Position numbers and translations under genes: made by a program
Shown here: positions 1 through 36,794 of the stretch, piece after piece
How positions within the stretch are numbered: position 1 is the first letter of the stretch
How the letters are laid out: each line of letters starts with the position of its first letter
The notes under the pieces: model-generated
Database searches by the model: none
The model's input: only the letters and a program-made list of their open reading frames with translations
Told to the model about the DNA's origin: nothing
Virus genome (UHGV): UHGV-0205693
Reading direction: 5' to 3' (one strand)
Length of the DNA stretch: 36,794 bases
From: a virus

Positions 1-3
1 ATC

Positions 4-279
4 ATGTCATTTACTAAAAATATTGAATTAACCTTTAATAAAACAGCCGCGAACGGGATGGCGCTGCCTTCTGAGACACAGACAATCGAAACTCATTTTG
101 TGGTGCGAAATGTCATTATCTCTGATGCGGAGGGTATTTCACAGGCAGACCTGTTCAGCAGTTTTGATGGGGTATCCTGGCAGTTTTACGGCTCGTATGA
201 GTTTGCACCCGATTACACGTCCGGTATCGGTATGTTGGAACAGGCAGAAACACAGATCCAGACACTGATGGACGCATAG
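4..279 (+). CDS. hypothetical protein (91 aa) just after the tail fiber gene. If the genome is circular, the window end supplies a GGAGG-n4-ATG ribosome-binding site.
   Basis: ORF in the six-frame track. The window end ...ctggaggg joined to the window start atcATG gives a canonical SD spacing. Codon usage looks coding. Confidence 0.4.
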   Translation: MSFTKNIELTFNKTAANGMALPSETQTIETHFVVRNVIISDAEGISQADLFSSFDGVSWQFYGSYEFAPDYTSGIGMLEQAETQIQTLMDA

Positions 280-416
280 AGAGACATATAGAGAGCATTA
301 TATTTTGGGGTTCTGAATAAAAATCGTTAAACGTATAGAGTGTTAGGGAGATCAATAAATTATTCACTCGAAACTCAAGGTGAAGCAGCCACTCAACTAT
401 AGAGTGGCTGAGTAAG

Positions 417-1322
417 TTAACCTCTGTATGGTATTTTTGATATTTCGATGGGTGTGTGCATTATACATCTTTCTTCTATCATGCTTTTTATGGTGTGCGC
501 GTTCAAAGTAGAGTATTGGTGCGGTCCGATTACTATTCTCTTTATCGGTATGAGTATGTTTGTAATCATTGTGTTATCATTTAGTTCTGGTTTGTTACCA
601 ATTGAAATGTATGGAATTAAGTAGTCCCCATTGCTTCTGTATCTTACCAGTGTTCTATTTGTTATGGTGTGGTAAATTACTCTGTATTCATTTTCTTCTT
701 TAAAACCTTCATCCTTAATTAATGGTGTTATATTATATAATTCCGTTCTGGTTATCCCTTGCCTTGCCAGATCGTTTCTTAAAAATATATCAATATTGGA
801 TAGGTATGACTCTTTCTCTCTAACTAAATACTCTGCTGCATTAATTGCGGAATCATGATTGATGTATTGGACTGGGCCGTAATATATGTCAAACTGACGA
901 TTATAGAACTCACCTTCTTTAATATATTGGTTTTGTTGTGAGGATAAAAAGTTAATTAAGCGGTCATGTTCAAAAACAATGCATATCCCTTGTTGGCTTT
1001 TACTGTATCCTCGCCATTGGCTTAGTAAATCAGACCCATCCACTATCTCACCATTAGGTTTTACTGATGATAGAAAACAAGTGACATAAATATCATGTGC
1101 GGAAGTGCCATCTAATACTTTTATTTGTTTTTTTATTTCCTCTATCCACTCGTGGTTTATATTTGAATTATTTTTTACATGATCAATCGATTGCTCTAAG
1201 ATGTGTATTCCATGAGATAGTTCGCTGCTGTCATTTAAATGTTTAATGTTTGTTGCCCAGAGGGCATTTTCGTTTATGATTCCTAAAAAACCATCGAGCG
1301 TCGTATAGTGATATAATTCCAT
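417..1322 (-). CDS. DUF2971-like protein, 301 aa, in an AT-rich moron
   Basis: The N-terminus MELYHYTTLDGFLGIINENALWATNIKHLNDSSE matches my recollection of the DUF2971 N-terminal signature (YhYt...L....lw.s....lNDp.E). GC content is much lower than in flanking phage genes. Confidence 0.5.
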   Translation of the reverse strand: MELYHYTTLDGFLGIINENALWATNIKHLNDSSELSHGIHILEQSIDHVKNNSNINHEWIEEIKKQIKVLDGTSAHDIYVTCFLSSVKPNGEIVDGSDLLSQWRGYSKSQQGICIVFEHDRLINFLSSQQNQYIKEGEFYNRQFDIYYGPVQYINHDSAINAAEYLVREKESYLSNIDIFLRNDLARQGITRTELYNITPLIKDEGFKEENEYRVIYHTITNRTLVRYRSNGDYLIPYISIGNKPELNDNTMITNILIPIKRIVIGPHQYSTLNAHTIKSMIEERCIMHTPIEISKIPYRG

Positions 1323-1396
1323 AACTCTCCCTTTAGATTAATGTTTGCTCGTATCAATGATTTTAGGTCGTTAACGCGTTGTCAGCAAACGTAGAT

Positions 1397-1426
1397 TTGA
1401 CGCCATCAAAAGCTAAAGCTGATAAT
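1397..1426 (+). promoter_or_regulatory. candidate sigma70 promoter for the lysis cassette (TTGACG, 18 nt, GATAAT)
   Basis: TTGACG at 1397-1402 and GATAAT at 1421-1426 in the intergenic region upstream of the holin gene. Confidence 0.35.
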
Positions 1427-1444
1427 TTAACTTCTGACTCTTTT

Positions 1445-1460
1445 GGTCAGGATTCCGACC
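1445..1460. repeat. GGTCAGGATTCCGACC hairpin-repeat copy 1 (downstream of the DUF2971 moron, in the lysis leader)
   Basis: One of four copies of the GGATTCCGACC core seen in this window. Confidence 0.7.
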
Positions 1461-1514
1461 TGATTAACGCCTTACCCTCGCTTCACTACACAGTGAACCC
1501 CGCGGGGGTAAGGC

Positions 1515-1745
1515 ATGCGAATGAACAACCTTTCAGACGTAGCGGCGGGGGCCTCCTACGTCACTTCAATAGGCAGCGGCGGTTACTGGCTGCTGCAACT
1601 CCTCGATAAAGTCAGCCCGAGCCAGTGGGCGGCGATCGGCGTTCTTGCCAGTATCGTTTTCGGGCTGCTGACCTACCTCACCAACCTTTATTTCAAAATC
1701 AAAGAAGACCGGCGGAAGGCGCGCGACTATGAGCAACAAAGCTAA
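1515..1745 (+). CDS. S: class II pinholin, phage 21 S21-like, with an M-R-M dual-start motif
   Basis: [52 protein letters not shown] closely resembles S21. Two transmembrane segments. MRM at the N-terminus is typical of a holin/antiholin pair. Confidence 0.85.
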
Positions 1746-2265
1746 GCTCAGCGCTGCGATGCTGGCGCTCATTGCAGCAGGTGCATCAGCGCCGGTAATA
1801 ATGGACCAGTTTCTGACGGAGAAAGAAGGGAGCAGCCTCACCGCCTATAAAGACGGTTCTGGAATCTGGACCATTTGCCGCGGCGCCACGCGCGTGGACG
1901 GTAAGCCTGTAATTCAGGGTATGCGGCTGACGCAGGCCAAATGCGGCCAGGTAAACGCTATCGAGCGCGATAAGGCGCTGGCGTGGGTACAAAAGAACGT
2001 TCATGTTCCTCTTACCCCGCCGCAGGCCGTAGGCATTGCCTCGTTCTGCCCGTACAACATCGGGCCGGGTAAGTGCTTCCCCTCGACGTTCTACCGCAAG
2101 CTGAACGCCGGCGACCGCAAAGGGGCATGCGCGGAGATCCGCCGGTGGGTATTCGACGGCGGCCGGGATTGCCGGTTAACCAAAGGACAGAAAAACGGCT
2201 GTTACGGGCAGGTTGACCGCCGCGATCAGGAAAGTGCGCTGACGTGCTGGGGGCTGTACGAATGA
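1729..2265 (+). CDS. R: SAR endolysin (signal-anchor-release lysozyme, T4-lysozyme-like GH24)
   Basis: An N-terminal weakly hydrophobic SAR segment [17 protein letters not shown] is followed by the E-8aa-D-5aa-T catalytic triad ([16 protein letters not shown]). It overlaps the holin end, as in phage 21. Confidence 0.85.
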
Positions 2266-2621
2266 AAGGAAAAACCAAACTGGTGATTGTGGGGGGAGTG
2301 CTGGCGGTATGCGCCGGCATTTTCTGTGCGGGGTATCTGAAAGGTTGGTACGCGCATTCTGAGCAAGTGAACAGCCAGGCTAAAGCCAGACTGCAAAAAC
2401 AGGAAAAAGCGGTAGCAGAAGGCGAGCAGAAGGCGGCGACGGCGAACGCCGACGCCAAAGTGATTTACCGTACCGTTTATCGTGATGTGGTGAAATATGT
2501 CAATGACCCGAATCATACTAAGTGCCAGTTTGATCCTGCTGCTGTGCAGCTGCGCCAACGAGCAATCGACGCGGCCAACGCCATCCCCGGATTTGATGAA
2601 CCGACCGTGCAAGCTAAGTAA
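2262..2621 (+). CDS. Rz: i-spanin Rz
   Basis: ATG at 2262 overlaps the endolysin stop (ATGA). The N-terminal TM segment KLVIVGGVLAVCAGIFCAGYL is followed by a coiled-coil periplasmic domain. Position after the endolysin fits. Confidence 0.75.
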   Translation: MKGKTKLVIVGGVLAVCAGIFCAGYLKGWYAHSEQVNSQAKARLQKQEKAVAEGEQKAATANADAKVIYRTVYRDVVKYVNDPNHTKCQFDPAAVQLRQRAIDAANAIPGFDEPTVQAK

Positions 2622-2736
2622 CGCTGGCGTAGATAGCGACGCTGATCTGCTGGCAGATACACAATCAGCGGAGTGCGTGCGGGAGCTGCGTACCAATATC
2701 TACCGCTGGCAATCGTGGTATCGTGCGACTGAATAA
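2497..2736 (+). CDS. Rz1: o-spanin Rz1 (lipoprotein), +1 frame, overlapping and extending past Rz
   Basis: Signal peptide with an LLLCSC lipobox-like motif and a Pro-rich mature region. Starts inside Rz and ends 115 nt after it (overlapped architecture). Confidence 0.6.
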   Translation: MSMTRIILSASLILLLCSCANEQSTRPTPSPDLMNRPCKLSNAGVDSDADLLADTQSAECVRELRTNIYRWQSWYRATE

Positions 2737-2875
2737 ATATTGAATCTGGGGTATTATAAGCGTCAGAAGATAGTCTAAAACAGTGCTGTAACTTATTGTT
2801 TTCTCGCTACTAGATTATTGGTGTATGTTCGGATTATTTTCATATCTCATTGATATTTAAAATAATCACCACCAA

Positions 2876-2931
2876 TTTAAAATCCCTCGGCGTTCGCGCT
2901 GTGCGGGTTCAAGTCCCGCTCCGGGTACCAT
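2876..2931 (+). other. attP core: 3' part of tRNA-Leu(UAA), from the anticodon loop to CCA. Not a complete tRNA.
   Basis: ATTTAAAATCCCTCGGCGTTCGCGCTGTGCGGGTTCAAGTCCCGCTCCGGGTACCA matches the 3' end of enterobacterial leuZ-type tRNA-Leu(UAA). Upstream sequence is AT-rich non-tRNA DNA. The integrase is adjacent. Confidence 0.8.
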
Positions 2932-2964
2932 TGGGATAAAAGCAGAATAATCAAAGCAATAAGC

Positions 2965-2996
2965 AGTGTCGTGAAACCACCTACGGGTGGTTTTTT
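2965..2996 (+). terminator. rho-independent terminator (AAACCACC-tacg-GGTGGTTT followed by T7), probably the tRNA-associated terminator carried in attP
   Basis: Perfect 8-bp stem and a T-run, seen directly in the sequence. Confidence 0.6.
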
Positions 2997-3061
2997 TGTA
3001 TCTGAAACTCTCCTTTCCGAAGATGCGTCCGAAGATGATTTTTCCGCGAACGCATAGCGAT

Positions 3062-4078
3062 TCATTTTTTCTGACCGCCGACCACCGGCACGATTTTAGT
3101 TTTCCTGTCGTAAATTGCCGTCTGTCTCGAATTTTTATGACCTGAAATCGCCTGTTTCTCCTCGAGGCTTCCTTCCAAATCAGAAACACCTTTCGCCTTC
3201 AGATCATGGAAAGTGAAATCTATCTGCAGGTGCGGGTTCTTTTCCTGCGCTGCGATTTTGGCGTCGCGCCAGCGTGAATTAAAACCGTCGCGGGTGTATT
3301 TGCTGCCGCTGGTCTGGTGAATGACAAACAGGCTACGGATACCCGGCTTTAACGGCAGGGAGCGGGCGAGGGCGACAGCGGCGCGCAGGCGTGGCGACCA
3401 TGCTTTGATTTGCTTCACGCCTGTTTTCCCCTGGCGTATAAAGATCCCGGTTTCCCGTATCTGGTCTTCAGTCAAAGCCAGCACATCGCTTTGTCTGGCC
3501 AGACACAAATAAGCGATTTCCATGGTGGCGCGAACCACGTCCGGAGCAACGTCGTAAACCGCTTTGTATTCTTCGTCGGTGATGTAACGCTCCCTGGCCG
3601 TCTCTTTGAACTTCTTAACGCCCTGACAGGGATTATGCTGAACGTAACCGCGCTCATAACCCCAACGGAATACCCGCGAAAGAAAACTCTTTTCCCGGTT
3701 AGCCTGCGTTTTACTGGCCATGCCACGCTGATCCATATAGCGCCGGATGTGTTCTGGTTTAATTTTATCCGGGTTAACCTTCCCGAATACCGGCAACACT
3801 TTGCCTGCGTATTTCGTGTAGTCTTTTCGGGTTTCTGCCGCTAAATCCTGCCAGTCAGGGGAAGACATGAATTGATCGGCCAGAGCCTGAAACGTCTTGC
3901 GCTCGACTTCTTCTCCCATGGCTTTTTCATATGCCAGCCATACAGCTGATTGAGGCTCGGAGAGCGCACATAGCCTGATAGCCTTGTTATCTTTATTCCT
4001 GAATTCATACGCCGCCTTGCCGCGATACACGCGGGGCGGCATCCAGTTATCAGCGGGGTTCTTACGCTTTCCGGCCAT
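3062..4078 (-). CDS. int: tyrosine site-specific integrase
   Basis: 338 aa with a lambda-integrase-like organisation, a C-terminal catalytic region (HDLK...H...R...Y context), and adjacency to the tRNA-derived att core. Confidence 0.85.
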   Translation of the reverse strand: MAGKRKNPADNWMPPRVYRGKAAYEFRNKDNKAIRLCALSEPQSAVWLAYEKAMGEEVERKTFQALADQFMSSPDWQDLAAETRKDYTKYAGKVLPVFGKVNPDKIKPEHIRRYMDQRGMASKTQANREKSFLSRVFRWGYERGYVQHNPCQGVKKFKETARERYITDEEYKAVYDVAPDVVRATMEIAYLCLARQSDVLALTEDQIRETGIFIRQGKTGVKQIKAWSPRLRAAVALARSLPLKPGIRSLFVIHQTSGSKYTRDGFNSRWRDAKIAAQEKNPHLQIDFTFHDLKAKGVSDLEGSLEEKQAISGHKNSRQTAIYDRKTKIVPVVGGQKK

Positions 4079-4307
4079 TAAAGATAGCTCCGAAGTCTGG
4101 TTCTTCCTCCCGCACCGTTTCTTCCTGCTGGTTGCGGTATTTAATCGGGTTCAGGAAATGGCCCCACGTCGTTTTAGGATGGCCGTCTGCCCTTTCCATG
4201 AAAAAGACTCCGGCCCGGCGTAGCGCTTCACACTGCCGCGATTTAAGCGGTGTCCCCGTCAGTTCGATCATTTCCTCTCTGGTGATGATGTCGTGATCGT
4301 GTCTCAT
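4062..4307 (-). CDS. xis: excisionase-like / small DNA-binding protein
   Basis: 81 aa, overlaps the int start by 17 nt, and is preceded by the recurrent GAGGAAAGACCATG start context. The position is typical for xis. The sequence call itself is weak. Confidence 0.45.
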   Translation of the reverse strand: MRHDHDIITREEMIELTGTPLKSRQCEALRRAGVFFMERADGHPKTTWGHFLNPIKYRNQQEETVREEEPDFGAIFNGRKA

Positions 4308-4463
4308 GGTCTTTCCTCAGCATGCCGGCTATCGCGTTGTCTGCCGTATCGCAAGCGCGTTGGATATCGGACTGGGTCAGAGTCCTCTTTCTAACGCTGG
4401 CTGATAGCCTGCCAATTTTGATATCGAAATCTGAAAGTAAAAGTGTGCCTGGTTGCCAACGTA

Positions 4464-4500
4464 GCATTGTGATCTCCGGTTCATAGGTAGATCACAATGC
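4464..4500. repeat. perfect 12-bp inverted repeat GCATTGTGATCT / AGATCACAATGC with a 13-bp spacer
   Basis: Seen directly. Intergenic, between the small ORF ending at 4517 and xis. Confidence 0.8.
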
Positions 4501-4516
4501 TAACGACAGTTGCGGG

Positions 4517-4702
4517 TTATTTCTGATTAGGCTTAATCAGGTTTGGTTTATTCAGGAACGCGCCATTTTCGCGGGTGATTTTGGCACTGCGCGGAAAATG
4601 CATAGCCAGTTCGCAACGCGCGCAGGCTTCGATTATCCCGTTAGTACCGTCCGGAAAAACGACGTGAAGCGCGTCGCCTCGTTTCAGTGTGAGTTTCAGC
4701 AT
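4517..4702 (-). CDS. small hypothetical protein (about 61 aa, MLKLTLKRGD...), translationally coupled to the upstream gene
   Basis: ATG is 1 nt after the stop of the Gp157-like gene. CxxC motif present. Confidence 0.35.
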   Translation of the reverse strand: MLKLTLKRGDALHVVFPDGTNGIIEACARCELAMHFPRSAKITRENGAFLNKPNLIKPNQK

Positions 4703-4703
4703 A

Positions 4704-5270
4704 TCAGCGCACCTGCAGTGAACGTTCGCCAATCTCAAGGTGAGCGCCCGGCACTGGGTTTAACAGTTCTTCCGGTATCTCTCCGCCGTCAGCGCTAATC
4801 TGGGCCGCTGCTGCCTGTGCTGATTCAATCGCTTCCTTGATGGCTTTCTTGTCCGGAGTGACTAACGTCTGAACTGTCACTAATTCATCCGGCAGTAATT
4901 CATCATTATCGATCACGACGTTTATAGCTCCCTTACGTGCGGTAAAGGTATTTTTGGCGGTTTTAACCGTATCCTGACCGGCGGCCAGTAGGCACTGGAG
5001 AACATACTTCTTCAGGTTCGTGATCTTGCCTTCGAATGATTTTTTGCGGGCGGCGAGGCGTTTGGCCTCTTCATCACAGGTTTTTGCCAGACCTTCCAGA
5101 TTGCGAACATGCACAAACACCGCATCCAGTTTGTCGCCGAGTTGCAACTTAAGTCCTTCCATTGTGTCGGCAATCATTTCCGGAGACAGACCAGAGCCGT
5201 CTTCATTTTCCAGAAGCGCCTGGAGTTTTGACATATCGGCAGCGATAGCAATTGCAGTAGTAGAAGTCAT
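4704..5270 (-). CDS. Sipho_Gp157-family protein, commonly partnered with Sak/Erf recombinases
   Basis: 188 aa with an acidic N-terminus (LQALLENEDGS). The motifs AKRLAARKKSFEGKITNLKKYVL and VVIDNDELLPDELV match the Gp157 pattern. ATGA overlap with the upstream recombinase gene. Confidence 0.55.
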   Translation of the reverse strand: MTSTTAIAIAADMSKLQALLENEDGSGLSPEMIADTMEGLKLQLGDKLDAVFVHVRNLEGLAKTCDEEAKRLAARKKSFEGKITNLKKYVLQCLLAAGQDTVKTAKNTFTARKGAINVVIDNDELLPDELVTVQTLVTPDKKAIKEAIESAQAAAAQISADGGEIPEELLNPVPGAHLEIGERSLQVR

Positions 5271-7411
5271 TGTGCTTTCTCCTCGGCTTTATTCAGTTCT
5301 TTAATGCGGCCATCCTTAATGGTGATGAGTCGGCGGAGTCTGCCAGACAGATAGCGTTCATGCTGCGTATCGCCGTTGGCCTGGGCGGCTTTAATGTGTA
5401 CATCGATCTCACGTGCAATAGGGGAAAACACGCCATTGATTTCGTTCACCGTCACTCCATGTGCCAGGGTATTAGCAACGCGGCTTAATTTGTCGTCAAA
5501 CTCCTGGCGAAGCCGTGCTGCATCTTCGGCTGATTCGCTGGCGTTCTTCAGGTCAAACTCGGCCTTATTCTTCTGGCGGTACTCCAGATTGTCGTAAAGC
5601 CCCATAAAGATATCGCCGCTGAATCCTAGGCCGGATAACGCCTTTTTAGTGGCATCGGTAAGGGATTTTTTAGCGGCTTCCCCATCGCAGATCGGGCCAT
5701 ATTTGCTGCCGTAAATGTAGGGTGTGCAGCCGTAGGCGTATTCTTCTCCGCGAACATCGTTTACCAGATACCAAAGGCGAATTTTCATTACGTGATGTTT
5801 TTCAGTGAGGAAACCGCCATTACCATCTGAGATCAGTTCCCATGTATTGTTACCGTCACTTCCTTTTACAGTCCGTGTAATTGGCGCTCCATCGTCAAAG
5901 CGTTCTTCCAGTATATCGACGCCCCAGCCGCTGCCTTTCAGGCCGAACTCACGGGTAGCCAGCATCGTAAGATACGTGCCGTTGATTGAGGTGCCGCCGC
6001 CGTTTTGCGTGAATGCTTTGGTAAAGCGCTCATCGGTTTTGAAGACACGTTTCCACAGCGCCAGGTTGTCTTGTTCGGTGCCAGGATTACCGACTGATCG
6101 CACGACTTCTTCAGCGCTAGGCATGGTTTCTTTCTGGCTTATGTGCTCTACCAACTGCTCCACATCATCAGCAATTCTTTGCGCTTTGACGCTCAGTTTT
6201 TCCTCTGGCTCGCTGGCGATGTAATTGTCTGACGCATAAACGCCATAGCCCATATCGTTGAGCGTCTCACGCGCCTGTTTGGCCTGGGTATCGGTTACCA
6301 CCGGCTGTAGTGCTTCCGCTTTTTCGACCACGTTTGAGGCGGTATTTTGCGTTGCCTCTGGTTGTTTAACGGATCCTGTCTCGGTTTCTTCAAAGCGGCC
6401 GTTTGCCTCCAGCCATGAATCAATGTGGCGGCGTAGGCTGTCAGGGAAATGGTAGGTATCTTTTGCCGGGACGTTCTGCACTACGCCAAAAATACTGTCT
6501 CGGTCATATTTGAGGATGTGCTCCGTGGTGCGAAGCGCCATTGACCAACGTTTAAAATCTTCGCGCTCGTCTGCAATGATTTTCTCAGCATCGCGAAGGT
6601 TGCCTGATAATACTGGCGCGTCGGGAGAAATAGGGAGTAGGGCGACAGCGATCTCCTGATCCAGTGTTGCATAGGTATGTTTATAACCACGTTTGGGCGC
6701 GATTTTAACGTTGAAATCAGTGCTGGCGGTGCCGAGTGAGGAATTTTGGCCTGGTACCATTTCTTCACGTTTACCGGGATTCTCAAGCCAGCGTTTTACA
6801 AATTGAGAAATAGCCGCTTTGCCCGGAGTCTGGTTTTCAAAATGGGAGAAGATGCCCTGGATCAGATTGTTCAGACCTTCCACGTGCATATGTTTAACTG
6901 GCTCGTTGTTGTGCAGGGCGCAAAGCACATTGAAATTAAAACGGTCATCCTCTTCCATGGTTTCGTCGTGGTTATCCAGATCATCAAGATAATCTACAAC
7001 CTGCGAATAGAGCTGGCCGTTCATCTCTAATTTGCTGAAGAGTAATACAGCTGCAAAACGCTCCCTAGGGGATACCGTCATCAGATCGATAACTTCATCG
7101 CCTGTCGGCAGCTCGGTGACGTCACCATTCCGGATGTTAGCCACCCATTTTTCACCGTCAAAGGTATTTTCTCGGGCGAACTGCTCATCGAACTGGCCAA
7201 CGGTCGGCAGCGGCTGGCCCTCTTCGTGTTCCCACAGCTTAGGTTTGAAATAGTTATCACCATTTGCCGGGTAAGATTCCCAGAGTTTGCCGGTGATAAT
7301 GCTTTCGGCGACTTTCTTGTTTGGTGCTTCGACGGCGATCGCCAGCTGCACGGCGCCGCAGTCTTTGATTGCCGATTTTTTTGGCTCGAATAAGCCGTTG
7401 TAGATGGTCAT
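5267..7411 (-). CDS. 714-aa protein with a C-terminal Erf/Rad52-like single-strand annealing domain fused to an N-terminal region of about 450 aa of unknown function
   Basis: C-terminal segment TDATKKALSGLGFSGDIFMG and upstream YAYGCTPYIYGSKYG resemble the Erf/Sak/Rad52 SSAP signature (DA..RAL..LGfG). Sits in the early-left operon next to Gp157. Confidence 0.45.
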   Translation of the reverse strand: MTIYNGLFEPKKSAIKDCGAVQLAIAVEAPNKKVAESIITGKLWESYPANGDNYFKPKLWEHEEGQPLPTVGQFDEQFARENTFDGEKWVANIRNGDVTELPTGDEVIDLMTVSPRERFAAVLLFSKLEMNGQLYSQVVDYLDDLDNHDETMEEDDRFNFNVLCALHNNEPVKHMHVEGLNNLIQGIFSHFENQTPGKAAISQFVKRWLENPGKREEMVPGQNSSLGTASTDFNVKIAPKRGYKHTYATLDQEIAVALLPISPDAPVLSGNLRDAEKIIADEREDFKRWSMALRTTEHILKYDRDSIFGVVQNVPAKDTYHFPDSLRRHIDSWLEANGRFEETETGSVKQPEATQNTASNVVEKAEALQPVVTDTQAKQARETLNDMGYGVYASDNYIASEPEEKLSVKAQRIADDVEQLVEHISQKETMPSAEEVVRSVGNPGTEQDNLALWKRVFKTDERFTKAFTQNGGGTSINGTYLTMLATREFGLKGSGWGVDILEERFDDGAPITRTVKGSDGNNTWELISDGNGGFLTEKHHVMKIRLWYLVNDVRGEEYAYGCTPYIYGSKYGPICDGEAAKKSLTDATKKALSGLGFSGDIFMGLYDNLEYRQKNKAEFDLKNASESAEDAARLRQEFDDKLSRVANTLAHGVTVNEINGVFSPIAREIDVHIKAAQANGDTQHERYLSGRLRRLITIKDGRIKELNKAEEKAQ

Positions 7412-7443
7412 TGGTCTTTCCTCGTTTGTAACTAATTCGCTGG

Positions 7444-7728
7444 TTAGGCGTCTTGTTTAATTTCAGGGAGCAGTCCAGCGATCACGCGTTCTGCCGTTTT
7501 TTTTGCTTCTTCCAACTGCTCTAGTTCGCGTTCGAGATGAACCTTTTGGCTTTCTGCCAGTTCTTTAATTTCTGATGAATCGACTTTGAGATAGCTCTCG
7601 CCGTTTCTACCTTCCGCTAAAATCCCGGAGGAGCGGCATTCGTTACTGCAAATATTGATAATTCTGTTTGCGCGATCTAAGCGGTCTTTAATTTCGCGAA
7701 TTCTTTCAAGCAATTTTCTAATATCCAT
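7444..7728 (-). CDS. hypothetical coiled-coil protein (94 aa)
   Basis: ORF preceded by the GAGGAAAGACCATG start cassette. Confidence 0.5.
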   Translation of the reverse strand: MDIRKLLERIREIKDRLDRANRIINICSNECRSSGILAEGRNGESYLKVDSSEIKELAESQKVHLERELEQLEEAKKTAERVIAGLLPEIKQDA

Positions 7729-7772
7729 GGTCTTTCCTCTTGGTTACAGGCGCAGGTCACGCGCCCAGTTAA

Positions 7773-8183
7773 TTAAAACGGTACGTCGCTTTCTTCAATC
7801 GGAGAGTGGTCGATGCACAGCAGCTGCTGGATCTGGTCTTCAATAACGCTTAACTGTTTGTTGGCATCAGCAGATATTTGCTCTTTCTTCGCGCGAAGGG
7901 CATTAACCTGCATCCCGATAATATCGATAGGCTCTAAAGCAGGAATGGCAACCTCTACCGTTTTAGTTGTAACGAGAACATACAGATCAGGGTACTGCTG
8001 TGACATGTCACAGGTGAATGAGTGATAAGACGTTGGTAGGTATGGATTGGTTGTTGCCATAACGTAGATAGTTACGGGGATGGTAAGCGCTTCCATAGCG
8101 ACTCCTTGGTGATGTATACTCAGAGCCGATCGGCGACTCTGTCGTTGGTCTTTCCTCGCTACAGGGTTGGTCCCCTGTAGCAT
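7773..8183 (-). CDS. first gene of the pL operon. Candidate N-like antiterminator if translated from 8183 (N-terminal arginine-rich segment PVARKDQRQSRRSAL). An alternative start at 8098 has a strong AAGGAG ribosome-binding site and gives 108 aa.
   Basis: The position immediately downstream of the pL leader, boxB-like hairpins and a tL1-like terminator fits an N-like role. The arginine-rich motif is present only in the long form. Confidence 0.35.
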   Translation of the reverse strand: MLQGTNPVARKDQRQSRRSALSIHHQGVAMEALTIPVTIYVMATTNPYLPTSYHSFTCDMSQQYPDLYVLVTTKTVEVAIPALEPIDIIGMQVNALRAKKEQISADANKQLSVIEDQIQQLLCIDHSPIEESDVPF

Positions 8184-8300
8184 TCCTGGCGGATTGGTCT
8201 CCGCTGGGGTAAATCAGCCCACTCCGGTGGGCTTTTTTACGCCTGAATGTTGCCGGTCTTTCCCGGCTGTCAGGGTGGTCAGTCCCGTTGGTCTTTCCTC
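8145..8300 (-). repeat. two copies of a start-codon-less CGAGGAAAGACCAA unit (decoy RBS) in the pL leader, identical to the functional RBS unit at 7414-7427
   Basis: TTGGTCTTTCCTCG occurs on the plus strand at 8145-8158 and 8287-8300 with no ATG following on the minus strand. Confidence 0.7.
8226..8249 (+). terminator. rho-independent terminator on the plus strand (AGCCCAC-tccg-GTGGGCT followed by T6) inside the minus-strand operon
   Basis: Perfect 7-bp stem and a T6 run, seen directly. Confidence 0.6.
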
Positions 8301-8431
8301 GTTACCGTGTGAAAAAAATGCCCGGGGCGCCCGGGCCAAGACTACACACAGCAATTCGTATTCGTTGCGGTCTTTCCCGCATGTCATCGTACTGTCGGCG
8401 ACCCGAAGAATTATTGCCCGTCTTTCCGGAC
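8252..8431 (-). ncRNA. pL leader region with three boxB-like hairpins: GCCGG-GAAAGA-CCGGC (8252-8267), GCGG-GAAAGA-CCGC (8367-8380), GUCCG-GAAAGA-CGGGC (8416-8431)
   Basis: 5-bp stems with identical purine-rich GAAAGA loops. The third pairs better as minus-strand RNA (a G-U wobble on that strand, a C-A mismatch on the other). They lie between pL and the first early gene, as nutL does. Confidence 0.45.
8311..8336 (-). terminator. tL1-like intrinsic terminator in the pL leader (GCCCGGG-cgc-CCCGGGC followed by U7 on the minus strand)
   Basis: Seen directly. Located upstream of the first early-left gene. Confidence 0.6.
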
Positions 8432-8487
8432 TGTCAGAACTGTTTCTGAACAACTGCCGCGTGGTTAGTGCCTCGTTGATGGGAGGA

Positions 8488-8516
8488 ATATTAATAATGA
8501 TAATATTATCGGTCAA
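8488..8516 (-). promoter_or_regulatory. pL candidate (TTGACC, 17 nt, TAATAT on the minus strand) within an AT-rich OL region containing AATATTA-type palindromes (ATAATATTAT; AAAATATT..AATATTTT)
   Basis: Hexamers and spacing were read from the reverse complement. The same AATATTA palindrome family appears in OR. Confidence 0.5.
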
Positions 8517-8569
8517 CATTAAAATATTAATTACGACAATATTTTTTGTATGGTGTTGATAATTTAGAT

Positions 8570-8596
8570 AAAAAAAATCCCAGCGGGAGGCTGGGA
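8570..8596 (-). terminator. cI transcript terminator (TCCCAGC-ctccc-GCTGGGA followed by U8 on the minus strand)
   Basis: Perfect 7-bp stem followed by 8 U, 25 nt downstream of the repressor stop. Confidence 0.7.
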
Positions 8597-8620
8597 TCTT
8601 GGTTTGGATTGGGAAGTGAT

Positions 8621-9076
8621 TTATTGCTTACGTGTTGCCAATAGCTCTCTAAATAAGCGGTCGAAACCTTCTACTTTCTCTTTTAAATCAGATAAATGGC
8701 GTTCTTTTTCGCTCTGCGGAAGCCTCTCATACAAATCTATAAGTTCTGCATGTTCTGGGTTAAGAAGTTTCCAGCCTGGTCCTGATCTATCTTCGAGATA
8801 CTCCCCTGATTTCCTAACGTAATTCATCATCTCGGCTAGGTCGGGTCTGATCTCTTCTGGTTTTACCCCAAGTAGAGAGGCGAATTTTAATGTGGCATCT
8901 GTGTTTAGCGGAGTTGTGCCATTTAAGTAATGGCTTACTGACGCCTGTGTGCTAAAGCCAAGCACCTCCGCTGCCTTCTCCTGAGTCAGACGTAAAGTTA
9001 CTTTTTTCTCGTTCCAGATATCACGAAGGCGTTTGGCAGCTTCGCGCTCTACGGCGTCAATGGTTTTCTTTCTCAT
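8621..9076 (-). CDS. cI: cI-like HTH (XRE-family) repressor, 151 aa, lacking a recognisable S24 autopeptidase domain
   Basis: N-terminal HTH (LTQEKAAEVLGFSTQASVSHYLNG). Divergent from cro across the operator region. The C-terminus is too short for S24 and has no Ser/Lys dyad context. Confidence 0.75.
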   Translation of the reverse strand: MRKKTIDAVEREAAKRLRDIWNEKKVTLRLTQEKAAEVLGFSTQASVSHYLNGTTPLNTDATLKFASLLGVKPEEIRPDLAEMMNYVRKSGEYLEDRSGPGWKLLNPEHAELIDLYERLPQSEKERHLSDLKEKVEGFDRLFRELLATRKQ

Positions 9077-9119
9077 GGAGGCATGTTATTCGCAAAATTA
9101 ATTAAACTCTAAGGTCATT

Positions 9120-9170
9120 GCTATTGACGAAAAATATTAACGTTATTAATATTAATTCTGTCCAATCACA
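9120..9170 (+). promoter_or_regulatory. OR/pR: TTGACG (9125-9130), 17 nt, TAATAT (9148-9153), overlapping the 12-bp palindrome ATTAATATTAAT (operator)
   Basis: Seen directly, 30 nt upstream of cro. Confidence 0.6.
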
Positions 9171-9182
9171 GAGGCCCTAACG

Positions 9183-9416
9183 ATGAAACTGAAAGACTAT
9201 TTAAAAACATCTGGTGTTCGGCAGCATGAATTCGCCGCACTGGTTGGGAAAACTCAAGGCTACGTAAGCCGAATTGCTGCGGGAGAATGTTTCCTGTCCG
9301 CCGCGACAGCGTTGGAATGGTCTGCTGCTACTAAGTATCAGGTTACGCCGCACGATCTTCTCCCAAATATTTATCGAAAACCAACTGACGGACTGCCGGA
9401 ACAGAATGCAGCTTAA
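9183..9416 (+). CDS. cro: Cro-like HTH regulator
   Basis: 77 aa with the HTH QHEFAALVGKTQGYVSRIAAG. First gene rightward of OR. Confidence 0.75.
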   Translation: MKLKDYLKTSGVRQHEFAALVGKTQGYVSRIAAGECFLSAATALEWSAATKYQVTPHDLLPNIYRKPTDGLPEQNAA

Positions 9417-9478
9417 CAATCTGCGTTATCGAAATCTGATTACGCTTAATCAATTTTCAGCGACAGGAGACGCTCGAA

Positions 9479-9925
9479 GTGGAATACCTCGAAGAACTTA
9501 AACGAGAGATCTTTAACTGGGCAGCGGAAAGCGGGCAGGAGCTGGTTGCTATCGAGATAAGCCGCATGTGGTTTCGTCTTGGTGGTAATACTGGTTTGCT
9601 GAAGCTGCACCAGATCGAAGATGCAGATGGAAACGCCGACTGGCGGGCAATCAACAACAACCGCCAACAAATTTTTCGTTGGTTGCGAGGCGAGACCAGA
9701 GCCGCGAGAGCCAAAACTCTGGCGCTGGTCAAAGCGATGGAAGCGGCGCTGCCGGCAGAACGTTACGCGCGCTTGGGTATGTCCACCCAGTATTTAATTT
9801 GTGTGGCTATTCGTGAGTTTGCCGCAGCGATTATCGCGTTGTTACTCGACGCCAGAGACGGGCCGCAACAAGTCGCAAGAGCATTGCAAGCTATGCGTGA
9901 AACACAGCGCCTGACCAGCGTTTAA
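9479..9925 (+). CDS. phage CII-like regulatory protein (CP76-type), GTG start
   Basis: 148 aa in the position after cro. Resembles the 'phage regulatory protein CII (CP76)' family from memory. AGGAGA RBS 8 nt upstream of the GTG. Confidence 0.45.
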   Translation: MEYLEELKREIFNWAAESGQELVAIEISRMWFRLGGNTGLLKLHQIEDADGNADWRAINNNRQQIFRWLRGETRAARAKTLALVKAMEAALPAERYARLGMSTQYLICVAIREFAAAIIALLLDARDGPQQVARALQAMRETQRLTSV

Positions 9926-9945
9926 CCTGTACCGAGGAAAGACCA

Positions 9946-10167
9946 ATGAGAACACAAGACCGCATCACCTGGCGGAATGGGTTTCGCCGGAACGGGGTAC
10001 AAGTCCCGATGGAAGATATCGAATCGATTTTCGAAGAGCGTCGCGCTACTGCGCTGACAATCTGGGAACGCTACGAACTGCGCAAGGCAGACCTGCAGGA
10101 AGCGGGACTCACCCAGAAAGAATACGAAATCGCCTGCCGTCAGCTGGCTGACTCGCTGGGGATCTGA
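9946..10167 (+). CDS. hypothetical protein (73 aa) preceded by the conserved boundary cassette
   Basis: ORF with the ACCGAGGAAAGACCAATGA start context. Confidence 0.5.
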   Translation: MRTQDRITWRNGFRRNGVQVPMEDIESIFEERRATALTIWERYELRKADLQEAGLTQKEYEIACRQLADSLGI

Positions 10168-10169
10168 GT

Positions 10170-11162
10170 ATGAATATTTTGCCATTACTCGACAGGCCGA
10201 TCGCCTTCCAGCGCAGTTTTATTCGTCTGGATATTGGTGTGACGGCTGCGCTGTTTCTGTCACAAATGACCTACTGGACTAACCGATCCGACGATGACGG
10301 ATGGGTGTATAAAACCCAGGAAGAATGGGAGGAAGAAACCGGCCTTTCCCGCTATGAGCAGGAGGGGGCGCGTAAGAAACTCCGCTCAATTGGTGTACTG
10401 CTGGAAAAAAGAAAAGGCGTTCCTGCGCGACTTTTCTACAAAGTAGATAATAACGTTTTATATCAGGTGCTTGTAGCTGCAAACAAGAATGCGGAAAAAC
10501 CACATACTGGAATGCGTAAAACCACCAAACAAGTCAGGGGAAAACCAGCAAACTTTCTTACAGAGAATACTACAGAGAATATAGATCCCCCTAACCCCCA
10601 GGAGGGGGAAGGCGTTGAGTTAATTCTTTCTGATGCACAAAAAGCGCTGGAATTTTACAACGAGCAAACCGGTACCCGCTGCCGTGACCTTAAACCGTTT
10701 GTGCTGATGCTGACGCCGACCACCACCCGGGCAGGGTACACGCTGGACGAATTGCAGTTAGTTATCCGCTGGGTTCTGGCCACATGGCGCCGCCGTGGCG
10801 ATAGCCTGCCGAAGCCTGCGAACATCTGCCGGGTAAACCGCTTTGATGGTTATCTCGCTGACGCTGAAGCATGGGCGGTGACCGAAACCGATATTGATCC
10901 GGAAGCCGTTATGAACGGCTACAACGAAATTTTTGCTGACGTTCTGCCAACTGCTGAACTGGACACCGACCGCCGCCGGATGATCACCCGTCTTGCCGCT
11001 CACATGAAAAACAAAACCACGGGCGCATTTCTGGGTTATTTCGAAAAATTCCGCGCTGACGCCTCCGATTTTTACTTTGGTGAAAATGGCGGATGGCGCG
11101 CCAGCTTTGACTATCTGATGAAACCAGAGACATTGCGTAAGACCAGGGAGGGCGCTTTATGA
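10170..11162 (+). CDS. replication initiation / replisome organiser protein (lambda O-like role) with an N-terminal winged-helix domain and a conserved phage C-terminal domain. Carries internal iteron-like repeats.
   Basis: N-terminus FLSQMTYWTNRSDDDGWVYKTQEEWEEETGLS is typical of phage replication initiators. A low-complexity linker coincides with the DNA repeats. Immediately upstream of the DnaB helicase with an ATGA overlap. Confidence 0.6.
   Translation: MNILPLLDRPIAFQRSFIRLDIGVTAALFLSQMTYWTNRSDDDGWVYKTQEEWEEETGLSRYEQEGARKKLRSIGVLLEKRKGVPARLFYKVDNNVLYQVLVAANKNAEKPHTGMRKTTKQVRGKPANFLTENTTENIDPPNPQEGEGVELILSDAQKALEFYNEQTGTRCRDLKPFVLMLTPTTTRAGYTLDELQLVIRWVLATWRRRGDSLPKPANICRVNRFDGYLADAEAWAVTETDIDPEAVMNGYNEIFADVLPTAELDTDRRRMITRLAAHMKNKTTGAFLGYFEKFRADASDFYFGENGGWRASFDYLMKPETLRKTREGAL
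10478..10585 (+). repeat. candidate replication origin: three AAAACCA(C/G)CAAAC-type direct repeats (about 10494, 10517, 10539), then tandem ACAGAGAATA x2 in an AT-rich segment
   Basis: Seen directly, inside the O-like gene linker, analogous to lambda ori inside O. Confidence 0.45.
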
Positions 11163-12565
11163 TGCAGATGATGTATTCCACTCAGGAACTGGAATGTCTA
11201 GTTCTTGGCTGCCTGATGAACGGCGGCGCCACGCCGGACGCCTTTGATGTGATTGCCAGCACGCCGAGTGAGGCTTTCAGCGTCGCATACTACAGGCAGA
11301 TTTACGGTGTGATCAAAGCGCAGGCCTTGAGCGGCGGCTTAATTGACATGATGTACATTAGCGAGGCCATCGGCGGACAGGGGACGCTGGCCAATCTCGC
11401 CGATATATGCAAATTCCCGACATCGATCGTCAACCTCAAAGGTTACGCCAAAAAAATGGTAAAGGCCTGGCGAAGCCGAACCATAGCGCAATTACTTCAG
11501 GATGGTGCGGATGGTATTCGTGATGCAATAAACCAGGAGCAGCGCGATCAGGTTGTCGAAACTGCCGTGGCGCAGCTGCTGGACATGACCGGCGACACTG
11601 GCGACGTGCAGCCAGTACACATGAGTGAATTACTGCCAGTGTACATGGAAACCATGCAGAAGCGCATGGACGGTGAAGAGGGTACCCGCAACCTGAAAAC
11701 CGGGATCGAGGAACTGGACGATGCAACCGGTGGAATCAACCTGCAGGATTTGATTGTCGTCGCCGGGCGTCCGGGAATGGGAAAAACAGAATTTGCTCTG
11801 AAGATTGTCGATGGTGTTACCGCTGCCGGCGGTGGTGCGTTGATATTCAGCATGGAAATGGCCGCTGCGCAAATCGTAGAACGCTCTCTGGCGGGTTCTG
11901 GCAACATGTCGGTGTCACGCCTGCGTAATCCCCTCGATATGCAGGACGAGGACTGGGCGCGCTTTACAGCGGCCATGGAGACCATGAACGGGCGAGATAT
12001 CTGGATCGTTGATGCTACCGATCTGACGATTGAGCAAATCCGCGCCGTTGCCGAAACGCATAAGCGCCGGTATCCGCATCTGGCGATGATCGTTGTCGAT
12101 TACCTTGGCCTGATTAAAAAACCGAAGGCAGAGCGTAACGACCTCGCGATCGCCCACATATCCCGAAACTTAAAAACTATGGCTATGCGCCTGCATACGC
12201 CGACGTTCGCGCTTAGCCAGCTTTCCCGCGCTGTGGATTCCCGCCCGGCGCTCCAGCGCCGCCCGGTCATGTCAGACCTGCGCGATTCCGGTTCTATTGA
12301 GCAGGACGCCGACAGCATCATGTTTCTGTATCGCGATGAGGTTTACAACCCGGAAAGCCCGGCGGCTGGCGTCGCTGAAATTATCCTGGGTAAAAGCCGC
12401 TTCAGCGCTGCAGGCGCAATTATTTATCAGGAATTTAAAAACGGACACTTTCTGTCAATGGATCAGCATGTTGGCAAAGAGAAAACACGTATCCAACTGG
12501 AGGCCGCTAAACCACGAAAACCAAGCCGTAAATACTCCGAGAAGTACAACACCGATTCATTTTAA
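11159..12565 (+). CDS. replicative DNA helicase, DnaB family
   Basis: 468 aa with Walker A GRPGMGKTEF, the DnaB-type N-terminal domain and a C-terminal RecA-like fold with motifs (IVVDYLGL, SQLSRAVD). Confidence 0.85.
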   Translation: MMQMMYSTQELECLVLGCLMNGGATPDAFDVIASTPSEAFSVAYYRQIYGVIKAQALSGGLIDMMYISEAIGGQGTLANLADICKFPTSIVNLKGYAKKMVKAWRSRTIAQLLQDGADGIRDAINQEQRDQVVETAVAQLLDMTGDTGDVQPVHMSELLPVYMETMQKRMDGEEGTRNLKTGIEELDDATGGINLQDLIVVAGRPGMGKTEFALKIVDGVTAAGGGALIFSMEMAAAQIVERSLAGSGNMSVSRLRNPLDMQDEDWARFTAAMETMNGRDIWIVDATDLTIEQIRAVAETHKRRYPHLAMIVVDYLGLIKKPKAERNDLAIAHISRNLKTMAMRLHTPTFALSQLSRAVDSRPALQRRPVMSDLRDSGSIEQDADSIMFLYRDEVYNPESPAAGVAEIILGKSRFSAAGAIIYQEFKNGHFLSMDQHVGKEKTRIQLEAAKPRKPSRKYSEKYNTDSF

Positions 12566-12603
12566 CCGCGCCTGACCAGCGCGATTTAACCGAGGAAAGA
12601 CCA

Positions 12604-13272
12604 ATGACCACGAATTTAAATTACCCAAAACCAGTAAAACCGGACGATGGCTGCAACTGGCTACCCGTTATTCTCTGGCGCATGAACGCCGGCGCGCGCG
12701 CCCGTAGCCGTTCCGTGTTCGTTGCGGCGCCACGCCCGGAACCGGTACCCGGCATCACACCGCAAAAACCGATTAAGCGTGAAATTATCGCCCCTACGGT
12801 TTCCGGCCGCAGGCGCAAAACGCATATCGGCACTGTGATTTATTCCAAAGGAGAAAAGAGCGTACGTCTTAGTGAAGGCGTCACGGTCTGGTCTGCTGGC
12901 CCGAATGAGCATTTCGATAAAAAAACGGGCCGGCGCGTCGGCAGTATTGGCCGTCACCGTCTGGTGCTGGAGAGTATCCGCCCATTGCGGGCCAGCGACG
13001 AACAGCAGGACGCCGGGAGCATCACCGCGCAGCAGCTGGTATCGGTGATGAAAAGCAAAACGCTATCTTACCAGGGCATTCTGGCATTAATCCAGAAGCA
13101 CTATCCAGATTGTCAGGTGACGATTAAAGAACTTCACGATCGCGTGTTCGGCATGTTCATGTCGAATTACGTGGGTATCACCCGTCACGACGATATGCCG
13201 GTGGTTCACTTCACGCTTAACAGCGTCGATCCCCGTTATTACATCGAGTCAGCGAAGAACAAGAGGGCATAA
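12604..13272 (+). CDS. hypothetical nin-region protein (222 aa)
   Basis: ORF with the boundary cassette start context. Confidence 0.5.
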   Translation: MTTNLNYPKPVKPDDGCNWLPVILWRMNAGARARSRSVFVAAPRPEPVPGITPQKPIKREIIAPTVSGRRRKTHIGTVIYSKGEKSVRLSEGVTVWSAGPNEHFDKKTGRRVGSIGRHRLVLESIRPLRASDEQQDAGSITAQQLVSVMKSKTLSYQGILALIQKHYPDCQVTIKELHDRVFGMFMSNYVGITRHDDMPVVHFTLNSVDPRYYIESAKNKRA

Positions 13273-13275
13273 GGC

Positions 13276-13509
13276 ATGGCCGGGCAATCAGATTACTTGC
13301 CGCCCGGCTTACCGCTCAATCGCGCCAAATGGCCGCAGGAGTGCCAGATCAAAGAGCACTACGACATGCGCGCCTCGGCACTCATACGCCAGCTGTTCGA
13401 GAAGAAAGTTACTCGACAGGCCATCGTTGAGCAGATTGCAGCGACGCCGGAAAGCTACCGGGAGTTTTTCAAAGCGAGATTAAATTTTTGGCGGGAGAAA
13501 CGGACATGA
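13276..13509 (+). CDS. hypothetical protein (77 aa)
   Basis: ORF, coupled to the next gene by an ATGA overlap. Confidence 0.45.
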   Translation: MAGQSDYLPPGLPLNRAKWPQECQIKEHYDMRASALIRQLFEKKVTRQAIVEQIAATPESYREFFKARLNFWREKRT

Positions 13510-13658
13510 AAAAGCTTTTTAAACAGGATTTTGAAAATTACAGCGGGCGTACGCTGCGAGTTTTCGCCCTGACATTGAACTTTGTTGTGCTGTTTATCGT
13601 GATCGCGGCGCTGTCAGCCTTAGGTATCTGCATGGTTAACGTCTGGGTGAATCAATGA
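13506..13658 (+). CDS. small hydrophobic protein (50 aa, one TM helix), coupled on both sides by ATGA overlaps
   Basis: ATG at 13506 overlaps the upstream stop, and TGA at 13656 overlaps the methylase ATG. LTLNFVVLFIVIAALSALGICMV is a transmembrane segment. Confidence 0.4.
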   Translation: MKKLFKQDFENYSGRTLRVFALTLNFVVLFIVIAALSALGICMVNVWVNQ

Positions 13659-14245
13659 GCAAAAAATACACTTTGATTTATGCGGATCCGCCCTGGACAT
13701 ACCGCGATAAAGCCAAAGATGGCGAGCGTGGCGCCGGGCATAAATACCAGACCATGACTGTGCTCGATATCTGCCGTCTCCCGGTCTGGGAACTGGCCGC
13801 TGAAAACTGCCTGCTGGCTATGTGGTGGGTACCGACTCAGCCGCTGGAGGCGTTGCGAGTAGTCGAGGCGTGGGGCTTCCGCCTGATGACCATGAAAGGC
13901 TTTACGTGGAACAAATGCTACAGCCGGCAGACCGACAAACTGGCCATAGGAATGGGCCATATGACCAGGGCGAACAGTGAAGATTGCCTTTTCGCTGTGC
14001 AGGGGAAATTACCCGCCCGGCTGGATGCCGGGATCGTTCAGTCATTCACGGCCCCGCGTCTGGAGCATTCGCGCAAACCGGATATCGTGCGCGAAAAGCT
14101 GGTGCAGCTGCTGGGCGATGTACCGCGTATTGAGTTATTCGCCCGCCAGTCGTCGCATGGTTTCGACGTGTGGGGCAACCAGTGTGAATCGCCAGCGGTG
14201 GCGCTGCTGCCGGGCATTGCAGAATATATCGGGGAGGTAGCATAG
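13655..14245 (+). CDS. MT-A70-family N6-adenine DNA methyltransferase (DPPW motif)
   Basis: IYADPPW near the N-terminus. About 196 aa, typical of phage MT-A70 methylases. Confidence 0.8.
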   Translation: MSKKYTLIYADPPWTYRDKAKDGERGAGHKYQTMTVLDICRLPVWELAAENCLLAMWWVPTQPLEALRVVEAWGFRLMTMKGFTWNKCYSRQTDKLAIGMGHMTRANSEDCLFAVQGKLPARLDAGIVQSFTAPRLEHSRKPDIVREKLVQLLGDVPRIELFARQSSHGFDVWGNQCESPAVALLPGIAEYIGEVA

Positions 14246-14428
14246 ATGGCAGATTTTAGCGCAACCAAAAGAACCGCGTCGCTCGAAGATTGGGGCGACG
14301 CGCTGGAATTAATCGTCGAATTAAATGGTAAATCATTCGATATCACAGAAATGGAGATTGAAGCCGCTTACGAGGCATATAAGCGAGTTGATGATTTTTT
14401 TTATGACGAATGGGGTGATGATCAATGA
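14246..14428 (+). CDS. small acidic hypothetical protein (60 aa) between the two methylases
   Basis: ORF coupled by an ATGA overlap to the Dam gene. Confidence 0.4.
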   Translation: MADFSATKRTASLEDWGDALELIVELNGKSFDITEMEIEAAYEAYKRVDDFFYDEWGDDQ

Positions 14429-15258
14429 TTGAAAAAAAAATCAGGCATCCTGTAATCAGATATCACGGCGGGAAATTCCGACTGGCACACTGGATTATCG
14501 AGCAGATGCCGGAACACGTCTGCTATGTCGAACCGTTCGGCGGGGCTGCTGGCGTATTGCTACAAAAAGCGCGTAGCTATTCAGAGGTGTACAACGATCT
14601 CGACGGCGAGGTGGTGAACCTGTTTCGTGTATTGCGCGACCCTGAATTAAACCAGCGCCTGCAGGATGCCTGTTGCCTGACCCCGTATTCACGCGATGAG
14701 TTCTGTCACGCTCAGCAACCAGCCACTGACCCTATCGAACGCGCCCGCCGCATGGTGGTTCGTGCCTGTATGGGGTTCGGCTCTGCCGCAGGTATCGGCG
14801 GTCAATCCGGCTTCCGCAGCGACAGCAAACGCAAATACGCTACGGCGGCGCATCTATGGGAGCGTTACCCGGCTAATCTCGCTGTTGTCTGTCAGCGCCT
14901 TCAAGGAGTCATCATCGAGAACAAAGACGCTCTGGCGGTAATGCGCGCCCACGACGCAGAAACGACGCTGCATTACATCGATCCGCCATATATGCCGGAA
15001 ACACGAGTGCAGAAAAATCGTTATTACAACCATGAAATGACCGTTGAAGGGCATGAGCAATTGCTCGCTGTGTCCAGAACGATGAAAGGCATGGTGATGA
15101 TTAGCGGTTACGACACTGATGTCTACAACGACATGCTATCCGGCTGGGCGAAGACCGAGAAAGCATCGCGCATCAGTGCCGGGCGCGGTACGAAAGTCCG
15201 TACTGAATGCCTCTGGCTTAACCCTGCAGCACAACAGAAACAGGAGCGTGCAGCATGA
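14425..15258 (+). CDS. Dam-family (D12 class) N6-adenine DNA methyltransferase (DPPY motif)
   Basis: YHGGKFRLA...VEPFGGAAGV is the SAM-binding motif and HYIDPPY the catalytic motif. Confidence 0.85.
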   Translation: MIEKKIRHPVIRYHGGKFRLAHWIIEQMPEHVCYVEPFGGAAGVLLQKARSYSEVYNDLDGEVVNLFRVLRDPELNQRLQDACCLTPYSRDEFCHAQQPATDPIERARRMVVRACMGFGSAAGIGGQSGFRSDSKRKYATAAHLWERYPANLAVVCQRLQGVIIENKDALAVMRAHDAETTLHYIDPPYMPETRVQKNRYYNHEMTVEGHEQLLAVSRTMKGMVMISGYDTDVYNDMLSGWAKTEKASRISAGRGTKVRTECLWLNPAAQQKQERAA

Positions 15259-15291
15259 CAAAATGCTGTAAGTGCTGCGAGAAGGTGATTT

Positions 15292-15630
15292 ATGGCTAAA
15301 TCATCCGCAGAACGTAAAGCCGCGCAGAGGGCGCGGCAATCTGCCGCCGGCAACCGGAAAATTGAGCTGGTTCTCGATGCGCAGGAAATGGACATGCTGG
15401 CGCGTAACTGCGCCGCCCGGCGCCCGGGCCGTGAACCGTACGAACTGGCCGAGTATATATCTATGCTGATCCGTCAGGATGATGCGCGGCTTAGTGGCCA
15501 TATCAAATCGATCAGCAAACGTCTGTGTAGAAAATGCGGTGAGTCGCTGCCGATCACCTCCTGCCCGTGCGCTGGTGATTCGAAATGCTGGGTAACGCGA
15601 GGGTGGCACGAAACTAAATTGTCAGCATAG
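15292..15630 (+). CDS. putative RHH-like DNA-binding protein with a C-terminal Cys cluster (112 aa)
   Basis: N-terminus RKIELVLDAQEMDMLARN looks like a ribbon-helix-helix. C-terminal CRKCG...CPCAGDSKCW. Confidence 0.3.
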   Translation: MAKSSAERKAAQRARQSAAGNRKIELVLDAQEMDMLARNCAARRPGREPYELAEYISMLIRQDDARLSGHIKSISKRLCRKCGESLPITSCPCAGDSKCWVTRGWHETKLSA

Positions 15631-15653
15631 CGAACAACCATACCAGATAAAAC

Positions 15654-15683
15654 AGAACCGCCAGAAATGGCGGTTTTCTTTTG
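15654..15683 (+). terminator. rho-independent terminator (AACCGCCA-gaaa-TGGCGGTT followed by TTCTTTT)
   Basis: Perfect 8-bp stem with a GAAA loop and a T-rich tail. Confidence 0.75.
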
Positions 15684-15809
15684 AATTCAAACGGATATTT
15701 TCAGTTTTATTGTTGATTTTTAACGATTCGTGCTCTTAAAAGTTTGCGCTCACTGTCAGTTGGTAGTATATATACTGTGAATTTATACAGTATTATCAGC
15801 GAGGGAGAG

Positions 15810-16004
15810 GTAGTGATTGATAAGAAAGATGCAGGAGACCTTCTCCCCGATGATGGTGATGTGCTGATAACATGTAAAAAGGGCAAAATTAAGAAGACGA
15901 GAATCGTCCATTCCGATGAGCACGTAGCGACACTTAACGCGTTGTTTGAATTAGCTAAATTGACTGGTTATACCATTATCAAACCAGACGGCAATATGCT
16001 ATAA
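15810..16004 (+). CDS. small moron protein (about 64 aa, GTG start) in an AT-rich island with its own promoter-like sequence (TTGCGC, 17 nt, TATATA) and RBS GAGGGAGAGG
   Basis: AT-rich relative to neighbours. Promoter-like and SD elements at 15750-15805. Confidence 0.4.
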   Translation, partial: VVIDKKDAGDLLPDDGDVLITCKKGKIKKTRIVHSDEHVATLNALFELAKLTGYTIIKPDGNML

Positions 16005-16072
16005 TTACCCCGTTGGCCTGAACACCCAACACCATGTAATTCTGAACAATTGCTGCGCTAAAGGGGAACCCA

Positions 16073-16669
16073 ATGGCGCAGTATTCTTTTGTAAAAGCAC
16101 CTGGCGGTGTATTAATTCCAGCAACGCCTGACGCCCGCGAATTCTTAGAAAAAAAAGTTCGCATGGGCGGTATTCTGTATGCGGATTTTAAGCAGGCAAG
16201 AAACCCGGCGTTCCACCGCAAATTTTTTGCCCTCCTGAATCTGGGATTTGATTACTGGCAACCTTCCGGCGGTGCAATATCGCCAGCCGATAAAAAACTG
16301 GTTCGTGGTTACGTGCAGCTGGTGGCCCACTATGCCGGGCATGCCGACACATTGCAGGAACTGGCTGATCAGTATCTCCGCGATGAAGCAGAAAAACGCG
16401 CCGGAAATATTAGTGCGGTTAAATCGTTTGAAGCGTTCCGTTCCTGGGTAACTATCGAAGCCGGTTTTTATACCGAATACCAGATGCCTGATGGCACTAC
16501 CCGCAAGGAACCCAAATCCATATCGTTCGCAAAAATGGACGATGTAGAATTTTCTCAGCTGTATAAATCCGTATTAGACGTCCTCTGGAATTTTATTTTA
16601 TTCCGCACATTCCCCAATCAGCAGGCAGCAGAAAACGCAGCCTCGCAATTATTCAGCTATGCCGCCTGA
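16073..16669 (+). CDS. DUF1367-family lambdoid phage nin-region protein
   Basis: MAQYSFVKAPGGVLIPATPDAREFLEKK...FHRKFFALLNLGFDYW matches the DUF1367 pattern as I recall it. Confidence 0.55.
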   Translation: MAQYSFVKAPGGVLIPATPDAREFLEKKVRMGGILYADFKQARNPAFHRKFFALLNLGFDYWQPSGGAISPADKKLVRGYVQLVAHYAGHADTLQELADQYLRDEAEKRAGNISAVKSFEAFRSWVTIEAGFYTEYQMPDGTTRKEPKSISFAKMDDVEFSQLYKSVLDVLWNFILFRTFPNQQAAENAASQLFSYAA

Positions 16670-16680
16670 GAAATATCGCC

Positions 16681-16983
16681 ATGACCAAAGACGATAAACG
16701 CTGGCTGGAAGACGTTGCATCACTGGGTTGCGTCGTATGCAGAAATCTTGGCTACGGCGCTACACCTGCAGAGGTTCACCATATCCGCAAAGGGCAGGGC
16801 ATAGCCCAGCGCGCCGACCACAAAGAAACTCTCCCGCTTTGCCCTCCACACCACAGAACCGGCGGACACGGCGTAGCTATCCACGCAGGGCAAAAAACAT
16901 GGGAAGAAAACTACGGAACGGAGACTGAATTGCTCGAACAGGTCACTAGCGAGGTAAAGGAATTACGCTTATGCAGAATTTAA
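16681..16983 (+). CDS. small Cys/His-rich HNH-like nuclease-motif protein (DUF1364/Ref-like)
   Basis: CVVC...HHIRKG...CPPHH arrangement, 100 aa. Common neighbour of DUF1367 in nin regions. Confidence 0.45.
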   Translation: MTKDDKRWLEDVASLGCVVCRNLGYGATPAEVHHIRKGQGIAQRADHKETLPLCPPHHRTGGHGVAIHAGQKTWEENYGTETELLEQVTSEVKELRLCRI

Positions 16984-17138
16984 TTCCGTCTCTAGGAGCA
17001 GCAGATAACGCTAAAAAATGCGGTTGGCCAGCGCGTCCGGAAAGCATGAAATTCTGTTCAGGCTCCTTTTTCATTCTGGCGGGCGGCGATTTTGCCCTTC
17101 TCTATGCTCGCGCACGCGCGCGTTTAGGGGGCTGATTT

Positions 17139-17435
17139 ATGCCGCTGGTCGCCACCTTCCGTACAGACTGGTTCAGAGTCATTACTGACCTGACACGAAA
17201 AAACCTCACCACTCAGCAAATCGCCGATGAACTTGGCGTTTCGAAATCTGCCGTTCTCGGTTGGAAATCCGGATCAGAACCTCGCCACGGTCACGGTGAG
17301 GCACTTATCGCTCTCTGGTGTCTGGCTACCAGCTCAGACCGTAAAAAACTCCCCACAGTGCTTTATCGGCAGTGGTGGACGTTCCGCCGCCCTGTTTTTG
17401 GTCGGGAAACTGACCAGAAGGGCAACACACAATGA
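17139..17435 (+). CDS. HTH protein (Nu1/AlpA-like helix-turn-helix), possible late-gene regulator
   Basis: TTQQIADELGVSKSAVLGWKSG resembles the Nu1/MerR-type HTH. Located immediately upstream of the structural operon. Confidence 0.35.
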   Translation: MPLVATFRTDWFRVITDLTRKNLTTQQIADELGVSKSAVLGWKSGSEPRHGHGEALIALWCLATSSDRKKLPTVLYRQWWTFRRPVFGRETDQKGNTQ

Positions 17436-17453
17436 CGACTCACTAATTCAGGA

Positions 17454-17903
17454 GTGAAAAAAATGGCTCGACCGAAAAAAATCGTTGAGACGCCGGGGCA
17501 GGAAAAAACGGCGCCGGAAGAAAAAACGCTCGTTACAGAGGGGCAATTAATTACTGCTGAACAGAACGGCGCGCAGCAGCAGGGTAACGGTAGCGACGAA
17601 CAGACCGTGCAGCAGAACGTTGCGACGTTGCTGGGCGCGACCGCACTGGCCGAGCGCAACGCCATTCTTGGCACACTCAATGCGCAGGGCGCCACCATCG
17701 TTGCCCGCTTCGAAGAGCTGGGCTTTACCGATCTGAACGACCAGAGTCTTACCGACAATCTCGAATTCCTCACCCTCGTACGTAAAGCCACTGAGGCTAC
17801 CACCGGCGGTACGGGCGCAATGGTGACGAACGAAGAGGGCAAGCCGCAGCCGGTACGCGGCGCACCCGTATTAACCGAACACGGCTGGCACGTTCCGGGC
17901 TAA
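17454..17903 (+). CDS. hypothetical (putative virion) protein, 149 aa
   Basis: ORF with an AGGAGTG RBS. First gene of the structural block. Confidence 0.45.
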   Translation: MKKMARPKKIVETPGQEKTAPEEKTLVTEGQLITAEQNGAQQQGNGSDEQTVQQNVATLLGATALAERNAILGTLNAQGATIVARFEELGFTDLNDQSLTDNLEFLTLVRKATEATTGGTGAMVTNEEGKPQPVRGAPVLTEHGWHVPG

Positions 17904-17913
17904 GGAGAATTTT

Positions 17914-18135
17914 ATGTGTGGTAGCGCACCCAAAGTTGTACAGCAGGATCCGCAGGCTGAGGCAGATGCAGCAGCCGACGCCGCAGCAAAGGCAGCGAAC
18001 GCCGACGCCGCAGCGCGCAAAAAGCGCAAACAGGGATCATCCCTGCTGGCCAGCGGCGCAGAAGGCGCGACGGATACAGGTTCATCCCTGCTTTCCTCTG
18101 GCGCCCAGGCAGCAAAAAACACCTTAGGGGCATAA
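17914..18135 (+). CDS. small Ala/Ser-rich protein (73 aa) with a repeated GSSLL(A/S)SGA motif
   Basis: AAGGAGA RBS. Alternative overlapping frames lack an RBS. Confidence 0.4.
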   Translation: MCGSAPKVVQQDPQAEADAAADAAAKAANADAAARKKRKQGSSLLASGAEGATDTGSSLLSSGAQAAKNTLGA

Positions 18136-18138
18136 TCG

Positions 18139-19761
18139 ATGGATGAACTCGCCGTAAAGCTGGTTAAGCGTGCCGATACGCTGAAAGCCAACCGACAGGT
18201 GCACGAAAGTGTCTGGCGGGAATGCTACGACTACACCTATCCGCTGCGCGGCGCGGGGCTATCCGATGAGGTGCTGGACGCACAGAGCGCGAAATCGAAG
18301 GTGGCACGGCTGCTTGACGGCACGGCCACCGACAGCGCCCGCATGCTGGCGTCTGCTCTCATGTCCGGCATGACCCCGGCAAACGCGCAGTGGCTGAACC
18401 TCGACAGCGAATCGCTGCCGGATGATGCCGCCGCGTGGTTGTCCACCTGCGCAACGCTGGTATGGGAAAACATCCACGCCGCCAATTTCGACGCCGAAGG
18501 CTACGAGGTGAATCTCGATGTGGTGTGTGCTGGCTGGTTTGCGCTGTACATCGACGAAGACCGCGAAGAGGGCGGATTCTCGTTCCAGCAGTGGCCGCTG
18601 GCGCAGTGCTTTGTCACTTCCACCCGTCGCGACGGCATCGTGGACACGATTTATCGCCGCTACCAGCTCACCGCAGAGCAGGCGATTAAAGAATTCGGCG
18701 CGGATAAGGTCAGCAAGAAGATTCGCGACGCAGCCGCCAAAAAGCCGGATGACAAATTCGACTTCCTGCACTGCATTTTCCCGCGTGAAAACTACGTGGT
18801 GAATGCGCGCCTGGCTAAAAACCTGCGCTTTGCATCGTACAACGTGGAGGTGAGCGGCAAGCTCATCGTGCGCGAATCCGGCTATCACGAATTCCCCTGC
18901 TGCGTACCGCGCTGGATGAAAATCCCCGGCACGCCGTACGGTATCGGCCCGGTATACGACGCGCTGCCGGACTGCAAAGAGCTGAACGAAACGAAGCGCA
19001 TGGAGAAAGCCGCGCAGGATCTGGCTATCGCCGGGATGTGGATTGCCGAAGATGACGGCGTACTCAATCCGCGCACGGTCAAGGTCGGCCCGCGCCGCAT
19101 CATCGTGGCGAACAGCGTAGACAGCATGAAACCGTTGCTCACCGGCGCCGATTTCAACGTGGCGTTTACTGCAGAAGAACGCCTGCAGGCGTCGATCCGC
19201 AAAATCATGATGGCCGACCAGCTGCAACCGCAGGACGGCCCGGCAATGACCGCTACCGAAGTGCATGTGCGTGTCGCGCTGATCCGCCAGCTGCTCGGCC
19301 CGGTCTATGGCCGATTCCAGGCTGAATACCTGCAACCACTGGTAGAACGCTGTTTCGGTCTGGCATTCCGCGCCGGTGTATTCCCGCCAGCGCCGGATAG
19401 CCTGCAAAACGCCAATTTCAACGTGCGCTATATCTCGCCGCTTGCCCGCGCGCAGCAGCTGGAAAACGTCACCGCTATTGAACGCCTTGGCGCGAACGTG
19501 GCCAATCTGGCGCAGGTATCACCAGAAGTCACCGACCTAATCGACACCGACGAAGCGACCCGCGTGATAGCGGATGCGCTGGGCGTACCGGCGAAAGTCA
19601 TTCGCTCGTCTGATGCCGTCGAGCAACTTCGCCAGCAGCGCCAGCAGGCGCAGCAGCAACAGGCAGGGCAAGCGCTAATGATGCAGGCAGGTAGCGAAGC
19701 GGCAACCGCCGCAGGGCAGCAGGCAGGCGCAGCACTGGGCCAACGAGTAGCGGGGGGTTAA
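18139..19761 (+). CDS. portal (head-to-tail connector) protein, T7 gp8-like
   Basis: 540 aa. The central region (...IIVANSVDSMKPLLTGADFNVAFTAEERLQASIRKIMMADQL...) and the Q-rich C-terminus are organised as in the podovirus gp8. Gene order portal-scaffold-capsid. Confidence 0.7.
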   Translation: MDELAVKLVKRADTLKANRQVHESVWRECYDYTYPLRGAGLSDEVLDAQSAKSKVARLLDGTATDSARMLASALMSGMTPANAQWLNLDSESLPDDAAAWLSTCATLVWENIHAANFDAEGYEVNLDVVCAGWFALYIDEDREEGGFSFQQWPLAQCFVTSTRRDGIVDTIYRRYQLTAEQAIKEFGADKVSKKIRDAAAKKPDDKFDFLHCIFPRENYVVNARLAKNLRFASYNVEVSGKLIVRESGYHEFPCCVPRWMKIPGTPYGIGPVYDALPDCKELNETKRMEKAAQDLAIAGMWIAEDDGVLNPRTVKVGPRRIIVANSVDSMKPLLTGADFNVAFTAEERLQASIRKIMMADQLQPQDGPAMTATEVHVRVALIRQLLGPVYGRFQAEYLQPLVERCFGLAFRAGVFPPAPDSLQNANFNVRYISPLARAQQLENVTAIERLGANVANLAQVSPEVTDLIDTDEATRVIADALGVPAKVIRSSDAVEQLRQQRQQAQQQQAGQALMMQAGSEAATAAGQQAGAALGQRVAGG

Positions 19762-19994
19762 TGGCTACTAAACAAGTATCACCGGCGGACTACAAACGCA
19801 TTTTCGAGGAAATGCCGGGCGGCACGCAGGTACTGGATGATTTAACGCGCCGATTCGGGCGTGCGGCATACGTTCCCGGCGGCGCCGAGGGCGACCGCGA
19901 AACCTGTTACCGGGCCGGACAACGTGCCGTGCTCGATTTCATTCTGATGCAAATCAACCGTGTAGATGGAGTAAACGACGATGTGGAAGATTAA
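19761..19994 (+). CDS. hypothetical protein (77 aa)
   Basis: ORF coupled to the portal stop. Confidence 0.35.
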   Translation: MATKQVSPADYKRIFEEMPGGTQVLDDLTRRFGRAAYVPGGAEGDRETCYRAGQRAVLDFILMQINRVDGVNDDVED

Positions 19995-20829
19995 ACACTT
20001 ATTCATGAACGCCGAGCAGGGCGCCGAAGCGCCAGCAGGCAGCACAGGGGGTAATGATGGTGGCAATGGCGGTGGTACTGAAAATCAGGGCGCTGATAAT
20101 TCTGCTGGCAATACACTTCTCAGCACCGGAGCGGGCGAACCGGGCGCGAATGACTGGATACCTGAAAAATACCGCGTTATGGGCGAAGGTGGAAAACTCG
20201 ACATTGAAGGCTCTGCCCGCAAACTGGCGCATGCTTACTCGCACCTTGAAAAGCGCATGGGCAGCGGCGACGCGCCGCCGAAAACGGCAGATGATTATGC
20301 ACCTGAGGTGAAGGCCGAGGGCTTCAACTGGGACGAGTTCAAGGCCGATCCCCGCATGCAATCATTCATGAAGTCGGCGCACGCCAAGGGCATCACTAAC
20401 GATCAGATGGGATTTATTATCAGCGAATACGCGCAGATTGCGCCTGAACTGGTCAACGGCGCCGCGGCGCTGGATTCGGAGGCGGCCACCACGCAGCTGC
20501 GCGAAGTCTGGAAGACTGACGCGGAATTTAACAAGAATATCGGTCTGGCTTTCCGCGCGTTCAATTCCCTGACCGATGAAGGTGATCGCGGCCGCATTGA
20601 TGAAATCGGCAATAACCCGATGGTGATCCGCATGCTGGCGAAAATCGGTGCGGAAATGCAGGAAGACGCGCCAGCGGGCGCAGACAGCAACCCGGCAGAG
20701 CAGCAATCAATCCGCGACCTGATGAAGTCCGAAGCGTACATGAATCCGAAGCATACCGACCATGAACGCGTATCTGCACAGGTTAAAGCGTACTACCAGA
20801 AGCGTTACGGCGAGCAAACCGTAGTGTGA
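19981..20829 (+). CDS. putative scaffolding protein (acidic, Gly-rich N-terminus)
   Basis: Position between portal and capsid. Composition is typical of scaffolds. True start may be the ATG at 20007. Confidence 0.5.
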   Translation: MWKIKHLFMNAEQGAEAPAGSTGGNDGGNGGGTENQGADNSAGNTLLSTGAGEPGANDWIPEKYRVMGEGGKLDIEGSARKLAHAYSHLEKRMGSGDAPPKTADDYAPEVKAEGFNWDEFKADPRMQSFMKSAHAKGITNDQMGFIISEYAQIAPELVNGAAALDSEAATTQLREVWKTDAEFNKNIGLAFRAFNSLTDEGDRGRIDEIGNNPMVIRMLAKIGAEMQEDAPAGADSNPAEQQSIRDLMKSEAYMNPKHTDHERVSAQVKAYYQKRYGEQTVV

Positions 20830-20847
20830 CACGCCACGGTAATATCA

Positions 20848-20878
20848 AAGGCCAGTATAACTTCGCTGGCTTTTTCTA
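20848..20878 (+). terminator. rho-independent terminator (GGCCAG-loop-CTGGC followed by TTTTT) after the scaffold gene
   Basis: Seen directly. Confidence 0.5.
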
Positions 20879-20950
20879 TTTAAAGTTAATGACTTTTCTT
20901 GCCTTTTACTCTTAAATATCCTTCGATAGTTTCTTCATAAGGGTAAGCGT

Positions 20951-21835
20951 ATGGACGAATTAGCTGATGCGGTAAAGAAAACTTTAATTCAAAGAATAAA
21001 CACTCCTCTTTTCGGGTTCATAGTCCTCTCATGGCTGGGGTTTAACTGGGATAGTTTATTGATAGTTTTAATGGGTAGTGGAGAACTACAAGATAGAATC
21101 ATTAAAGTGAAAAGTGAACCATGTATTTTTTGGTATTCTGTAGTTGCTCCTATCCTTTTGGGTTTTATTATTGCCGTTCTTTTTCCTTATGCTAGTCATG
21201 CTGTGAGTTTTTTTCAAAGATGCGCGCAAAAAATCGCTGATGGTAACGATATCAAAAGGGCAAAATCTGAGAGTGAGGCTCGTGAAATCATTGCTGAATA
21301 CACAGCTAAAGCAGATAGCGCACTAGCTTATCAAACATCTCTGTTTGCAAAAAGGAATGCAGAAGAAGAACTCAAGGTTACTAAAGTTACACATGATATC
21401 GAGAGCATTAAGAAGTCATATGAAGAAGCTGAAGAACAATTTAATATTTTAAGTTCGAAGCTTGAGTTGGCGGAAGGGAAACTTAATGAAATTGAAGGTG
21501 AAATAAATTCTAAGTCGGATGCTCTTAAAGATTTAGTAGATGAGCTAGGCCCTTATGAGAAAATAAAAAATAAAATTGAGGAGGATAAAAATAGATTAAT
21601 GGACACTATGGCAACTATTGATAGGTCAGTTAGTTCCATTTTCAGAGAAATATCAAAATTTGGCTATCGAGTACATTTTGACGATGACCAAACTCCTGAT
21701 TATGACCCGACTAAAGCGACTAAAATTACCGATGAAGAAGCACGCTCAGCGTTTCGAGTTATAGGTCACGCGGCAAGAGTTATTGATGAATTCATGCCTG
21801 GCACAGGTTATAGGATAAAAGAACCCAGAGGGTAA
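20951..21835 (+). CDS. AT-rich moron: membrane protein with two N-terminal TM helices plus a long coiled coil (294 aa)
   Basis: TM segments LFGFIVLSWLGFNW and IFWYSVVAPILLGFIIAVLFPY. Heptad-rich region EELKVTKVTHDIESIKKSYEEAEEQFNILSSKLELAEGKLNEIEGEINSKSD. GC content far below the neighbours. Confidence 0.6.
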   Translation: MDELADAVKKTLIQRINTPLFGFIVLSWLGFNWDSLLIVLMGSGELQDRIIKVKSEPCIFWYSVVAPILLGFIIAVLFPYASHAVSFFQRCAQKIADGNDIKRAKSESEAREIIAEYTAKADSALAYQTSLFAKRNAEEELKVTKVTHDIESIKKSYEEAEEQFNILSSKLELAEGKLNEIEGEINSKSDALKDLVDELGPYEKIKNKIEEDKNRLMDTMATIDRSVSSIFREISKFGYRVHFDDDQTPDYDPTKATKITDEEARSAFRVIGHAARVIDEFMPGTGYRIKEPRG

Positions 21836-21860
21836 CAGCACGGCTTACTTTCGCTCATTT

Positions 21861-21876
21861 GGTCGGGATTCCGACC
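21861..21876. repeat. GGTCGGGATTCCGACC hairpin-repeat copy 2 (26 nt after the membrane/coiled-coil moron)
   Basis: Stem GGTCGG/CCGACC with loop GATT. Twenty bp are identical to the copy at 34583-34604. Confidence 0.7.
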
Positions 21877-22024
21877 GCTCTCCTCGCTAACAATCACTCC
21901 ACAACCAGCCCGGCGGGGACGCCGGATACCTGATTTTCCCGCAATGCGCCAGCGCCAACCGCATTGTGCTGATTTGGGCCGGGAAACCGATACCCCGCAG
22001 GCGATACTTTCTGGAGTGATTGTT

Positions 22025-22936
22025 ATGTCATTTGATACCGCTAAGAACATGATCACCGCTGCGTTTGTTCAGCAGTTCCATGATTCTTTCGAAATTGCCG
22101 CACAGCAGAAGGATTCCCGCCTGCAAGCTGCTGTTTACGACCGTGGCAATATTACCGGTGCGTCGTTCACCATCAACGATATGGGTACCATCGAAATGAC
22201 CCAGATCACCGAGCGTTTCGGTGATACCGTCTGGGATCTGCCTGATGCCGGCACCCGTAATGCGCTGATGGCTGACTATGGCGTATTCGTGCCAGTGGAA
22301 AAGCGCGACCTGCGCAAACTGCTGGCTGACCCGCAGGGGCCATATTTGCAGCTGACGCTGGCCGCATCCAACCGCAAAAAAGACGATGTTATTTATCGCG
22401 CGCTGCTCGATACCGTTCTGCGTAAAACCTCCAATACTGGCGCGTACGCTCCAGTTGCCTTGCCTGCATCGCAGAAAATCGTTGCTGGCGGTACAGGGAT
22501 GACCAAAGCGAAGCTGATCGCCGCGAAAGCCATGTTCCGCCGTAACGAGTGTGACGAGCAGAACGGTGAAGAGCTGTATATCACCTACAACGCCGACATG
22601 CTGACCCAAATCCTCAGCGATACCACGCTGACCAGCGCCGACTTTATGGCAGTGAAAATGCTGCAGGAAGGCGCAGTGTCTGGTAACTGGCTGGGCTTTA
22701 AGTGGCTGGCGTATGAAAAACTGGATTCTGCTTCAGCAGGTGATCCCGCTGTAACCACCAAAACCGCCGCAGCCTGGTGTAAATCTGCTGTGCATTTTGG
22801 TACCGGCGAAGAGTACAACGTCGATATCGGCCCGCGCCGCGATAAAAACAACACCATTCAGATTTCCGTCGATGCGTCCTATGGTGCAGGCCGCGCAGCG
22901 GAAAACAAAGTAGTCGCCATCGATTTCGTAGCATAA
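22025..22936 (+). CDS. major capsid protein (T7 gp10-like position, HK97-fold expected)
   Basis: 303 aa after the scaffold. RBS GGAGTG. The longer listed ORF start at 21944 lacks an RBS. Confidence 0.6.
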   Translation: MSFDTAKNMITAAFVQQFHDSFEIAAQQKDSRLQAAVYDRGNITGASFTINDMGTIEMTQITERFGDTVWDLPDAGTRNALMADYGVFVPVEKRDLRKLLADPQGPYLQLTLAASNRKKDDVIYRALLDTVLRKTSNTGAYAPVALPASQKIVAGGTGMTKAKLIAAKAMFRRNECDEQNGEELYITYNADMLTQILSDTTLTSADFMAVKMLQEGAVSGNWLGFKWLAYEKLDSASAGDPAVTTKTAAAWCKSAVHFGTGEEYNVDIGPRRDKNNTIQISVDASYGAGRAAENKVVAIDFVA

Positions 22937-22995
22937 AGCCGCTGGTGCCTTTGCCGGGGGATATCTCCCGGCCTTTTTTCATCTGAGGTAAGGCT

Positions 22996-23559
22996 ATGGC
23001 TGACAGTATTTCTATCTGCTCTAACGCACTGCTGGCGCTCGGTGCTCACCCGATTAACAGTTTCGACGAAAACACCGATCACGCCCGCCTGTGCTCAAAC
23101 CTTTATCCCACCGTACGCAATAAGCTACTGCGCGCGCATCCGTGGAACTGCGTTGTAAAACGTGTGGTTCTCTCTCCTGTCAGTACGGCACCGGTATTCG
23201 GTTTCCGCTTTCAGTTCGCACTACCCGGTGATCTTCTTCGCGTTCTGTCCGTTGGGGAACCTTACGACGATATCCCGTACCGCGTCGAAGGAAACCGGCT
23301 GCTGGCGAACGTGCAGGTACTGAAGCTGCGTTATGTGTTCCGCAACGAAGACGAATCCACCTGGGATGCCGCGCTCGTTGATGTGGCAGAAATGATGATG
23401 CAGGCAAAGCTGGCCTATGCCGTCACCGGCTCTACCAGTCTGCGCGACAGTCTCGCCCAGGAATCGCTGGTACTGCTGAAGCAGGCGAAGGCGGTGGATG
23501 GTCAGGAAGACCCACCGGAAGAGCTTGGCGGCTATCCAACCTACGAATCGAGGTTCTGA
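22996..23559 (+). CDS. tail tubular protein A (T7 gp11-like)
   Basis: N-terminus ICSNALLALGAHPINSFDE parallels the T7 gp11 segment AVNDILASIGEPPVSTLEG. Similar size. Followed by the gp12-like gene. Confidence 0.65.
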   Translation: MADSISICSNALLALGAHPINSFDENTDHARLCSNLYPTVRNKLLRAHPWNCVVKRVVLSPVSTAPVFGFRFQFALPGDLLRVLSVGEPYDDIPYRVEGNRLLANVQVLKLRYVFRNEDESTWDAALVDVAEMMMQAKLAYAVTGSTSLRDSLAQESLVLLKQAKAVDGQEDPPEELGGYPTYESRF

Positions 23560-23560
23560 C

Positions 23561-25549
23561 ATGCGCGCCAATCTGATTAAAACCAATTTCACCGCTGGCG
23601 AAATTTCCCCGCGTCTTATGGGGCGCGTTGATATCGATCGCTATGCGAACGGCGCGAAGACGCTGGAAAATAGCGTGGTCGTAGTGCAGGGCGGGGTAAT
23701 GCGTCGTCCCGGTTCGCAGTATGTAGCGGCCACAAAGTACGGTGATAAAAAATCCCGCCTCATTCCGTACGTTTTTAACCGCACGCAGGCGTACATTCTG
23801 GAATTTGGCGACGGCTATCTGCGAATTTACCAGGACGGTAAGCAGCTGGTGAACGACGATAACACGCCGTATGAAATCGCCAGCCCGTACACCTCTGACA
23901 TGCTGCCATCGGTAAATTACGTTCAGGGCGCCGATACCATGTTTCTGGTGCATCAGGCCGTTAAACCGTATCGCCTGCAGCGACGCGGGCAAACCGATTG
24001 GGTTCTGGAACCGGCGCCGTTTATCGTTGAACCCTTCGACGAAGTACGCGACACACCGCAAAAGTGGTGCAAGCCATCAGTGAAAGAATTCGTCGGCTCG
24101 GAAATCACGCTGACACTGAGCGATGATGAACCGCCAGAAAGCGGAGACGGAACGCTCACCGGTGATGGCTGGGTGCCTGAAGATGTGGGCTCGTACGTAA
24201 GGATTAACAGCGGTCTGGTGCTGATCAAGAGCGTAACCAGTGCACAGGTTGCTGTCGGTACCATTCGCACCGATTTAAGCGCAACGCAGGCAGCATCGCC
24301 GGGCGCCTGGACTCGCGAGGATTCTGTCTGGACGGATGAATTTGGATACCCGGGTGCGGTAACGCTTTACCAGCAGCGGTTGGTTCTGGCTGGTTCGCCG
24401 CAGTATCCGCAAACTATCTGGTGGAGCGAATCGGGCGTATACCTCTCTTTCGAGCTGGGAACCGATGACGACGACGCGATCAGCTTTACGCTCTCTTCTG
24501 ACCAGCTTAACCCGATTGTTCACCTCGCGCAGATGAATACGCTAATTGCGCTGACGTACGGCGGCGAGTTCACCATCACCGCCGGCAATGATGCGGCGAT
24601 TACGCCTACCAATATTTCGGTAAAAAATCCCAGCCCGTACGGATGCAACGGGATCCGCCCTGTGCGCGTCGGTACCGAAATTATGTTCGTCCAGCGTTCT
24701 GGCCGTAAGCTCTACGCTGTCGCCTATGACCCCGACAGCTATGTAGCTTACTCGGCCAACGATATGACTGTACTGGCGGAACACATCACAGAAGGCGGTG
24801 TGATCGATATGGCGTATCAGCAGCAACCTGATGCGTTTACCTGGCTGGTTCGCAATGATGGCGTAATGGTGACAATGGCTATCGACCGGGTGCAGAACGT
24901 TGTCGCGTGGTCACGACAGATCACCAGTGGTGCGTTTGAGTCCGTAGCGACTATTCCCTCAGCGACTGACGATGTGGTGTACGCCATTGTGCGCCGTACG
25001 GTCAACGGCCAGACCGTTCGCTATGTCGAAATGTTCAGTAACGCCCTGTACACCGATGCAGCCGTGACGGGCTCCAGTGATACTGGCGCAACGACATGGG
25101 GCGGACTGTCGCACCTCGAAGGCGAGACCGTCGATATTGTCGCTGATGGCTCAGTGATGCCGCAGGCGGTCGTTTCATCCGGCCAAATCACGCTATCGCG
25201 CAAAGCCTACAAAGTCGAAATCGGCCTGCACTTTGAAACAACCATTACCACGCTGACACCTGAAGTCGCCACGTCTGAAGGCACCACGCAGAACACCCGT
25301 AAGCGCACAAGTGAAGTCACTATGCGTTTCCTCGAAACCACTGGCGCAGAGTGCAACGGCCAGGTGATCCCGTTCCGCACGTTCGGGCCAAAAATCCTCA
25401 ACCAGCCGGCGCCGTTGTTCACCGGCGATCACTACTGGGGAAAACTTGGCTGGGAGCGCGGAGAAGACACGCTGACTATTCAGCAGCGCCAGCCGCTGCC
25501 ATTTCATCTTCTCGCCATTGTCATCGTATTTACCAGCAACGGGGGCTAA
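23561..25549 (+). CDS. tail tubular protein B (T7 gp12-like)
   Basis: 663 aa starting MRANLIKTNFTAGEISPRL, positioned after the gp11-like gene. Confidence 0.6.
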   Translation: MRANLIKTNFTAGEISPRLMGRVDIDRYANGAKTLENSVVVVQGGVMRRPGSQYVAATKYGDKKSRLIPYVFNRTQAYILEFGDGYLRIYQDGKQLVNDDNTPYEIASPYTSDMLPSVNYVQGADTMFLVHQAVKPYRLQRRGQTDWVLEPAPFIVEPFDEVRDTPQKWCKPSVKEFVGSEITLTLSDDEPPESGDGTLTGDGWVPEDVGSYVRINSGLVLIKSVTSAQVAVGTIRTDLSATQAASPGAWTREDSVWTDEFGYPGAVTLYQQRLVLAGSPQYPQTIWWSESGVYLSFELGTDDDDAISFTLSSDQLNPIVHLAQMNTLIALTYGGEFTITAGNDAAITPTNISVKNPSPYGCNGIRPVRVGTEIMFVQRSGRKLYAVAYDPDSYVAYSANDMTVLAEHITEGGVIDMAYQQQPDAFTWLVRNDGVMVTMAIDRVQNVVAWSRQITSGAFESVATIPSATDDVVYAIVRRTVNGQTVRYVEMFSNALYTDAAVTGSSDTGATTWGGLSHLEGETVDIVADGSVMPQAVVSSGQITLSRKAYKVEIGLHFETTITTLTPEVATSEGTTQNTRKRTSEVTMRFLETTGAECNGQVIPFRTFGPKILNQPAPLFTGDHYWGKLGWERGEDTLTIQQRQPLPFHLLAIVIVFTSNGG

Positions 25550-26001
25550 TGATGATTCGTAACGCCACAGCCGGGGATATCCCGGCGCTTATCGAGTTGG
25601 GGACCCGGATGTATCTCGAGTCCCGTTACTCGCTAAATTCGCCGTTTGACGCGGATAAATGTGCAGAACTGGCGCAGAGCCTGATTTATTCGCCGTCTGG
25701 TTGTGTGCTGGTCGCTGAAAAAGACGGGCATGTGATCGGCTGGCTTGGCGGCGGTATCGCAGAGCAATTTTTCTCCCGCCAGTTGATGGCTTTTGAATAC
25801 GGCTTATTTGTCGCGCCAGAACATCGAGGCGGCAGCGCCGGGCCGCGACTGGCACGCGCGTTTATCGACTGGTCAAAAGAGCACGGCGCCGCCGTTATCA
25901 ACATGGGGATCACCACTGGCGTGCACGCAGAACGCACAGGCCAGTTGTATTCGCGTCTCGGCCTGCAGCAAACAGGCCTGCTTTATTCGATGGAGGTTTA
26001 A
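25549..26001 (+). CDS. GNAT-family N-acetyltransferase (150 aa) in the slot of T7 gp13
   Basis: Acetyl-CoA-binding motif region VIGWLGGGIAEQF...LFVAPEHRGGSAGPRLARAF (motif A, R-x-x-G-x-A/G). ATG overlaps the gp12 stop. Confidence 0.7.
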   Translation: MMIRNATAGDIPALIELGTRMYLESRYSLNSPFDADKCAELAQSLIYSPSGCVLVAEKDGHVIGWLGGGIAEQFFSRQLMAFEYGLFVAPEHRGGSAGPRLARAFIDWSKEHGAAVINMGITTGVHAERTGQLYSRLGLQQTGLLYSMEV

Positions 26002-26003
26002 CG

Positions 26004-26471
26004 ATGTGCACTGGCGTAGAAATTGCCCTGGTGGCGTCCACGGTGTTAGCCGCCGGCGGCGCAGCGTACAGCGGGCAGCAGCAGAAAAAAATGGCGAACT
26101 ATCAGGCTGCGCAGGCTGAAGCTGACGCCGAAGCGTCAAAAGCAGCCGCAAAAGTTGAAGCCGACCGTATCCGTAAAGCCGGGCGTGAACAGGCCGCAGC
26201 GGCTAACGCTTCGCTGGCGGCATCGGGTGTTGAAACAGGTGAAGGTACCGCACTGCGCATCACTTCGGGCATTACCGAAGACGCCGAGCAGGACGCTTAC
26301 CAGACGATCCTTAATGGCGTGAATTCCTCTAACCGTCTGCAATCGCAGGCGCAGGCTGACCGAATCAGCGGAAATAACGCAGCAACGGCCGGTTATATCA
26401 ACGCTGGTAGCTCTTTATTGTCGGGTGGCGCCAAAGCGTATAACGGCTGGAAAACAAGGCAGGGGGCTTAA
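26004..26471 (+). CDS. internal virion protein B (T7 gp14-like)
   Basis: 155 aa, Ala/Gln-rich, N-terminal hydrophobic segment. Position matches. Confidence 0.5.
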   Translation: MCTGVEIALVASTVLAAGGAAYSGQQQKKMANYQAAQAEADAEASKAAAKVEADRIRKAGREQAAAANASLAASGVETGEGTALRITSGITEDAEQDAYQTILNGVNSSNRLQSQAQADRISGNNAATAGYINAGSSLLSGGAKAYNGWKTRQGA

Positions 26472-29186
26472 GTGAGAATACCAACTGGAAATTTCGGCAA
26501 TGTAACGCCGCAGGCGCAGCAAAACCGGGTGGCAGTCAGCAACGTTGGCGCCGTAGGCAATGCCATTTCAGGCGCAGGCGTGGCATTAGGCGAAGCTGCT
26601 GATCTGGAACAGCGCCGACAGGATAAAGCTGAGGTAGCGGCGACGCAGGCTATCCTGACCGATCTGGAAGCTAAATCTAATGACCGCTGGGAAAACCCGG
26701 AGACGGGCGCCACGGTCACGCGTCAGGGCTTTAAATCGTCCGGTGTGGTCACCGATATGGATAAGGCCGACGCTGGCGATTACGAGGAAGCGCGCAAGCG
26801 CGTCCCGCCCAGCCAGTTAAACTATTTTGATGCACAGTGGAAAGCGGGACAGGTACGTCGAACAAGCACCTATAGCGGTTTCGAACGTGCGCAGACTGAG
26901 GAAGCCCAGCGCCAGCAGCTTAACGCGACAGTGACCTCTTCAGTTGAACAAGAGGCCAGCGCCTACGATAACCCGATGCAGGCGGGGCTGATACGCAGCG
27001 CCCGTAAACACTCGATCGAGATGTATGGCCAGGCGCGCGGCTGGCCGCAGGAACGTATCGACGCGGCGGTATCGGAAGCGAACCAAAAAGCGCTGGAGCA
27101 GCGCGCGCAGAACTACGCGGTAACCAATCCCACCGGCTGGCTTAATGGTGATTTTACGCTGGTCAACAGCAGCACCGGCGAACTTGATATGCGCGCCGTT
27201 GGCCTGGTGGAATCCGGCGGCAAGCACCGCAATGCAGATGGTAGCCTTGTTACATCCCCCGCGGGCGCGCAGGGTGAATTTCAGTTGATGCCGGACACCG
27301 GGAAAGAACTGGCGTCTAAACGTGGCGTGGAGTACAACCCGGACGACCCTGTGCAGCATGCGCAGCTGGCGCGCGATTATGCCGGGCAGCTCAGTAAAAA
27401 ATATCAGTCTGAAACGTTGGCCGGCGCTGCATATAATTGGGGTATGGGTAACGTCGATAAGCTGATCGCTAAAGTTGGCGACCCGCGTAAAGGCGAAATC
27501 TCAATGGCGGATTTCGTTAAGCAGCTGCCAGCCGAAACGCGTGGTTGGCTGTCCCGCTACAACAAAAATAAAACTGGCCTCGACCCGGTAGCGGTAAACA
27601 AAATCGACAATATCGCCGAATCGCAGATCCGAGAACAGCGAGCGGCGCTGCGCCAGCAGATGGAGCCCATCGTTAATAATACATTTTCTCAGCTGTACAA
27701 TGGTGATGTTCCCGAAGCGATGCCTAATGCCGAAACCATCATGTTCATGTACGGCGAGAAAGGGCAGCAGGTAGTAAAGCAGCTGGATATCGCGATCGAT
27801 ACCGCCAGAACCTTCCAGGCTATCCAGTACGTCACCCCGGCAGAGCAGCAGGCCGAACTGGCGAAAGTGAAGCCGCAGGCAAACGACCCGGATTACGCAC
27901 TGAAACTCGATGCGTACGGCAAACTTAATGCGCTGGTGCAGAAGAGCAACGCCAATATTCAGGCGCAGCGTGATTCCGCCCGCTTTAACGACGCGCTGAT
28001 CTCCGGCGAGAAACTCGACCCGAGCAACAAATCCATGCAGAAGGCGGCGGACAATACGCCATCGGCGCTTAACTTCCGCATTAACGACGCCACCACTCAC
28101 GACGCTATCGTGCAGCAGGTTAACCAGACGGGCATTATCCCATCGCAAGTTACATCCCAACTGAATGCGATCGCCCGCTCCAGTAGCCCCGACGTGGTTA
28201 AGCAGGGATCGACCTTATTTAACGCGCTATACGAAACTGATCCTGCCTCTGTGGGCGATATGCCAAAGGATATGCAAAGCTTTTACCTGACCGTTAAACA
28301 GCTTACCGATTCCGGTATGGCTTCAGACGAAGCGGTGAAGCAGGCACAGAACGTGACCTATAACCAGACTGACGCCCTGAAATCGCAATTGTCTTCTACG
28401 CAGAGCACGAAGGAATACAAAAAAGAGCGTGCCAGCGCGATGGATTCCGCAGTCAGTAGCATGAAACCGTGGTACAGCTTTGGTGGCCCCGCTGCAGATG
28501 ACCAGAATCCTAATTCAGTAAAATTCCGTAATGACTACCAGTCACTTTATGACATCAATTATCGCAATTCGGGTGGTAATGCTGATATCGCCAAAAAGAT
28601 GACTAATGCCCAGATCACCCGTACCTGGAGCCTTAGCGATGTAAATGGCAGCACTCAGCTTATGAAATATGCGCCTGAAGCGCTCTATAACTACGGGCCA
28701 TCTGGTTGGCAGGCTGCGCAGTGGAAAGAAGAAAAAGAGCGCCTGACCTATGGCGAACGTGGAGAAAAAATTGAAACCAGTCCGACCCAACTGGGGATTA
28801 CATCAGGTTCAGCGCCCGTTATTACATCAAATACCCCAGAATCGAGGATTGGTGGAGAGCTGGAAATAACCCCGGATATTTTTACTCCGCATGATCGTGA
28901 TTACGCGATTATGGTTCGCATAAAAGACAAAGATGGTATCCCCAGAGCACAGCCTTATTACGATAAATTTGGTCGTCCCATGCGCTGGAAACCTGACATT
29001 GAAAAATGGGGACCATATCAAAAAATGCAGCAGGAGAGGGAGCAACAAGGTGAAGAGGAAATATCACGCGGGAAAGATATTCGAGGCTTTAAGGAAAAAC
29101 ACCGCGCGCTCGATGAGCAATATCAGCGTTTGCATGATGACCGTATGAACCGGTTTAAAAAATACTTTTCATGGAGCAATGAATAA
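26472..29186 (+). CDS. internal virion (ejection) protein with a lytic transglycosylase (SLT) domain, gp15/gp16-like
   Basis: VESGGKHRNADGSLVTSPAGAQGEFQLMPDTGKEL is the SLT motif (ES..., GA.G.MQLMP.T). 904 aa. GTG start. Confidence 0.7.
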   Translation: MRIPTGNFGNVTPQAQQNRVAVSNVGAVGNAISGAGVALGEAADLEQRRQDKAEVAATQAILTDLEAKSNDRWENPETGATVTRQGFKSSGVVTDMDKADAGDYEEARKRVPPSQLNYFDAQWKAGQVRRTSTYSGFERAQTEEAQRQQLNATVTSSVEQEASAYDNPMQAGLIRSARKHSIEMYGQARGWPQERIDAAVSEANQKALEQRAQNYAVTNPTGWLNGDFTLVNSSTGELDMRAVGLVESGGKHRNADGSLVTSPAGAQGEFQLMPDTGKELASKRGVEYNPDDPVQHAQLARDYAGQLSKKYQSETLAGAAYNWGMGNVDKLIAKVGDPRKGEISMADFVKQLPAETRGWLSRYNKNKTGLDPVAVNKIDNIAESQIREQRAALRQQMEPIVNNTFSQLYNGDVPEAMPNAETIMFMYGEKGQQVVKQLDIAIDTARTFQAIQYVTPAEQQAELAKVKPQANDPDYALKLDAYGKLNALVQKSNANIQAQRDSARFNDALISGEKLDPSNKSMQKAADNTPSALNFRINDATTHDAIVQQVNQTGIIPSQVTSQLNAIARSSSPDVVKQGSTLFNALYETDPASVGDMPKDMQSFYLTVKQLTDSGMASDEAVKQAQNVTYNQTDALKSQLSSTQSTKEYKKERASAMDSAVSSMKPWYSFGGPAADDQNPNSVKFRNDYQSLYDINYRNSGGNADIAKKMTNAQITRTWSLSDVNGSTQLMKYAPEALYNYGPSGWQAAQWKEEKERLTYGERGEKIETSPTQLGITSGSAPVITSNTPESRIGGELEITPDIFTPHDRDYAIMVRIKDKDGIPRAQPYYDKFGRPMRWKPDIEKWGPYQKMQQEREQQGEEEISRGKDIRGFKEKHRALDEQYQRLHDDRMNRFKKYFSWSNE

Positions 29187-32080
29187 TGCCTATCTACCCG
29201 CAATCCGATGTTCCGCCGAGTGTAATGGACAATGCTCTTCAGGCGCCAACTGGTTTTGATGTATCTCTGCCTGAAGGAACTAACCCGGAGCCACAGCAGC
29301 AACAACCGTCTGTATGGGATGCCGCTTTTCGTCAGAATAACCTGCTCGCCGGGATGTTCCGCCCGGCTAAACAATTTGAGCCGGCGGAGGGGTATAACCC
29401 TTATTCTGATAAAAACGAACTAAAGGGGTACGAACAATGGGGATCCGCCTTTGCGGATTCACAATCCCCAGAGGAAACAGCCTGGATTAAAAACCGGATA
29501 GACGATGAAAACGAAGACCGCCGGGTGCTGTCTGAAGCAGGTGCCGAAGGAACTTTAGCCAGTATAGCCGCCGGGGTTATCGACCCCGTCACAGTCGCAT
29601 CGATGTTTATCCCCGGTGCGCAGGGAAGCCTGGCTGCTCGTATTGGTTCTCAGGTTGCTATTGGCGCCGCCGGTACCGCGCTTAGCGAGGTTGCGCTCAA
29701 TAACGAGCAGTATACCAGAACAGCAAGGGAGAGCGCCGCACACATCACAGCCGGCGCACTTCTCAGCGGTGTATTTGCTACCGCTGGCGCGATGATCACC
29801 CCGTCGGTAAGAAACGCGGCCACCCGTGAAGTGGCGGAGGCGCTCGATAATATGAACGCCTCGCCAACGATTAACAACGCAGCCGATGCCCTGGAGGATA
29901 CTTTACCGAACGGTGGCAGCGTCGGTGCTATGCGTATTCGCGAAGCTACACTGGAAGATCTTACGCCAGTGTCTGGCGGCCCGCTCGGAAAGCTGGCTAA
30001 AAAAGCCGGTAGCTATCTGACGCCGATCACCCGCCTGATGGAATCCCCATCAAAAGAAGCGCGCCGGACAGCGCTGGAGCTGGCAGAGAATAACTTCACG
30101 CTGGAAGGCAACCTGCGCGGTATTGAAACGCCGGTTGCAGCTGAGACGCGCGTACGTGGCTGGCGCCGCGAAGAGGCGGCCGTCGTTACTGCGAATAAGC
30201 AGGCATACACCCAGTACAAAGCCGAAGGCGGTGATCTGGGTTATACGGCCTTCCGTGAACAGGTTGGCGAGGCGCTGCGCAACGGCGACGTGCACGTCAA
30301 TGCGAAAGTGCAGGAAGCGGCGCAGGCAATGCGTACAGTCATTAACCGCGTGAAGACAGCACAGCAGGAACTGGGCTTACTTCCGCCGGATGCCGAACTG
30401 AAAGCGATGGGACAGACCAGCTATTTCCCACGCGTGTACAAGGTAGGGAAAATCGTTAGCGAGCGCGATAAATTCCGCAACATGCTGGTTGACTGGTGGT
30501 CACGCGGTGAGAAAACCATGTCCCGCGAAGATGCCGAAATCGCCGCCGATACCACTATCAACCGTATCGTTGGGGCCAAAATTCCGCAGGAGTTTGCCAA
30601 CGTCTTTATGGTGAAAGCGCCGGGCAGCACTAAATCGCGTACGTTGAGCGTTCCCGATCGCCTGATGAAAGATTATCTGGAGAGCGACGCTAACTACGTC
30701 CTGCAGCGTCATATCCGCGAAGCCTCGGCAGAAATCGAATTAACCCGCACCTTTGGCAACAAGTCGCTGGATTCGCAGCTCGCCGCCATCCAGGACGAGT
30801 ACGACGCGCTAATGCGTTTACGCCCGGCGGAACAGGAAAAGCTGGCGAAAGCACGTGAAGCCGACCTGCGCGATATTCTGGCGCTTCGCGATCGCCTCGT
30901 CGGTACCTACGGTATGCCGGATGACCCATCATCATTTTTCGTCCGCGCCGGTGCTTTCCTGCGTAGCGCCAACTTTGTAACGAAACTCGGCGGCATGACG
31001 GTATCCGCTATCCCGGATCTGGCGCGCGGCATGATGGTTAACGGCTTCAGCAACACCATGCGTGGATATGGCGCACTGATCACCCGCTCGCCGGCTTACC
31101 TCGCCAACCGGGCGGAGCAGAAGAAAATGGCCGTGGGGCTTGAAACCATACTGCATACCCGCGCGCGTACGATGGGGGATCTGGTCGATAGCTCTTCACG
31201 TACGACAGCTGCAGAAGCTGGCATGGAGCGTATTACCGATGTGTTCGGAAAGCTGACCATGATGGGCCACTTTGACGATATGAACAAATCGGTGAATGGC
31301 ATGATCACGTCCGACGGTATTCTGTCCGGCGCGTTCCCTGCGAAGCGCCTGGCAAAACTCGGCATCAATGAGAAGATGGCCGAACGCATCCAGCGAGAAT
31401 TTCAGAAGCACGGCGAAGTTATTCAGGGCTGGCATATCGGCAATTTCGAAAAATGGGATGACCAGTACGCCGCTGGCCTGCTGCAATCTGCTGTGCTGAA
31501 GGATGTAAACAATACCGTTATCACGCCGGGGATTGGTGATACGCCGCTATGGGCCAGTACCCCGTTGGGGAAAACCGTATTCCAGTTTAAGTCTTTTGCC
31601 ACGGCGTCATATAACCGCGCGACGCTCGGCGGCCTGCAGGAAGGTACCGCGCAGTTCTATTACGGTACCGCCTTCCAGATTGGTCTGGGCTCTTTGACCT
31701 ATGCGCTTAAGCAGGCGGCTAACGGTCGGGAAGTTGATTTGACGCCGCAGAAGATGGTTCTCGAGGGCATAGACCGTTCTGGTATCCTCGGCCCGCTGAT
31801 GGAATATAACAACATGGCGGAAAAGGCATCCGGAGGGATGATAGGGTTAGGGCCATTACTCGGCACCGGTACGCAGTCCCGGTACGCCAGCCGCGGCTTT
31901 ATCGGTTCGGCACTGGGGCCAACCTTCGGCCTACTGGATACGGTTACCGATGTGACCGCCGGCGTGCTGAATGGTGACGCTGGCGACCGTGTGCTGCATA
32001 GCGTGCGTACGTTGTTACCAGGTAATAATCTGTTCTGGATCGCACCACTAATTAACCAGGTAGACCCAGGGATGCGTTAA
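29186..32080 (+). CDS. large internal virion / ejection protein (gp16-like), 964 aa
   Basis: Size and position after the SLT-containing protein. ATGA-type coupling. Confidence 0.55.
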   Translation: MPIYPQSDVPPSVMDNALQAPTGFDVSLPEGTNPEPQQQQPSVWDAAFRQNNLLAGMFRPAKQFEPAEGYNPYSDKNELKGYEQWGSAFADSQSPEETAWIKNRIDDENEDRRVLSEAGAEGTLASIAAGVIDPVTVASMFIPGAQGSLAARIGSQVAIGAAGTALSEVALNNEQYTRTARESAAHITAGALLSGVFATAGAMITPSVRNAATREVAEALDNMNASPTINNAADALEDTLPNGGSVGAMRIREATLEDLTPVSGGPLGKLAKKAGSYLTPITRLMESPSKEARRTALELAENNFTLEGNLRGIETPVAAETRVRGWRREEAAVVTANKQAYTQYKAEGGDLGYTAFREQVGEALRNGDVHVNAKVQEAAQAMRTVINRVKTAQQELGLLPPDAELKAMGQTSYFPRVYKVGKIVSERDKFRNMLVDWWSRGEKTMSREDAEIAADTTINRIVGAKIPQEFANVFMVKAPGSTKSRTLSVPDRLMKDYLESDANYVLQRHIREASAEIELTRTFGNKSLDSQLAAIQDEYDALMRLRPAEQEKLAKAREADLRDILALRDRLVGTYGMPDDPSSFFVRAGAFLRSANFVTKLGGMTVSAIPDLARGMMVNGFSNTMRGYGALITRSPAYLANRAEQKKMAVGLETILHTRARTMGDLVDSSSRTTAAEAGMERITDVFGKLTMMGHFDDMNKSVNGMITSDGILSGAFPAKRLAKLGINEKMAERIQREFQKHGEVIQGWHIGNFEKWDDQYAAGLLQSAVLKDVNNTVITPGIGDTPLWASTPLGKTVFQFKSFATASYNRATLGGLQEGTAQFYYGTAFQIGLGSLTYALKQAANGREVDLTPQKMVLEGIDRSGILGPLMEYNNMAEKASGGMIGLGPLLGTGTQSRYASRGFIGSALGPTFGLLDTVTDVTAGVLNGDAGDRVLHSVRTLLPGNNLFWIAPLINQVDPGMR

Positions 32081-32120
32081 CGGTTAGGATATGGAGGATA
32101 AACAATAAGATGGGGATGGA

Positions 32121-32615
32121 TTGATGAGGAATATCACTAAATTTATAGGTGCATGTCTATGTGCCTTATATCTTTCTGGTTGCGCGTCTACAAAATCGGT
32201 TGATGTGGTTTCAACAGAAAAAATAGATGCACCAAAAGTAATTGCGATCTCTGGTAGCAAAGGTTTGTGGGTTAAAGAAATTCAAAAACGATTGCGTAAT
32301 AAAGGATTTACAATTAAACGCTCTGTTAGCCAACAGACCATTATAGAAAAGGAGTCGGTTGATAGGACGGCTGTCTATAGGGATGCTTCAGCGAGATATG
32401 TTTTAGTTCTTGATGGCTATGCCCCTAGCGATTCTTTTCAGCGTTGCGTAGGCGGTGGTGGTTATAAATTCGATTATATAAATGCTGAGTTAGTTGATTT
32501 GGCAAAAAATGAGACAATTTTCTCTTATTCAAACTCCGGTTATTCAGAGGGCTGTCCGTTAGGTGGGACAATATTTACAGATATTGAAAACCTAATGGTT
32601 AACTCTTGGCGATAA
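32121..32615 (+). CDS. AT-rich moron lipoprotein (164 aa, LSGC lipobox)
   Basis: Signal peptide MMRNITKFIGACLCALYLSGCAS with a canonical lipobox. GC content far below the neighbours. Confidence 0.65.
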   Translation: MMRNITKFIGACLCALYLSGCASTKSVDVVSTEKIDAPKVIAISGSKGLWVKEIQKRLRNKGFTIKRSVSQQTIIEKESVDRTAVYRDASARYVLVLDGYAPSDSFQRCVGGGGYKFDYINAELVDLAKNETIFSYSNSGYSEGCPLGGTIFTDIENLMVNSWR

Positions 32616-32647
32616 TTAATAGTTAAGGCGGATGTAGCTCAACAATA

Positions 32648-32662
32648 GTCAGGATTCCGACC
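32648..32662. repeat. GTCAGGATTCCGACC hairpin-repeat copy 3 (33 nt after the lipoprotein moron)
   Basis: Sixteen bp identical to copy 1. Confidence 0.7.
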
Positions 32663-32680
32663 TCAAGCCCGGCACATCAT

Positions 32681-32710
32681 AGCCCTATGGATAACCACGG
32701 GGCTTTTTTA
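32681..32710 (+). terminator. rho-independent terminator (AGCCC...GGGCT followed by TTTTTT) after the lipoprotein moron
   Basis: Stem with an internal TGG/CCA helix and a T6 run. Confidence 0.45.
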
Positions 32711-33057
32711 TGCATTCAGATTACAAAACTCGCCTTACTGCTCTTAGCGATAAGCTCACCGATGTAGTTCTGGAAGAAGCCGATCCGGACAACTGGCCGG
32801 GGGCAGGAAAGGAAATCACAAAGCACACCAAACAGGAACGCGGCGATCGGTACTGGCATAAGAAGAATGCGGCCGCCTCGCTAACCCTGCTGGTAAAAGT
32901 CCATTCACTTATTGGTATGCACACTCGCGGCGGTACGCCAAAAACCGGCGGAGAAGATCCGGACGATGAAGCGTTCCTGTTAGGTCAGCAGGTAGCAGCT
33001 GCTGAGCGTAAAGCGCTGGAAGTCATCGAGAGGCTGCAACACAAAGGCAAAAAATGA
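32710..33057 (+). CDS. terminase small subunit (T7 gp18-like)
   Basis: 115 aa directly upstream of, and overlapping, the large terminase. Weak resemblance to gp18. Confidence 0.45.
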   Translation: MHSDYKTRLTALSDKLTDVVLEEADPDNWPGAGKEITKHTKQERGDRYWHKKNAAASLTLLVKVHSLIGMHTRGGTPKTGGEDPDDEAFLLGQQVAAAERKALEVIERLQHKGKK

Positions 33058-34664
33058 TTTCGTTCCTGGCCTTCTTTTTGATGTGGGCGGAACGGATGAA
33101 TTGGGATGTGCCGGACTGCCACTATAAAGCCTGCCACTGGCTGGAGCATCGCGGAAACCTCGCGGTACTTCGCTGTTTTCGTGGCTTTGGTAAATCAACT
33201 ATCCTGGGCGTTTATAACGCCTGGCGGTATTACTGCGATCGCCAGTACCGTATTCTGCATCAGTCGGAATCCGATACAACCGCCAGAAAGACCAGCCGCG
33301 ATACGCAAAACGTTCTGCGTAATCACCCACTGACGAAAGGTATGTTGCCGGACGGCATCGGTACCATCGAGCAATGGTGGGTAAACGGCGCGCTGGATAT
33401 GCGTAACGCCAGCATGTTCGCAAAAGGCATTCTGTCGAACGTTACCGGCGCCCGTGCCAACGAGTGCCAGAATGATGACGTGGAGGTGCCCGGCAATATC
33501 CAGACTCCGGAGGCTCGCGAAAAACTGCGCTATCGCCTAAGCGAGCAGACGCATATTTTGATACCCGGAGGCCGAAAATTGTTTATCGGTACGCCGCATA
33601 CCCACGATAGCCTTTACGACGAGAAAGAAGCAGAGGGCGCCGATTGCCTAACGATAAAGCTATTCGATAAAGAGCACCGCGTCGAAGCGAAGAAGGCAAC
33701 CAAAAAACGATACCGGATACCGTTCCGCCCGGAATATGTTTTCGTGGGGATCCACAAGGCCGCCAGGCTACTGATCGAGGGTACTGATTACCGATTGACG
33801 GAAGACGGCGTAGAGTTCGCGGCGCCGCCCGAAACGGTCGTGGATTTTTACGCCGGCTGCGCGTGGCCGGGCCGTTTCGATCATGATGAATTACTGCTGC
33901 GTCGTAAAGAATGCCGCACAGTCAACGAATGGGATAGCCAGTACCAGCTGCACAGTAAACCGGTTGGAGAAGTTCGCCTCGACCCTGACCGCATCCGCGA
34001 ATACAAGGTACAGCCTGAAATCCGCTACGCGAACCGCTCTTGTTCGATGTGGCTGGGCCAGACGCAAATCGTCGGTGCTGTCGCCTGGTGGGATGTAGCC
34101 ACCGGCAAAGTTAAGGCCGACGCCTCGGCATTCTCCCTGATTTTCACCGACGCGCGCGGGCATCTGTACTGGCATGTTTGCCAGGGATTAACTGGCGAGC
34201 TGGCAGAGTTTGACGACAACGACAAAATCACCGGCGGCCAGGTGATGCAGATTAAAGAACTGGTGTTGAAGTACCAGATCCCGCTGGTATGCGTTGAGGT
34301 CAACGGCCCCGGCAGCTTTGCCGGGAAGTTGCTGATTCAGGCGCTGAAGGGGACCGGCTGCGGCGTACGAGAAGAGTTCAGCGTCACCAACAAACAAAAG
34401 CGCATCCTCGATGCATTCGAAGCGCCGCTGTCGTCGCGGTTCCTGTGGGCACATACCGACGTGCTCGATGGCCCGATGTACGACCAGATGCGAGACTTTA
34501 ACCCGGCGCTGACTAATCAGCCCGATGACTTTATTGATTCCGGTTCCGGCGCTATCAGCTCAACACCAGTGCGCATTGGTAAATTGGTCGGGATTCCGAC
34601 CGCACAGGCGCGGGAACATTGGCAACCAAACGATGGCGATCACATGGTCGCCGTAGATTACTAG
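33054..34664 (+). CDS. terminase large subunit (T7 gp19-like)
   Basis: LRCFRGFGKSTILGVYNAWRY...ILHQSESDTTARKTS parallels T7 gp19 [21 protein letters not shown]...ILIVSASKERADANS (Walker A). Confidence 0.75.
   Translation: MISFLAFFLMWAERMNWDVPDCHYKACHWLEHRGNLAVLRCFRGFGKSTILGVYNAWRYYCDRQYRILHQSESDTTARKTSRDTQNVLRNHPLTKGMLPDGIGTIEQWWVNGALDMRNASMFAKGILSNVTGARANECQNDDVEVPGNIQTPEAREKLRYRLSEQTHILIPGGRKLFIGTPHTHDSLYDEKEAEGADCLTIKLFDKEHRVEAKKATKKRYRIPFRPEYVFVGIHKAARLLIEGTDYRLTEDGVEFAAPPETVVDFYAGCAWPGRFDHDELLLRRKECRTVNEWDSQYQLHSKPVGEVRLDPDRIREYKVQPEIRYANRSCSMWLGQTQIVGAVAWWDVATGKVKADASAFSLIFTDARGHLYWHVCQGLTGELAEFDDNDKITGGQVMQIKELVLKYQIPLVCVEVNGPGSFAGKLLIQALKGTGCGVREEFSVTNKQKRILDAFEAPLSSRFLWAHTDVLDGPMYDQMRDFNPALTNQPDDFIDSGSGAISSTPVRIGKLVGIPTAQAREHWQPNDGDHMVAVDY
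34587..34602. repeat. GGTCGGGATTCCGACC hairpin-repeat copy 4 (inside the 3' end of the large terminase gene, encoding KLVGIPTA)
   Basis: TTGGTCGGGATTCCGACCGC is identical to copy 2 over 20 bp. Confidence 0.7.
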
Positions 34665-34680
34665 CCGCCGGAGTTCCCTT

Positions 34681-36780
34681 ATGTCGGTACCGAACCAGAC
34701 ACCCTATAACATCTATACGGCTAACGGCCTGACAACCGTTTTTACGTACCAGTTCTATATCATTAGTGCCAGCGATCTGCAGGTAAGCATAAACGGAAAT
34801 ATTGTTACCAGTGGGTATTCCGTCGCGGGGGTTGGAAATAAAGATGGTGGTGATATCTCCTTTCTGACGCCGCCGGCGAATGGCGCTGTCGTTATGTTAC
34901 AGCGTGTTGTTCCGACGTTCCGGTTAACGGATTATCAGGATAATGGGGACTTACTGGCGGATACCATTAATAAGGACTTTGACCGTATTTGGATGGCTAT
35001 CCAACGAGCATTCCTCGAACTCGGACTGGCAATAACTCGCCCACTGTACGGTGGCCCATATAATGCGCAGGGATACCGAATAGCTAATCTTGCTGATCCG
35101 GTGGACAATCAAGACGCTGCAACGAAAAAGTTTGTAGTCCAAACTGAACAAGTTAATTTCTCACGTACGCTACGTGTTCCCGAAAGCGAGGTTGCAATGC
35201 TCTATCCGGTAACTCCGCGTTCTAATATGCTTCTGGGATTTAATGACCAGGGAAACCCGGTACCGATCGCCGGACAGACTCAAACTGCAGATCTGGCTAT
35301 TAAGCTGGCTTCGAAGGACGGCGCTGGCTTAGTAGCTACTGAAACAGGAAGAACGGTAGAGGCTTCTATTCGTGCGGCGTCTGGCTCATCACAGGCTCTG
35401 TTTCCAAAGTTTATTAATAAATTAACAGCTTATCGGCATGGCATTACCGGCTATCAGGATTTGTTCAGAGCTTACGGTTTCGGTAGTTCAGTGCAAGTGG
35501 GTGCAACACTTCCAGATCCTGCAACGCAAGCCCCTATCGCTAAGTTTTTCGAATACTTAAATAAAACGGTAAACCGTGGGGGGATTTATCCTCTTTCTTT
35601 CGAAAACAGGGGGGTTAATGGTTCGTCGATAAATAACTTCATTGTAAATCAGTGGCCTGGCGTCGTCGCAGAAGGCGTATACCCAGATATCGCGCTCTTT
35701 GTATATGGTATGAATGATTTCCCAACGGCAAACTATAATGCCGGGCAAACGTTCAATGAAAATGGATTTAAGCAGCGTCTTAGAACCGCGATTAATTTAG
35801 TCAGGGAGGCTGGCGGTGATGTTGTTTTGACAACCACACCGCATCCAAATATAGGTGAGTACAGCTGGAGCATGCCGCCATCTGTTAATCAGGTGTGGCC
35901 ATCATTTTCTCCACTTCCTGTTTCCGATGAGGACATTATCCCTTCAGCGGCAGAGTCAAACGTCACGTTTGAATGGAATGGTGTAAACATACAGGCAGGT
36001 GTTCGCTTCCTGCGTGGAAACGATGCCATCAGGCAAATCGCGGTAGAGATGGGATGTGTGCTGATTGATGTCGAAAAATACTGGTTTGATGCTGTAGCTA
36101 AATATGGCGAAACGGCATTATTCAATCGGACGCCTGAAATACAGACTGTTCACCCCAATTTGCTTGGGCATCAGCAATCGTACTGGCTTGCCTTTGAAGA
36201 ATTTTTTGCGAACATGGATAAGAACGGCTGGATACCGCCCGTAGCGAACAGTTATGACGTTTTCAGTGTCGGCGGGACAGCATTAAATCCAAACCCAAAA
36301 ACTGCTGACATTGACCTCCAATCTAATGGCATTCGGGCATGGGCTTATGGGTTGCGCGATAAATATGCGAGACTAATTTACGCGTCTGACCTGCTCGGAA
36401 AAATATCAAAATGGTCTTACACCTCACAATCCCCAACCTCTTCCGCTCCGGGTTATAGCCTGGAATGGACAGAATACCATTCCAGAACAGGTGGGCTTTA
36501 TACAACGGGTGACATCATTCCAGTTGCTATCCCCAACAGAACGTCGATGAAGGTTTTTATTGATGTGTGGACTTCTGCGCAAACCGGGTGGGCGCAGACA
36601 ATAGAGGTTATTGCTGTAAACCGTGAAGGGGTGGTGTCGTATACCATCGTTGGCGTTCATGATAACACGCCGAATGGTAACAGATTATTTACGGTAACAG
36701 TCGGTTCAGGCGTATTGAATATCAATGTGCTACAGGTTAACTCATCTGTTAAATACCACATCAGCGGTTTTAATTCGTAA
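34681..36780 (+). CDS. tail fiber/tailspike: T7 gp17-like N-terminal adaptor domain plus a C-terminal SGNH/GDSL-esterase-like domain
   Basis: N-terminus (…GYRIANLADPVDNQDAATKKFV) parallels T7 gp17 (…GRRIVNLANAVDDRDAVPFGQL). C-terminal blocks YGFGSS, NGSSINN, FVYGMNDF (GxND) and HPNLLGH resemble SGNH hydrolase blocks I, II, III and V. Confidence 0.6.
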   Translation: MSVPNQTPYNIYTANGLTTVFTYQFYIISASDLQVSINGNIVTSGYSVAGVGNKDGGDISFLTPPANGAVVMLQRVVPTFRLTDYQDNGDLLADTINKDFDRIWMAIQRAFLELGLAITRPLYGGPYNAQGYRIANLADPVDNQDAATKKFVVQTEQVNFSRTLRVPESEVAMLYPVTPRSNMLLGFNDQGNPVPIAGQTQTADLAIKLASKDGAGLVATETGRTVEASIRAASGSSQALFPKFINKLTAYRHGITGYQDLFRAYGFGSSVQVGATLPDPATQAPIAKFFEYLNKTVNRGGIYPLSFENRGVNGSSINNFIVNQWPGVVAEGVYPDIALFVYGMNDFPTANYNAGQTFNENGFKQRLRTAINLVREAGGDVVLTTTPHPNIGEYSWSMPPSVNQVWPSFSPLPVSDEDIIPSAAESNVTFEWNGVNIQAGVRFLRGNDAIRQIAVEMGCVLIDVEKYWFDAVAKYGETALFNRTPEIQTVHPNLLGHQQSYWLAFEEFFANMDKNGWIPPVANSYDVFSVGGTALNPNPKTADIDLQSNGIRAWAYGLRDKYARLIYASDLLGKISKWSYTSQSPTSSAPGYSLEWTEYHSRTGGLYTTGDIIPVAIPNRTSMKVFIDVWTSAQTGWAQTIEVIAVNREGVVSYTIVGVHDNTPNGNRLFTVTVGSGVLNINVLQVNSSVKYHISGFNS

Positions 36781-36794
36781 TGTAATCTGGAGGG

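Follow-up and report, generated by a model that had tools for sequence, protein, structure and literature searches.

The window, by which we mean the whole stretch of DNA analysed here (36,794 nt, 36.8 kb, 95% coding), raises the question of what its lambdoid early genes and T7-like virion module, with no phage RNA polymerase, amount to. Our answer, to which we assign a probability of about 0.88, is that the window is the excised form, carrying attP, of a complete temperate podovirus of the Klebsiella oxytoca complex that also occurs in E. coli. The same figure covers the explanation as a whole, namely a mosaic of a lambdoid early module and a distantly T7-related late module without a phage RNA polymerase. 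The complete mosaic temperate phage described in the earlier note is largely borne out: every function expected of such a phage has an intact ORF, and attP is intact. Near-identical prophages and related isolated phages were already public; the phage is an ordinary temperate short-tailed one, and its mix of early and late genes is routine module shuffling.

The window was proposed to be circularly permuted, and prophages continuous over the 36794/1 join confirm this. The segment running from 30798 through 36794 and 1 to 2999 forms one gapless 8996-bp match (99.94%) to an integrated prophage; the 17 nt that, across the join, separate the tailspike stop codon from the ATG of ORF 4-279 are the same in that prophage. 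Moreover, the join is intact in four prophages (L006–L009) from separate assemblies and two host genera, at 99.88–99.99% identity along the part of the window that each covers (4.2 to 9 kb), and in all four the exact protein of ORF 4-279 directly follows the tailspike. Because the prophage contigs read straight across the end-to-start join, they prove the permutation; the opening point of the window is arbitrary and falls in the spacer that follows the tailspike gene. The postulated integrase and attP hold as well. In an alignment with E. coli prophage L001, the left arm of attP matches attR and the right arm attL, and an intact tRNA-Leu(taa), the host junction anticipated for this element, was found by ARAGORN at attL.

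As for hosts, L006, L007 and L009 are carried on K. oxytoca-complex contigs, the flanking YecA and DHDPS proteins being exact K. oxytoca-complex proteins, while the flank of L008 is 100% identical to E. coli (assembly GCA_021468605.1). L006–L009 are integrated at leuZ, beside yecA. That two genera carry copies at least 99.9% identical implies that the phage spread horizontally not long ago, and a deletion in Rz of the E. coli copy L008 indicates that some copies are decaying.

These data bear on two readings in which the window would not be a functional genome. A chimeric assembly, or part of a prophage whose ends were joined arbitrarily, could be suspected from a sequence that opens mid-operon and has no terminal repeat. 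However, besides the join being intact in four separate assemblies, the same joint between early and late genes occurs independently in L001, L010, L041–43 and other lambdoid-type relatives, and attP is an exact recombinant of attL and attR, which makes this reading extremely improbable. It is also unlikely that the window is a prophage remnant (defective or cryptic) or a satellite and has lost the capacity to form particles. The partial loss of Rz in one E. coli copy would fit this reading, as would the zero nucleotide-level matches of the virion half in the phage-record collection, but the intact ORFs and high coding density, the excised attP form and the recent spread between genera all speak against it. 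Furthermore, the related Yersinia phages YeP4, YeP5 and YeP6 (MK733262-4) are mitomycin-inducible and form podovirus particles seen by electron microscopy (PMC6548840); we infer induction, particle morphology and physical DNA ends of the window phage from such relatives.

The third alternative is a recent Autographiviridae (T7/SP6-like) derivative that lost its RNA polymerase and gained lambdoid genes. The earlier note had called the structural genes T7/SP6-type, and the module at 18139-36780 is collinear with T7 from portal to terminase and encodes T7-family proteins, including the portal (PF12236), the terminase (PF22530 and 4BIJ) and a PF03906 fibre N-terminus. However, the portal matches the T7 portal structure (6R21) at only 1e-8, whereas the portal and capsid are 82% and 83% identical in amino acid sequence to those of YeP4-6, which lack the polymerase, and the best matches are all to RNA polymerase-less podoviruses (Acinetobacter, Alcaligenes, Pelagibacter HTVC010P-type and Vibrio). 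No T7 RNA polymerase motif is present in any of the six frames of the window, its largest non-coding gap is 325 nt and its only two ORFs above 720 aa are internal virion proteins, so that the proposed lack of such a polymerase stands; a search of over 100 related loci, among them L001, L002 and L004 as complete genomes, likewise gave no motif A. Remote likeness to T7 together with close identity to YeP4-6 argues that the phage is not a T7/SP6 derivative with a lost polymerase, a very unlikely origin, and belongs instead to a lineage of RNA polymerase-less temperate podoviruses comprising Yersinia YeP4-6, Alcaligenes Piluca and hundreds of prophages. Thus, the T7-collinear order is upheld, but kinship to T7/SP6 exists at supergroup level only. 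The features of this mosaic podovirus are listed in Table 1.

Table 1. Features of the window, in order of position
Feature	Position	Strand	Evidence and remarks
91-aa ORF	4-279	+	Sole family match weak, phrog_7836
DUF2971 cargo gene	417-1322	-	PF11185 1.9e-11; weak PADLOC match PDC-S31
Phage-21-type class II holin (pinholin)	1515-1745	+	PF04971 'P21 holin S' 9.1e-32; phrog_9876
SAR-type endolysin, T4-lysozyme family	1729-2265	+	PF00959 3.6e-24
Rz-like inner-membrane spanin	2262-2621	+	phrog_2536 5e-43; N-terminal transmembrane segment
Rz1-like outer-membrane lipoprotein spanin	2497-2736	+	phrog_5672 1.3e-17
attP core	2875-3009	.	135 bp; matches both attL and attR of prophage L001
tRNA-Leu(UAA) 3' 56 nt	2875-2930	.	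Anticodon loop to CCA; then leuZ-downstream terminator
Tyrosine integrase	3062-4078	-	phrog_1 1e-52
Excisionase (DUF4224)	4062-4307	-	phrog_1266 1.7e-33; annotated in L001
Gp157/Gam-like protein	4704-5270	-	PF05565 1.2e-34
714-aa exonuclease	5267-7411	-	phrog_2489 E=0
Prophage repressor, 151-aa XRE-type HTH	8621-9076	-	HTH_3 and HTH_31 only
Cro-like gene	9183-9416	+	phrog_35/phrog_163 for 9183-9925; divergent from repressor
cII/YdaT-like gene	9479-9925	+	phrog_35/phrog_163 for 9183-9925; PF06254 1e-21
O-like initiator	10170-11162	+	phrog_1347, phrog_428, phrog_9773
DnaB-type helicase	11159-12565	+	phrog_19 2.5e-112
DNA methyltransferases	13655-14245, 14425-15258	+	phrog_359 1e-113, phrog_56 2e-72
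Putative SOS induction unit	15654-16004	+	Terminator, LexA box and GTG-start ORF
Intrinsic terminator	15654-15677	+	Part of putative SOS unit
Perfect LexA box TACTGTGAATTTATACAGTA	15773-15792	+	~0.004 expected by chance
63-aa GTG-start ORF, candidate antirepressor	15813-16004	+	phrog_340
NinB/Orf-like recombination mediator	16073-16669	+	phrog_319 for 16073-16983, with phrog_1588
Ref-like HNH nuclease	16681-16983	+	phrog_319/phrog_1588; end of early part shared with BUCT709
Alternating-CG element CTCGCGCACGCGCGCGTTT	17107-17125	+	18 nt; single copy in window
98-aa XRE-family HTH protein	17139-17435	+	phrog_16553
Two small conserved proteins	17463-17903, 17914-18135	+	phrog_17476, phrog_9015
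Portal, T7 gp8 family	18139-19761	+	PF12236 3.2e-120; PDB 8CK0 1e-53
Bbp19-like small protein	19761-19994	+	phrog_5977/phrog_3742; annotated in L001
Scaffold protein	19981-20829	+	phrog_5977/phrog_3742; annotated in L001
294-aa coiled-coil cargo gene	20951-21835	+	GC 41%; between scaffold and capsid genes
Major capsid protein	22025-22936	+	PF19821 4e-68; phrog_3437; start codon inferred
Tail adaptor/tubular protein A	22996-23559	+	phrog_394/phrog_376; PDB 8CK1 'Connector Protein' 1e-11
Nozzle/tubular protein B	23561-25549	+	phrog_394/phrog_376; PDB 'Tail Nozzle' 3e-98
GNAT acetyltransferase	25552-26001	+	phrog_1249 6e-48
Three ejection (internal virion) proteins	26004-32080	+	phrog_418, phrog_1044, phrog_342
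163-aa ORF, variable slot	32124-32615	+	Identical in L006-L008; another gene in L001
Small terminase subunit	32710-33057	+	phrog_9277/phrog_38
Large terminase subunit	33054-34664	+	PF22530; T7 gp19 structure 4BIJ 1e-16
Tailspike	34681-36780	+	PF03906 6e-12 (T7 gp17-type N-terminal anchor); PF13472 4e-10

The early module spans 3062-16983. Lambdoid control and replication genes (cI/cro, O-like and DnaB) had been recognized here, and the gene types are correct, but the supposed cI is a DicA-like repressor: its residues 105-151 give a partial match to DicA (NF007257), and a domain search found no Peptidase_S24 self-cleavage domain in it. Nor does anything in the window match a Q-type or N-type antiterminator family. 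The absence of both the S24 domain and Q/N matches indicates a switch of the Rac/Qin/Gifsy kind rather than a lambda-like one. Prophages of this kind resemble the window in their repressor/Cro/YdaT-like switch, NinB and an O-like initiator with intragenic iterons, of which the window gene contains three at 23-nt spacing (10480-10554).

Induction by DNA damage may proceed through the putative SOS unit, whose LexA box is kept in three relatives (L010, L005 and L013). A LexA box ahead of a small GTG-start ORF, downstream of replication genes, is also found in Gifsy prophages, whose antirepressor loci have matching architecture (PMC3121763). This suggests Gifsy-style induction, with the 63-aa product as a putative antirepressor on the strength of that architecture.

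The late module runs from 17107 through the join to 2736 and is headed by the CG element, located 13 nt upstream of the HTH gene start codon. The element has no Rfam match; it lies upstream of the portal gene, on the plus strand, in 79 of 96 related loci, displays a marked strand bias among them (85 plus-strand vs 3 minus-strand matches) and is followed by the small HTH gene in most carriers. The HTH protein model (AlphaFold, pLDDT 75) bears a weak likeness to the P22 c2 N-terminal domain, C-controller proteins and CapH, at Foldseek E values (0.03-0.1) that do not distinguish between activator and repressor. Homologs are found upstream of the portal in 63 of 67 loci, with any early module. Their sequence type follows the early module (76-100% identity in lambdoid-type vs ~50-60% in PolA-type relatives), implying that the protein may belong functionally to the early region. 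Located at the head of the late module, it is a candidate late-gene regulator.

Within the virion module, the two small proteins preceding the portal are kept in YeP4 and prophage L004. The 294-aa cargo gene, preceded by a terminator-like hairpin (20847-20874), is missing from L001, L004 and YeP4 and has its sole distant counterpart at the same site in L054. The GNAT gene is kept in 77 related loci and is annotated in L001, L004 and Piluca. The ejection proteins are 155, 904 and 964 aa long, the second of them with an SLT transglycosylase domain (PF01464). The 163-aa ORF has no family match. The receptor-binding part of the tailspike is an SGNH/GDSL esterase, and the exact protein is known from K. 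oxytoca (WP_224260997.1); with L001 it is shared only in its N-terminal part (up to 35003). Together, four low-GC or otherwise variable stretches form cargo slots: 4-1322, 20951-21835, 32124-32615 and the tailspike C-terminus. In the first of these, the DUF2971 gene (GC 37%) separates the tailspike from the lysis genes, is encoded on the other strand and is missing at that position in L001 and L004.

The lysis genes are of phage-21 type, as the earlier note had it (pinholin, SAR endolysin and Rz/Rz1). The holin has a possible dual start (Met1-Arg2-Met3), the endolysin a SAR-like segment rich in Ala/Gly at its N-terminus as well as the motif E-8-D-5-T, and Rz1 a signal peptide, the lipobox LLLCSC and a Pro-rich mature part. 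The idea that this cassette sits apart from the late operon does not survive: once the genome is closed into a circle, and likewise in all prophage relatives, the cassette forms the 3' end of the late operon, behind the tailspike across the join with a 1.4-kb cargo insert in between. The apparent separation is an artefact of the permutation.

The life cycle that we propose would begin with integrase recombining the attP core with the 3' end of leuZ, thereby rebuilding the tRNA, after which the short non-cleavable repressor would hold the prophage silent. Upon DNA damage, LexA would leave its box, the 63-aa antirepressor would be made and the repressor inactivated. Host RNA polymerase would transcribe everything along one 30-kb co-directional array, with the small HTH protein and the CG element probably governing entry into late expression. 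The T7-family terminase would pack the capsids; finally, the pinholin would trigger release of the SAR endolysin and the spanins would help to lyse the cell.

Relatives show that such shuffling of modules is routine. Of the 34 whose portal identity is 75% or more, 16 carry a lambdoid and 16 a PolA/VapE early region. The 'Stenotrophomonas phage' vB_SmeS_BUCT709 (OM816835) matches the early region at 86.5% nucleotide identity over 4304-16973, where the megablast match ends, and its virion module is different. Conversely, YeP4-6 and the dusA-integrated prophage L004 have the virion module of the window, yet their early genes are of the PolA/VapE/SNF2 type.

Compared with known systems, the phage shares with T7/SP6 the late gene order, portal, terminase, fibre N-terminal anchor and ejection proteins including the transglycosylase, and with SP6-like phages the tailspike gene after the terminase genes. 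It differs from them in being temperate, in lacking the single-subunit RNA polymerase and T7-type replication genes, and in having a GNAT gene within the virion module. In place of lambda P it has the DnaB helicase, and the virion modules of lambda, P22 and BUCT709 are unrelated to its own. With phage 21 it has in common the S21-family pinholin, the SAR-like endolysin segment and the Rz/Rz1 pair; in phage 21, Rz1 lies wholly within Rz, whereas in the window it overlaps Rz and passes its stop. YeP4-6 are likewise temperate and RNA polymerase-less, with the same small proteins, the same order from portal to lysis genes and the integrase after them, and the dusA prophage of E. coli B379 aligns with 81% of the late half (79.6% nucleotide identity). 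Both, however, carry DNA polymerase A, VapE primase, SNF2 helicase and a LexA-family repressor rather than O/DnaB, NinB and a DicA-like repressor, and use another integrase and dusA as attachment site. The isolated phages Piluca (MZ326864) and vB_EcoM_APEC (MT664721) combine the same type of virion module with an early region in the lambda style (integrase, repressor, Cro, DnaA-like and DnaB-like replication, Bet and exonuclease in Piluca; replication protein O, replicative helicase and exonuclease in APEC), but their early genes and hosts are different, and identity is only 41-46% in the portal and 40-47% in the capsid. E. coli 23GD11002 (NZ_CM180093.1) has the same architecture and attachment site and aligns with 83% of the late half (91.2% nucleotide identity). 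It is in the integrated state and its tailspike has another C-terminus; neither ORF 4-279 nor the 294-aa gene is present, and its early region carries a DUF2971 gene along with an insertion of the IS110 family (ISEc20). Finally, L006–L009 are the same phage in its integrated state.

UHGV-0205693 is the complete genome of a temperate podovirus whose large lineage has been sampled before; near-identical prophages are already public and its combination of modules is common. The finding of the earlier note is thus real and mostly correctly read, but ordinary. The 36,794-bp genome is 95% coding, with the largest non-coding gap (325 nt) at the att region. Between 8519 and the integrase at 3062 the genes point leftward; those from 9183 to the window end, and on from position 4 to 2736, point rightward. 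GC content is ~52% overall, with low-GC islands at 1-1000 (37%) and 21001-22000 (41%). The proposed join of the window end to its start is proven by four prophage loci (L006-L009), which read through it: positions 30798 to 36794 and 1 to 2999 align as one block at 99.88-99.99% identity, the first 30 nt of the window come directly after its last 30 nt, and the tailspike stop codon is separated from the ATG of ORF 4-279 by 17 nt (14 nt of window end and 3 nt of window start). The exact product of ORF 4-279 is found on many public contigs, and the window ends, searched for a terminal repeat, showed no exact overlap. Judging by flanking genes, three of the four hosts belong to the Klebsiella oxytoca complex and one is E. 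coli. The E. coli copy (L008) has lost ~120 bp inside Rz/Rz1 (L008 8437-8486, window 2450-2572), is 99.99% identical elsewhere and 97% identical in the att region; it may be a prophage decaying in a secondary host.

The integration site is tRNA-Leu(UAA). The region 2875-3009 matches both ends of L001, a prophage of E. coli 23GD11002 (NZ_CM180093.1); in the alignment, the sequence left of the attP core is that of the L001 attR and the sequence right of it that of attL, where the tRNA is intact. Thus, the window represents the excised form rather than an excerpt from a prophage. An ARAGORN scan of the window found no complete tRNA, attP holding only a partial one.

From 17139 onwards, the virion module comprises the HTH gene, genes for two small proteins, the portal (PF12236 at 3e-120), a Bbp19-like protein and the scaffold, then the 294-aa low-GC insert and the capsid gene (PF19821), followed by the tail adaptor, nozzle, GNAT acetyltransferase and three ejection proteins, one of them carrying an SLT domain; next are a variable ORF and the small and large terminase, the latter matching the T7 gp19 structure at 1e-16. 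The tailspike, a T7 gp17-type N-terminal anchor joined to an SGNH esterase body, comes last. Portal, tail tube, internal core and terminase of T7 type are therefore recognizable in conserved order (PF12236, PF22530, PF03906; phrog_394, 376, 418, 342; PDB T7 portal and T7 gp19), and since this order is collinear with T7, the gene assignments first made by eye are reasonable. To judge by sequence comparison, the relation to T7 is remote. T7 portal structures match the portal at only ~1e-8, Autographiviridae are absent from the best matches, and the best structural relatives are PDB entries 8CK0 and 8CK1. The nearest isolated phages are YeP4-6 (MK733262-4), mitomycin-induced temperate podoviruses of Yersinia enterocolitica with 82% identity in the portal, 83% in the capsid and the same gene order; next come Acinetobacter and Alcaligenes temperate podoviruses, and then Pelagibacter HTVC010P-type and Vibrio phages. 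No phage record matched the late half in megablast; relatives are found only by protein, or in bacterial genomes and IMG/VR.

Motifs A, B and C of single-subunit RNA polymerases are found in none of the six frames of the window, where the only two ORFs longer than 720 aa encode internal virion proteins, and no RNA polymerase motif occurs among >100 related loci, including three complete relatives. The phage-encoded single-subunit RNA polymerase of Autographiviridae is thus missing from the window, as had been noticed from the sequence alone, and from this absence we infer that the host RNA polymerase must transcribe the genome. T7-type replication genes (DNA polymerase, primase-helicase) are likewise missing, an O-like initiator and a DnaB helicase being present instead.

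In the early region, genes called from PHROG, Pfam and NCBIfam scans bear out in outline the lambdoid control and replication described previously: after a divergent repressor/cro switch come cII-like and O-type replication genes, and the origin lies within the O gene. The agreement does not extend to the repressor, a 151-aa protein with an HTH and a DicA-like C-terminus, for which no Peptidase_S24 match was obtained and which is therefore not a CI-type repressor with a LexA-like self-cleavage domain. Antitermination may differ too: no family match to an N-type or Q-type antiterminator was found with PHROGs on all listed ORFs and Pfam/NCBIfam on subsets (small ORFs 7444-7728, 8214-8519 and 15292-15630 are unassigned). 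Pfam and NCBIfam also gave no family for the 112-aa, 98-aa, 149-aa and 222-aa proteins. At 15976-16072, promoter-like TTATCA-18-TGcTATAAT and a 68-nt leader preceding the NinB-like gene are highly conserved in lambdoid-type relatives, including Serratia, while the sequence next to them is not.

Features of the window, with positions in the 36,794-bp sequence
Feature	Position	Strand	Remarks
DUF2971 gene	417-1322	-	37% GC; between tailspike and lysis genes
Holin	1515-1745		phage-21 S family; PF04971 at 9.1e-32, well over curated cut-off
Endolysin	1729-2265		SAR-like N-terminus; PF00959 domain with E-8-D-5-T motif
Rz and overlapping Rz1 lipoprotein			after endolysin
attP core	2875-3009		starts at tRNA-Leu(UAA) anticodon loop; 3' 56 nt = 2875-2930; extends through downstream terminator
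Integrase	3062-4078	-	
Excisionase	4062-4307	-	
Gp157/Gam-like protein; 714-aa exonuclease			early region
Repressor, 151 aa	8621-9076	-	divergent from Cro-like gene
Cro-like gene	9183-9416	+	
cII/YdaT-like gene	9479-9925		after Cro-like gene
O-like initiator	10170-11162		three iterons, 23-nt spacing, inside gene at 10480-10554
DnaB helicase	11159-12565		
Two methyltransferases; NinB-like protein; Ref-like HNH nuclease			early region
Bidirectional terminator	15654-15677		downstream of replication and methylase genes
Perfect LexA box TACTGTGAATTTATACAGTA	15773-15792		overlaps promoter-like sequence
63-aa ORF (phrog_340)	15813-16004		GTG start, strong ribosome-binding site; after LexA box
Alternating-CG element CTCGCGCACGCGCGCGTTT	17107-17125	gene strand	13 nt before HTH start codon
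98-aa XRE-type HTH gene	17139-17435		head of virion module
294-aa coiled-coil ORF	20951-21835		41% GC; between scaffold and capsid, after terminator-like hairpin 20847-20874
GNAT acetyltransferase	25552-26001		inside virion operon, between nozzle and first ejection-protein gene
Stretches differing from L001	13520-15807; 20838-21855; 32074-32645		
Stretches differing from L001, continued			tailspike C-terminus through ORF 4-279 and DUF2971 gene; att-proximal region

The two halves of the genome have different relatives. The early segment 4304-16973 is 86.5% identical at the nucleotide level to 'Stenotrophomonas phage' vB_SmeS_BUCT709, the match stopping at 16973, and the virion module of BUCT709 differs. 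This record (L005, OM816835.1) carries podovirus-like genes, including a portal and a 904-aa SLT protein, and an enterobacterial-type lambdoid early module; both its host assignment and its 'S' (siphovirus) label seem doubtful. The late module is common to YeP4-6 and L004, a dusA-integrated prophage of E. coli strain B379, whose early genes encode DNA polymerase A, VapE primase, SNF2 helicase and a LexA-family repressor. Searching with the portal protein yielded 29 loci from species-representative genomes and >237 IMG/VR loci. When the count was restricted to loci with a portal at least 75% identical and at least 8 kb of upstream sequence, the early module was lambdoid in 16, of PolA/VapE type in 16 and neither in 2. 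Module type is not tracked by portal identity (e.g. a 98.8% identical portal with PolA and a 98.0% identical one with the lambdoid module), which argues that module exchange is recent and recurrent. The isolated phages Piluca (MZ326864) and vB_EcoM_APEC (MT664721) already join a lambda-style early region to the same virion type.

Compared with the 91%-identical L001, differences are limited to five stretches. The tailspike shares no more than about its first 107 residues with L001 (window 35003-36780 differs), and the SGNH-esterase body is ~78% identical at the nucleotide level to tailspikes of unrelated E. coli prophages (H29-H35; L003 6001-7040), which indicates that the receptor-binding domain of the tailspike has been exchanged. 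Upstream of the 63-aa ORF, L001 has unrelated sequence adjoining an ISEc20 (IS110-family) insertion.

In every relative (L001, L004, YeP4, L006-L009), the lysis cassette lies directly after the tail-fibre gene and before att or the integrase, so that its supposed separation from the late operon is an artefact of the point at which the circle was opened. The holin belongs to the two-TMD S21 family, and the endolysin, whose N-terminal 25 residues are Ala/Gly/Ser-rich and weakly hydrophobic ahead of the PF00959 domain, has a predicted signal-anchor-release domain. In the window, a 1.4-kb insert, consisting of ORF 4-279 and the opposite-strand DUF2971 gene (37% GC), lies between tailspike and holin. 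The DUF2971 gene may be defence or exclusion cargo; L001 has a distant DUF2971 gene at another site, in the early region. A defence system cannot be called among the cargo genes, for which PADLOC gave weak PDC-S31 matches (DUF2971 protein) and coiled-coil noise (294-aa protein). The 294-aa ORF received no family or defence-system assignment, and its sole counterpart among all fetched loci is an insert in the related locus L054 that occupies the same site and is 24% identical. Conservation of the GNAT gene extends to 77 related loci, among them YeP4, Piluca and E. coli prophages.

The alternating-CG element heading the late module has an 18-nt consensus, TCGCG-YRYRYR-CGCG-TTT (window 17108-17125), is single-copy and is strand-specific, with 85 matches on the gene strand vs 3 on the opposite one. 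Of 96 related loci, 79 have it, at a distance of 0.85-3.8 kb upstream of the portal gene, and it is seen at the same position in L001, L002, L004, L010-L118 and L119. Carriers include Pseudomonas, Burkholderia and Acinetobacter prophages with portals just 43-60% identical; in Acinetobacter and Alcaligenes carriers (portal 43-47% identity) the sequence around the element is otherwise unalignable. A small XRE-type HTH gene directly follows the element in most loci, and a homolog of the HTH protein is encoded 1-3 kb upstream of the portal gene, next to either early module, in 63 of the 67 loci with enough upstream sequence. The nearest folds to its structural model (pLDDT 75) are the N-terminal domain of P22 c2, restriction-modification controller proteins and CapH, all weak. 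The HTH sequence types follow the early module, with 76-100% identity in lambdoid-type and ~50-60% in PolA/VapE-type relatives, and the recombination breakpoint thus seems to lie just downstream of the HTH gene.

A coding explanation for the element was rejected, because no reading frame is conserved from locus to locus. An extended structured RNA is unlikely: a 3-5 bp CG hairpin does recur, but it is the only recurring feature of RNA folding in five loci, z-scores were near 0 in four of the five, and no larger structure around the element is common to them. Rfam searches of the whole window at the gathering threshold and of 16900-17300 in a permissive scan also gave no match. We tentatively propose, at a chance of roughly three in ten, that the element and the HTH gene act as the point of control in a widespread branch of the T7 supergroup that lacks an RNAP, either as a late-transcription switch or with the element as a terminase site or genome terminus. 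As a switch, the pair may do for the host RNA polymerase what the phage polymerase does in T7. Alternatively, the element may be the packaging site (terminase recognition) or the genome terminus of the lineage. The Piluca record starts at the small terminase gene, with the element mid-record, and that of vB_EcoM_APEC right after the tail-tube genes, with no match to the element; neither record start looks like a mapped physical end.

Overall, the genome is a clean worked example of a common, little-described kind of Klebsiella/E. coli prophage, in which the particle is distantly related to that of T7 and an RNA polymerase is missing; its explicit breakpoints show that one virion module goes with either of two unrelated early modules at about equal frequency. 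The example is relevant to the debate on whether T7-like phages have temperate ancestors, and to prophage annotation, in which elements of this kind can easily be scored wrongly as incomplete. Podoviruses of the YeP4-like/dusA-prophage type share the virion-lysis module with the window at high protein identity and in the same order, whereas their PolA, VapE primase and SNF2 genes have no counterpart in the window, and they integrate at dusA rather than at the tRNA gene.

Two leads are of most use: the CG-rich element that heads the late module, which is deeply conserved, and a predicted antirepressor-based SOS induction. The LexA box is kept in three related early modules (L010, L005 and L013). 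No homology of the 63-aa ORF to a characterised antirepressor was detected. In Gifsy prophages, short repressors that are not cleaved are paired with LexA-controlled antirepressors (PMC3121763), and the terminator, LexA box and small ORF at 15654-16004 have the layout of such antirepressor loci (PMC3121763). Together with the S24-less repressor, this Gifsy-type layout suggests antirepressor-mediated SOS induction of the Gifsy/186 type, with the 63-aa ORF as the candidate antirepressor.

Follow-up and report, generated by a model that had tools for sequence, protein, structure and literature searches.

Genome setting and the dispersed repeat

The window (the whole stretch of DNA analysed, 36,794 nt) is the genome of a temperate podophage with a T7/BPP-1-like virion module. 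The T7-like parts comprise a gp8-type portal (nt 18139-19761), a gp10-type capsid, a gp17 N-terminal domain and a T7-type terminase, and the gene after the terminase specifies a tail fibre or spike of the T7 gp17 type. Features with their coordinates are collected in Table 1. The first late unit is closed by the intrinsic terminator after the scaffold gene. The attP lies at about nt 2875-3009, apart from the repeat described below and unrelated to it. Searches against Pfam, PHROGs and NCBIfam found no RNA polymerase or sigma factor gene among ~45 of the plausible genes; the small ORFs outside this screen are too short to encode either, and the largest ORF left unassigned matches a PHROG exonuclease.

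The sequence GGATTCCGACC occurs four times, always on the + strand (nt 1450, 21866, 32652 and 34591; copies 1 to 4), compared to 0.03 copies expected by shuffling, and four copies were reached in 0 of 100 shuffles, so that the non-random, four-fold repeat reported in an earlier note on this DNA is upheld. Its starting positions were right for copies 1 and 2 and one nucleotide off for copies 3 and 4 (which begin at 32647 and 34586), and the sharing of 20 bp by copies 2 and 4 (TTGGTCGGGATTCCGACCGC) and of 16 bp by copies 1 and 3 (GTCAGGATTCCGACCT) was recovered. The description of every copy as starting with GGTC(G/A) fails for copy 3, which begins AGTC. A count of four is correct for exact copies but overlooked a degenerate fifth, GGTCGGGAAACTGACC (three mismatches), which ranks fifth by position weight matrix with 18.7 bits, against 9.5 bits for the next match. 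As noted earlier, copies 1 to 3 adjoin low-GC inserts and copy 4 lies within the 3' end of the large terminase gene (nt 33054-34664).

Table 1. Coordinates of the predicted late promoters and neighbouring features.
Feature	Position (nt)	Strand	Components	Setting or basis
Predicted late promoter 1 (degenerate motif, fifth copy)	17396-17433	+	TTTT; GGTCGGGAAACTGACC 17400-17415; 12-nt spacer; CACAAT 17428-17433; 18.7 bits	3' end of the HTH gene; downstream: first late gene (ATG 17463), small ORF, portal
Predicted late promoter 2 (copy 2)	21857-21894	+	ATTT; GGTCGGGATTCCGACC 21861-21876; 12-nt spacer; AACAAT 21889-21894; 47.3 bits	5' of capsid, tail-tube and internal virion protein genes
Predicted late promoter 3 (copy 3)	32643-32680	+	AGTCAGGATTCCGACC 32647-32662; 12-nt spacer; CATCAT 32675-32680; 31.2 bits	5' of small and large terminase genes
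Predicted late promoter 4 (copy 4)	34582-34619	+	GGTCGGGATTCCGACC 34586-34601; 12-nt spacer; GAACAT 34614-34619; 44.6 bits	within 3' end of large terminase gene; 5' of tail fibre/spike gene (34681-36780)
Predicted late promoter 5 (copy 1)	1441-1478	+	TTTT; GGTCAGGATTCCGACC 1445-1460; 12-nt spacer; TACCCT 1473-1478; 38.4 bits	5' of lysis cassette: holin 1515-1745, lysozyme 1729-2265, putative Rz-like ORF 2244-2621
HTH98 gene, candidate cognate regulator	17139-17435	+	98-aa lambda-repressor-like HTH protein	last gene before the late region
Moron insert, capsid slot	20882-21854	+	ORF 20951-21835; low GC	junctions from 23 insert-free relatives and GC profile
Moron insert, terS slot	32091-32646	+	ORF 32121-32615; low GC	junctions from 14 insert-free relatives and GC profile
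Intrinsic terminator	20847-20874	+	10-bp stem and T-run; -13.4 kcal/mol, z -3.95	after scaffold gene
Hairpin with U6	32681-32709	+		begins 1 nt after the promoter 3 -10 hexamer
Long hairpin	1469-1514	+		pairs promoter 5 -10 region with holin ribosome-binding site

Candidate late promoters and the inserts upstream of them

The earlier note had proposed a search for the motif in related phages. In 120 related viral loci (IMG/VR) gathered by the motif itself, the motif occurs 152 times, 131 of them at the same five positions, whether or not cargo is present and always co-oriented with the downstream genes. Counterparts are found between scaffold and capsid in 43 loci (promoter 2), 5' of terS in 22 (promoter 3), inside the 3' end of terL in 29 of 29 relatives (promoter 4) and 5' of the lysis genes in 22 (promoter 5); as the sequences are homologous within a class these counts are not independent, and the argument is carried by the five classes and several lineages. 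At the position of promoter 1, where the window has its degenerate copy, relatives show an exact or one-mismatch motif. The Rz-like ORF behind promoter 5 had no significant family match and is named from its position.

The common layout is A-TTT, then GGTCRGGAWWCCGACC, 12 nt and a hexamer nAnnnT. This hexamer lies at offset +28, exactly 12 nt 3' of the motif, in at least 95% of the sites of each of the five non-homologous classes (mean 99%), and no other offset from -50 to +79 has it in more than 2% of the worst class. Of the exact motifs 116 of 120 have it, as do 44 of 56 with one mismatch. Its A2 and T6 are invariant while positions 1 and 3-5 vary, and we take the two fixed bases to be the -11A and -7T contacts of sigma-70. 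Since nAnnnT is the sigma-70 -10 signature, the motif would occupy -40 to -25 of promoters that have no -35 box; with its 5' flank it reaches from about -44 to -25, counted from the predicted start. Homology to insert-free relatives breaks at -45, which defines the upstream edge of the promoter there. Matching at 3-4 of 6 positions, the -10 hexamers are weak, and the sites carry neither a -35 hexamer nor an extended -10.

Judged from sequence comparison, the repeat is likely to be the upstream element of five late promoters, with the product of the nearby HTH gene (HTH98) as the likeliest activator and with morons collecting upstream. The promoters would head the units from the first late gene to scaffold, from capsid to the internal virion proteins, and those of terminase, tail fibre and lysis. 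Host sigma-70 would read the weak -10 hexamer but, lacking a -35 and an extended -10, the promoters should give no transcript before RNA polymerase is recruited by a phage factor bound to duplex DNA at the imperfect dyad GGTCGG-N4-CCGACC. A small regulator encoded by the phage probably docks at the motif. Among the possibilities raised in the earlier note this favours a binding site for a phage or host factor, here as the -40 to -25 element of putative activator-dependent late promoters.

Both mapped inserts stop 0-6 nt 5' of the motif. The one in the capsid slot sits between the scaffold terminator and the promoter edge, and in insert-free relatives the terminator directly adjoins ATTT and the motif. 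The leading idea of the earlier note was that morons are captured or exchanged at the motif as a hotspot of recombination or integration, and more than 20 inserts of different size in the capsid and terS slots do share a right junction within ~6 nt of it. In addition, the virulent phage Ro1 has acquired a piece from this phage family that starts exactly at the motif, and a conserved block of 20-40 bp could, as a secondary role, anchor cassette exchange between related phages. The motif is present, however, at the same five positions when there is no insert (18 of 37 capsid sites, 15 of 22 terS sites and all 29 fibre sites), and its fixed orientation and fixed 12-nt gap to the -10 hexamer are not needed by a recombination site. 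Each insert has a single copy, at its right boundary only and not as a flanking pair, the left junctions are scattered, and the integrase has its own, unrelated attP. A hotspot is therefore improbable. Morons gather directly upstream of predicted promoters 2, 3 and 5. If the sites are promoters, an insert would be accepted solely in the stretch from the end of the preceding gene or terminator to the promoter's upstream edge (~-45). Morons most likely pile up before the motif because this is the sole gap that can take them, with homology resuming at the conserved promoter. The association of motif and morons is real but indirect, and can be accounted for without the motif.

The HTH98 gene and comparable systems

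Promoter 1 overlaps the 3' end of the HTH98 gene. HTH98 belongs to PHROG 16553, labelled 'transcriptional repressor', and its matches to Pfam HTH families are below the curated cut-offs. The AF2 model is a five-helix lambda-repressor-like domain (core pLDDT 87-91), for which Foldseek ranks CapH, P22 C2, controller proteins and SinR highest, with E-values of only 0.03-0.3. The gene lies directly 5' of the first late site in relatives ranging from 31% to 100% identity and also in the Yersinia phage YeP4, and it is this arrangement that makes HTH98 the best candidate for the activator. The pairing of gene and first site was seen in lineages from Enterobacterales, Pseudomonas syringae, Zeimonas and GC-rich contigs as well as in YeP4; in P. 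syringae there are three sites with the variant AGTCGGGAAMCCGACA, each with the 12-nt spacing and nAnnnT. When loci were picked by HTH98 homology alone, about 80 of 93 had a motif with at most four mismatches beside the gene, and among 50,697 phage records HTH98 homologues occurred only in those that also hold the closest portals. Some loci bearing HTH98 lack a recognisable motif (Acinetobacter TPWB-05, Ventosimonas, Rhodocyclaceae and Entomomonas), so the long-range linkage is not universal. HTH98 would act as a dimer on the motif dyad; the motif tolerates change at positions that mirror each other in the dyad (4/11 and 0/15), which fits the binding of DNA by a dimer.

The closest isolated relatives are the inducible temperate podophages YeP4/5/6 (MK733262-4), with 82% identity in the portal, 83% in the capsid and 51% in the HTH98 homologue. 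They carry motif sites 5' of the lysis genes, the first late gene and the capsid, and promoters go unmentioned in the paper describing them. They differ from the window in the early/replication module (DNA polymerase, primase), and YeP4 retains the pairing of HTH98 and site despite this difference.

The same dyad could instead be an operator at which HTH98 or another repressor holds the late promoters off. A dyad over the -35 region is also a typical placement for a repressor, the PHROG label agrees, and there are many repressors among the fold matches (e.g., P22 C2, SinR and HipB). Promoters with this -10 and neither a -35 nor an extended -10 should, however, be inactive unaided, leaving little to repress, and the HTH gene stands at the end of a delayed-early operon just 5' of the late genes, the place held in lambdoid phages by the positive late regulator. 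We regard repression as unlikely, slightly more so than a hotspot.

It is very unlikely that the motif is a promoter for a phage-encoded RNA polymerase or sigma factor in the manner of the T7 class III promoters. The virion module is T7-like, and a conserved element of 16-20 bp stands before capsid, fibre and lysis genes much as the T7 phi10 and phi17 promoters precede the equivalent genes, also at terminator-promoter junctions and with a repeat of similar length (~20 bp); but T7 sites are read by that phage's own single-subunit polymerase, whereas the sites here have the invariant A and T of a sigma-70 -10, the searches of the 36.8-kb genome detected no single-subunit or multisubunit polymerase and no sigma factor, none is annotated in YeP4, and HTH98, with its 98 aa, is smaller than a sigma factor would have to be.

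With HTH98 as putative activator, the arrangement most likely represents a not previously described example of a familiar type of phage gene control. Lambda CII, a 97-aa HTH protein, binds a repeat at ~-41 to -26 in place of the -35 hexamer at pRE, pI and paQ, promoters that have a usable -10, no -35 and no activity without CII. The geometry is nearly identical (here -40 to -25, with a 98-aa HTH protein), but CII is a tetramer on direct repeats (TTGC-N6-TTGC) and drives lysogeny genes, whereas the motif of the window is an inverted repeat that precedes late genes; an HTH98 profile gave no significant similarity to CII in the PDB (E 0.5-0.8). The late promoters of Mu (Mor/C) and of P2 (Ogr) and P4 (Delta) are likewise scattered, with a conserved dyad and a poor or absent -35, and their small activators come from the end of the preceding phase and use the host sigma-70 polymerase. 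These belong to other protein families (HTH98 has no match to Mor, PF08765, and no zinc finger), and their sites differ in sequence and are centred at ~-43 (Mu C/Mor) and ~-55 (Ogr), compared to -32.5 here. Controller proteins of restriction-modification systems are lambda-repressor-like HTH dimers that bind short dyads over the -35 region and activate sigma-70 transcription. The structure search with the HTH98 model placed C.BclI, C.Kpn2I, C.EcoT38IS and C.AhdI among its top matches, if weak ones (E about 0.06-0.3, identity 13-21%), but controller proteins serve as an autoregulatory switch of restriction-modification operons, with paired operators, and not a phage late regulon.

RNA folding at the sites

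The earlier note ascribed a stem-loop to each of the four copies. This holds for copies 2 and 4 (-11.1 kcal/mol each), and the fifth copy also folds (-12.8 kcal/mol; z -3.5 to -4.4 for the three), but an A·C mismatch gives copy 1 a different fold (-6.3 kcal/mol, z -1.3), and with its own A·C mismatch copy 3 hardly folds (-2.1 kcal/mol, z -0.2). With the stem broken in two of four copies and the variants of relatives nearly all uncompensated, conservation of the hairpin, a check proposed in that note, was not borne out.

That the motif works as RNA, whether its hairpin terminates transcription, is processed by an RNase or serves antitermination in the manner of put/nut, is as improbable as a phage polymerase promoter. 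Three copies fold well, all are on the transcribed strand, and one distant lineage (L133) exchanges both dyad mates (T2/A13 to G2/C13). The terminator or processing site that had been suggested is nevertheless contradicted by the loss of the stem in copies 1 and 3, by the missing U-tract 3' of the motif and by a terminator scan that did not call it. The common variants in relatives (G4>A, G0>A, C11>T and C14>A) produce A·C or G·A mismatches and break the hairpin, with a compensatory change in one site only; conservation of the stem is no stronger than that of the loop and 5' ATTT flank, no match to Rfam was obtained, and a motif upstream of the predicted start would be missing from its own unit's transcripts.

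Two other hairpins adjoin the predicted starts, and both would form only in read-through RNA from upstream, where they may have a function. That at promoter 3 has a folding energy of -13.2 kcal/mol (z -3.6) with its 5' arm and -0.9 without it, and is conserved in relatives of the terS class. The long hairpin at promoter 5 reaches -31 kcal/mol (z -6.7), compared to -7.8 for an RNA beginning at ~1485, and its pairing is kept in 16 relatives.

The genome and its repeat

By its sequence, the window is a temperate podophage and not a prophage fragment, because the attP is intact. Genes were assigned by Pfam and PHROG searches unless the table states otherwise. The replicative helicase of the rightward operon follows the annotation of the homologous phage BUCT709, and the small ORF at 19761–19994 has a positional counterpart in a Pseudomonas syringae prophage (L216) that matches Pfam Phage_Bbp19. 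Of the isolated phages, the inducible Yersinia podophages YeP4-6 are nearest, with a portal identity of 82%. When the late half was compared by megablast with 50,697 phage genomes, no match was returned, so relatives were sought via the motif and the proteins. The early/replication region (4304–16973) is 86.5% identical to the 'Stenotrophomonas' phages BUCT708/709 across 42% of the query, and the genome is therefore strongly mosaic. The Stenotrophomonas host label of these two phages seems doubtful, as their sequence is of enterobacterial type.

The 11-mer core of the repeat, GGATTCCGACC, occurs four times in the window, always on the + strand (1450, 21866, 32652 and 34591). An expectation of 0.03 was obtained from 100 dinucleotide-preserving shuffles, none of which reached four, which bears out the claim of an earlier note that the core is far more frequent than chance allows. 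The 20-mer common to copies 2 and 4 and the 16-mer common to copies 1 and 3 are also as described there; copy 3 opens with AGTC, not GGTC. When three mismatches were allowed, a fifth + strand site, GGTCGGGAAACTGACC, was found at 17400–17415. A position weight matrix scan of both window strands scored the five sites at 47, 45, 38, 31 and 19 bits, the next match reaching 9.5. The further proposal that each copy forms a stem-loop holds for copies 2 and 4, which like the degenerate copy at 17400 have fold energies of -11 to -13 kcal/mol, but fails for copies 1 and 3: copy 1 contains an A·C mismatch and adopts an alternative fold (-6.3 kcal/mol, z -1.3), and copy 3 is essentially without structure (-2.1 kcal/mol, z -0.2). 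The repeat is real and non-random, and is not a conserved hairpin, terminator or recombination site.

Features of the window, with the 16-bp repeat copies and their predicted -10 hexamers
Feature	Position	Strand	Assignment or remark
Cargo ORF, low GC	417–1322	-	DUF2971
Repeat copy 1 (lysis site)	1445	+	Precedes lysis genes; -10 hexamer TACCCT, 1473–1478
P21-type holin	1515–1745		
Lysozyme	1729–2265		
attP-like stretch	~2875–3009		Homology
Integrase	3062–4078	-	DNA homology to annotated integrases, e.g. phage ZF40
Exonuclease, 714 aa, leftward early operon	5267–7411	-	PHROG 2489
HTH (HTH_3/HTH_31) protein, candidate repressor	8621–9076	-	
Small transcriptional regulator	9183–9416		PHROG 35; Cro-like by position
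Rightward operon	~10170–16983		Replicative helicase, methylases, DUF1367/NinB-like protein, RecA-dependent nuclease
Cys-rich regulator, 112 aa	15292–15630		PHROG 536
HTH98, 98 aa	17139–17435		Candidate activator
Degenerate fifth copy (first late site)	17400	+	Precedes first late gene (ATG 17463), small ORF, portal, scaffold; -10 hexamer CACAAT, 17428–17433
T7 gp8-type portal	18139–19761		
Small ORF	19761–19994		PHROG 5977, function unknown
Scaffold	19981–20829		By position; family match none; YeP4 homologue annotated 'endoprotease'
Cargo ORF, low GC, 294 aa	20951–21835		Coiled-coil-type matches only
Repeat copy 2 (capsid site)	21861	+	Precedes capsid through internal virion proteins; -10 hexamer AACAAT, 21889–21894
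Capsid	21944–22936		Phage_capsid_2
Tail tube proteins	22996–25549		Position and homology to YeP4/relatives; family match none
Internal virion proteins	26004–32080		SLT domain in one
Cargo ORF, low GC, 164 aa	32121–32615		Matches nothing
Repeat copy 3 (terminase site)	32647	+	Precedes terminase genes; -10 hexamer CATCAT, 32675–32680
Small terminase (terS)	32710–33057		Position upstream of terL; PHROG 9277, function unknown
T7-type large terminase (terL)	33054–34664		
Repeat copy 4 (fibre site)	34586	+	Within terL 3' end, precedes fibre gene; -10 hexamer GAACAT, 34614–34619
Tail fibre or spike	34681–36780		T7 gp17 N-terminal domain and GDSL esterase

Predicted promoter geometry of the repeat sites

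Each of the five copies precedes a block of late genes and is on the coding strand, so that the window holds five sites with the arrangement of a late promoter, a shared single-orientation element before several late operons. In a class-balanced, motif-anchored profile, two bases outside the motif are nearly invariant, A (+29) and T (+33), with 0.99 apiece, and the upstream flank has A at -4 (0.95) and is T-rich from -3 to -1. The hexamer nAnnnT beginning at +28, 12 nt past the motif, is found at 95% or more of the sites in every one of the five non-homologous classes (first late gene or portal, capsid, terS, fibre and lysis), while at any other offset between -50 and +79 it is found in at most 2% of sites in the worst class. 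The remaining four hexamer positions differ within and between classes (e.g. AACAAT, CATTAT, GACCAT, TACCCT, TACTCT, CATCAT, GAAGAT and CACACT), and all five window sites fit motif, 12 nt and nAnnnT exactly. The sigma-70 -10 element is characterised by invariant bases at positions 2 (A) and 6 (T), which correspond to -11A and -7T. The sites have both bases conserved at a fixed place, which therefore sets the motif at -40 to -25 and the ATTT flank at -44 to -41. A -35 element resembling TTGACA is absent 16–18 bp upstream of the -10, where GGATTC, GATTCC or GGGATT is found instead (at most 1/6 matches), and no -35-like hexamer was found within the motif. None of the window sites has the TG of an extended -10 at -15/-14, and a consensus promoter scanner called none of them. 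The missing -35 and extended -10 point to activator dependence. Quite probably, then, the motif forms the upstream part of five late promoters of sigma-70 type that depend on an activator; by sequence, these predicted promoters would need an activator bound where sigma region 4 usually reads the -35.

An exact-pattern scan of IMG/VR returned at least 120 loci, many on contigs of ~36 kb. Among the matches listed, 131 of 152 occurrences share the five contexts of the window and invariably point the same way as the genes that follow: between scaffold and capsid (at least 43), between terL and fibre (at least 29), before lysis (at least 22), between an internal virion protein and terS (at least 22), and between the HTH gene and the first late gene or portal (at least 15). 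The motif occupies these positions also in contigs of 62–70% GC, in Serratia, Symbiopectobacterium and Zeimonas genomes, in YeP4 and, as AAATAGTCGGGAAMCCGACA at three sites, in a P. syringae prophage. This recurrence at the same positions across relatives marks it as a feature of the phage family and not a host repeat.

Natural variants, collected with up to four mismatches and a required -10 hexamer, argue for recognition as duplex DNA. G0>A was seen in 21 sites and G4>A in 46; the central TT may be replaced by AA, AT or TC, and C11>T and C14>A also occur. In the supposed stem, nearly all of these set A against C, G against A or G against T. The common variants disrupt pairs 0-15, 1-14 and 4-11, with a compensatory change (A4/T11) in one site only, so that covariation among the relatives does not uphold the suggested hairpin. 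Positions 4/11 and 0/15, where changes are tolerated, are dyad mates, and the half-site centres are 10 bp apart, as expected of a dimeric HTH protein on duplex DNA.

The layout mirrors that of T7 class III promoters, but no single-subunit polymerase gene was found among the ORFs screened, as a T7-type promoter would require. Pfam and PHROG searches of these ORFs revealed no RNA polymerase or sigma gene, and no PF00940-type match. The 714-aa ORF was considered as a hidden RNA polymerase and ruled out, since it belongs to an exonuclease family. A role as terminator, one of the options raised in the earlier note, is contradicted by the lack of a T-run after any copy, by a terminator scan that called none, and by the weak or absent stem in copies 1 and 3; the motif is also positioned upstream of its own predicted transcript start. 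Rfam and tRNA scans of the whole window returned nothing, and the motif is neither a known RNA family nor a tRNA fragment.

HTH98, a candidate activator

The gene for HTH98, a 98-aa putative helix-turn-helix protein, ends at the first late promoter. Its profile matches are to PHROG 16553 and, below the curated cut-offs, to Pfam HTH_23 and HTH_3; neither NCBIfam nor the Mor/C family (Pfam PF08765) gave a match. As modelled by AF2, the protein is a probable lambda-repressor-like helical domain, with four helices (11–20, 25–32, 36–44 and 50–64; core pLDDT 87–91) against the five expected of such a fold. The best PDB matches of the model are CapH-NTD, P22 C2, the controller proteins C.BclI, C.Kpn2I and C.EcoT38IS, and SinR, with Foldseek probabilities of ~1.0 and E-values of only 0.03–0.3. 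Homologues form at least 357 protein clusters, all 'hypothetical' and without a Pfam or NCBIfam model, in prophages of Enterobacterales, Pseudomonas, Lysobacter and Burkholderiales.

In GC-rich relatives the HTH98 homologue (31–41% identity) is the last gene before the first late site and the only early gene in common. It holds the same place in Zeimonas and P. syringae, and also in YeP4 despite an entirely different replication module. About 80 of 93 loci picked by HTH98 homology alone have the motif, with up to four mismatches, where the gene ends, and most of these have the -10 hexamer as well. Among 50,697 phage records, homologues were detected only in YeP4-6 and two Acinetobacter phages, and these are also the records with the closest portals. 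The recognition helix, GVSKSAVLGWK, is nearly invariant, which agrees with the near-invariant motif. The apparent conservation of a C-terminal 'GRETDQ/GRESDR' is simply due to the promoter sequence being read in frame. On the strength of synteny, co-occurrence and the predicted HTH fold, HTH98 is proposed as the activator of the late promoters, an assignment we favour by a modest degree; it may instead act as a repressor, or a different factor may act at the motif.

The 112-aa Cys-rich regulator was rejected as common activator, being missing from YeP4 and from motif-bearing GC-rich relatives, and an NCBIfam search with ten small early proteins gave no matches. In a prophage remnant of Entomomonas sp. 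(CP094972; 7639–8258 of the locus examined), an HTH98 homologue directly follows a Mor-family (PF08765) gene, and the motif was not found nearby. Acinetobacter phage TPWB-05 (PQ374146), a relative at greater distance, has a portal and an HTH98 homologue of 47% and 41% identity, respectively, and is without the motif. What its late genes have in common upstream are CACCCAACAAAC-like boxes, after which come a hairpin and a U-tract that closely precede the start codon; when examined for regulator-site covariation, the spacing of these boxes to any -10 was found to vary.

The predicted arrangement resembles that of the late or switch promoters which depend on an activator in Mu (Mor/C), P2/P4 (Ogr/Delta) and P1 (Lpa), and in its geometry that of lambda CII at pRE, where the repeat lies between about -41 and -26, a -35 is missing and the HTH protein (CII) has 97 aa. 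HTH98 differs in belonging to neither the Mor/C nor the Ogr family, because it has no profile match and no zinc finger, and its similarity to CII is not significant. Full-text searches of the searchable literature with the motif, six variants and HTH98 returned no relevant paper, and the papers on YeP4 and APSE nowhere mention promoters.

Cargo slots and leader structures

The earlier observation that the motif adjoins morons proved to be real and general, since relatives use the same cargo slots repeatedly. At the capsid slot, homology to insert-free relatives ends at 20881, just past the scaffold terminator (20847–20874), and returns at 21855–21857, 4–6 nt ahead of the motif; at the terS slot it ends at 32090 and returns at 32648. 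The two inserts (20882–21854, absent from 23 relatives; 32091–32646, absent from 14) have the low GC of morons (0.37–0.45 vs ~0.55 in the flanks). Relatives carry more than 20 other insert sizes (95–1309 bp) at these slots with the same right junction. The motif thus marks shared cargo junctions, as had been suggested, but it is present without cargo too: 18 of 37 capsid sites and 15 of 22 terS sites are insert-free, and all 29 fibre sites lie inside terL. It therefore exists independently of cargo. In compact genomes the terminator T-tract leads directly into ATTT and the motif, so that inserts land, and alignments resume, exactly at the promoter's upstream edge.

In a degraded prophage of this phage family in Pantoea alhagi (CP019706; L218, 8001–11100), two inserted genes, one for a CdiI-like immunity protein and the other for a bacterial RNase-A-like toxin, separate the HTH98 homologue from the first late promoter (AGTCAGGATTCCGACT, N12 and CACACT, at 9825); here, too, the slot ahead of a late promoter is used. 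Downstream are gpX and portal remnants with frameshifts, which excluded the idea that the locus (int, primase, HTH98) is a satellite with a helper-type activator. The DUF2971 protein of the window shows weak PADLOC matches to the candidate defence system PDC-S31 (E 2.5e-5).

It is possible that the conserved promoter serves secondarily as a homology anchor for cassette exchange, and a fragment of this phage family in Raoultella phage Ro1 (NC_048682) begins exactly at the motif. Ro1 is a virulent Vequintavirinae phage in which the start of the 'tail fiber protein' gene gp206 (2501–2669 of the locus examined) is 93.5% identical to window 1446–1614. The match covers motif, leader and holin codons 1–33, fused to fibre sequence, with the A of the -10 lost (TGCCCT); it appears to have been captured from a resident prophage. 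A recombination site proper, as raised in the earlier note, does not fit, as the motif sites have an internal position and exist also in genomes that lack inserts, and the attP homology adjoins int, apart from them.

Two RNA structures overlap the predicted promoters. The hairpin at 1469–1514 (-31 kcal/mol, z -6.7) joins the -10 region of the lysis promoter to the holin ribosome-binding site just before AUG 1515, and its pairing is retained in 16 relatives, mostly via wobble changes. RNA from the predicted +1 (~1485) lacks the 5' arm (-7.8, z 0.3), so the holin would be translatable only from the late-promoter transcript and not from read-through. The second, a hairpin with U6 at 32681–32709 (-13.2 kcal/mol), starts 1 nt past the terminase-promoter -10, ends at the terS AUG and is conserved in terS-class relatives. 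As RNA started at the terminase promoter again lacks the 5' arm (-0.9), this structure should terminate only RNA from upstream, e.g. moron RNA.

A joint reading of promoters, HTH98 and slots is put forward tentatively, as one that we rate somewhat less likely than not. HTH98 would represent an uncharacterised, widespread family of phage late activators (at least 357 clusters in beta- and gamma-proteobacterial prophages) that replaces -35 recognition at -40 to -25, rewiring a T7/BPP-1-type virion module to the host polymerase. With the two RNA structures forming solely in read-through RNA, expression of the late genes, and of lysis in particular, would be confined to starts fired by the activator, and promoter edges would define fixed, transcriptionally insulated cargo slots. 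The five predicted promoters and one candidate activator give a testable map for a large group of temperate podophages that has hardly been studied and whose hosts include Klebsiella, Raoultella, Enterobacter, Serratia, Yersinia, Pseudomonas and beta-proteobacteria. The location of accessory genes would be explained by slots just upstream of late promoters being tolerated and reused, a rule that aids the search for cargo with defence or virulence functions when prophages are annotated. Late-operon starts in the group can be flagged by the 38-bp signature (ATTT, motif, N12 and nAnnnT) and, if HTH98 is confirmed, the pair would be a compact, orthogonal activator-promoter system across several proteobacterial hosts.

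The capsid gene may have a longer leader than annotated. The ORF finder puts its start at 21944, and the Pfam capsid match opens only at residue 37; with GGAG at ~22011–22014, the start is probably downstream of 21944, giving a leader of ~120 nt that holds a conserved hairpin, CCGGCGGGGACGCCGG (window 21944–22050).

Follow-up and report, generated by a model that had tools for sequence, protein, structure and literature searches.

The window analysed here is the whole stretch of 36,794 nucleotides from the virus genome UHGV-0205693, in which a fixed ribosome-binding sequence of 12-16 bases (the tag), usually with a small hairpin 5' of it, heads five early gene blocks of this prophage. The tagged blocks are 73-aa/RepO/DnaB, the 222-aa gene and those following it, the 94-aa gene, exonuclease/Gp157, and xis/int, and each tagged gene family stands first in its coupled block. 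The cassette runs from a hairpin that has (N)UGACCA as its loop, through a spacer of 9-17 nt, to GAGGAAAGACCA(A)UG. The first-pass annotation had described a reused cassette before several early genes on both strands, and every sequence that it quoted was found in its place. Its upstream GC hairpin, GCGCCTGACCAGCG, has exact copies at 9907 and 12568 and copies with two mismatches at 7451 and 7764, and the shorter version that it had noted before xis is GAGGAAAGACC followed by ATG, without a clear upstream hairpin. The five gene cassettes are given below, each with its duplex energy with the seed of the candidate antisense RNA described later.

4305-4318, minus strand: short cassette of the xis-like gene (DUF4224), GAGGAAAGACC plus ATG; seed duplex -27.0 kcal/mol
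7409-7451, minus strand: cassette of the 714-aa exonuclease gene, with hairpin CGC-CUAACCA-GCG, spacer and GAGGAAAGACCAAUG; seed duplex -32.0
7726-7766, minus strand: cassette of the 94-aa gene, with hairpin GGCGC-GUGACCU-GCGCC, spacer and GAGGAAAGACCAUG; seed duplex -26.1
9906-9948, plus strand: cassette of the 73-aa gene, with hairpin AGCGC-CUGACCA-GCGUU, spacer and GAGGAAAGACCAAUG; seed duplex -30.0
12559-12606, plus strand: cassette of the 222-aa gene after dnaB, with UUUUAACC, hairpin GCGC-CUGACCA-GCGC, GAUUUAACC and GAGGAAAGACCAAUG; seed duplex -31.8

The exonuclease cassette heads the translationally coupled block exonuclease/Gp157/61-aa, and the 73-aa gene is the first cistron of 73-aa/RepO/DnaB; the hairpin of the 73-aa cassette overlaps the stop of the cII-like gene, and its stem contains a sense-strand G·U pair. 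The motifs were strongly enriched: GGAAAGACC has nine exact copies in the window against 0.23 expected (0 of 100 shuffles reached nine), AGGAAAGACCA has seven exact copies against 0.61 expected at one mismatch or fewer, and GAGGAAAGACCAATGA has six copies at up to three mismatches against 0.25 expected. A second recurring loop motif, GACCA(A), had been overlooked in the first pass. All tag copies lie on the sense strand of their early transcript, minus to the left of pL and plus to the right of pR. GGAAAGACC is confined to the region from int to the gene after dnaB, and the tag is absent from the remaining 24 kb of the window. Within the early region, no tag was found between pR/cro and the cII-like gene, and the immediate-early genes (cro, the cII-like gene and the 107-aa gene) carry none.

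Five additional, non-coding tag copies, also missed in the first pass, lie in the pL leader (8431-8142) at minus-strand positions 8427, 8377, 8298, 8263, and 8155. Three of the five form the loops of small hairpins (G-GAAAGA-C).

8487-8516, minus strand: pL promoter-like site (TTGACC, 17 nt, TAATAT)
8416-8431, minus strand: leader hairpin 1, GUCCG-GAAAGA-CGGGC, with a sense-strand U·G wobble in 63 loci and compensatory variants
8366-8381, minus strand: leader hairpin 2, UGCGG-GAAAGA-CCGCA, displaying GGAAAGAC in its loop, with compensatory variants and sense-strand G·U
8310-8414, minus strand: RprA-like segment (Rfam RF00034) ending in the intrinsic terminator tL-a
8253-8300, minus strand: leader module 2, comprising CGAGGAAAGACCAACG, hairpin GGG-ACUGACCA-CCC, UGACAG, and hairpin CCGG-GAAAGA-CCGG; seed duplex -30.8
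8142-8157, minus strand: non-genic leader copy CGAGGAAAGACCAACG, the complement of which is the antisense RNA seed

The leader holds two terminators, and tL-a has its stem at 8336-8320 and a U run to about 8313. Module 2 is tandemly duplicated in some relatives. The segment 8414-8310 shares AAUUGCUGUGUGUAGUCUU, a terminator and a GGAAA hairpin with RprA, and it matched the RF00034 model with 43 bits (E = 0.0025); as the gathering score is 70, the segment resembles RprA but falls short of family membership. We propose it as a candidate leader small RNA derived from pL.

On the opposite strand to the pL leader, convergent with pL and directly upstream of the first leftward gene, lies a candidate gene for an antisense small RNA (sRNA).

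8115-8120, plus strand: -10-like hexamer TATACT of the candidate promoter P_as
about 8127-8238, plus strand: candidate antisense sRNA of about 110 nt, recognised from fold, covariation and G·U polarity
8128-8150, plus strand: 5' stem-loop
8145-8157, plus strand: seed UUGGUCUUUCCUC, complement of the cassette
8151-8157, plus strand: single-stranded linker UUUCCUC
8158-8181, plus strand: hairpin A, loop UUGGUC
8185-8208, plus strand: hairpin B, loop UUGGUC
8216-8233, plus strand: intrinsic terminator, with a U run to 8238

The region folds with -62 kcal/mol (z = -8.1). In alignment A1, 98.2% of the cells of helices A and B are paired and 11 of 17 pairs show double compensatory changes, and none of 500 shuffles reached the observed values. 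In a strand test of the same helices, G·U cells outnumbered A·C cells by 77 to 2 in favour of the plus strand, and therefore the plus-strand RNA is the folded molecule. Moreover, the plus-strand fold is the more stable in 28 of 30 sequences, the 5' stem-loop, which begins at +2 of the predicted transcript, contains in all 16 variants two to five G·U pairs for which the other strand has no counterpart pairs, and the strong terminator is the stronger on the plus strand in all relatives. An internal control came from leader hairpins 1 and 2 and from the hairpins of the cassettes, in which the polarity is the opposite, with G·U pairs on the sense strand. The seed core and both UUGGUC loops are unchanged across 30 unique sequences, while the stems vary. 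This combination of conserved structure on the proposed strand and a conserved seed is a trait of trans-acting base-pairing sRNAs, a class into which the predicted RNA would fit. With a covariance model, 74 of 77 sources gave a single copy for each phage, in every case antisense to the leader, and HK022 gave no match.

The -10 of P_as reads TATA(C/A)T in every variant among those listed (about 50 of 52 unique upstream variants), with varying flanks, and the region reads TGnTATAAT in some of them. The -35 is poor (three of six matches), which is why the consensus promoter scan did not list P_as. At gathering scores, Rfam gave no match in the window or in four relatives, including none to the C4 antisense RNA family (P1 c4/P4 CI), and at E values up to 5 over 7300-10000 the plus-strand sRNA obtained only chance-level matches, such as rsmX (22.6 bits, E = 0.21). 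An rsmX identity was rejected, as the gathering score is 56 bits and the match is to the strand opposite to that of the pL leader. A CsrA/RsmA-titrating RNA of the CsrB/RsmX type was also set aside, the loops being GAAAGA or UGACCA and not ANGGA. The conserved small antisense RNA gene predicted here, adjoining the leftward early promoter, is previously undescribed.

The same layout was found in more than 100 related prophages of Escherichia, Raoultella, Enterobacter, Citrobacter, Serratia, and Rosenbergiella. A search of related phages for the cassette had been recommended in the first pass; in the relatives the cassette turned up at the same positions and exclusively before these five gene families, including the same junction before the xis-like gene. 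The motif kept its positions in 63 relatives picked by the pL-leader start, a sample independent of the motif, and likewise in ten species genomes from five genera. The tag core (9-12 nt) does not vary from genus to genus, although its flanks do, and it is unchanged even in hosts whose neighbouring protein has fallen to 42% identity. The leader copies are kept in relatives with or without a following ATG. The invariant core, the restriction to certain families and the non-genic leader sites form a pattern that points to selection for a function at the level of RNA.

The seed of the sRNA is the exact complement of the tag. When the whole window was scanned for duplexes with the seed, the top six trans matches, at -26 to -32 kcal/mol, were all five gene cassettes and a single leader copy, against a background of -11.1 ± 3.5 and a next unrelated match of -24.2. 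This complementarity follows automatically from the position of the sRNA on the reverse strand of a cassette copy, and alone it does not prove trans action; the RNA may instead act purely in cis, as an antisense RNA on the pL leader. Matching of the flanks of seed and targets within phages was not significant (p = 0.10), and since the tag core never varies, seed-target covariation is not demonstrable. Furthermore, the predicted fold places the seed's first UUGGUC in paired positions of the 5' stem-loop, which leaves only UUUCCUC free, a generic anti-Shine-Dalgarno sequence.

With moderate confidence, and from sequence comparison, we favour the reading that the cassette is a tag by which an antisense sRNA encoded by the phage controls translation in trans, and that the pL-leader copies are decoys. 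An RNA processing or translational-control element had been offered in the first pass as the alternative to its main idea, and the translational form is the best fit, given that the exact complement of the cassette is found in a conserved antisense sRNA; for RNase processing there were no signs either way. The linker and the adjacent UUGGUC of the sRNA would pair with 12-16 nt across the Shine-Dalgarno sequence and start codon of each tagged gene, and its UUGGUC loops could make a kissing contact with GACCA in the loop of the cassette hairpin. Ribosomes would thereby be kept from binding to the first cistron in each of the five translationally coupled blocks. The decoys would be the two G-GAAAGA-C loops in the RprA-like terminated leader RNA, plus module 2, and once pL fires they would titrate the sRNA and release delayed-early translation. 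We infer transcription from P_as, action in trans, a repressive effect and the decoy role of the leader copies.

The first-pass annotation had favoured another idea, the module boundary sequences that Clark et al. are said to have described in 2001 at lambdoid module junctions. It is borne out in part, and directly so for the cassettes as joints. The window and L031 have the 94-aa gene (7444-7728), BUCT708 and L019 lack it, and the limits of this indel coincide exactly with two copies of the GAGGAAAGACCA core, with the 7726-7766 cassette as the left joint; identical upstream flanks are also joined to divergent downstream alleles at the cassette. The element is thus, like a boundary sequence, a short sequence conserved between divergent flanks at mosaic junctions, in a phage that encodes exonuclease and Gp157 recombination functions. 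A cassette that was primarily a recombination linker, conserved by recombinational spread and not by RNA function, is nevertheless unlikely in our view. Boundary sequences would be expected to provide homology alone, without polarity or family specificity, whereas the cassette is tied to five gene families instead of module junctions generally, which tells against a general linker, and all copies share transcriptional polarity. The core of 9-12 nt stays invariant across genera despite diverging flanks, non-genic leader copies are positionally conserved, some as hairpin loops with compensatory stems, and the complement is part of a structured RNA on which selection is strand-specific. On the favoured reading the joint role is a side effect, the repeated tag supplying short homology at which genes are gained or lost.

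An RNA-binding protein reading the GACC-containing loops and GGAAAGACC, whether an N-like antiterminator at boxA/boxB-like sites, a RegA-like repressor or host CsrA, is similarly improbable. Hairpins with constant loops (GAAAGA, UGACCA) downstream of pL and the two leader terminators would suit such a protein, as would UUUUAAC immediately 5' of GCGC-CUGACCA-GCGC, an arrangement which we take to resemble boxA plus the P22 boxB GCGCUGACAAAGCGC; GGA in loops and in the Shine-Dalgarno sequence is the CsrA pattern. However, among ten early proteins compared with PHROGs and Pfam, three of them also with PDB, neither an N-like arginine-rich protein nor another RNA-binding family was found, and the first leftward protein (phrog_2479, unknown function) is without an arginine-rich N-terminus. 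By the 77 to 2 G·U bias, those GACCAA-type hairpins that lie nearest to the first gene are folded in the opposite strand, and a protein reading the pL transcript would exert no selection for such folding. CsrA would leave the invariance of AAGACC unaccounted for, and the expected place of nutR, between pR and the cII-like gene, is without the motif. Less likely still is a favoured strong ribosome-binding site copied among genes, with leader copies as relics of deleted genes and an antisense structure acting purely in cis, for example by regulating the 107-aa gene or readthrough from pL. GAGG followed after 8 nt by AUG is a good ribosome-binding site, ATG follows some leader copies in some relatives, and the sRNA overlaps the pL leader fully. 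Yet the spacer AAAGACCA is invariant in more than 100 phages of five genera, unlike ordinary ribosome-binding-site spacers; leader copies are retained regardless of ATG, three of them as hairpin loops; and the sRNA leaves the ribosome-binding site of the 107-aa gene uncovered.

Trans-acting control by the sRNA has partial counterparts in known phages. The P4 CI RNA is a phage antisense RNA of the same kind as c4. The c4 RNA of P1/P7 acts on icd/ant, and sar of P22 is likewise a phage antisense RNA (PMC12197685). These small RNAs, with their complement partly in loops, pair around ribosome-binding sites and block translation of lytic or anti-immunity functions, with repeated targets in the same transcript region, as proposed here. 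In contrast to them, the present RNA is convergent with pL with its own predicted promoter, and its targets would be five dispersed blocks in both early operons plus apparent decoys, instead of one operon leader. The EHEC prophage anti-sRNAs AgvB and AsxR, encoded 3' of PR', antagonise the host sRNAs GcvB and FnrS (PMC4104026). The pL-leader copies would likewise titrate another sRNA by mRNA-target mimicry, but AgvB and AsxR act on host sRNAs from a site 3' of PR', and the Rfam AgvB model scored only 17.7 bits here, on a terminator. Structured RNA directly downstream of pL with terminators in the leader recalls lambda N/nut and HK022 put, from which the motif differs in lying at ribosome-binding sites with many copies per operon. 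Lambda boxA plus boxB (5-bp stem, GNRA-like pentaloop), expected once after pL and once after cro, was rejected on these grounds and on loops of 6-7 nt. HK022 put RNA has a two-stem architecture just downstream of PL/PR (PMC9378689), and comparison of the putL and putR regions with the window elements by inspection revealed no similarity.

A further close analogue is found in Cluster K mycobacteriophages, whose start-associated sequences (SAS/ESAS) are copies of a fixed, asymmetric motif. It is about 13 nt long (consensus GGGATAGGAGCCC), takes in the Shine-Dalgarno sequence and lies 3-7 nt before the start codons of some non-structural genes in a single orientation, often with an inverted repeat 5' of it, before the same gene families across subclusters, in 15-20 copies per genome with one reversed non-genic copy (PMC3203893). 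Its authors found little support for hairpins and left open a phage or host RNA or protein as the binder (PMC3203893). The cassette shares the oriented, Shine-Dalgarno-containing motif before fixed gene families, the frequent inverted repeat and the single reversed non-genic copy, but it is an analogue and not a member, as its sequence is unrelated to GGGATAGGAGCCC and its host phylum to that of actinobacteriophages, and as a structured complementary sRNA gene accompanies it where no antisense RNA was proposed there.

Taken as a prediction, the arrangement suggests that a single phage RNA acts as the gate for translating the genes of replication, recombination and excision. As a tentative and rather doubtful extension, this group of N-less enterobacterial lambdoid prophages might run its delayed-early switch as a three-RNA circuit instead of by protein antitermination. 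A constitutive antisense sRNA would clamp the replication, recombination and excision blocks at their tagged ribosome-binding sites; the RprA-like leader RNA, ended just after pL, would act through its GGAAAGAC loops as an anti-sRNA sponge when pL fires, jointly with decoy modules downstream; and the tagged mRNAs would be the third partner. If this circuit is true, the same logic could explain the start-associated sequences of the Cluster K mycobacteriophages.

The cassette, a hairpin with a UGACCA-type loop followed by a spacer and a fixed ribosome-binding core before the start codon, most likely tags the targets of a conserved and newly recognised antisense sRNA, judging from comparative sequence evidence. 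The window is of the lambdoid prophage type, and the sequences quoted for the cassette in the first-pass annotation were all found there at the positions reported.

Genes and promoters of the window
3062-4078, minus strand: int
4062-4307, minus strand: xis-like gene (DUF4224)
5267-7411, minus strand: exonuclease, 714 aa
7444-7728, minus strand: 94-aa gene
7773-8096, minus strand: 107-aa gene
8516-8487, minus strand: pL
8621-9076, minus strand: cI-like gene
9124-9152: pR
9183-9416: cro
9479-9925: YdaT/cII-like gene
9946-10167: 73-aa gene
10170-11162: RepO
11159-12565: DnaB
12604-13272: 222-aa gene

In the window, GGAAAGACC was observed in nine exact copies against 0.23 expected, AGGAAAGACCA in seven against 0.61, and the 16-mer with ATG in six copies with up to three mismatches against 0.25. 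The cassette hairpin GCGCCTGACCAGCG has two exact copies and two copies with two mismatches. Every copy is in sense orientation within its early transcript, and all are confined to 4305-12606, with none elsewhere in the window. Across 389 gene-proximal sites surveyed among relatives, the cassette stands 5' of essentially five gene families, namely the 73-aa 'ITWRNG' family, the 222-aa 'DDGCDW..ARARSRS' family, the exonuclease, the 94-aa family and xis. The tagged genes of the window are first cistrons of tightly spaced or overlapping blocks (73-aa/RepO/DnaB, exonuclease/Gp157/61-aa and xis/int). Ribosome-binding sites of other sequence, not the cassette, precede cro, the cII-like gene and the 107-aa gene. 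A 74-aa ORF (4243-4467, minus strand), which matches phrog_27062 in PHROGs, shares 65 nt with the start of the xis-like gene, and the xis cassette therefore lies inside it; for one of the two genes the call or the start site may be in error.

The first-pass annotation had proposed that related phages be searched for the same cassette, and the copies proved not to be unique to this genome. A 15-mer scan of viral contigs returned about 45 loci with at least four copies. Because this sample was selected by the motif itself, a second sample of 63 new loci was picked independently of the motif, using the conserved 5' end of the pL transcript. In 63/63 of these loci, the relative positions of GGAAAGACC are the same: within the leader, 5' of xis and 5' of the gene after the 107-aa gene, and on the opposite strand 5' of the 73-aa gene and of the gene after dnaB. 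Moreover, in a protein-based scan across species-representative genomes, this layout recurred in Raoultella (two species), Enterobacter, Citrobacter, Serratia (five species) and Rosenbergiella, with the identity of the adjacent 107-aa protein down to 42%. E. coli 23GD11002 (NZ_CM180093, 2,034,899-2,037,796) is one lysogen with a prophage of this family. Close relatives include an E. coli chromosome (92.6% identity) and phages BUCT708/709, deposited as Stenotrophomonas phages. The latter two (OM816834 and OM816835) are ~88% identical over 57% of a 2.9-kb query from this region; their other relatives found here are Enterobacterales prophages, and the Stenotrophomonas host given for them may merit a check.

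Five further motif copies, overlooked in the first-pass annotation, lie in the non-coding leader of pL (8480 to 8100, minus strand).

Elements of the pL leader
8431-8416, minus strand: leader hairpin 1, GUCCG-GAAAGA-CGGGC, with a motif copy as its loop, upstream of tL-a
8381-8366, minus strand: leader hairpin 2, UGCGG-GAAAGA-CCGCA, with a motif copy as its loop, upstream of tL-a
8336-8313, minus strand: strong terminator tL-a
8300-8253, minus strand: leader module 2, consisting of CGAGGAAAGACCAACG, the hairpin GGG-ACUGACCA-CCC, UGACAG and the hairpin CCGG-GAAAGA-CCGG, downstream of tL-a
8157-8142, minus strand: leader copy CGAGGAAAGACCAACG, directly after two GACCAA-loop hairpins and a bidirectional terminator hairpin (8216-8233)

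Module 2 is tandemly duplicated in some relatives, and its GAAAGA hairpin gives mixed signals on which strand folds. The segment 8310-8414 (minus strand) resembles RprA (Rfam RF00034, 43 bits, E = 0.0025, under the gathering score of 70) and is composed of a GGAAA hairpin, AAUUGCUGUGUGUAGUCUU and an intrinsic terminator. As this segment is kept in relatives, a terminated leader RNA of ~165 nt carrying an RprA-type 3' module is the probable product of pL.

The pL transcript opens with ~40 nt (CAUCAACGACGCACUAACCACGCGGCAGUUGUUCAGAAAC; 8440-8480, minus strand) that are almost invariant. They hold this position in every relative, behind operator/promoter regions and immunity types that differ considerably. 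Since the leader has two terminators and is not accompanied by an N-like gene, this stretch could serve in antitermination or in processing. Between leader hairpin 2 and tL-a, non-coding inserts of 250-450 nt, one of which starts with AACCGGCGTATGGCACATGCGTCGAAGCGGTCCGGGGG, occur in BUCT708 (locus L002, ~6800-7150, minus strand) and in L024, L031, L108 and L109; these have no Rfam match at gathering scores. Other inserts lie there in L095, L122 and L190, and some relatives have small ORFs (morons) at this point.

In antisense orientation to the leader, on the plus strand of the window, the leader-proximal region shows a constant architecture across all relatives.

Elements of the proposed sRNA (~8127-8238, plus strand), 5' to 3'
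8115-8120: −10-like TATA(C/A)T of the putative promoter P_as, followed by a stem-loop
8145-8157: seed, with UUGGUCUUUCCUC
8158-8181: helix A, a 9-bp hairpin with a UUGGUC loop
8185-8208: helix B, a second hairpin with the loop (U)UUGGUC(N)
3' end: GGGGUAA, then a GC-rich hairpin followed by 4-7 U

In an alignment of 30 unique sRNA sequences, which was also analysed with RNAalifold, helices A and B were 98.2% paired with two-sided changes in 11/17 pairs; none of 500 shuffles reached these values, and slid controls were only 43-51% paired. The folding strand was assessed from transitions in Watson-Crick pairs. Each such change is read as G·U on one of the strands and as A·C on its complement, and under neutrality both are expected equally often. 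On the plus strand, helices A and B showed 77 G·U cells versus 2 A·C cells, derived from at least 11 independent variant types. The genic cassette hairpins and leader hairpins 1 and 2 served as an internal control. In these the polarity was reversed, the G·U pairs falling on the sense strand, so the test does not favour one DNA strand. Furthermore, the plus-strand fold was the more stable in 28/30 sequences (in the window, −62 versus −48.5 kcal/mol for the other strand). Relative to the transcript start that the −10 predicts, the 5' stem-loop begins at +2, and it forms in 16/16 unique variants despite differing 5' arms, with 2-5 G·U pairs in each. The −10 hexamer is kept in ~50 unique variants and the adjacent bases vary; several divergent lineages have TGnTATAAT. 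The −35 of P_as is poor, and a generic promoter scan did not list this promoter. A covariance model built from the alignment found exactly one copy in 74/77 sources, always antisense to the pL leader and adjoining the 107-aa gene, and found no match in HK022. A GATC (Dam) site at 8129-8132 (plus strand; +3 to +6 of the predicted transcript) is present in most unique variants and pairs with the invariant GGUC of the 5' stem-loop.

The sRNA sequence UUGGUCUUUCCUC(G) is complementary to (C)GAGGAAAGACCAA, and the match reaches over the AUG when G·U pairs are counted. When the 20-nt seed region was scanned against both strands of the whole window, the six best matches after the cis site (−38 kcal/mol) were the five gene cassettes and leader module 2.

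Seed duplex energies
Exonuclease cassette: −32.0 kcal/mol
222-aa cassette: −31.8 kcal/mol
Leader module 2: −30.8 kcal/mol
73-aa cassette: −30.0 kcal/mol
xis cassette: −27.0 kcal/mol
94-aa cassette: −26.1 kcal/mol

The background was −11.1 ± 3.5 kcal/mol, and the best unrelated site reached −24.2 kcal/mol. In predicted ensembles, UUUCCUC and the UUGGUC loops of both hairpins are unpaired, and the first UUGGUC of the sRNA is sequestered in the 5' stem-loop. In addition, the cassette hairpin loop (N)UGACCA could base-pair with UGGUC(A) in the loops of the sRNA, and the position of this hairpin 5' of the ribosome-binding site matches the antiparallel order of seed and helix A. Seed-target covariation at 12 core-flanking positions was not significant, with 6.66 versus 6.58 matches (p = 0.10), a comparison without power because the core never varies. 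We know of no host sRNA complementary to the motif.

Many tagged genes open with AUGACCA (Met-Thr; 7409-7411 and 12604-12610 in the window, and xis starts in relatives). These starts repeat the hairpin-loop motif (A/C)UGACCA, so that some targets have three GACCA against three UUGGUC of the sRNA. All copies of GGAAAGACC (e.g., 9936-9944) are identical to E. coli 23S rRNA 2056-2064, inside ACGGAAAGACCCCGU, the segment of the A2058 macrolide/Erm site and TLR13 ligand. It follows that this stretch of rRNA, too, is complementary to the antisense seed. As a given 9-mer occurs in rRNA by chance with a frequency of roughly 2%, this identity is probably a coincidence.

The first-pass annotation had read the cassette as a boundary sequence for homologous exchange. 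In BUCT708 and in locus L019, the cassette of the window's 94-aa gene is fused straight to the exonuclease gene; in the alignment, both ends of this 316-bp difference fall inside the repeated GAGGAAAGACCA. Different downstream alleles are also joined to identical upstream flanks at the cassette, which is therefore used as a joint, and to this extent the exchange reading stood. Exchange is less likely to be the main role: given the gene-family specificity, polarity, non-genic copies and invariance, we argue that joint use is secondary to an RNA function.

Among known RNA systems, N/nut was not supported, with no N-like protein among ten early proteins (PHROGs, Pfam); searches for N-like or other RNA-binding proteins in these ten and PDB sequence searches with three returned nothing relevant. 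HK022 put was not supported either, as the putL and putR sequences of the HK022 record showed no similarity to the elements here by inspection. The sRNA matched no Rfam family. No family was found at gathering scores in the window and four relatives, and permissive E-values gave only the sub-threshold RprA-like match and chance-level matches. Literature searches by sequence string returned only the 23S rRNA coincidence and unrelated primers, and searches by topic no account of this sRNA or cassette. As proposed, the sRNA resembles phage antisense repressors of the P1 c4 and P22 sar (PMC12197685) and P4 CI type but, unlike these, has putative targets dispersed over both early operons. Among sequence phenomena already described, the start-associated motif (SAS/ESAS) of Cluster K mycobacteriophages comes nearest; it has one reversed non-genic copy per genome and no assigned function (PMC3203893).

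For the antisense sRNA, these features suggest a model in which P_as would drive a plus-strand RNA that binds the tagged ribosome-binding sites by seed pairing and loop-loop contact. It would repress translation of the first cistron in each delayed-early block, and of the remainder through coupling. Firing of pL may then remove the sRNA through convergent transcription, the fully complementary leader and decoy copies, the putative decoys being module 2 and the pair of GGAAAGAC loops that the terminated, RprA-like leader RNA contains.

If this model is correct, one ~110-nt phage RNA would define an intragenomic regulon through a tag in ribosome-binding sites and place replication, recombination and excision under a single post-transcriptional lock. 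The classical phage antisense RNAs (sar, OOP and c4) have one target each, and they would be joined by a case with many, dispersed targets. The "start-associated" repeats, so far listed from phage genomes with no mechanism attached, would gain a concrete, testable account. The cassette also illustrates that a functional RNA tag can serve as a short-homology joint in mosaic evolution. Finally, the sRNA would offer a means of manipulating induction in a prophage family that is common among hosts of the Klebsiella, Enterobacter and Serratia type.

Follow-up and report, generated by a model that had tools for sequence, protein, structure and literature searches.

In the N/nutL system of phage lambda, pL is under repressor control and the untranslated leader behind it contains short hairpins, rich in G+C and bearing purine-rich loops; a terminator has to be passed for the recombination and integration genes to be expressed. 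The first pL gene encodes N, a small protein with an arginine-rich motif (ARM) at its N-terminus, boxA stands a few nt upstream of boxB, and the pL and pR transcripts both carry a boxB hairpin. The boxB hairpin of lambda consists of a 5-bp stem and a GAAAA or GAAGA loop, and the criterion for boxB binding by an ARM is a GNRA-like pentaloop on a 5-bp stem. Lambda OOP, P22 sar, P1/P7 C4 and P4 CI RNA are small structured RNAs whose recognition loops pair with the RBS regions or leaders of early genes, and in the case of the C4 and CI RNAs, repeated target sites lie in the leader of the operon controlled. In HK022, a lambdoid phage lacking N, the pL transcript begins with a conserved, structured RNA, putL, a ~70-nt RNA with two long stems just downstream of PL (PMC9378689). 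A put RNA follows PR as well, and put RNAs act on RNA polymerase in cis. Phage-borne trans-acting sRNAs include DicF of the Qin prophage and StxS, the short pR' transcript of Stx phage, both with a 3' end made by an intrinsic terminator located within a phage operon or at its head; StxS is a by-product of a terminator later overridden by antitermination (PMC5069750; PMC7547250). The host sRNA RprA (RF00034) is encoded by an Rcs-controlled stand-alone gene, and its last 47 nt correspond to an active processed form (PMC9262595; PMC6202311).

We analysed a window of 36,794 nt (the whole stretch of DNA under study, from the virus genome UHGV-0205693) and found that it comes from a lambdoid prophage, probably of Klebsiella and with a Rac-type (YdaS/YdaT) immunity region, whose early-left (pL) operon has its leader at 8094-8520. 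An earlier note on this DNA had assigned pL to TTGACC-17-TAATAT, and this was borne out: the promoter occupies 8516..8488 on the minus strand, its likely start is A8480, which heads the conserved CATCAAC leader sequence, and it lies inside a 21-nt operator repeat. The repeat search of the window revealed two copies of this repeat, AATATTAATAATGATAATATT, constituting the OL operators (8487-8507 and 8523-8543; 8487..8543 overall), a third copy at pR (9133-9153), and a mirrored 30-nt inverted repeat formed by pL and pR. In related loci, the 5' end of the leader, CATCAACGA, is kept downstream of differing promoters and repressors. Literal sequences retrieved only unrelated primer matches from the literature. 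As to its function, the region 8094-8520 looks like an RNA-based control region and not an N/nut site.

The layout of the leader is lambda-like in that pL is repressor-controlled, the leader is long and structured, and an intrinsic terminator precedes all ORFs, and to this extent the lambda-like layout proposed in the earlier note stands, its N-like identity excepted. The terminator, which the note had located ahead of the first ORF, was found on the minus strand at 8312..8336, with a stem of 7 G-C pairs (8336-8320), the loop CGC and a U7 run (8318-8312); it precedes the first gene, whereas in lambda it follows N, and its position is conserved across relatives with many differing stems. The leader RNA ending at this terminator would be ~170 nt long (8311..8480, minus strand), with a predicted closed multibranch fold (MFE -63.5 kcal/mol, z -3.3), and is kept in about 30 related leaders. 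The 22 nt before the terminator (8338..8359, minus strand) form an RprA-like seed, ACGAAUUGCUGUGUGUAGUCUU, which matches the Rfam RprA consensus at 22/22 positions in the cmscan alignments and is likewise identical to the E. coli rprA sequence; as in RprA, a G+C hairpin with a U-run follows directly, so that termination in the leader would release an RprA-like RNA. At Rfam gathering thresholds the whole window gave no match, and the RF00034 match surfaced in E-value mode only. Matches ending at the terminator were obtained for the window (43 bits, E 5.6e-4) and for leaders L001 (50.2 bits), L002 (46.8) and L004 (35.7), all four below the gathering score of 70 bits.

The leader contains the conserved 3' seed and the Rho-independent terminator of the processed RprA region, and differs from RprA in that the phage copy has no 5' stem-loop, does not contain CCCCUGAGUGAAAC, the stretch by which RprA pairs with rpoS, and is embedded in an operon leader under a phage repressor. 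The sequence ACGAAUU does occur in the window but is not kept in related leaders, and long-interior-loop duplexes dominated the RNAduplex output for the leader against the rpoS leader. Seed and terminator, unannotated and with varied terminator stems, were present in >120 viral contigs and in 69 sequenced phages, some of them lytic jumbo phages; a literature search for a phage RprA homologue returned nothing relevant. Like DicF and StxS, the RNA would owe its 3' end to an operon-located intrinsic terminator, but it has no sequence relation to either and mimics a specific host sRNA; moreover, the pR' promoter of StxS is constitutive, whereas pL here should be silent in the lysogen.

Within the leader RNA, the MFE and centroid structures suggest that the 5' segment CCACGCGGCAGUU (8452..8464, minus strand) is able to base-pair with the RprA-like seed, giving a long-range helix that closes the fold, and in L107-type leaders one-sided changes preserve this pairing. 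Four short hairpins of the minus strand lie within the helix: hp0 (UUCAGAA-ACAG-UUCUGA, 8434..8449), with 6 pairs, all invariant; GAAAGA hairpin 1 (GUCCG-GAAAGA-CGGGC, 8416..8431), with a compensatory CG<->UA change and a U.G pair on the pL strand; a small hairpin (UCGG-GUCG-CCGA, 8395..8406), with both-sided changes in two pairs; and GAAAGA hairpin 2 (UGCGG-GAAAGA-CCGCA, 8366..8381), with CG<->AU and GC<->GU changes, which aligns to RprA stem-loop 2. GAAAGA hairpin 3 (GCCGG-GAAAGA-CCGGC, 8252..8267, minus strand) is found 3' of the terminator. The three GAAAGA-hexaloop hairpins had already been described in the note and are real (8431-8416, 8381-8366 and 8267-8252); their conservation in relatives, which the note had set as a test, was also found, with compensatory and G.U changes. 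For the leader hairpins, 98.7% of cells were paired, compared with at most 42% when partners were slid. Across relatives, the GAAAGA hairpins number 3-8 copies, part of them past the terminator, and have stems of 4-6 bp, the hexaloop and its G-C closing pair being invariant. Judging the strand by per-hairpin counts and not by a whole-fold comparison of the first 118 nt, we assign the GAAAGA hairpins to the RNA of the pL strand. A CsrB/Rsm-type sponge was considered and rejected because the loops, GAAAGA on the pL strand or UUGGUC on the + strand, are without A(N)GGA; the rsmX match, at 22.6 bits, stayed below the gathering score of 56.

The GAAAGA hairpins resemble lambda boxB, from which they differ in having a hexaloop, and an invariant purine-rich loop with a G-C closing pair on variable 4-6 bp stems is typical of protein-binding hairpins. 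Two of them stand upstream of a strong terminator which all pL genes need passed, and a 73-aa protein with a conserved basic DRITWRNGW N-terminus, encoded beside a cII-like gene, co-occurs with the leader. They could be boxB-type sites of an N-like antitermination system for some phage or host RNA-binding protein other than the 136-aa ORF proposed in the note, which would join RNA polymerase and take it past the leader terminator and those further on, a reading that we regard as unlikely. No N- or Q-type family was found among the early proteins. No boxA (CGCUCUUA-like; YGCTCTTWA, at most 1 mismatch) was present in 8094-8481 (minus strand) or 9150-9950 (plus strand). The earlier note had also called for a matching nutR-like hairpin on the rightward transcript; no GAAAGA hairpin exists there, and the copies of the motif on the + strand (9936, 12594) are linear RBS units. 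Relatives L107, L117, L123 and L125 are without both upstream hairpins and retain the terminator, and in our window one hairpin and both start-less RBS-like units discussed below sit downstream of the terminator supposedly overridden. Antitermination would, in addition, leave unexplained why the same 9-13 nt recur, unstructured, at many RBSs, a doubling as RBS module that sets the locus apart from lambda.

The arginine-rich first product on which the N-like system of the note relied, together with the boxB-like hairpins, fared no better. Its start, ATG 8183 (8181..8183, minus strand), is no real start: it has no SD, it sits between two hairpins of the opposite-strand RNA, and the arginine-rich extension is absent or stopped within 3-11 codons in 22/27 related leaders. 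On this sequence evidence the extension is an artefact, and the window holds no other credible arginine-rich ORF with an SD. The alternative start given in the note, 8098, has to be moved to ATG 8096, as shown by the SD (AAGGAG, 8107-8102), the alignment to PHROG 2479 and an invariant M1. The first pL gene (7773..8107, minus strand) encodes 107 aa, all of which (1-107/107) align to PHROG 2479, a family of unknown function, and its 69 homologues are typically 107 aa long. The protein has the N-terminus MEALTIPV and an SSB-tip-like C-terminus (..DVPF); Foldseek gave no match in the PDB at E <= 0.001, and the AlphaFold2 model is a folded sheet-plus-helix (pLDDT 87.6).

The first ~120 nt of the leader are conserved directly after pL despite different immunity regions, which is the position of putL, and no antiterminator protein was found. 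The 5' leader (CAUCAAC and hairpins) might bind RNA polymerase and suppress the terminator without any protein, as a put-like cis antiterminator. We hold this to be very unlikely: the pR transcript has no counterpart, the leader has no sequence similarity to put, and four short hairpins within a long-range helix take the place of two long stems. Furthermore, L107-type leaders have hairpins 1 and 2 replaced, blastn against the sequenced phages of INPHARED revealed no similarity except to BUCT708/709, and under constitutive antitermination a conserved terminator and RprA-like 3' end would be pointless.

On the opposite strand, comparative structure indicates that 8125-8239 looks like an sRNA gene of ~115 nt (+ strand), the expression of which we infer. 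The candidate was delimited by fold, covariation and a terminator-like site, and comprises a 5' hairpin (8128-8150), a seed, UUGGUCUUUCCUC (8145-8157), with invariant columns, two stem-loops with the loop UUGGUC, SL2 (8158-8181) and SL3 (8184-8209), and a terminator (stem 8216-8233, T-run to 8239) with UNCG/UUCG loops on the + strand. A putative -10, TATACT (8115..8120, + strand), was recognised by its conservation: TATACT or TATAAT was found in 27/27 variants and 10 further genomes, and is retained even at loci with a different neighbouring gene, while no convincing -35 was found. The predicted fold has an MFE of -59.6 (z -6.2); in 27/27 variants the + strand fold is the stabler one (-43.7 vs -37.4 kcal/mol), and G.U pairs number 2-5 on the + strand and about 0 on the minus strand. 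In SL2 and SL3, both-sided changes affect 11/18 pairs, a value reached by 0/500 shuffles. Over the structure, 92% of cells were paired, compared with at most 51% when slid, and 61 cells were compensatory against 21 expected. These counts were made on a named structure and not on the RNAalifold full-alignment output, which mis-drew the terminator because two terminator types sit one column apart. The sRNA was found in Serratia, Raoultella, Citrobacter, Escherichia, Pseudescherichia and Rosenbergiella genomes, and its seed does not differ between genera; the MFE fold draws the UUGGUC half of this seed into base pairs of the 5' hairpin, leaving the seed partly single-stranded. It shares with OOP, sar, C4 and CI RNA its small size, structure and presumed recognition loops, but would be transcribed convergently to pL and has no match in Rfam, C4 included.

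Two start-less copies of a ribosome-binding unit, CGAGGAAAGACCAA, had been reported in the note and are present at 8301-8288 and 8158-8145. Unit 1 (8288..8301, minus strand) is followed by ACG, and relatives show ATG, ACG, AAG or GTG at this place with no conserved ORF; small leader peptides were rejected because frames and starts are unconserved. Unit 2 (8145..8158, minus strand) and the sRNA seed are exactly complementary. An ATG after some of these units, and the inserts or small ORFs borne by relatives in the leader, would suit a region with no dedicated function, a cargo hotspot in which gene starts have decayed and recombination has left scars, GAGGAAAGACCA being simply an efficient RBS spread by recombination. 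This is the least probable of the explanations weighed here, as it is opposed by the covariation of hairpins with an invariant loop, the strand-specific selection on the + strand structure in all 27 variants and the invariance of the seed across genera.

The window contains 10 copies of the motif GGAAAGAC, where 0.9 would be expected (0/100 shuffles reach 10), with all copies co-oriented with early transcription. It forms part of the RBS of the 94-aa gene (ATG 7728; 7730..7737, minus strand), the 714-aa exonuclease gene (ATG 7411; 7414..7421, minus strand), the excisionase-like gene (ATG 4307; 4309..4316, minus strand) and, in the rightward operon, the 73-aa gene (ATG 9946; 9936..9943, plus strand) and the 222-aa gene (ATG 12604; 12594..12601, plus strand). 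The sRNA seed complements GAGGAAAGACCAA, the RBS module of at least 5 early genes, but since the sRNA is antisense to one motif copy, complementarity to the other copies is automatic. The exonuclease RBS, CGAGGAAAGACCAAUGAC, offers an 18-nt pairing with the sRNA including one G.U, and hairpin 1 has only 8 nt in common with the seed; RNAduplex output for the sRNA against the window was dominated by long-interior-loop duplexes. Outside the leader, GGAAAGACC was found at 3.61 copies per 10 kb in 34 sRNA-bearing loci and 0.13 in 96 other phage loci, a 28-fold enrichment that may partly reflect shared descent, as the sRNA-bearing loci are all relatives. Of 96 copies, 89 lie 0-3 nt ahead of the start codons of many different genes. 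Other lineages of phages with the RprA-like module were searched for a seed/RBS system of this kind, and none was found. The evidence favours the fallback claim of the note, that a motif shared by hairpin loops and real RBSs (GGAAAGACC) may point to translational regulation.

A protein reading GGAAAGACC would yield the same picture: the motif stands at the RBSs of many unrelated early genes and recurs in the leader in hairpin and linear versions. A phage-encoded RNA-binding repressor, or an endoribonuclease like T4 RegA/RegB, could act at the early RBSs, with the leader copies titrating the protein or feeding back and the antisense RNA unrelated to the motif. We found no candidate RNA-binding protein, and this reading, which we judge rather improbable, leaves unexplained both the invariant start-less copy opposite the partly single-stranded (MFE fold) 5' region of the sRNA and the repeated UUGGUC in the sRNA loops.

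We therefore return to control by RNA, for which we propose a model combining an RprA-like leader RNA, an antisense sRNA, RBS pairing and leader decoys; its chances of being right as a whole seem to us about even. Sequence and homology suggest that pL transcripts would fold into the conserved hairpins and that most should stop at 8336-8312, the last ~50 nt of the ~170-nt RNA copying the processed, active 3' part of the host Hfq-dependent RprA. Comparative structure points to the ~115-nt opposite-strand sRNA, presumably expressed from its own -10, with three covarying hairpins and a terminator. Its seed and two UUGGUC (YUNR-type) loops may then pair with GAGGAAAGACCAA(UG) in both arms, at the exonuclease, 94-aa, excisionase-like, 73-aa and 222-aa genes, and block translation; the predicted target would be an RBS module shared by many genes in the two early operons, and not one gene as for the phage antisense RNAs above. 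Read-through pL transcripts would be fully complementary to the sRNA in cis. The weakest part of the model concerns the leader, where start-less units and GAAAGA hairpins might provide extra pairing sites, the abundant leader RNA soaking up the sRNA once pL fires or, conversely, the sRNA acting on the leader. The model gives no account of how RNA polymerase passes the terminator.

If correct, the early gene set of a phage would be controlled post-transcriptionally by one sRNA and a shared RBS module, with a decoy array built into the pL leader, a logic unlike that of the protein antiterminators and repressors dominating the lambdoid textbook. Phages would also be copying the active end of a host sRNA, which suggests that the Hfq/RprA network of the host is widely tapped, and at least 2 RNA genes would sit in the 500-1000-nt gaps annotated as "empty" in hundreds of prophages of E. 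coli and Klebsiella. A broader picture, which we put forward as possible but doubtful, is that of a lineage of temperate enterobacterial phages with a private RBS code, GAGGAAAGACCA(A)UG, at the start of many early genes of both arms, these genes being kept off by the convergent antisense sRNA that reads the code and released by the decoys once pL fires. In this picture an RprA-mimic leader end would make the link to the envelope-stress/RpoS network of the host, and the RprA-type 3' module would be portable and in use by many phages, among them lytic ones.

The RprA-like segment (8359-8312) and the candidate + strand sRNA gene (8125-8239) were both absent from the earlier note. ARAGORN called no tRNA for a tRNA-like motif in the inserts of relatives. 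The leader itself is a hotspot, at which relatives carry inserts or small ORFs.

The window holds a temperate-phage immunity region, with an HTH repressor gene (8621-9076, minus strand) followed by its own terminator, a Cro-like (YdaS-type) gene (9183-9416, plus strand), a cII-like (YdaT) gene (9479-9925, plus strand) and replication genes further right. Its left arm carries genes for a 107-aa protein, a 94-aa protein, a 714-aa RecE-like exonuclease, a Gam/Gp157-like protein, an excisionase-like protein and an integrase. The nearest protein homologues came from Klebsiella and Raoultella, and DNA similarity among sequenced phages was confined to BUCT708/709. Related leaders were present in 454 complete E. 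coli genomes. All nucleotide features listed by the earlier note were found in the pL leader (about 8094-8520, minus strand): the promoter TTGACC-17-TAATAT (8516..8488), three GAAAGA hairpins, two start-less CGAGGAAAGACCAA units (8288-8301 and 8145-8158) and an intrinsic terminator (stem 8336-8320, U7). The promoter lies inside a 21-nt operator repeated at 8523-8543 and at pR, pL and pR forming a mirrored pair.

Against an expectation of 0.9, the window had 10 copies of the motif GGAAAGAC, each oriented with early transcription; its one-mismatch variants were at chance frequency. Over all motif copies we distinguished 30 hairpin contexts, with stems of 4-6 bp and an invariant G|GAAAGA|C. Ten of these 30 had G.U pairing on the pL strand and none had in-stem A.C; the non-hairpin contexts were linear NAG|GAAAGA|CCA(A/G) units. 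The hairpins were conserved in related leaders with compensatory changes (CG<->UA, CG<->AU, GC<->GU): across hairpin 0 (8434-8449), hairpin 1 (8416-8431), a small hairpin (8395-8406) and hairpin 2 (8366-8381), all on the minus strand, 98.7% of cells were paired, versus at most 42% with the partners slid. A CsrA-type sponge was ruled out by the loop sequences, and leader peptides because their frames were not conserved.

The earlier note had combined these boxB-like hairpins with an arginine-rich first gene product to propose a lambda N-like antitermination. That N-terminus is not real. The gene (7773-8096, minus strand) starts at ATG 8096, six bases past AAGGAG; PHROG 2479 aligns over residues 1-107 of 107; its 69 homologues, as a rule 107 aa long, have an invariant initial M and the common N-terminus MEALTIPV; and of 27 related leaders, 22 have a stop that closes the upstream frame within 3-11 codons. 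The arginine-rich peptide thus arises artefactually, from translating RNA-structure sequence, and the 107-aa protein is not N-like. Its AlphaFold2 model (pLDDT 87.6) has a three-stranded sheet and one long helix of 35 residues, for which a PDB search gave no match at E <= 0.001. The last residues of the protein, EESDVPF (in Serratia homologues DADEIPF), form a D(V/I)PF terminus that resembles the acidic tip at the C-terminus of SSB. It may be a recombination accessory, fitting both this tip and the adjoining exonuclease, or an SSB-client mimic. N-like antitermination with another factor is possible, but no testable defining part of such a system was found. A put-like RNA in the leader would likewise act on read-through, but it has no copy at pR and would nullify the conserved terminator.

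Between the repressor and 107-aa genes, E. coli prophages and IMG/VR contigs had a gap of 500-1000 nt that was never annotated and proved modular. Its 5' end CATCAACGACGCACTAACCACGCGGCAGTTGTTCAGAAAC, conserved behind differing promoters and repressors, is followed by hairpins 1 and 2, an optional structured insert of about 330 nt or small ORFs (absent from the window), TTGCTGTGTGTAGTCTT and the terminator, one to several GGAAAGACC units, a three-hairpin block and the SD of the 107-aa gene. In most relatives the highly structured insert separates hairpin 2 from the RprA-like seed (approximately 6790-7040, minus strand, in locus L001, 2720-3050 in L002 and 2610-2920 in L004, equivalent to about 8360 in the window). 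It comes in two types that are unrelated to each other, one of them bearing a tRNA T-arm-like GGTTCGATTCC. In other phage lineages this seed forms the end of further large structured RNAs, with recurrent GGAGTGCGCTYCCRGTTGTGGT ... CACCACAAC; neither these nor the inserts gave an Rfam match or an ARAGORN call. Two relatives (L021, L039) carry small protein-coding inserts between hairpins 1 and 2; as protein-coding and RNA inserts share one place, the pL leader is a cargo hotspot.

The Rfam model of the host sRNA RprA matched 8414-8310 (minus strand) with 43 bits (E 5.6e-4 for a 601-nt search, E-value mode) and the homologous sites of L001, L002 and L004 with 50, 47 and 36 bits, all four below the gathering score of 70. 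In the window, ACGAAUUGCUGUGUGUAGUCUU agrees with the RprA consensus and with E. coli RprA at all 22 positions, the terminator lies directly 3' of this seed and hairpin 2 aligns to RprA stem-loop 2. This sub-threshold match suggests that the leader terminator is part of an RprA-like RNA. RprA itself has a processed form in vivo, its last 47 nt, which regulates targets (PMC9262595) and is produced by RNase E (PMC6202311). Because the rpoS-pairing stretch of RprA is not retained in the phage copies, we do not claim RpoS activation. The module UUGCUGUGUGUAGUCUU (8338-8359, minus strand), a seed with an immediate terminator hairpin and U-run, recurs in loci L010-L129 and in the matches H35-H94; such modules, with dozens of differing terminator stems, were found in more than 120 viral (IMG/VR) contigs and in 69 sequenced phages, nearly always unannotated. 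Carriers include lytic Erwinia Ea9-2-like phages, lytic Erwinia and Dickeya jumbo phages, Rac-SA53, phiES15, LLS, Flotzy and phiNP; a few of the finds, at contig ends, probably represent host rprA. In the MFE fold the seed pairs with the conserved 5' segment CCACGCGGCAGUU (8452-8464 with 8343-8356, minus strand; 12 possible pairs, 3 of them G.U), closing the leader into a single multibranch structure, and one-sided changes in L107-type leaders preserve the pairing, which would sequester the seed until processing. In several relatives the terminator looks weaker, its stem having 5 bp and its U-run starting after a spacer of 2-3 nt, so leakiness may suffice for read-through.

Downstream of hairpin 3 (8252-8267, minus strand), the three-hairpin block is selected on the plus strand. 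The plus-strand fold was more stable in 27 of 27 variants (mean -43.7 versus -37.4 kcal/mol); G.U pairs numbered 2-5 in each sequence on that strand and close to zero on the minus strand. In stem-loops SL2 (8158-8181) and SL3 (8184-8209), 92% of cells were paired versus at most 51% when slid, both sides changed in 11 of 18 pairs, and compensatory cells numbered 61 versus 21 in shuffles (0 of 500 as high). The T-run after the last hairpin, whose plus-strand loop is UCCG, UUCG or CUCG, exists on that strand only. The candidate sRNA of the window (8125-8239, plus strand; -59.6 kcal/mol, z = -6.2) has no AUG and no Rfam family match. All variants, Pseudescherichia loci with a different adjacent gene among them, retain TATACT or TATAAT upstream of the sRNA; a good -35 was not found. 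Just downstream of this putative -10, 26 of 27 variants retain a GATC (Dam site, 8128-8131, plus strand) in the loop of a palindrome, hinting that control of the sRNA promoter may be coupled to methylation or replication. Scanning one genome per species placed the sRNA in ten Enterobacterales species of six genera, plus about six chance matches, as expected.

The invariant 5' segment of the sRNA, UUGGUCUUUCCUC, is the exact complement of the start-less unit at 8145-8158 and is complementary to GAGGAAAGACCA(A) directly before the starts at 7411, 7728, 4307, 9946 and 12604; its invariance leaves no covariation test against targets. At the exonuclease gene (7411) the match of 18 nt spans SD and AUG. 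Through GGGAAAGACCGG, hairpins 2 and 3 could form a pairing of 11-12 nt with the seed, G.U allowed, and hairpin 1 one of 8 nt only. Both sRNA loops are UUGGUC, YUNR-type and complementary to GACCAA. Outside the leader, GGAAAGACC occurred 3.61 times per 10 kb in 34 sRNA-bearing loci versus 0.13 in 96 other phage loci, a lineage-confounded comparison, and 89 of 96 copies, before many different genes, had a start codon 0-3 nt downstream. A protein reading GGAAAGACC instead of the sRNA would yield identical complementarity. The structures and homologies are established; preferring the sRNA, we infer that both RNAs are expressed and that pairing takes place: pL transcripts would mostly stop at the terminator, giving the RprA-like RNA; the convergent sRNA, which over its full length is also antisense to pL RNA that has read through, would repress translation of early genes with the common RBS module; and the extra leader copies would be decoy or docking sites. 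Phage antisense RNAs (OOP, sar, C4, P4 CI) are already known, as are sRNAs that prophages produce at internal terminators, namely DicF (PMC5069750) and StxS (PMC7547250). The combination of a host-sRNA mimic at the pL-leader end, leader decoys and a convergent sRNA whose match is a lineage-specific RBS module appears undescribed in the literature searched.

Between GGAAAGACC units, C-rich words (CCTGACCAGC or CTGACAG, GACCAR) recur in the window (8271-8290, minus strand) and its relatives, and could pair with the UUGGUC loops via G.U or be Rho-utilisation-like sequence. A 73-aa protein (9946-10167, plus strand; PHROG 2465), with the conserved N-terminus DRITWRNGW, always follows the cII-like gene, and the region upstream of its own gene shares homology, for about 26 nt, with the stretch that lies opposite the sRNA (CCTGTAcCGAGGAAAGACCAA). 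Finally, the 440-nt gap before the NinB-like gene (15631-16072) contains an exact boxA-like TGCTCTTAA at 15731 (plus strand) and, on the minus strand, a weak sub-threshold match to the IS128 sRNA (15637-15860).

Follow-up and report, generated by a model that had tools for sequence, protein, structure and literature searches.

A GNAT-fold protein at the head of the ejection-protein genes of a temperate Klebsiella podophage as a probable counterpart of T7 gp13

Why would a phage encode a small protein of the GNAT acetyltransferase fold in the middle of its virion genes, directly between tail tubular protein B and the first of its ejection proteins? The question is raised by a stretch of viral DNA of 36,794 nucleotides (UHGV virus genome UHGV-0205693), which was analysed as a whole and is called the window here. 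The host phage of the gene is a temperate podophage, a Klebsiella prophage, with an integrase, a repressor-like gene and host-type (O/DnaB-type) replication genes; no phage RNA polymerase was found among the scanned window ORFs. An initial annotation of this DNA treated the acetyltransferase as an unusual occupant of the slot that gene 13 has in T7, and guessed at an injected effector or a toxin. The features that matter for the argument are as follows:

22953-22972, terminator-like hairpin 3' of the capsid gene
22996-23559, plus strand, gp11-like tail tubular protein A / adaptor (phrog_394 'tail protein', E=1e-59)
23561-25549, plus strand, gp12-like tail tubular protein B (nozzle), 662 aa (phrog_376, E=2e-219)
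25541-25545, plus strand, GGGGG run within the gp12-like 3' end, a putative ribosome-binding site as read from the sequence
25549-26001, plus strand, GNAT-fold ORF, 150 aa, the IVP-A / T7 gp13-position gene of the ejection-protein module
25992-25996, plus strand, GGAGG inside the last GNAT codons, the Shine-Dalgarno of the gp14-like gene by the same kind of reading
26004-26471, plus strand, IVP-B (T7 gp14-like) small ejection protein, 155 aa (phrog_418 'internal virion protein', E=3e-39)
26472-29186, plus strand, large ejection protein in the IVP-C position, 904 aa (Pfam SLT, lytic transglycosylase, E=1.2e-9; phrog_1044, E=0)
29186-32080, plus strand, large ejection protein in the IVP-D position, 964 aa (phrog_342 'internal virion protein', E=7e-194)

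The gp11-like gene is the first one after the hairpin, and no promoter-like site was found inside the block that runs from it to the ejection genes. The gp12-like gene probably starts at 23561, not at 23498, with gene callers giving the 662-aa product; identity of this product is 76% to the protein of Yersinia phage YeP4-6 and falls to 38-39% for the 'tail tubular B' of HTVC010P-type pelagiphages. Its stop codon (TAA, 25547-25549) shares a nucleotide with the ATG of the GNAT gene (25549-25551) in a TAATG overlap. Another in-frame ATG at 25552 gives a product of 149 aa with an 'MIR...' start, which most 149-aa homologues prefer, and the GGGGG run is spaced 3 nt from the ATG at 25549 and 6 nt from the one at 25552. 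At the other end the stop codon occupies 25999-26001, and the gp14-like start at 26004 is 2 nt beyond it. The dN/dS of the GNAT gene is 0.065, equal to that of the structural and virion neighbour genes and a mark of strong constraint, so the ORF is functional and did not arise by chance.

The protein matches Pfam PF00583 (Acetyltransf_1) with 46.9 bits (cutoff 20.7, E=3.8e-12) and phrog_1249 'acetyltransferase' over its full length (residues 1-149, E=4.3e-48), and the profile of its family matches 59 solved GNATs in the PDB, the best of them being 4j3g (E=2e-12). The AF2 model (pLDDT 95.6) has the element order b1-a1-a2-b2-b3-b4-a3-b5-a4-b6-b7, which is the GNAT topology, and the best 50 Foldseek matches in the PDB are all GNATs, with TM up to 0.86 and about 20% identity to any solved structure. 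In the model, the acetyl-CoA loop R93-G94-G95-S96-A97-G98 is placed between beta4 and alpha3. The family comprises 487 clusters at E<=1e-30, and the exact window protein is present in 224 blocks of the assembly collection. Apparent fusion proteins of the family were considered as a source of a partner domain and rejected, being tandem GNAT-GNAT duplications, mis-called N-terminal extensions or frameshift artefacts.

Residue conservation was read from 144 representatives with 31-49% identity. Within the loop, R93 is kept in 100%, G94 in 85% and G/A98 (position +5) in 90%, but the canonical Gly at +3 of the Q/R-x-x-G-x-G/A pattern is not kept and S, T, M or L stands there instead; the loop is a variant of the pyrophosphate-binding one and probably functional. 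Beyond it, D10 (100%), D/E83 (99%), E24 (94%) and Y134 (75%) are conserved, and the window protein retains both E83, acidic and in beta4, and Y134, the motif-B Tyr. In degenerate proteins of the same slot, R93, G94 and Y134 are all lost. Both the acetyl-CoA loop and the catalytic-type Tyr, lost in T7 gp13, are retained by the window family, which is therefore probably catalytically competent, an active acetyl-transferring enzyme.

The present analysis thus establishes a real gene of GNAT fold, in the gp13 position and coupled within the operon, and in these respects the initial annotation was right: the protein is a GNAT with an acetyl-CoA-type loop (Pfam, PHROG, model and R93-G98), it lies between a gp12-like and a gp14-like gene (phrog_376 and phrog_418), and it is coupled to the former by the TAATG at 25547-25551. 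That annotation also proposed comparing the gene content of the slot across relatives. The comparison returned the same order, gp11-gp12-GNAT-gp14-gp15-gp16 with gaps of 0-5 nt, in YeP5 and in all 80 of 80 IMG/VR relatives; the single-protein locus scan yielded close relatives only, at 80-99% identity. The order tail tubular B, GNAT, small IVP-B is also found in SIO1, P12053L, CRP-810 and HTVC024P, and BcepC6B has the same slot arrangement, its gp13 scoring 26.5 bits to Acetyltransf_1. Megablast of positions 23000-27000 against phage genomes gave no match. The slot gene is absent from BPP-1, and for phiRIO-1 an unrelated protein has been reported in the slot (PMC4819975), hence the function of the slot is replaceable.

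The gene also travels with its downstream neighbours. Its identity co-varies with that of the gp14-like (rho 0.84) and gp15-like (rho 0.78) proteins, but with gp11 and gp12 identity rho is only 0.23 and 0.26, respectively, and a recombination boundary coincides with the gp12|GNAT junction. The GNAT gene is genetically linked to the ejection module and not to the tail-tube genes.

The kind of gene is already known. GNATs of this slot, SIO1 gp26.2 and related proteins, have been equated with T7 gp13 and IVP-A, and gp13 has been described as a non-virion factor for the assembly of ejection proteins (Hardies 2016, PMC4819975; Bischoff 2019, PMC6775973). In tblastn, the window protein finds SIO1 gp26.2 (E=1e-11), P12053L gp44 (E=3e-9) and the GNATs of Lentibacter phages ICBM1/2, which are called 'pc40'; in size, Pfam GNAT match and slot position they are all like the window GNAT. 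Differences exist as well: the slot GNATs of the SIO1-like phages/cobaviruses and of phiRIO-1-related phages have only about 30% identity to it, and these phages are virulent and infect marine alphaproteobacteria, unlike the window, a temperate prophage of Klebsiella.

T7 gp13 itself (PF11090, 'probable scaffold protein Gp13') sits in the same slot, gp12 to gp13 to gp14, and has 138 aa compared with 150. The model of its family (pLDDT 93.4) has GNAT topology, and its best 50 PDB matches are all GNATs, with RimI on top (E=2.8e-5). Hhalign of the window family against the gp13 family gives an in-register alignment with P=2-3e-4 and a probability of 38-44%; deepening the profile with the 144 representatives brought no improvement (P still near 3e-4), and shallow alignments gave nothing significant against T7 gp13 or P22 gp14. 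By sequence alone, homology to T7 gp13 is therefore weak and suggestive. No Pfam cross-match connects the two proteins, PF11090 not being matched by the window protein, and T7 gp13 was not among the 50 matches listed in a Foldseek search of BFVD. In T7 gp13 no acetyl-CoA loop is conserved, and the Tyr of the window family is replaced by an invariant Phe; by these residues T7 gp13 looks like a pseudoenzyme, and the window protein looks like a catalytically competent one.

P22 gp14 has been termed a standard IVP-A homologue (PMC4819975). It has 151 aa (DUF2824, 'head morphogenesis') and is encoded directly 5' of the IVP-B homologue gp7, followed by gp20 and gp16. Locally its 'LPEIRGFS' aligns with 'APEHRGGS' of the window protein, yet there is no significant sequence link between P22 gp14 and the window family (E=0.13-0.19), and when PDB sequences were searched with HMMER, both P22 gp14 and the gp13 profile returned chance matches only. 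GNAT proteins may have been recruited to the same slot independently, which is conceivable because the GNAT fold is very common. Even so, the picture of an unusual occupant has to be given up: the GNAT-fold model of T7 gp13, the two publications (PMC4819975, PMC6775973) and the homology to SIO1 and P12053L show that GNAT-fold proteins are the normal occupants of the slot, and the window GNAT is an ordinary T7 gene 13 counterpart rather than an intruder.

What would such a protein do? PMC4819975 cites T7 gp13 as needed for infectious particles and as absent from the mature virion; beyond PMC4819975 and PMC6775973, literature searches turned up no usable virion proteomics on the GNAT and no direct work on T7 gp13 or P22 gp14. 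We consider it likely that the window gene encodes a GNAT of the IVP-A family that helps the ejection proteins at the time of assembly and that is itself most likely a non-virion protein. In such a mechanism, the small GNAT-fold IVP-A (the family of T7 gp13, P22 gp14 and SIO1 gp26.2) would be co-translated with the ejection proteins and would work in the infected cell while particles assemble, so that the gp14-, gp15- and gp16-like proteins are correctly built into the procapsid, and it would most likely be left out of the finished virion. It would probably still move an acetyl group, most likely onto the ejection proteins expressed with it or onto a different protein of the virion. The assembly role and the absence from the virion we infer by analogy, carried over from T7 via PMC4819975; the catalytic activity and the identity of the substrate we infer too. 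The gp14-like protein begins Met-Cys; this N-terminus was considered as a target of N-acetylation and dropped, as it is absent from SP6, LUZ19, P22 and SIO1.

Related GNATs occur at another place in the genome, and they have to be weighed before the assembly role is accepted. SP6 gp28 (Autographiviridae) aligns with the window protein from end to end at 35% identity (E=3e-27) and belongs to the same phrog_1249 (SP6 E=9e-52, window E=4e-48), but its gene lies two genes 5' of the portal and not after tail tubular B. In the four SP6-type phages checked (SP6, HJG, BUCT553 and PM93) the gp13 slot is empty in every case, and it is also empty in LUZ19, where Rac lies two genes 5' of the portal; in the window, the ORFs 5' of the portal gene encode regulators and a phrog_17476 protein. 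Experimental data (PMC7552054) come from one relative alone, the distant Rac (LUZ19 gp28, RNA polymerase alpha cleavage protein). This small phage GNAT is encoded where the virion operon begins, and the phages in which it acts bring an RNA polymerase of their own, whereas none was found among the window ORFs scanned. One reading worth considering is a late enzyme directed at the host in the manner of Rac, made in the infected cell and reprogramming it by acetylating host proteins (proteases or the transcription machinery, for example), with its location in the virion operon serving late timing only. In its favour, Rac is a GNAT heading the structural operon of phiKMV-like phages, SP6 gp28 in the Rac position resembles the window protein as described, and the strict conservation of catalytic-type residues would fit a host-directed enzyme too. 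We still regard it as unlikely. BLASTP of Rac against the window protein found no similarity; the best PHROG of Rac is 3986, compared with 1249 for the window protein, and Rac reaches 1249 only weakly (E=5e-4); alpha is left uncleaved by the homologue of Rac in LKA1; and the identity of the GNAT follows that of the ejection genes. A shut-off of the host RNA polymerase as by Rac was rejected because of the different PHROG and because no phage RNA polymerase was found among the ORFs scanned; for a phage of the temperate type that lacks such a polymerase, loss of host transcription would work against the phage itself.

The proposal of the initial annotation that the GNAT is packaged with the ejection proteins and injected, so that it acetylates a defence or takeover target in the next host, draws on the location of the gene among those of ejected proteins, and a small, soluble protein would find the cytoplasmic acetyl-CoA that it requires after delivery. 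However, the homologues or analogues of this GNAT in SP6-like, Colwellvirinae and phiKMV-like phages lie outside the ejection block, 5' of the portal, and the LUZ19 record marks the adjacent gp29 as a particle protein and gp28 only as a GNAT acetyltransferase; the injected effector is an unsupported reading, and we hold it to be quite improbable. Very improbable in our view is an aminoacyl-tRNA-acetylating toxin with an antitoxin partner, or a moron conferring resistance to aminoglycosides or other small molecules, even though a 150-aa protein of GNAT fold resembles both classes and AAC(3)-I enzymes are among the best Foldseek PDB matches. The flanking genes are conserved virion genes with a spacing of 0-5 nt in 80 of 80 relatives, and even in very distant phages the gene is a constant component of its module, which morons such as the variable ORF at 20951-21835 are not. 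The initial annotation had seen no antitoxin partner, and correctly so: the adjacent genes are virion genes, namely those of the 662-aa nozzle protein and of the phrog_418 protein, and no RHH/DUF1778-type antitoxin lies next to the GNAT. No toxin model, whether for type II TA GNAT toxins of the TacT, AtaT or KacT type or for any other, was matched in the NCBIfam scan of the protein, where every match lay far below its cutoff. That annotation's guess of a toxin finds no support, given these virion-gene neighbours in 80 of 80 relatives and the lack of any toxin or antitoxin family match. An aminoglycoside-resistance enzyme is rejected as well, the AAC scores being far below the NCBIfam cutoffs (AAC(3)-I 19.9 against 200 bits and AAC(6') group E 18.1 against 140; for rimI, 18.7 against 86.4).

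The assembly role as T7 gp13 suggests it can be extended into a bolder hypothesis, which we think rather doubtful, that the ancestral podophage IVP-A was a working acetyltransferase acting on the phage's own ejection or virion proteins, from which pseudoenzymes and relocated copies arose later. Acetylation would then be a required step for loading the procapsid, and T7 gp13, BcepC6B gp13 and the slot proteins of pelagiphages would be descendants reduced to pseudoenzymes with only a binding or chaperone role left. In SP6-like, Colwellvirinae and phiKMV-like phages that gene would have moved to its place two genes upstream of the portal, which is proposed because the gp13 slot is empty in those phages. 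If this were true, Rac would be one of the relocated GNATs, and its reported effect on the host RNA polymerase would be a secondary or derived activity.

For annotation, the consequence is that this gene and its many prophage copies, labelled only 'GNAT family N-acetyltransferase', are best assigned to the module of virion assembly and ejection and not to morons, resistance genes or toxins. Catalytic-type residues are kept in this family across deep divergence and apparently lost in its best-studied relative, T7 gp13. This raises a testable question, namely the reason for having an acetyltransferase in the ejection modules of short-tailed phages, and it could conveniently be addressed in a culturable family member from Klebsiella, Yersinia or Salmonella (SP6).

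The GNAT of the window (150 aa) is a further member of a kind already described, namely the GNAT-fold genes of the IVP-A (T7 gp13) type in podophage ejection modules, and its novelty is low. The ORF, which the initial annotation had called a GNAT acetyltransferase, is a real, constrained gene: it scored 46.9 bits against Acetyltransf_1 of Pfam (cutoff 20.7), matched PHROG 1249 "acetyltransferase" over its full length (E = 4e-48), and had a dN/dS of 0.065 against 74 close relatives, indistinguishable from the values of the flanking virion genes (0.058–0.071). The family profile matched 59 solved GNATs, and the AlphaFold2 model, based on 38 homologues, reached a mean pLDDT of 95.6 with the canonical GNAT order of strands and helices. 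The top Foldseek hits to the PDB were all GNATs, but at only about 20% identity and from many substrate classes (AAC(3)-I, RimI-like, phosphinothricin and polyamine acetyltransferases), and no NCBIfam equivalog came near its own cutoff; therefore, fold and sequence establish the superfamily, while the substrate class is not fixed. A resistance enzyme was rejected, with scores far below the NCBIfam cutoffs. The gene and the features discussed with it are as follows:

3062–4078, minus strand, integrase
20951–21835, plus strand, 294-aa ORF
22953–22972, plus strand, strong GC-rich terminator- or attenuator-like hairpin followed by a T-run, between the major capsid and gp11-like genes
25541–25545, plus strand, G-run, candidate ribosome-binding site of the GNAT
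25549–26001, plus strand, GNAT ORF, 150 aa
25992–25996, plus strand, GGAGG of the next gene (start 26004), within the GNAT coding sequence
26472–29186, plus strand, 904-aa protein with an SLT (lytic transglycosylase) domain

The TAA of the upstream ORF (25547–25549) overlaps the GNAT ATG (25549) by its last base; a second ATG at 25552 is the start of most homologues (149 aa, "MIR..."), and the stop codon is 25999–26001. Because of this overlap, and since no promoter-like sites were found in the gp11-to-gp16 block, the annotated "translational coupling" to the gp12-like stop is right as a statement about the sequence. Hairpins of the terminator or attenuator type are common downstream of podophage capsid genes.

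In gene content, the window corresponds to essentially an entire temperate podophage: besides an integrase, Gam, an exonuclease and a repressor-like protein, it encodes two methyltransferases, O-like and DnaB-like replication proteins, head proteins (portal, scaffold-like, major capsid PF19821), a large terminase and a tail spike. Its tail and ejection genes are gp11-like (tail tubular A), gp12-like (tail tubular B), the GNAT, gp14-like, and those for the SLT protein (904 aa) and an internal virion protein of 964 aa. The window ORFs scanned yielded no phage RNA polymerase. Proteins 98% identical to the GNAT are carried by Klebsiella pneumoniae genomes, the family is found throughout Enterobacterales chromosomes, and the assembly collection records the exact protein in 224 blocks, with contigs reaching 2.9 Mb. 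Among cultured phages, Yersinia phages YeP4-6 come closest and share the gene order (GNAT 64%, gp12-like 76% identity).

Several neighbouring features were also observed. The SLT domain lies in the second ejection protein, at the IVP-C position, whose GTG start abuts the gp14-like stop, whereas in T7 it is in the last, gp16-position protein. The gp14-like protein starts with Met-Cys (26004–26012, MCTGVEIAL...), as do T7 gp14 (MCWAAAI..., locus L084 from 3729) and CRP-810 gp39 (MCGG..., locus L092 from 5461); in the comparison of N-termini this start was absent from the IVP-B (small ejection protein) homologues of SP6, LUZ19, P22 and SIO1. Between the scaffold-like and capsid genes lies the 294-aa ORF (phrog_4780), whose product has hydrophobic segments at its N-terminus and a long coiled coil; the ORF is missing there in 79 of 80 close relatives, the exception (L079) having a match of 24% identity; the scaffold-capsid interval varies in length among relatives, and this region looks like a variable moron slot.

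The placement in the gp13 slot, between tail tubular B and IVP-B, was borne out by gene content. The order gp11-gp12-GNAT-gp14-gp15-gp16, with gaps of 0–5 nt, was present in all 80 fetched IMG/VR relatives (GNAT identity 80–99%), and distant podophages share the order tail tubular B, small GNAT-like protein, small IVP-B, large proteins: Roseobacter phages SIO1 (gp27, gp26.2, gp26.1, gp26) and CRP-810, Celeribacter phage P12053L, pelagiphage HTVC024P with the whole HTVC010P-type group, Burkholderia phage BcepC6B (gp13, above the Pfam GNAT threshold) and, as a weaker case, Ralstonia phage RpY1. Nothing occupies the slot in Bordetella phage BPP-1 (L094, 4531–4543), where Bbp13 is a gp12-like homologue (30% identity); BcepC6B, a relative of BPP-1, has the GNAT-like gp13 there. 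Evidently, the slot gene can be lost or sit elsewhere. Across the 80 relatives, GNAT identity correlated with that of gp14-like (Spearman rho 0.84) and gp15-like (0.78) but hardly with gp11 (0.23) or gp12 (0.26), the loci having been chosen by GNAT similarity. Many relatives (L021, L023–L040) carry a swapped gp11-gp12 cassette of 74–85% identity whose end coincides with the gp12|GNAT junction, with the GNAT at 94–98% and the GNAT plus downstream genes at 90–99%. This junction (~25549) marks a recombination boundary between tail-tube and ejection modules, and the GNAT, with the same caveat on locus choice, therefore moves together with the ejection module.

Published work already makes the assignment to gp13: Hardies et al. 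2016 (PMC4819975) place standard IVP-A homologues of Epsilon15 and P22 at the same position, and Bischoff et al. 2019 (PMC6775973) write of the cobavirus GNAT that it "could correspond to gp13 from T7". As tblastn with the window protein directly matched SIO1 gp26.2 (E = 1e-11), P12053L gp44 and Lentibacter phage GNATs, it belongs to the set that published papers discuss. A model of the T7 gp13 family (24 sequences, the first 97% identical to T7 gp13; pLDDT 93.4) had GNAT topology, and its best 50 PDB matches were all GNATs (best RimI 2cnm, E = 2.8e-5); this predicted fold independently confirms the HHpred statement on gp13. The profile-profile link between the window and gp13 families was in register (P = 2.3e-4, 86 columns; P = 3.3e-4 with a 144-sequence window-family profile) and is suggestive only; shallower window-family comparisons with gp13 were unsuccessful, and P22 gp14 gave no significant profile link.

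The whole-library profile search returned 487 clusters at E ≤ 1e-30 and 4734 at E ≤ 1e-10. Among 144 representatives, just 31–49% identical to the window protein, the loop arginine R93 was invariant, E83 (beta4 acidic) was D or E in 99%, the N-terminal R4, D10 and E24 were conserved in 94–100%, G94 in 85% and G/A98 in 90%, and motif-B Y134 was Tyr in 75% and Phe in 13%. By contrast, the T7 gp13 family has a beta4-alpha3 loop without a conserved residue and an invariant Phe in place of the Tyr, and in BcepC6B, RpY1 and HTVC024P none of R93, G94 and Y134 survives in the slot protein. These residues make it probable that proteins of the window lineage are competent catalysts and that T7 gp13 is a pseudoenzyme. 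The conserved alpha1/alpha2 residues suggest that the acceptor is conserved, the co-expressed ejection proteins being the obvious candidates. Tandem GNAT-GNAT fusions (P0195, P0218, P0239; 318–371 aa) occur in the family, consistent with dimeric action.

The earlier interpretation was only partly supported, although the observation itself was confirmed. An injected effector would appear unsupported, as reports on T7 gp13 and the phiRIO-1 group lend it nothing, and the idea of a TA toxin fails: neither neighbour is of antitoxin type, toxin families gave no match, and the gene has a fixed place in a virion operon. A shut-off role like that of LUZ19 gp28 (Rac), the sole experimentally studied relative, is unlikely, since the window phage relies on the RNA polymerase of its host and Rac, which matches PHROG 1249 only weakly (E = 5e-4), shows no pairwise similarity to the window protein; the LKA1 homologue of Rac lacks its effect.

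SP6 gp28, also in PHROG 1249 and 35% identical to the window protein (E = 3e-27), is encoded two genes upstream of the portal gene, as are GNATs of Aeromonas phage HJG, Pseudomonas phage BUCT553 and Proteus phage PM93; Rac has the equivalent place. The gp13 slot is empty in all five of these Autographiviridae (SP6, L003, L085; LUZ19, L002, L086; HJG, L090, L098; BUCT553, L091, L099; PM93, L100), where tail tubular B is directly followed by the next protein (T7_gp14 family of Pfam in SP6 and LUZ19), and in T7 (L084) it holds gp13. This complementary pattern (n = 6) suggests one function in two alternative places, with SP6 gp28, and possibly Rac, as relocated IVP-A genes, an idea we did not find stated in the literature consulted on these phages. 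The biochemical question is sharpened by this slot-versus-portal placement and by the contrast of the window, SIO1 and SP6 types, which are catalytically intact, with the degenerate T7 gp13 type, and it is there that the residual interest lies.

Follow-up and report, generated by a model that had tools for sequence, protein, structure and literature searches.

Results

The window, as we call the whole analysed stretch of 36,794 nucleotides (viral genome UHGV-0205693), belongs to a temperate phage that has a T7-like virion module, is controlled in the lambdoid manner (CI/Cro, integrase) and lacks a phage RNA polymerase. The last internal virion (ejection) protein gene, hereafter IVP (29186-32080, + strand, 964 aa; phrog_342 'internal virion protein', E 7e-194), is followed by an AT-rich cassette on the same strand (32081-32646, GC 0.38), which consists of a leader, the coding sequence of a lipoprotein and a 31-nt tail. 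Two hairpins come next, A (32647-32662, + strand) and B (32681-32709, + strand), and then the gene at the terS position (32710-33057, + strand, 115 aa, phrog_9277) and the T7-type TerL gene (33054-34664). The limits of the cassette, the IVP stop codon on the left and hairpin A on the right, were obtained by comparing the window with an empty site (L016) and with related loci that hold other inserts (L012, L013 and L015). Across 32100-32700 the GC content is 0.365-0.415, compared to 0.55-0.60 upstream and 0.52-0.55 downstream, and the lipoprotein gene itself has a GC content of 0.382 compared to 0.559 and 0.525 in the 3-kb flanks. Eight homologous enterobacterial loci show the same trend (0.38-0.44 compared to 0.47-0.56 in their surroundings). 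These values agree with the preliminary description, made from the sequence alone, which had reported an AT-rich island encoding a lipoprotein with an LSGC lipobox; the island is present, with about 38 % GC against 52-56 % in the flanks.

Direct reading of the 43-nt leader (32081-32123, + strand) shows a probable Shine-Dalgarno sequence, GGGGA, at 32112-32116 and a 4-codon mini-ORF, ATGGGGATGGATTGA (32110-32124, + strand), whose stop overlaps the start codon of the lipoprotein gene. The open reading frame of the lipoprotein runs on the + strand from 32121 (TTG) or 32124 (ATG) to 32615, which gives 164 or 163 aa, and the start at ATG 32124 is favoured because the homologues begin with MR. Homologues, a structure model and the pattern of selection all support the resulting prolipoprotein coding sequence of 163 aa (32124-32615). 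When it is compared to its Klebsiella homologue, synonymous sites are about 85 % different and thus saturated, while dN is 0.125, which indicates that the open reading frame is a real gene and that it is under purifying selection.

The signal peptide and lipobox (32124-32183, + strand) read MRNITKFIGACLCALYLSG up to the cysteine, Cys20, whose codon is at 32181-32183. A basic n-region (R2, K6) and a hydrophobic h-region precede the lipobox L-S-G-C (residues 17-20, nt 32172-32183), which matches the pattern [LVI][ASTVI][GAS]C, and Cys20 is invariant in 26 aligned homologues. The pattern match and this invariance fit a bacterial lipoprotein (a substrate of Lgt, LspA and Lnt), as had been proposed for the product; in addition, Pfam LPAM_1 is matched by four members of the family. 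In Enterobacterales, the Lol +2 rule holds that lipoproteins without Asp at position +2 go to the outer membrane. Position +2 is occupied by Ala here and by A, V or L in the 26 homologues, none of which has D there, so that outer-membrane sorting is expected under this rule, and the product is very likely an outer-membrane lipoprotein. The mature protein has 144 aa (about 15.9 kDa, pI 8.4). Residues C20, C108, C144 and W49 are invariant in the family, with a further Trp near the C-terminus, and a disulfide between Cys108 and Cys144 probably stabilises the mature domain according to the structure model.

Because the gene adjoins the ejection-protein genes and has a weak PHROG match to 'Rz-like spanin' (phrog_456, E 0.0038), we considered whether its product acts in lysis, as an o-spanin or a unimolecular spanin, or belongs to the virion as a structural or ejection component. 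The o-spanin Rz1 is a short, proline-rich outer-membrane lipoprotein encoded within or beside the i-spanin gene of the lysis cassette. Here, the phrog_456 match is limited to residues 4-38, which are the signal peptide, and the protein has a folded 144-aa domain and no C-terminal transmembrane segment. The phage also has its own Rz (2244-2621) and Rz1 (2497-2736, with an LCSC lipobox), which lie about 7 kb from the lipoprotein gene on the circular map. As for the virion, the gene is absent from near-identical phages, and Lol-sorted lipoproteins are not known to be packaged into virions. Either identity is therefore extremely improbable, and we regard the product as neither a spanin nor a virion component, homology to the latter being the objection that had been foreseen when the gene was first described.

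The lipoprotein family comprises 45 clusters at 90 % identity and 197 representatives at 50 % identity (E <= 1e-3), and all the family contexts that we examined lie in prophages or small integrative elements. Nothing was found by megablast of the region against 50,697 phage records, by a blastn search for distant matches against 5,426 complete E. coli genomes, or by tblastn against the PLSDB plasmids, and tblastn of the lipoprotein against the 50,697 phage records (INPHARED) gave no match at E <= 1. PADLOC gave no match to the lipoprotein either. The sole Pfam match of the lipoprotein, DUF7646, is sub-threshold (E 0.013), and scanning the family members one by one against Pfam yielded no consistent family. 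The NCBIfam match to 'Sbal_3080 family lipoprotein' is likewise sub-threshold (22.9 bits against a cut-off of 80) and includes the signal peptide; these weak matches were discounted. A domain scan of the distant and long members found C-terminal Sel1 repeats in two of them and nothing else. Judged from these searches and contexts, the family is small, unannotated and restricted to mobile elements.

In Enterobacterales, the gene always lies directly after the last large ejection-protein gene, and this position is unchanged in three loci (L006, L010 and L084) in which the preceding ejection protein has no detectable similarity to the IVP of the window. Distant members (in Rubrivivax, Salinisphaera, L082 and L085) are found at element edges and not beside ejection genes, so the linkage to ejection proteins may simply mirror a shared insertion hotspot. 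The identical lipoprotein P0005 accompanies different tail fibres in L002 and L004, and an N-terminal adaptor is the only part that the fibres of lipoprotein-positive phages share, so the lipoprotein is not matched to the polysaccharide receptor of the tailspike.

The structure model of the lipoprotein has a pLDDT of 79.8 and a pTM of 0.69, with low confidence at residues 70-90. In a Foldseek search of the PDB, PelC chains account for all of the best 19 matches, which are moderate (E 8e-6 to 1.4e-4, probability 1.00, TM 0.39-0.56; 15-18 % identity) and are followed by LptE (5IXM_B, E 1.5e-3) and the TolB N-domain (E 2.8e-3). The best viral match is annotated as 'LPS-assembly protein' (E 1e-6). 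The mature domain is thus predicted to have an alpha/beta fold of the PelC/LptE/PqiC/TolB-N class. At the sequence level, a profile of 26 members gave 0 matches at E <= 10 against all PDB chain sequences, and Pfam and NCBIfam searches with the lipoprotein returned no PelC match. In addition, the gene is flanked by virion and terminase genes of the phage, and pel genes are absent from all of the roughly 15 contexts examined. Proteins of the PelC/LptE/CsgG/PqiC class are outer-membrane lipoproteins that work at the periplasmic face of outer-membrane channels (PMC13631591, PMC12141448), and PelC forms a dodecameric ring with a conserved Trp-149 and Asp-119 loop (PMC12141448).

The preliminary description placed the gene as an insertion before the terminase genes, and relatives bear this out. 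In an Enterobacter prophage (L016), the flanking genes adjoin each other: 68 bp separate the stop codon of the IVP gene from the ATG of terS, and the junction reads TAA-tc-GGTCGGGATTCCGACC.... A Raoultella prophage (L012) whose IVP is 96 % and whose terS and TerL are 98 % identical to those of the window also lacks the lipoprotein gene. In L012 and L013 the slot is filled by an unrelated reverse-strand gene for a 145-aa signal-peptide protein, between flanks that are 96-98 % identical. Other envelope proteins, another lipoprotein among them, occupy the slot in L015, L017, L021, L022, L025 and YeP4, and Hok/Gef (PF01848, E 4.8e-14) is also among the alternative fillings. The slot of the relatives is therefore either empty or filled with small secreted, lipo- or membrane proteins encoded on either strand, and relatives from Pseudomonas and Burkholderiales have terS straight after the IVP gene. 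Since L012, L013 and L016 do without it, the lipoprotein gene is dispensable. A link to the APSE toxin-cassette phages, an idea taken from a paper citing YeP4, was rejected, as the likeness lies in the early/replication module and not in the slot. Taken together, these results make it highly likely that the gene is accessory cargo in a variable slot. This slot is prone to recombination and lies between the IVP stop codon on one side and a conserved backbone series of hairpin A, spacer, hairpin B, U-run and terS ATG on the other.

Hairpin A of the window, AGTCAGGATTCCGACC (32647-32662), is a degraded, palindromic member of a family of 16-nt hairpin repeats (D2) and folds weakly (-2.1 kcal/mol, z -0.1). 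Two copies, at 21861 and 34586, are perfect (GGTCGGGATTCCGACC) and fold at about -11 kcal/mol (z -3.3); those at 1445 and 17400 are near-perfect or variant. Hairpin A occupies the same place before terS in L016 and throughout the Enterobacterales relatives. We considered and rejected an integron- or attC-like role for it, as the repeat is also found at three non-cargo positions, including one inside the TerL coding sequence; given these positions, hairpin A seems to be a punctuation of the late operon or a homology anchor. After a spacer of 12-15 nt comes hairpin B, AGCCCUAUGGAUAACCACGGGGCU followed by UUUUUU, which resembles an intrinsic terminator, abuts the terS ATG and has a folding energy of -12.8 kcal/mol (z -3.4). 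Its 9 pairs are conserved across 11 distinct sequences, 4 of the pairs showing compensatory changes, and its 3' arm (GGGG) occupies the expected Shine-Dalgarno position of terS. A consensus terminator scanner missed hairpin B because its stem is interrupted. The same scanner called a spurious site at 32147-32166, within the region coding for the signal peptide.

Hairpin B and its U-run are also present in the empty site of L016, in YeP4 and in relatives with other cargo. Because hairpins A and B are there whether the slot is empty or holds any other cargo, they pre-date the insert, and we conclude with high confidence that the terminator and the hairpin belong to the phage backbone and not to the cargo. 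The hairpin-repeat copy and the terminator that had been described after the gene are thus indeed there, but the terminator is not the gene's own or 'private' one, since both elements are found in L016 and YeP4. More generally, this corrects a common annotation shortcut, as a terminator after an AT-rich gene need not belong to that gene.

A scan of the + strand ahead of the lipoprotein gene found no promoter site at 9/12, although a non-consensus promoter may have escaped it. The best sigma-70 match, TTAACG-18-AACAAT, scores 8/12, a level that is reached by about 20 % of random 160-nt stretches of this phage. A weak match of the form TTAACG-17/18-A(A/C)AAAT crosses the left junction at the same position in both the window and the Klebsiella homologue, but since these two loci are homologous, the shared match does not provide independent support. 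In L006, L010, L084 and L087, a gap of 4-11 nt separates the lipoprotein gene from the virion gene ahead of it. With no detectable promoter, an orientation shared with the virion genes and this tight abutment in relatives, the gene is probably co-transcribed with the late operon, whose transcripts would meet the backbone hairpin B before terS. Any expression in the lysogen would be weak or due to read-through. The argument that private signals point to expression in lysogens therefore fails, as the terminator is part of the backbone, the promoter match does not rise above background and homologues lie tightly behind the preceding gene; expression together with the late operon is no less likely.

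These results also bear on whether the cassette is a classical self-contained moron, with its own promoter, gene and terminator and autonomous transcription in the lysogen. Several features fit such a moron: the insert is AT-rich and separates genes that adjoin each other elsewhere, it is followed by a strong hairpin and its U-run, and a weak promoter-like match at the left junction is conserved in position. However, the terminator and hairpin are older than the insert, the promoter match is shared only by homologous loci and does not exceed background, and several homologues abut the upstream gene, which makes this explanation very unlikely.

Alternatively, the gene could serve the lytic cycle only, as a helper expressed from the late operon that, for instance, prepares the outer membrane for lysis or release, or protects progeny by neutralising receptors or ejection triggers on debris, with no role in the lysogen. 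Its late-gene orientation, the lack of its own promoter, the 4-11 nt gap in the four relatives and its consistent place right behind the ejection-protein genes are in line with this possibility. In contrast, the gene is dispensable, being absent from L012, L013 and L016, the phage has a complete holin-endolysin-Rz/Rz1 cassette elsewhere (1515-2736), and distant homologues lie at element edges beside integrases, away from late genes. We consider a purely lytic role unlikely.

Discussion

In this study, we found that a temperate T7-like phage carries a gene for a putative outer-membrane lipoprotein in a variable slot between its last ejection-protein gene and terS. The slot provides a base-resolved example of a cargo site in temperate T7-like phages, with an empty site and at least nine fillings, and its limits are fixed by a stop codon on one side and a conserved hairpin on the other. 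It is of use in annotating accessory genes of prophages, and engineered inserts could safely be placed there.

As to what the cargo does, T5 Llp and the mEp Lpp lipoproteins, which are encoded within structural clusters, act on outer-membrane receptors, and known proteins of the PelC/LptE fold class sit as a cap or plug on the periplasmic side of outer-membrane channels. Lipoprotein genes in the structural clusters of temperate coliphages give receptor-specific exclusion (PMC11893012). By analogy, our best guess is superinfection exclusion at the outer membrane, which we put forward tentatively, as a function somewhat more likely to be wrong than right. The outer-membrane lipoprotein would present an alpha/beta domain of roughly 16 kDa. 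Its partner, bound on the periplasmic side, would most likely be a protein of the outer membrane or the ejection apparatus as it comes in, and this binding would block the entry of superinfecting phages or wasteful ejection by progeny into infected cells and debris. Taken as a whole, the statement that the gene is accessory lipoprotein cargo with this inferred function has, in our judgement, an even chance of being correct. If exclusion is the function, a structurally distinct, PelC/LptE-like type would join the few phage lipoproteins that close the outer membrane, with a bearing on host-range prediction and on the failure of phage therapy in Klebsiella, Raoultella, Serratia, Pectobacterium and Yersinia lysogens.

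The lipoprotein may instead be a lysogenic-conversion factor that helps the host by altering its envelope, like lambda Bor or plasmid TraT, and the traits affected could be serum or stress resistance, exopolysaccharide or LPS export, or adhesion. The gene is outer-membrane lipoprotein cargo in a prophage, and its fold class otherwise serves machines for LPS, Pel, curli and lipid export (PMC13631591). Moreover, a neighbouring second cargo slot holds O-antigen acyltransferases in L084 and L087, which shows that such phages do carry surface-modifying conversion genes. On the other hand, no promoter for expression in the prophage state was detected, which weakens any prophage-expressed role, the protein has no sequence kinship to Bor, Iss or TraT, and the family is rare and confined to mobile elements, with no member found in the complete E. 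coli genomes, PLSDB or INPHARED. We regard host conversion as unlikely.

Exclusion, our preferred function, could also take a form in which the protein, carried by the phage, mimics the PelC/LptE 'cap or plug' lipoproteins, docks under an outer-membrane channel and keeps T7-like phages that have adsorbed from ejecting their genomes. It would act as a monomer or a ring, and its target would be a host porin, LptD, a polysaccharide exporter or the gp14-type pore of an incoming podovirus. If the ejectosome is indeed the target, this would explain why the gene lies directly behind non-homologous ejection genes in several podovirus prophage lineages whatever the fibre type, and such a mimic would exclude phages by a new class of mechanism, directed against the ejectosome and not the receptor. 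We regard this form as speculative and quite unlikely.

Among known systems, T5 Llp, Cor of phi80 and N15, and Lpp021 and Lpp010 of mEpimmI are likewise small accessory lipobox outer-membrane lipoproteins encoded in or near the structural cluster, and their genes are dispensable and variable among close relatives, as is the gene of the window (PMC11893012; 10.64898/2026.03.26.714494). The phage protein differs from these lipoproteins in that it is much larger (a mature domain of 144 aa), has a PelC/LptE-type fold and shows no sequence similarity to them or to Bor or TraT; for homology to Llp and Cor, there was no Pfam match, the PHROG match covered the signal peptide only and no Llp was among the top 50 Foldseek PDB matches. 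Its gene also lies away from the gene for the receptor-binding protein, with terS and TerL in between, and is not matched to the fibre. Lambda-type morons such as bor and lom, in the definition of Hendrix and Juhala, are likewise compositionally deviant genes for envelope proteins between otherwise adjacent genes, but the gene described here has no demonstrable promoter of its own and its downstream terminator belongs to the backbone. LptE, PqiC, the periplasmic domain of CsgG and the TolB N-domain share the alpha/beta core with the phage protein, at weaker matches than PelC, and this core is common to outer-membrane lipoproteins that plug or cap outer-membrane channels from the periplasm (PMC13631591). 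LptE, PqiC and CsgG have the partners lptD, pqiAB and csgEF, whereas none of these is near the phage gene and there is no kinship at the sequence level. PelC (PDB 5T10, 5T11, 5T0Z and 9H80) is, like the phage protein, an outer-membrane lipoprotein of about 150-170 aa with a similar fold; it is encoded in the pel operon beside the porin PelB, whereas the phage protein is encoded in the cargo slot of a prophage.

Genomic setting

The window has the appearance of a complete temperate phage genome in circularly permuted form, joining a T7-like virion and terminase module to CI/Cro-type control. An SLT-domain internal virion protein (26472-29186) is followed by a second internal virion (ejection) protein (IVP, 29186-32080; phrog_342), the terS-position gene (32710-33057; phrog_9277), a T7-type large terminase (TerL, 33054-34664) and a tail fibre (34681-36780) in which a T7-type N-terminal adaptor is combined with an SGNH esterase domain. 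A holin-lysozyme-Rz/Rz1 cassette (1515-2736) adjoins the integrase gene (3062-4078, minus strand), as in the circular temperate Yersinia phage YeP4, and a CI-like repressor and a Cro-like gene lie at 8621-9416. DnaB, two DNA methyltransferase-like genes and a portal gene are also encoded; a gene for a phage RNA polymerase is lacking. The nearest deposited phages are YeP4, YeP5 and YeP6, all temperate Yersinia phages (TerL 76% identity), while the nearest genome match is a Raoultella lignicola prophage (TerL 98% identity). In addition, the motif CGAGGAAAGACCAATGA (families D1, I3, I4 and I10) recurs at 7405-7427, 8142-8165 and 8283-8305 on the minus strand and at 9926-9949 and 12588-12610 on the plus strand. 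Several early genes, lying on either strand, have their Shine-Dalgarno sequence and start codon inside it, among them those that begin at 7411 (-), 9946 (+) and 12604 (+). The motif might serve as a conserved cassette for translation initiation, or a regulator might bind there.

The lipoprotein gene

The preliminary description had reported an AT-rich island coding for a lipoprotein with an LSGC lipobox, followed by a hairpin-repeat copy and a terminator-like hairpin, and these sequence observations are confirmed. The ORF runs on the plus strand from 32121 (TTG) or 32124 (ATG) to 32615; since homologues begin MR..., the ATG is the likely start and the product has 163 aa. Its N-terminus, MRNITKFIGACLCALYLSG|C, runs from a basic n-region through a hydrophobic core to a canonical L-S-G-C lipobox (32172-32183). 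In Enterobacterales, the +2 residue governs lipoprotein sorting by the Lol rule, and the Ala at this position therefore predicts sorting to the outer membrane. The GC content over 32100-32700 is 0.365-0.415, compared to 0.55-0.60 upstream and 0.52-0.55 downstream. Between this gene and its Klebsiella homologue about 85% of synonymous sites differ (saturated) while dN is 0.125, which shows that it is a selected coding sequence. Downstream of the stop codon lie a degraded 16-nt copy of hairpin A (AGTCAGGATTCCGACC, 32647-32662, plus strand; family D2; -2.1 kcal/mol) and hairpin B, a stable interrupted hairpin with a U-run (32681-32709; -12.8 kcal/mol, z -3.4), the 3′ end of which directly meets the terS ATG.

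Hairpins A and B belong to the backbone

We surveyed 70 TerL-related loci from reference genomes, mapped the IVP end and the terS start in each, and read the intervals. Enterobacter sichuanensis (L016) has an interval of just 68 bp, which reads TAA-tc-GGTCGGGATTCCGACC-tctggactgttc-catcatAGCCCtgtattcactacGGGGCTTTTTT-ATG; this locus is an empty site with hairpins A and B already in place. The same order of A, spacer, B and ATG precedes terS in all Enterobacterales relatives surveyed, whatever cargo stands to its left, and YeP4 keeps it although its cargo consists of two unrelated minus-strand genes. The nine pairs of hairpin B are kept in 11 distinct sequences, four of them with compensatory changes. 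Because both hairpins occur in the empty site and with every cargo, they are backbone elements, and their assignment to the insert as a private terminator was wrong. A self-contained moron, which would bring its own signals, is thereby largely refuted. The insert spans 32081-32646, from after the IVP stop codon up to hairpin A. In the Pseudomonas/Burkholderiales relatives (L027-L047, L068, L076, L079 and L080), the IVP gene reaches up to the beginning of terS or overlaps it (…WWEPG…APNLGA…tgatATG), and hairpins A and B and the cargo slot are absent from these junctions. The arrangement of punctuation plus slot is therefore specific to the Enterobacterales branch.

Hairpin A is also found elsewhere in the genome. 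The 16-nt palindrome GGTCGGGATTCCGACC lies 38-80 nt upstream of five late modules, with plus-strand copies before the first late ORF (17400-17415), the capsid gene (21861-21876), terS (the 32647-32662 copy), the tail fibre (34586-34601, within the TerL coding sequence, where it encodes LVGIPT) and the holin (1445-1460). YeP4 keeps four of the five positions, and in shorter related loci every position that they cover, two or three, is retained. YeP4 and the Pectobacterium-type phages have the form GGTCGGGAAACCGA[AC]C with a GNRA-like loop, and prophage locus L017 has a compensatory A:T change. The L006, L010 and L084 prophage types lack hairpin A. Possible roles are those of an operator for a late activator, or of an RNA element like nut/boxB or a processing site. 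As for hairpin B, its 3′ arm (GGGG) stands 8-11 nt ahead of that gene's ATG and is the only Shine-Dalgarno-like sequence for terS, which suggests that hairpin B may gate terS translation as well as attenuate transcription.

The slot carries exchangeable cargo

Two Raoultella loci (L012 and L013) are 96% identical to the window in the IVP and 98% in terS and TerL. However, the AT-rich insert in their slot (572 bp) codes on the minus strand for an unrelated protein that has a signal peptide, and the lipoprotein homologue is absent from both. Other related loci carry a 106-aa secreted protein (L015), a 208-aa multi-pass membrane protein (L017; slot GC 0.29), two small membrane proteins and a 267-aa protein (L021), a 142-aa secreted protein with other small genes (L022), or, in a Pantoea prophage (L025), a Hok/Gef toxin gene (4293-4499; PF01848 E 4.8e-14; phrog_251, MokW-like). 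In YeP4, the slot encodes another lipoprotein (LFSGC lipobox, phrog_3716) together with a membrane/zinc-ribbon protein. Loci with the lipoprotein of interest in this slot are the window and prophages of Klebsiella (L002-L005), Pectobacterium (L011 and L020) and Yersinia aldovae (L087). Taken together, these comparisons indicate that the IVP-terS slot is a cargo hotspot, and show that the lipoprotein gene is accessory and exchangeable, in a defined slot with backbone hairpins.

A second cargo slot was observed between the tail-fibre gene and the holin (280-1444), just left of a hairpin A copy. In the window it holds an AT-rich (GC ~0.34) gene (417-1322, minus strand) for a 301-aa DUF2971 protein (PF11185 E 1.9e-11; phrog_1762); it is only 88 bp in L002, and L084 and L087 have an Acyl_transf_3 O-antigen-type acyltransferase in this region.

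Probable expression with the late operon

A consensus scan found no plus-strand sigma-70 promoter in 31000-34000. The best match in a relaxed scan (TTAACG-18-AACAAT, -47 to -17) scored 8/12, a value also attained in about 20% of 160-nt windows taken at random from this phage. The lipoprotein gene starts 43 nt after the upstream virion gene in the window, but 7 nt after it in L087, 10-11 in L010/L084 and 4 in L006, and it is always co-oriented with the late genes. With no promoter found, short gaps and this orientation, co-transcription with the late operon is the most economical reading. Lysogen expression had been proposed from private signals; with no promoter in the scan and a terminator that is backbone, autonomous expression in the lysogen is unsupported. 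A four-codon mini-ORF (ATG GGG ATG GAT TGA, 32110-32124) preceded by GGAGG (32093-32097) was also seen; its stop codon overlaps the lipoprotein ATG, and the two might be translationally coupled, or the mini-ORF might encode a leader peptide.

Protein family, fold and contexts

The family is small and uncurated, with 45 clusters at 90% identity (from Salmonella salamae, Klebsiella, Yersinia, Pectobacterium, Serratia, Rubrivivax and Salinisphaera) and, out of 1.84 billion representatives at 50% identity, 197 that match (E <= 1e-3), nearly all of ~160 aa. It had no match in Pfam, NCBIfam, PADLOC or PDB sequences, and searches of deposited phages, PLSDB plasmids and complete E. coli genomes found no member. 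The lipobox Cys, W49, R107-C108, G112-G113 and E142-x-C144-P145 are among the invariant positions, and the C108/C144 pair suggests a periplasmic disulfide. Two distant members of ~320 aa (P0141 and P0191) are fusions in which Sel1/TPR repeats follow the domain at the C-terminus, a hint of a role in periplasmic protein-protein interaction.

An AlphaFold2 model from the family alignment (pLDDT 79.8, pTM 0.69) was compared to the PDB with Foldseek. PelC gave the top 19 matches (E 8e-6 to 1.4e-4, TM 0.39-0.56), followed by LptE and then the TolB N-domain; the best viral match is annotated 'LPS-assembly protein'. The PelC, LptE, CsgG and PqiC groups are outer-membrane lipoproteins with one common alpha/beta core that form rings or plugs at the periplasmic face of outer-membrane channels (PMC13631591, PMC12141448). 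Neither its sequence nor its genomic setting places the protein in the PelC family proper, with which it shares only the modelled fold. The readings as a spanin or as a virion component are rejected.

All examined family contexts are mobile elements. In Enterobacterales, the gene comes directly after the last of the large ejection-protein genes. Prophages of three or four architectures show this (the window type, Serratia type L006, Klebsiella types L010 and L084, and the BPP-1-like hybrid L009), even where the upstream protein is without detectable similarity to the window IVP. The identical protein P0005 is found with different tail fibres, and the fibres have only the adaptor domain in common. 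More distant members (L007, L008, L082/L083 and L085) are encoded at the margin of a prophage or small integrative element, with an integrase, pRha or resolvase gene as neighbour. In L082 (1728-8977) and L083, P0016 (60% identical) is encoded by the penultimate gene of a ~7-kb element by host ispG with an integrase, a 627-aa protein and several small ORFs; its gene overlaps a downstream 163-aa ORF, and the layout appears satellite-like, with cargo at the distal edge.

Comparison with known systems

We infer an outer-membrane, periplasm-facing lipoprotein expressed from the late operon. The PelC/LptE-like fold and the recurrent place behind ejection-protein genes keep a modest hypothesis alive: by analogy, the lipoprotein might act on an outer-membrane protein or on incoming ejection machinery, and this would exclude phages or protect progeny. 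Rival explanations are a host-benefit conversion factor of the Bor/TraT kind and a purely lytic-cycle helper. The finding is real, yet more ordinary than first proposed. For exclusion or protection, the analogues would be T5 Llp and the lipoproteins inside structural clusters of mEpimmI coliphages, the latter experimentally tested (PMC11893012). The lipoprotein joins a known class of phage accessory envelope lipoproteins, in which its role is putative.
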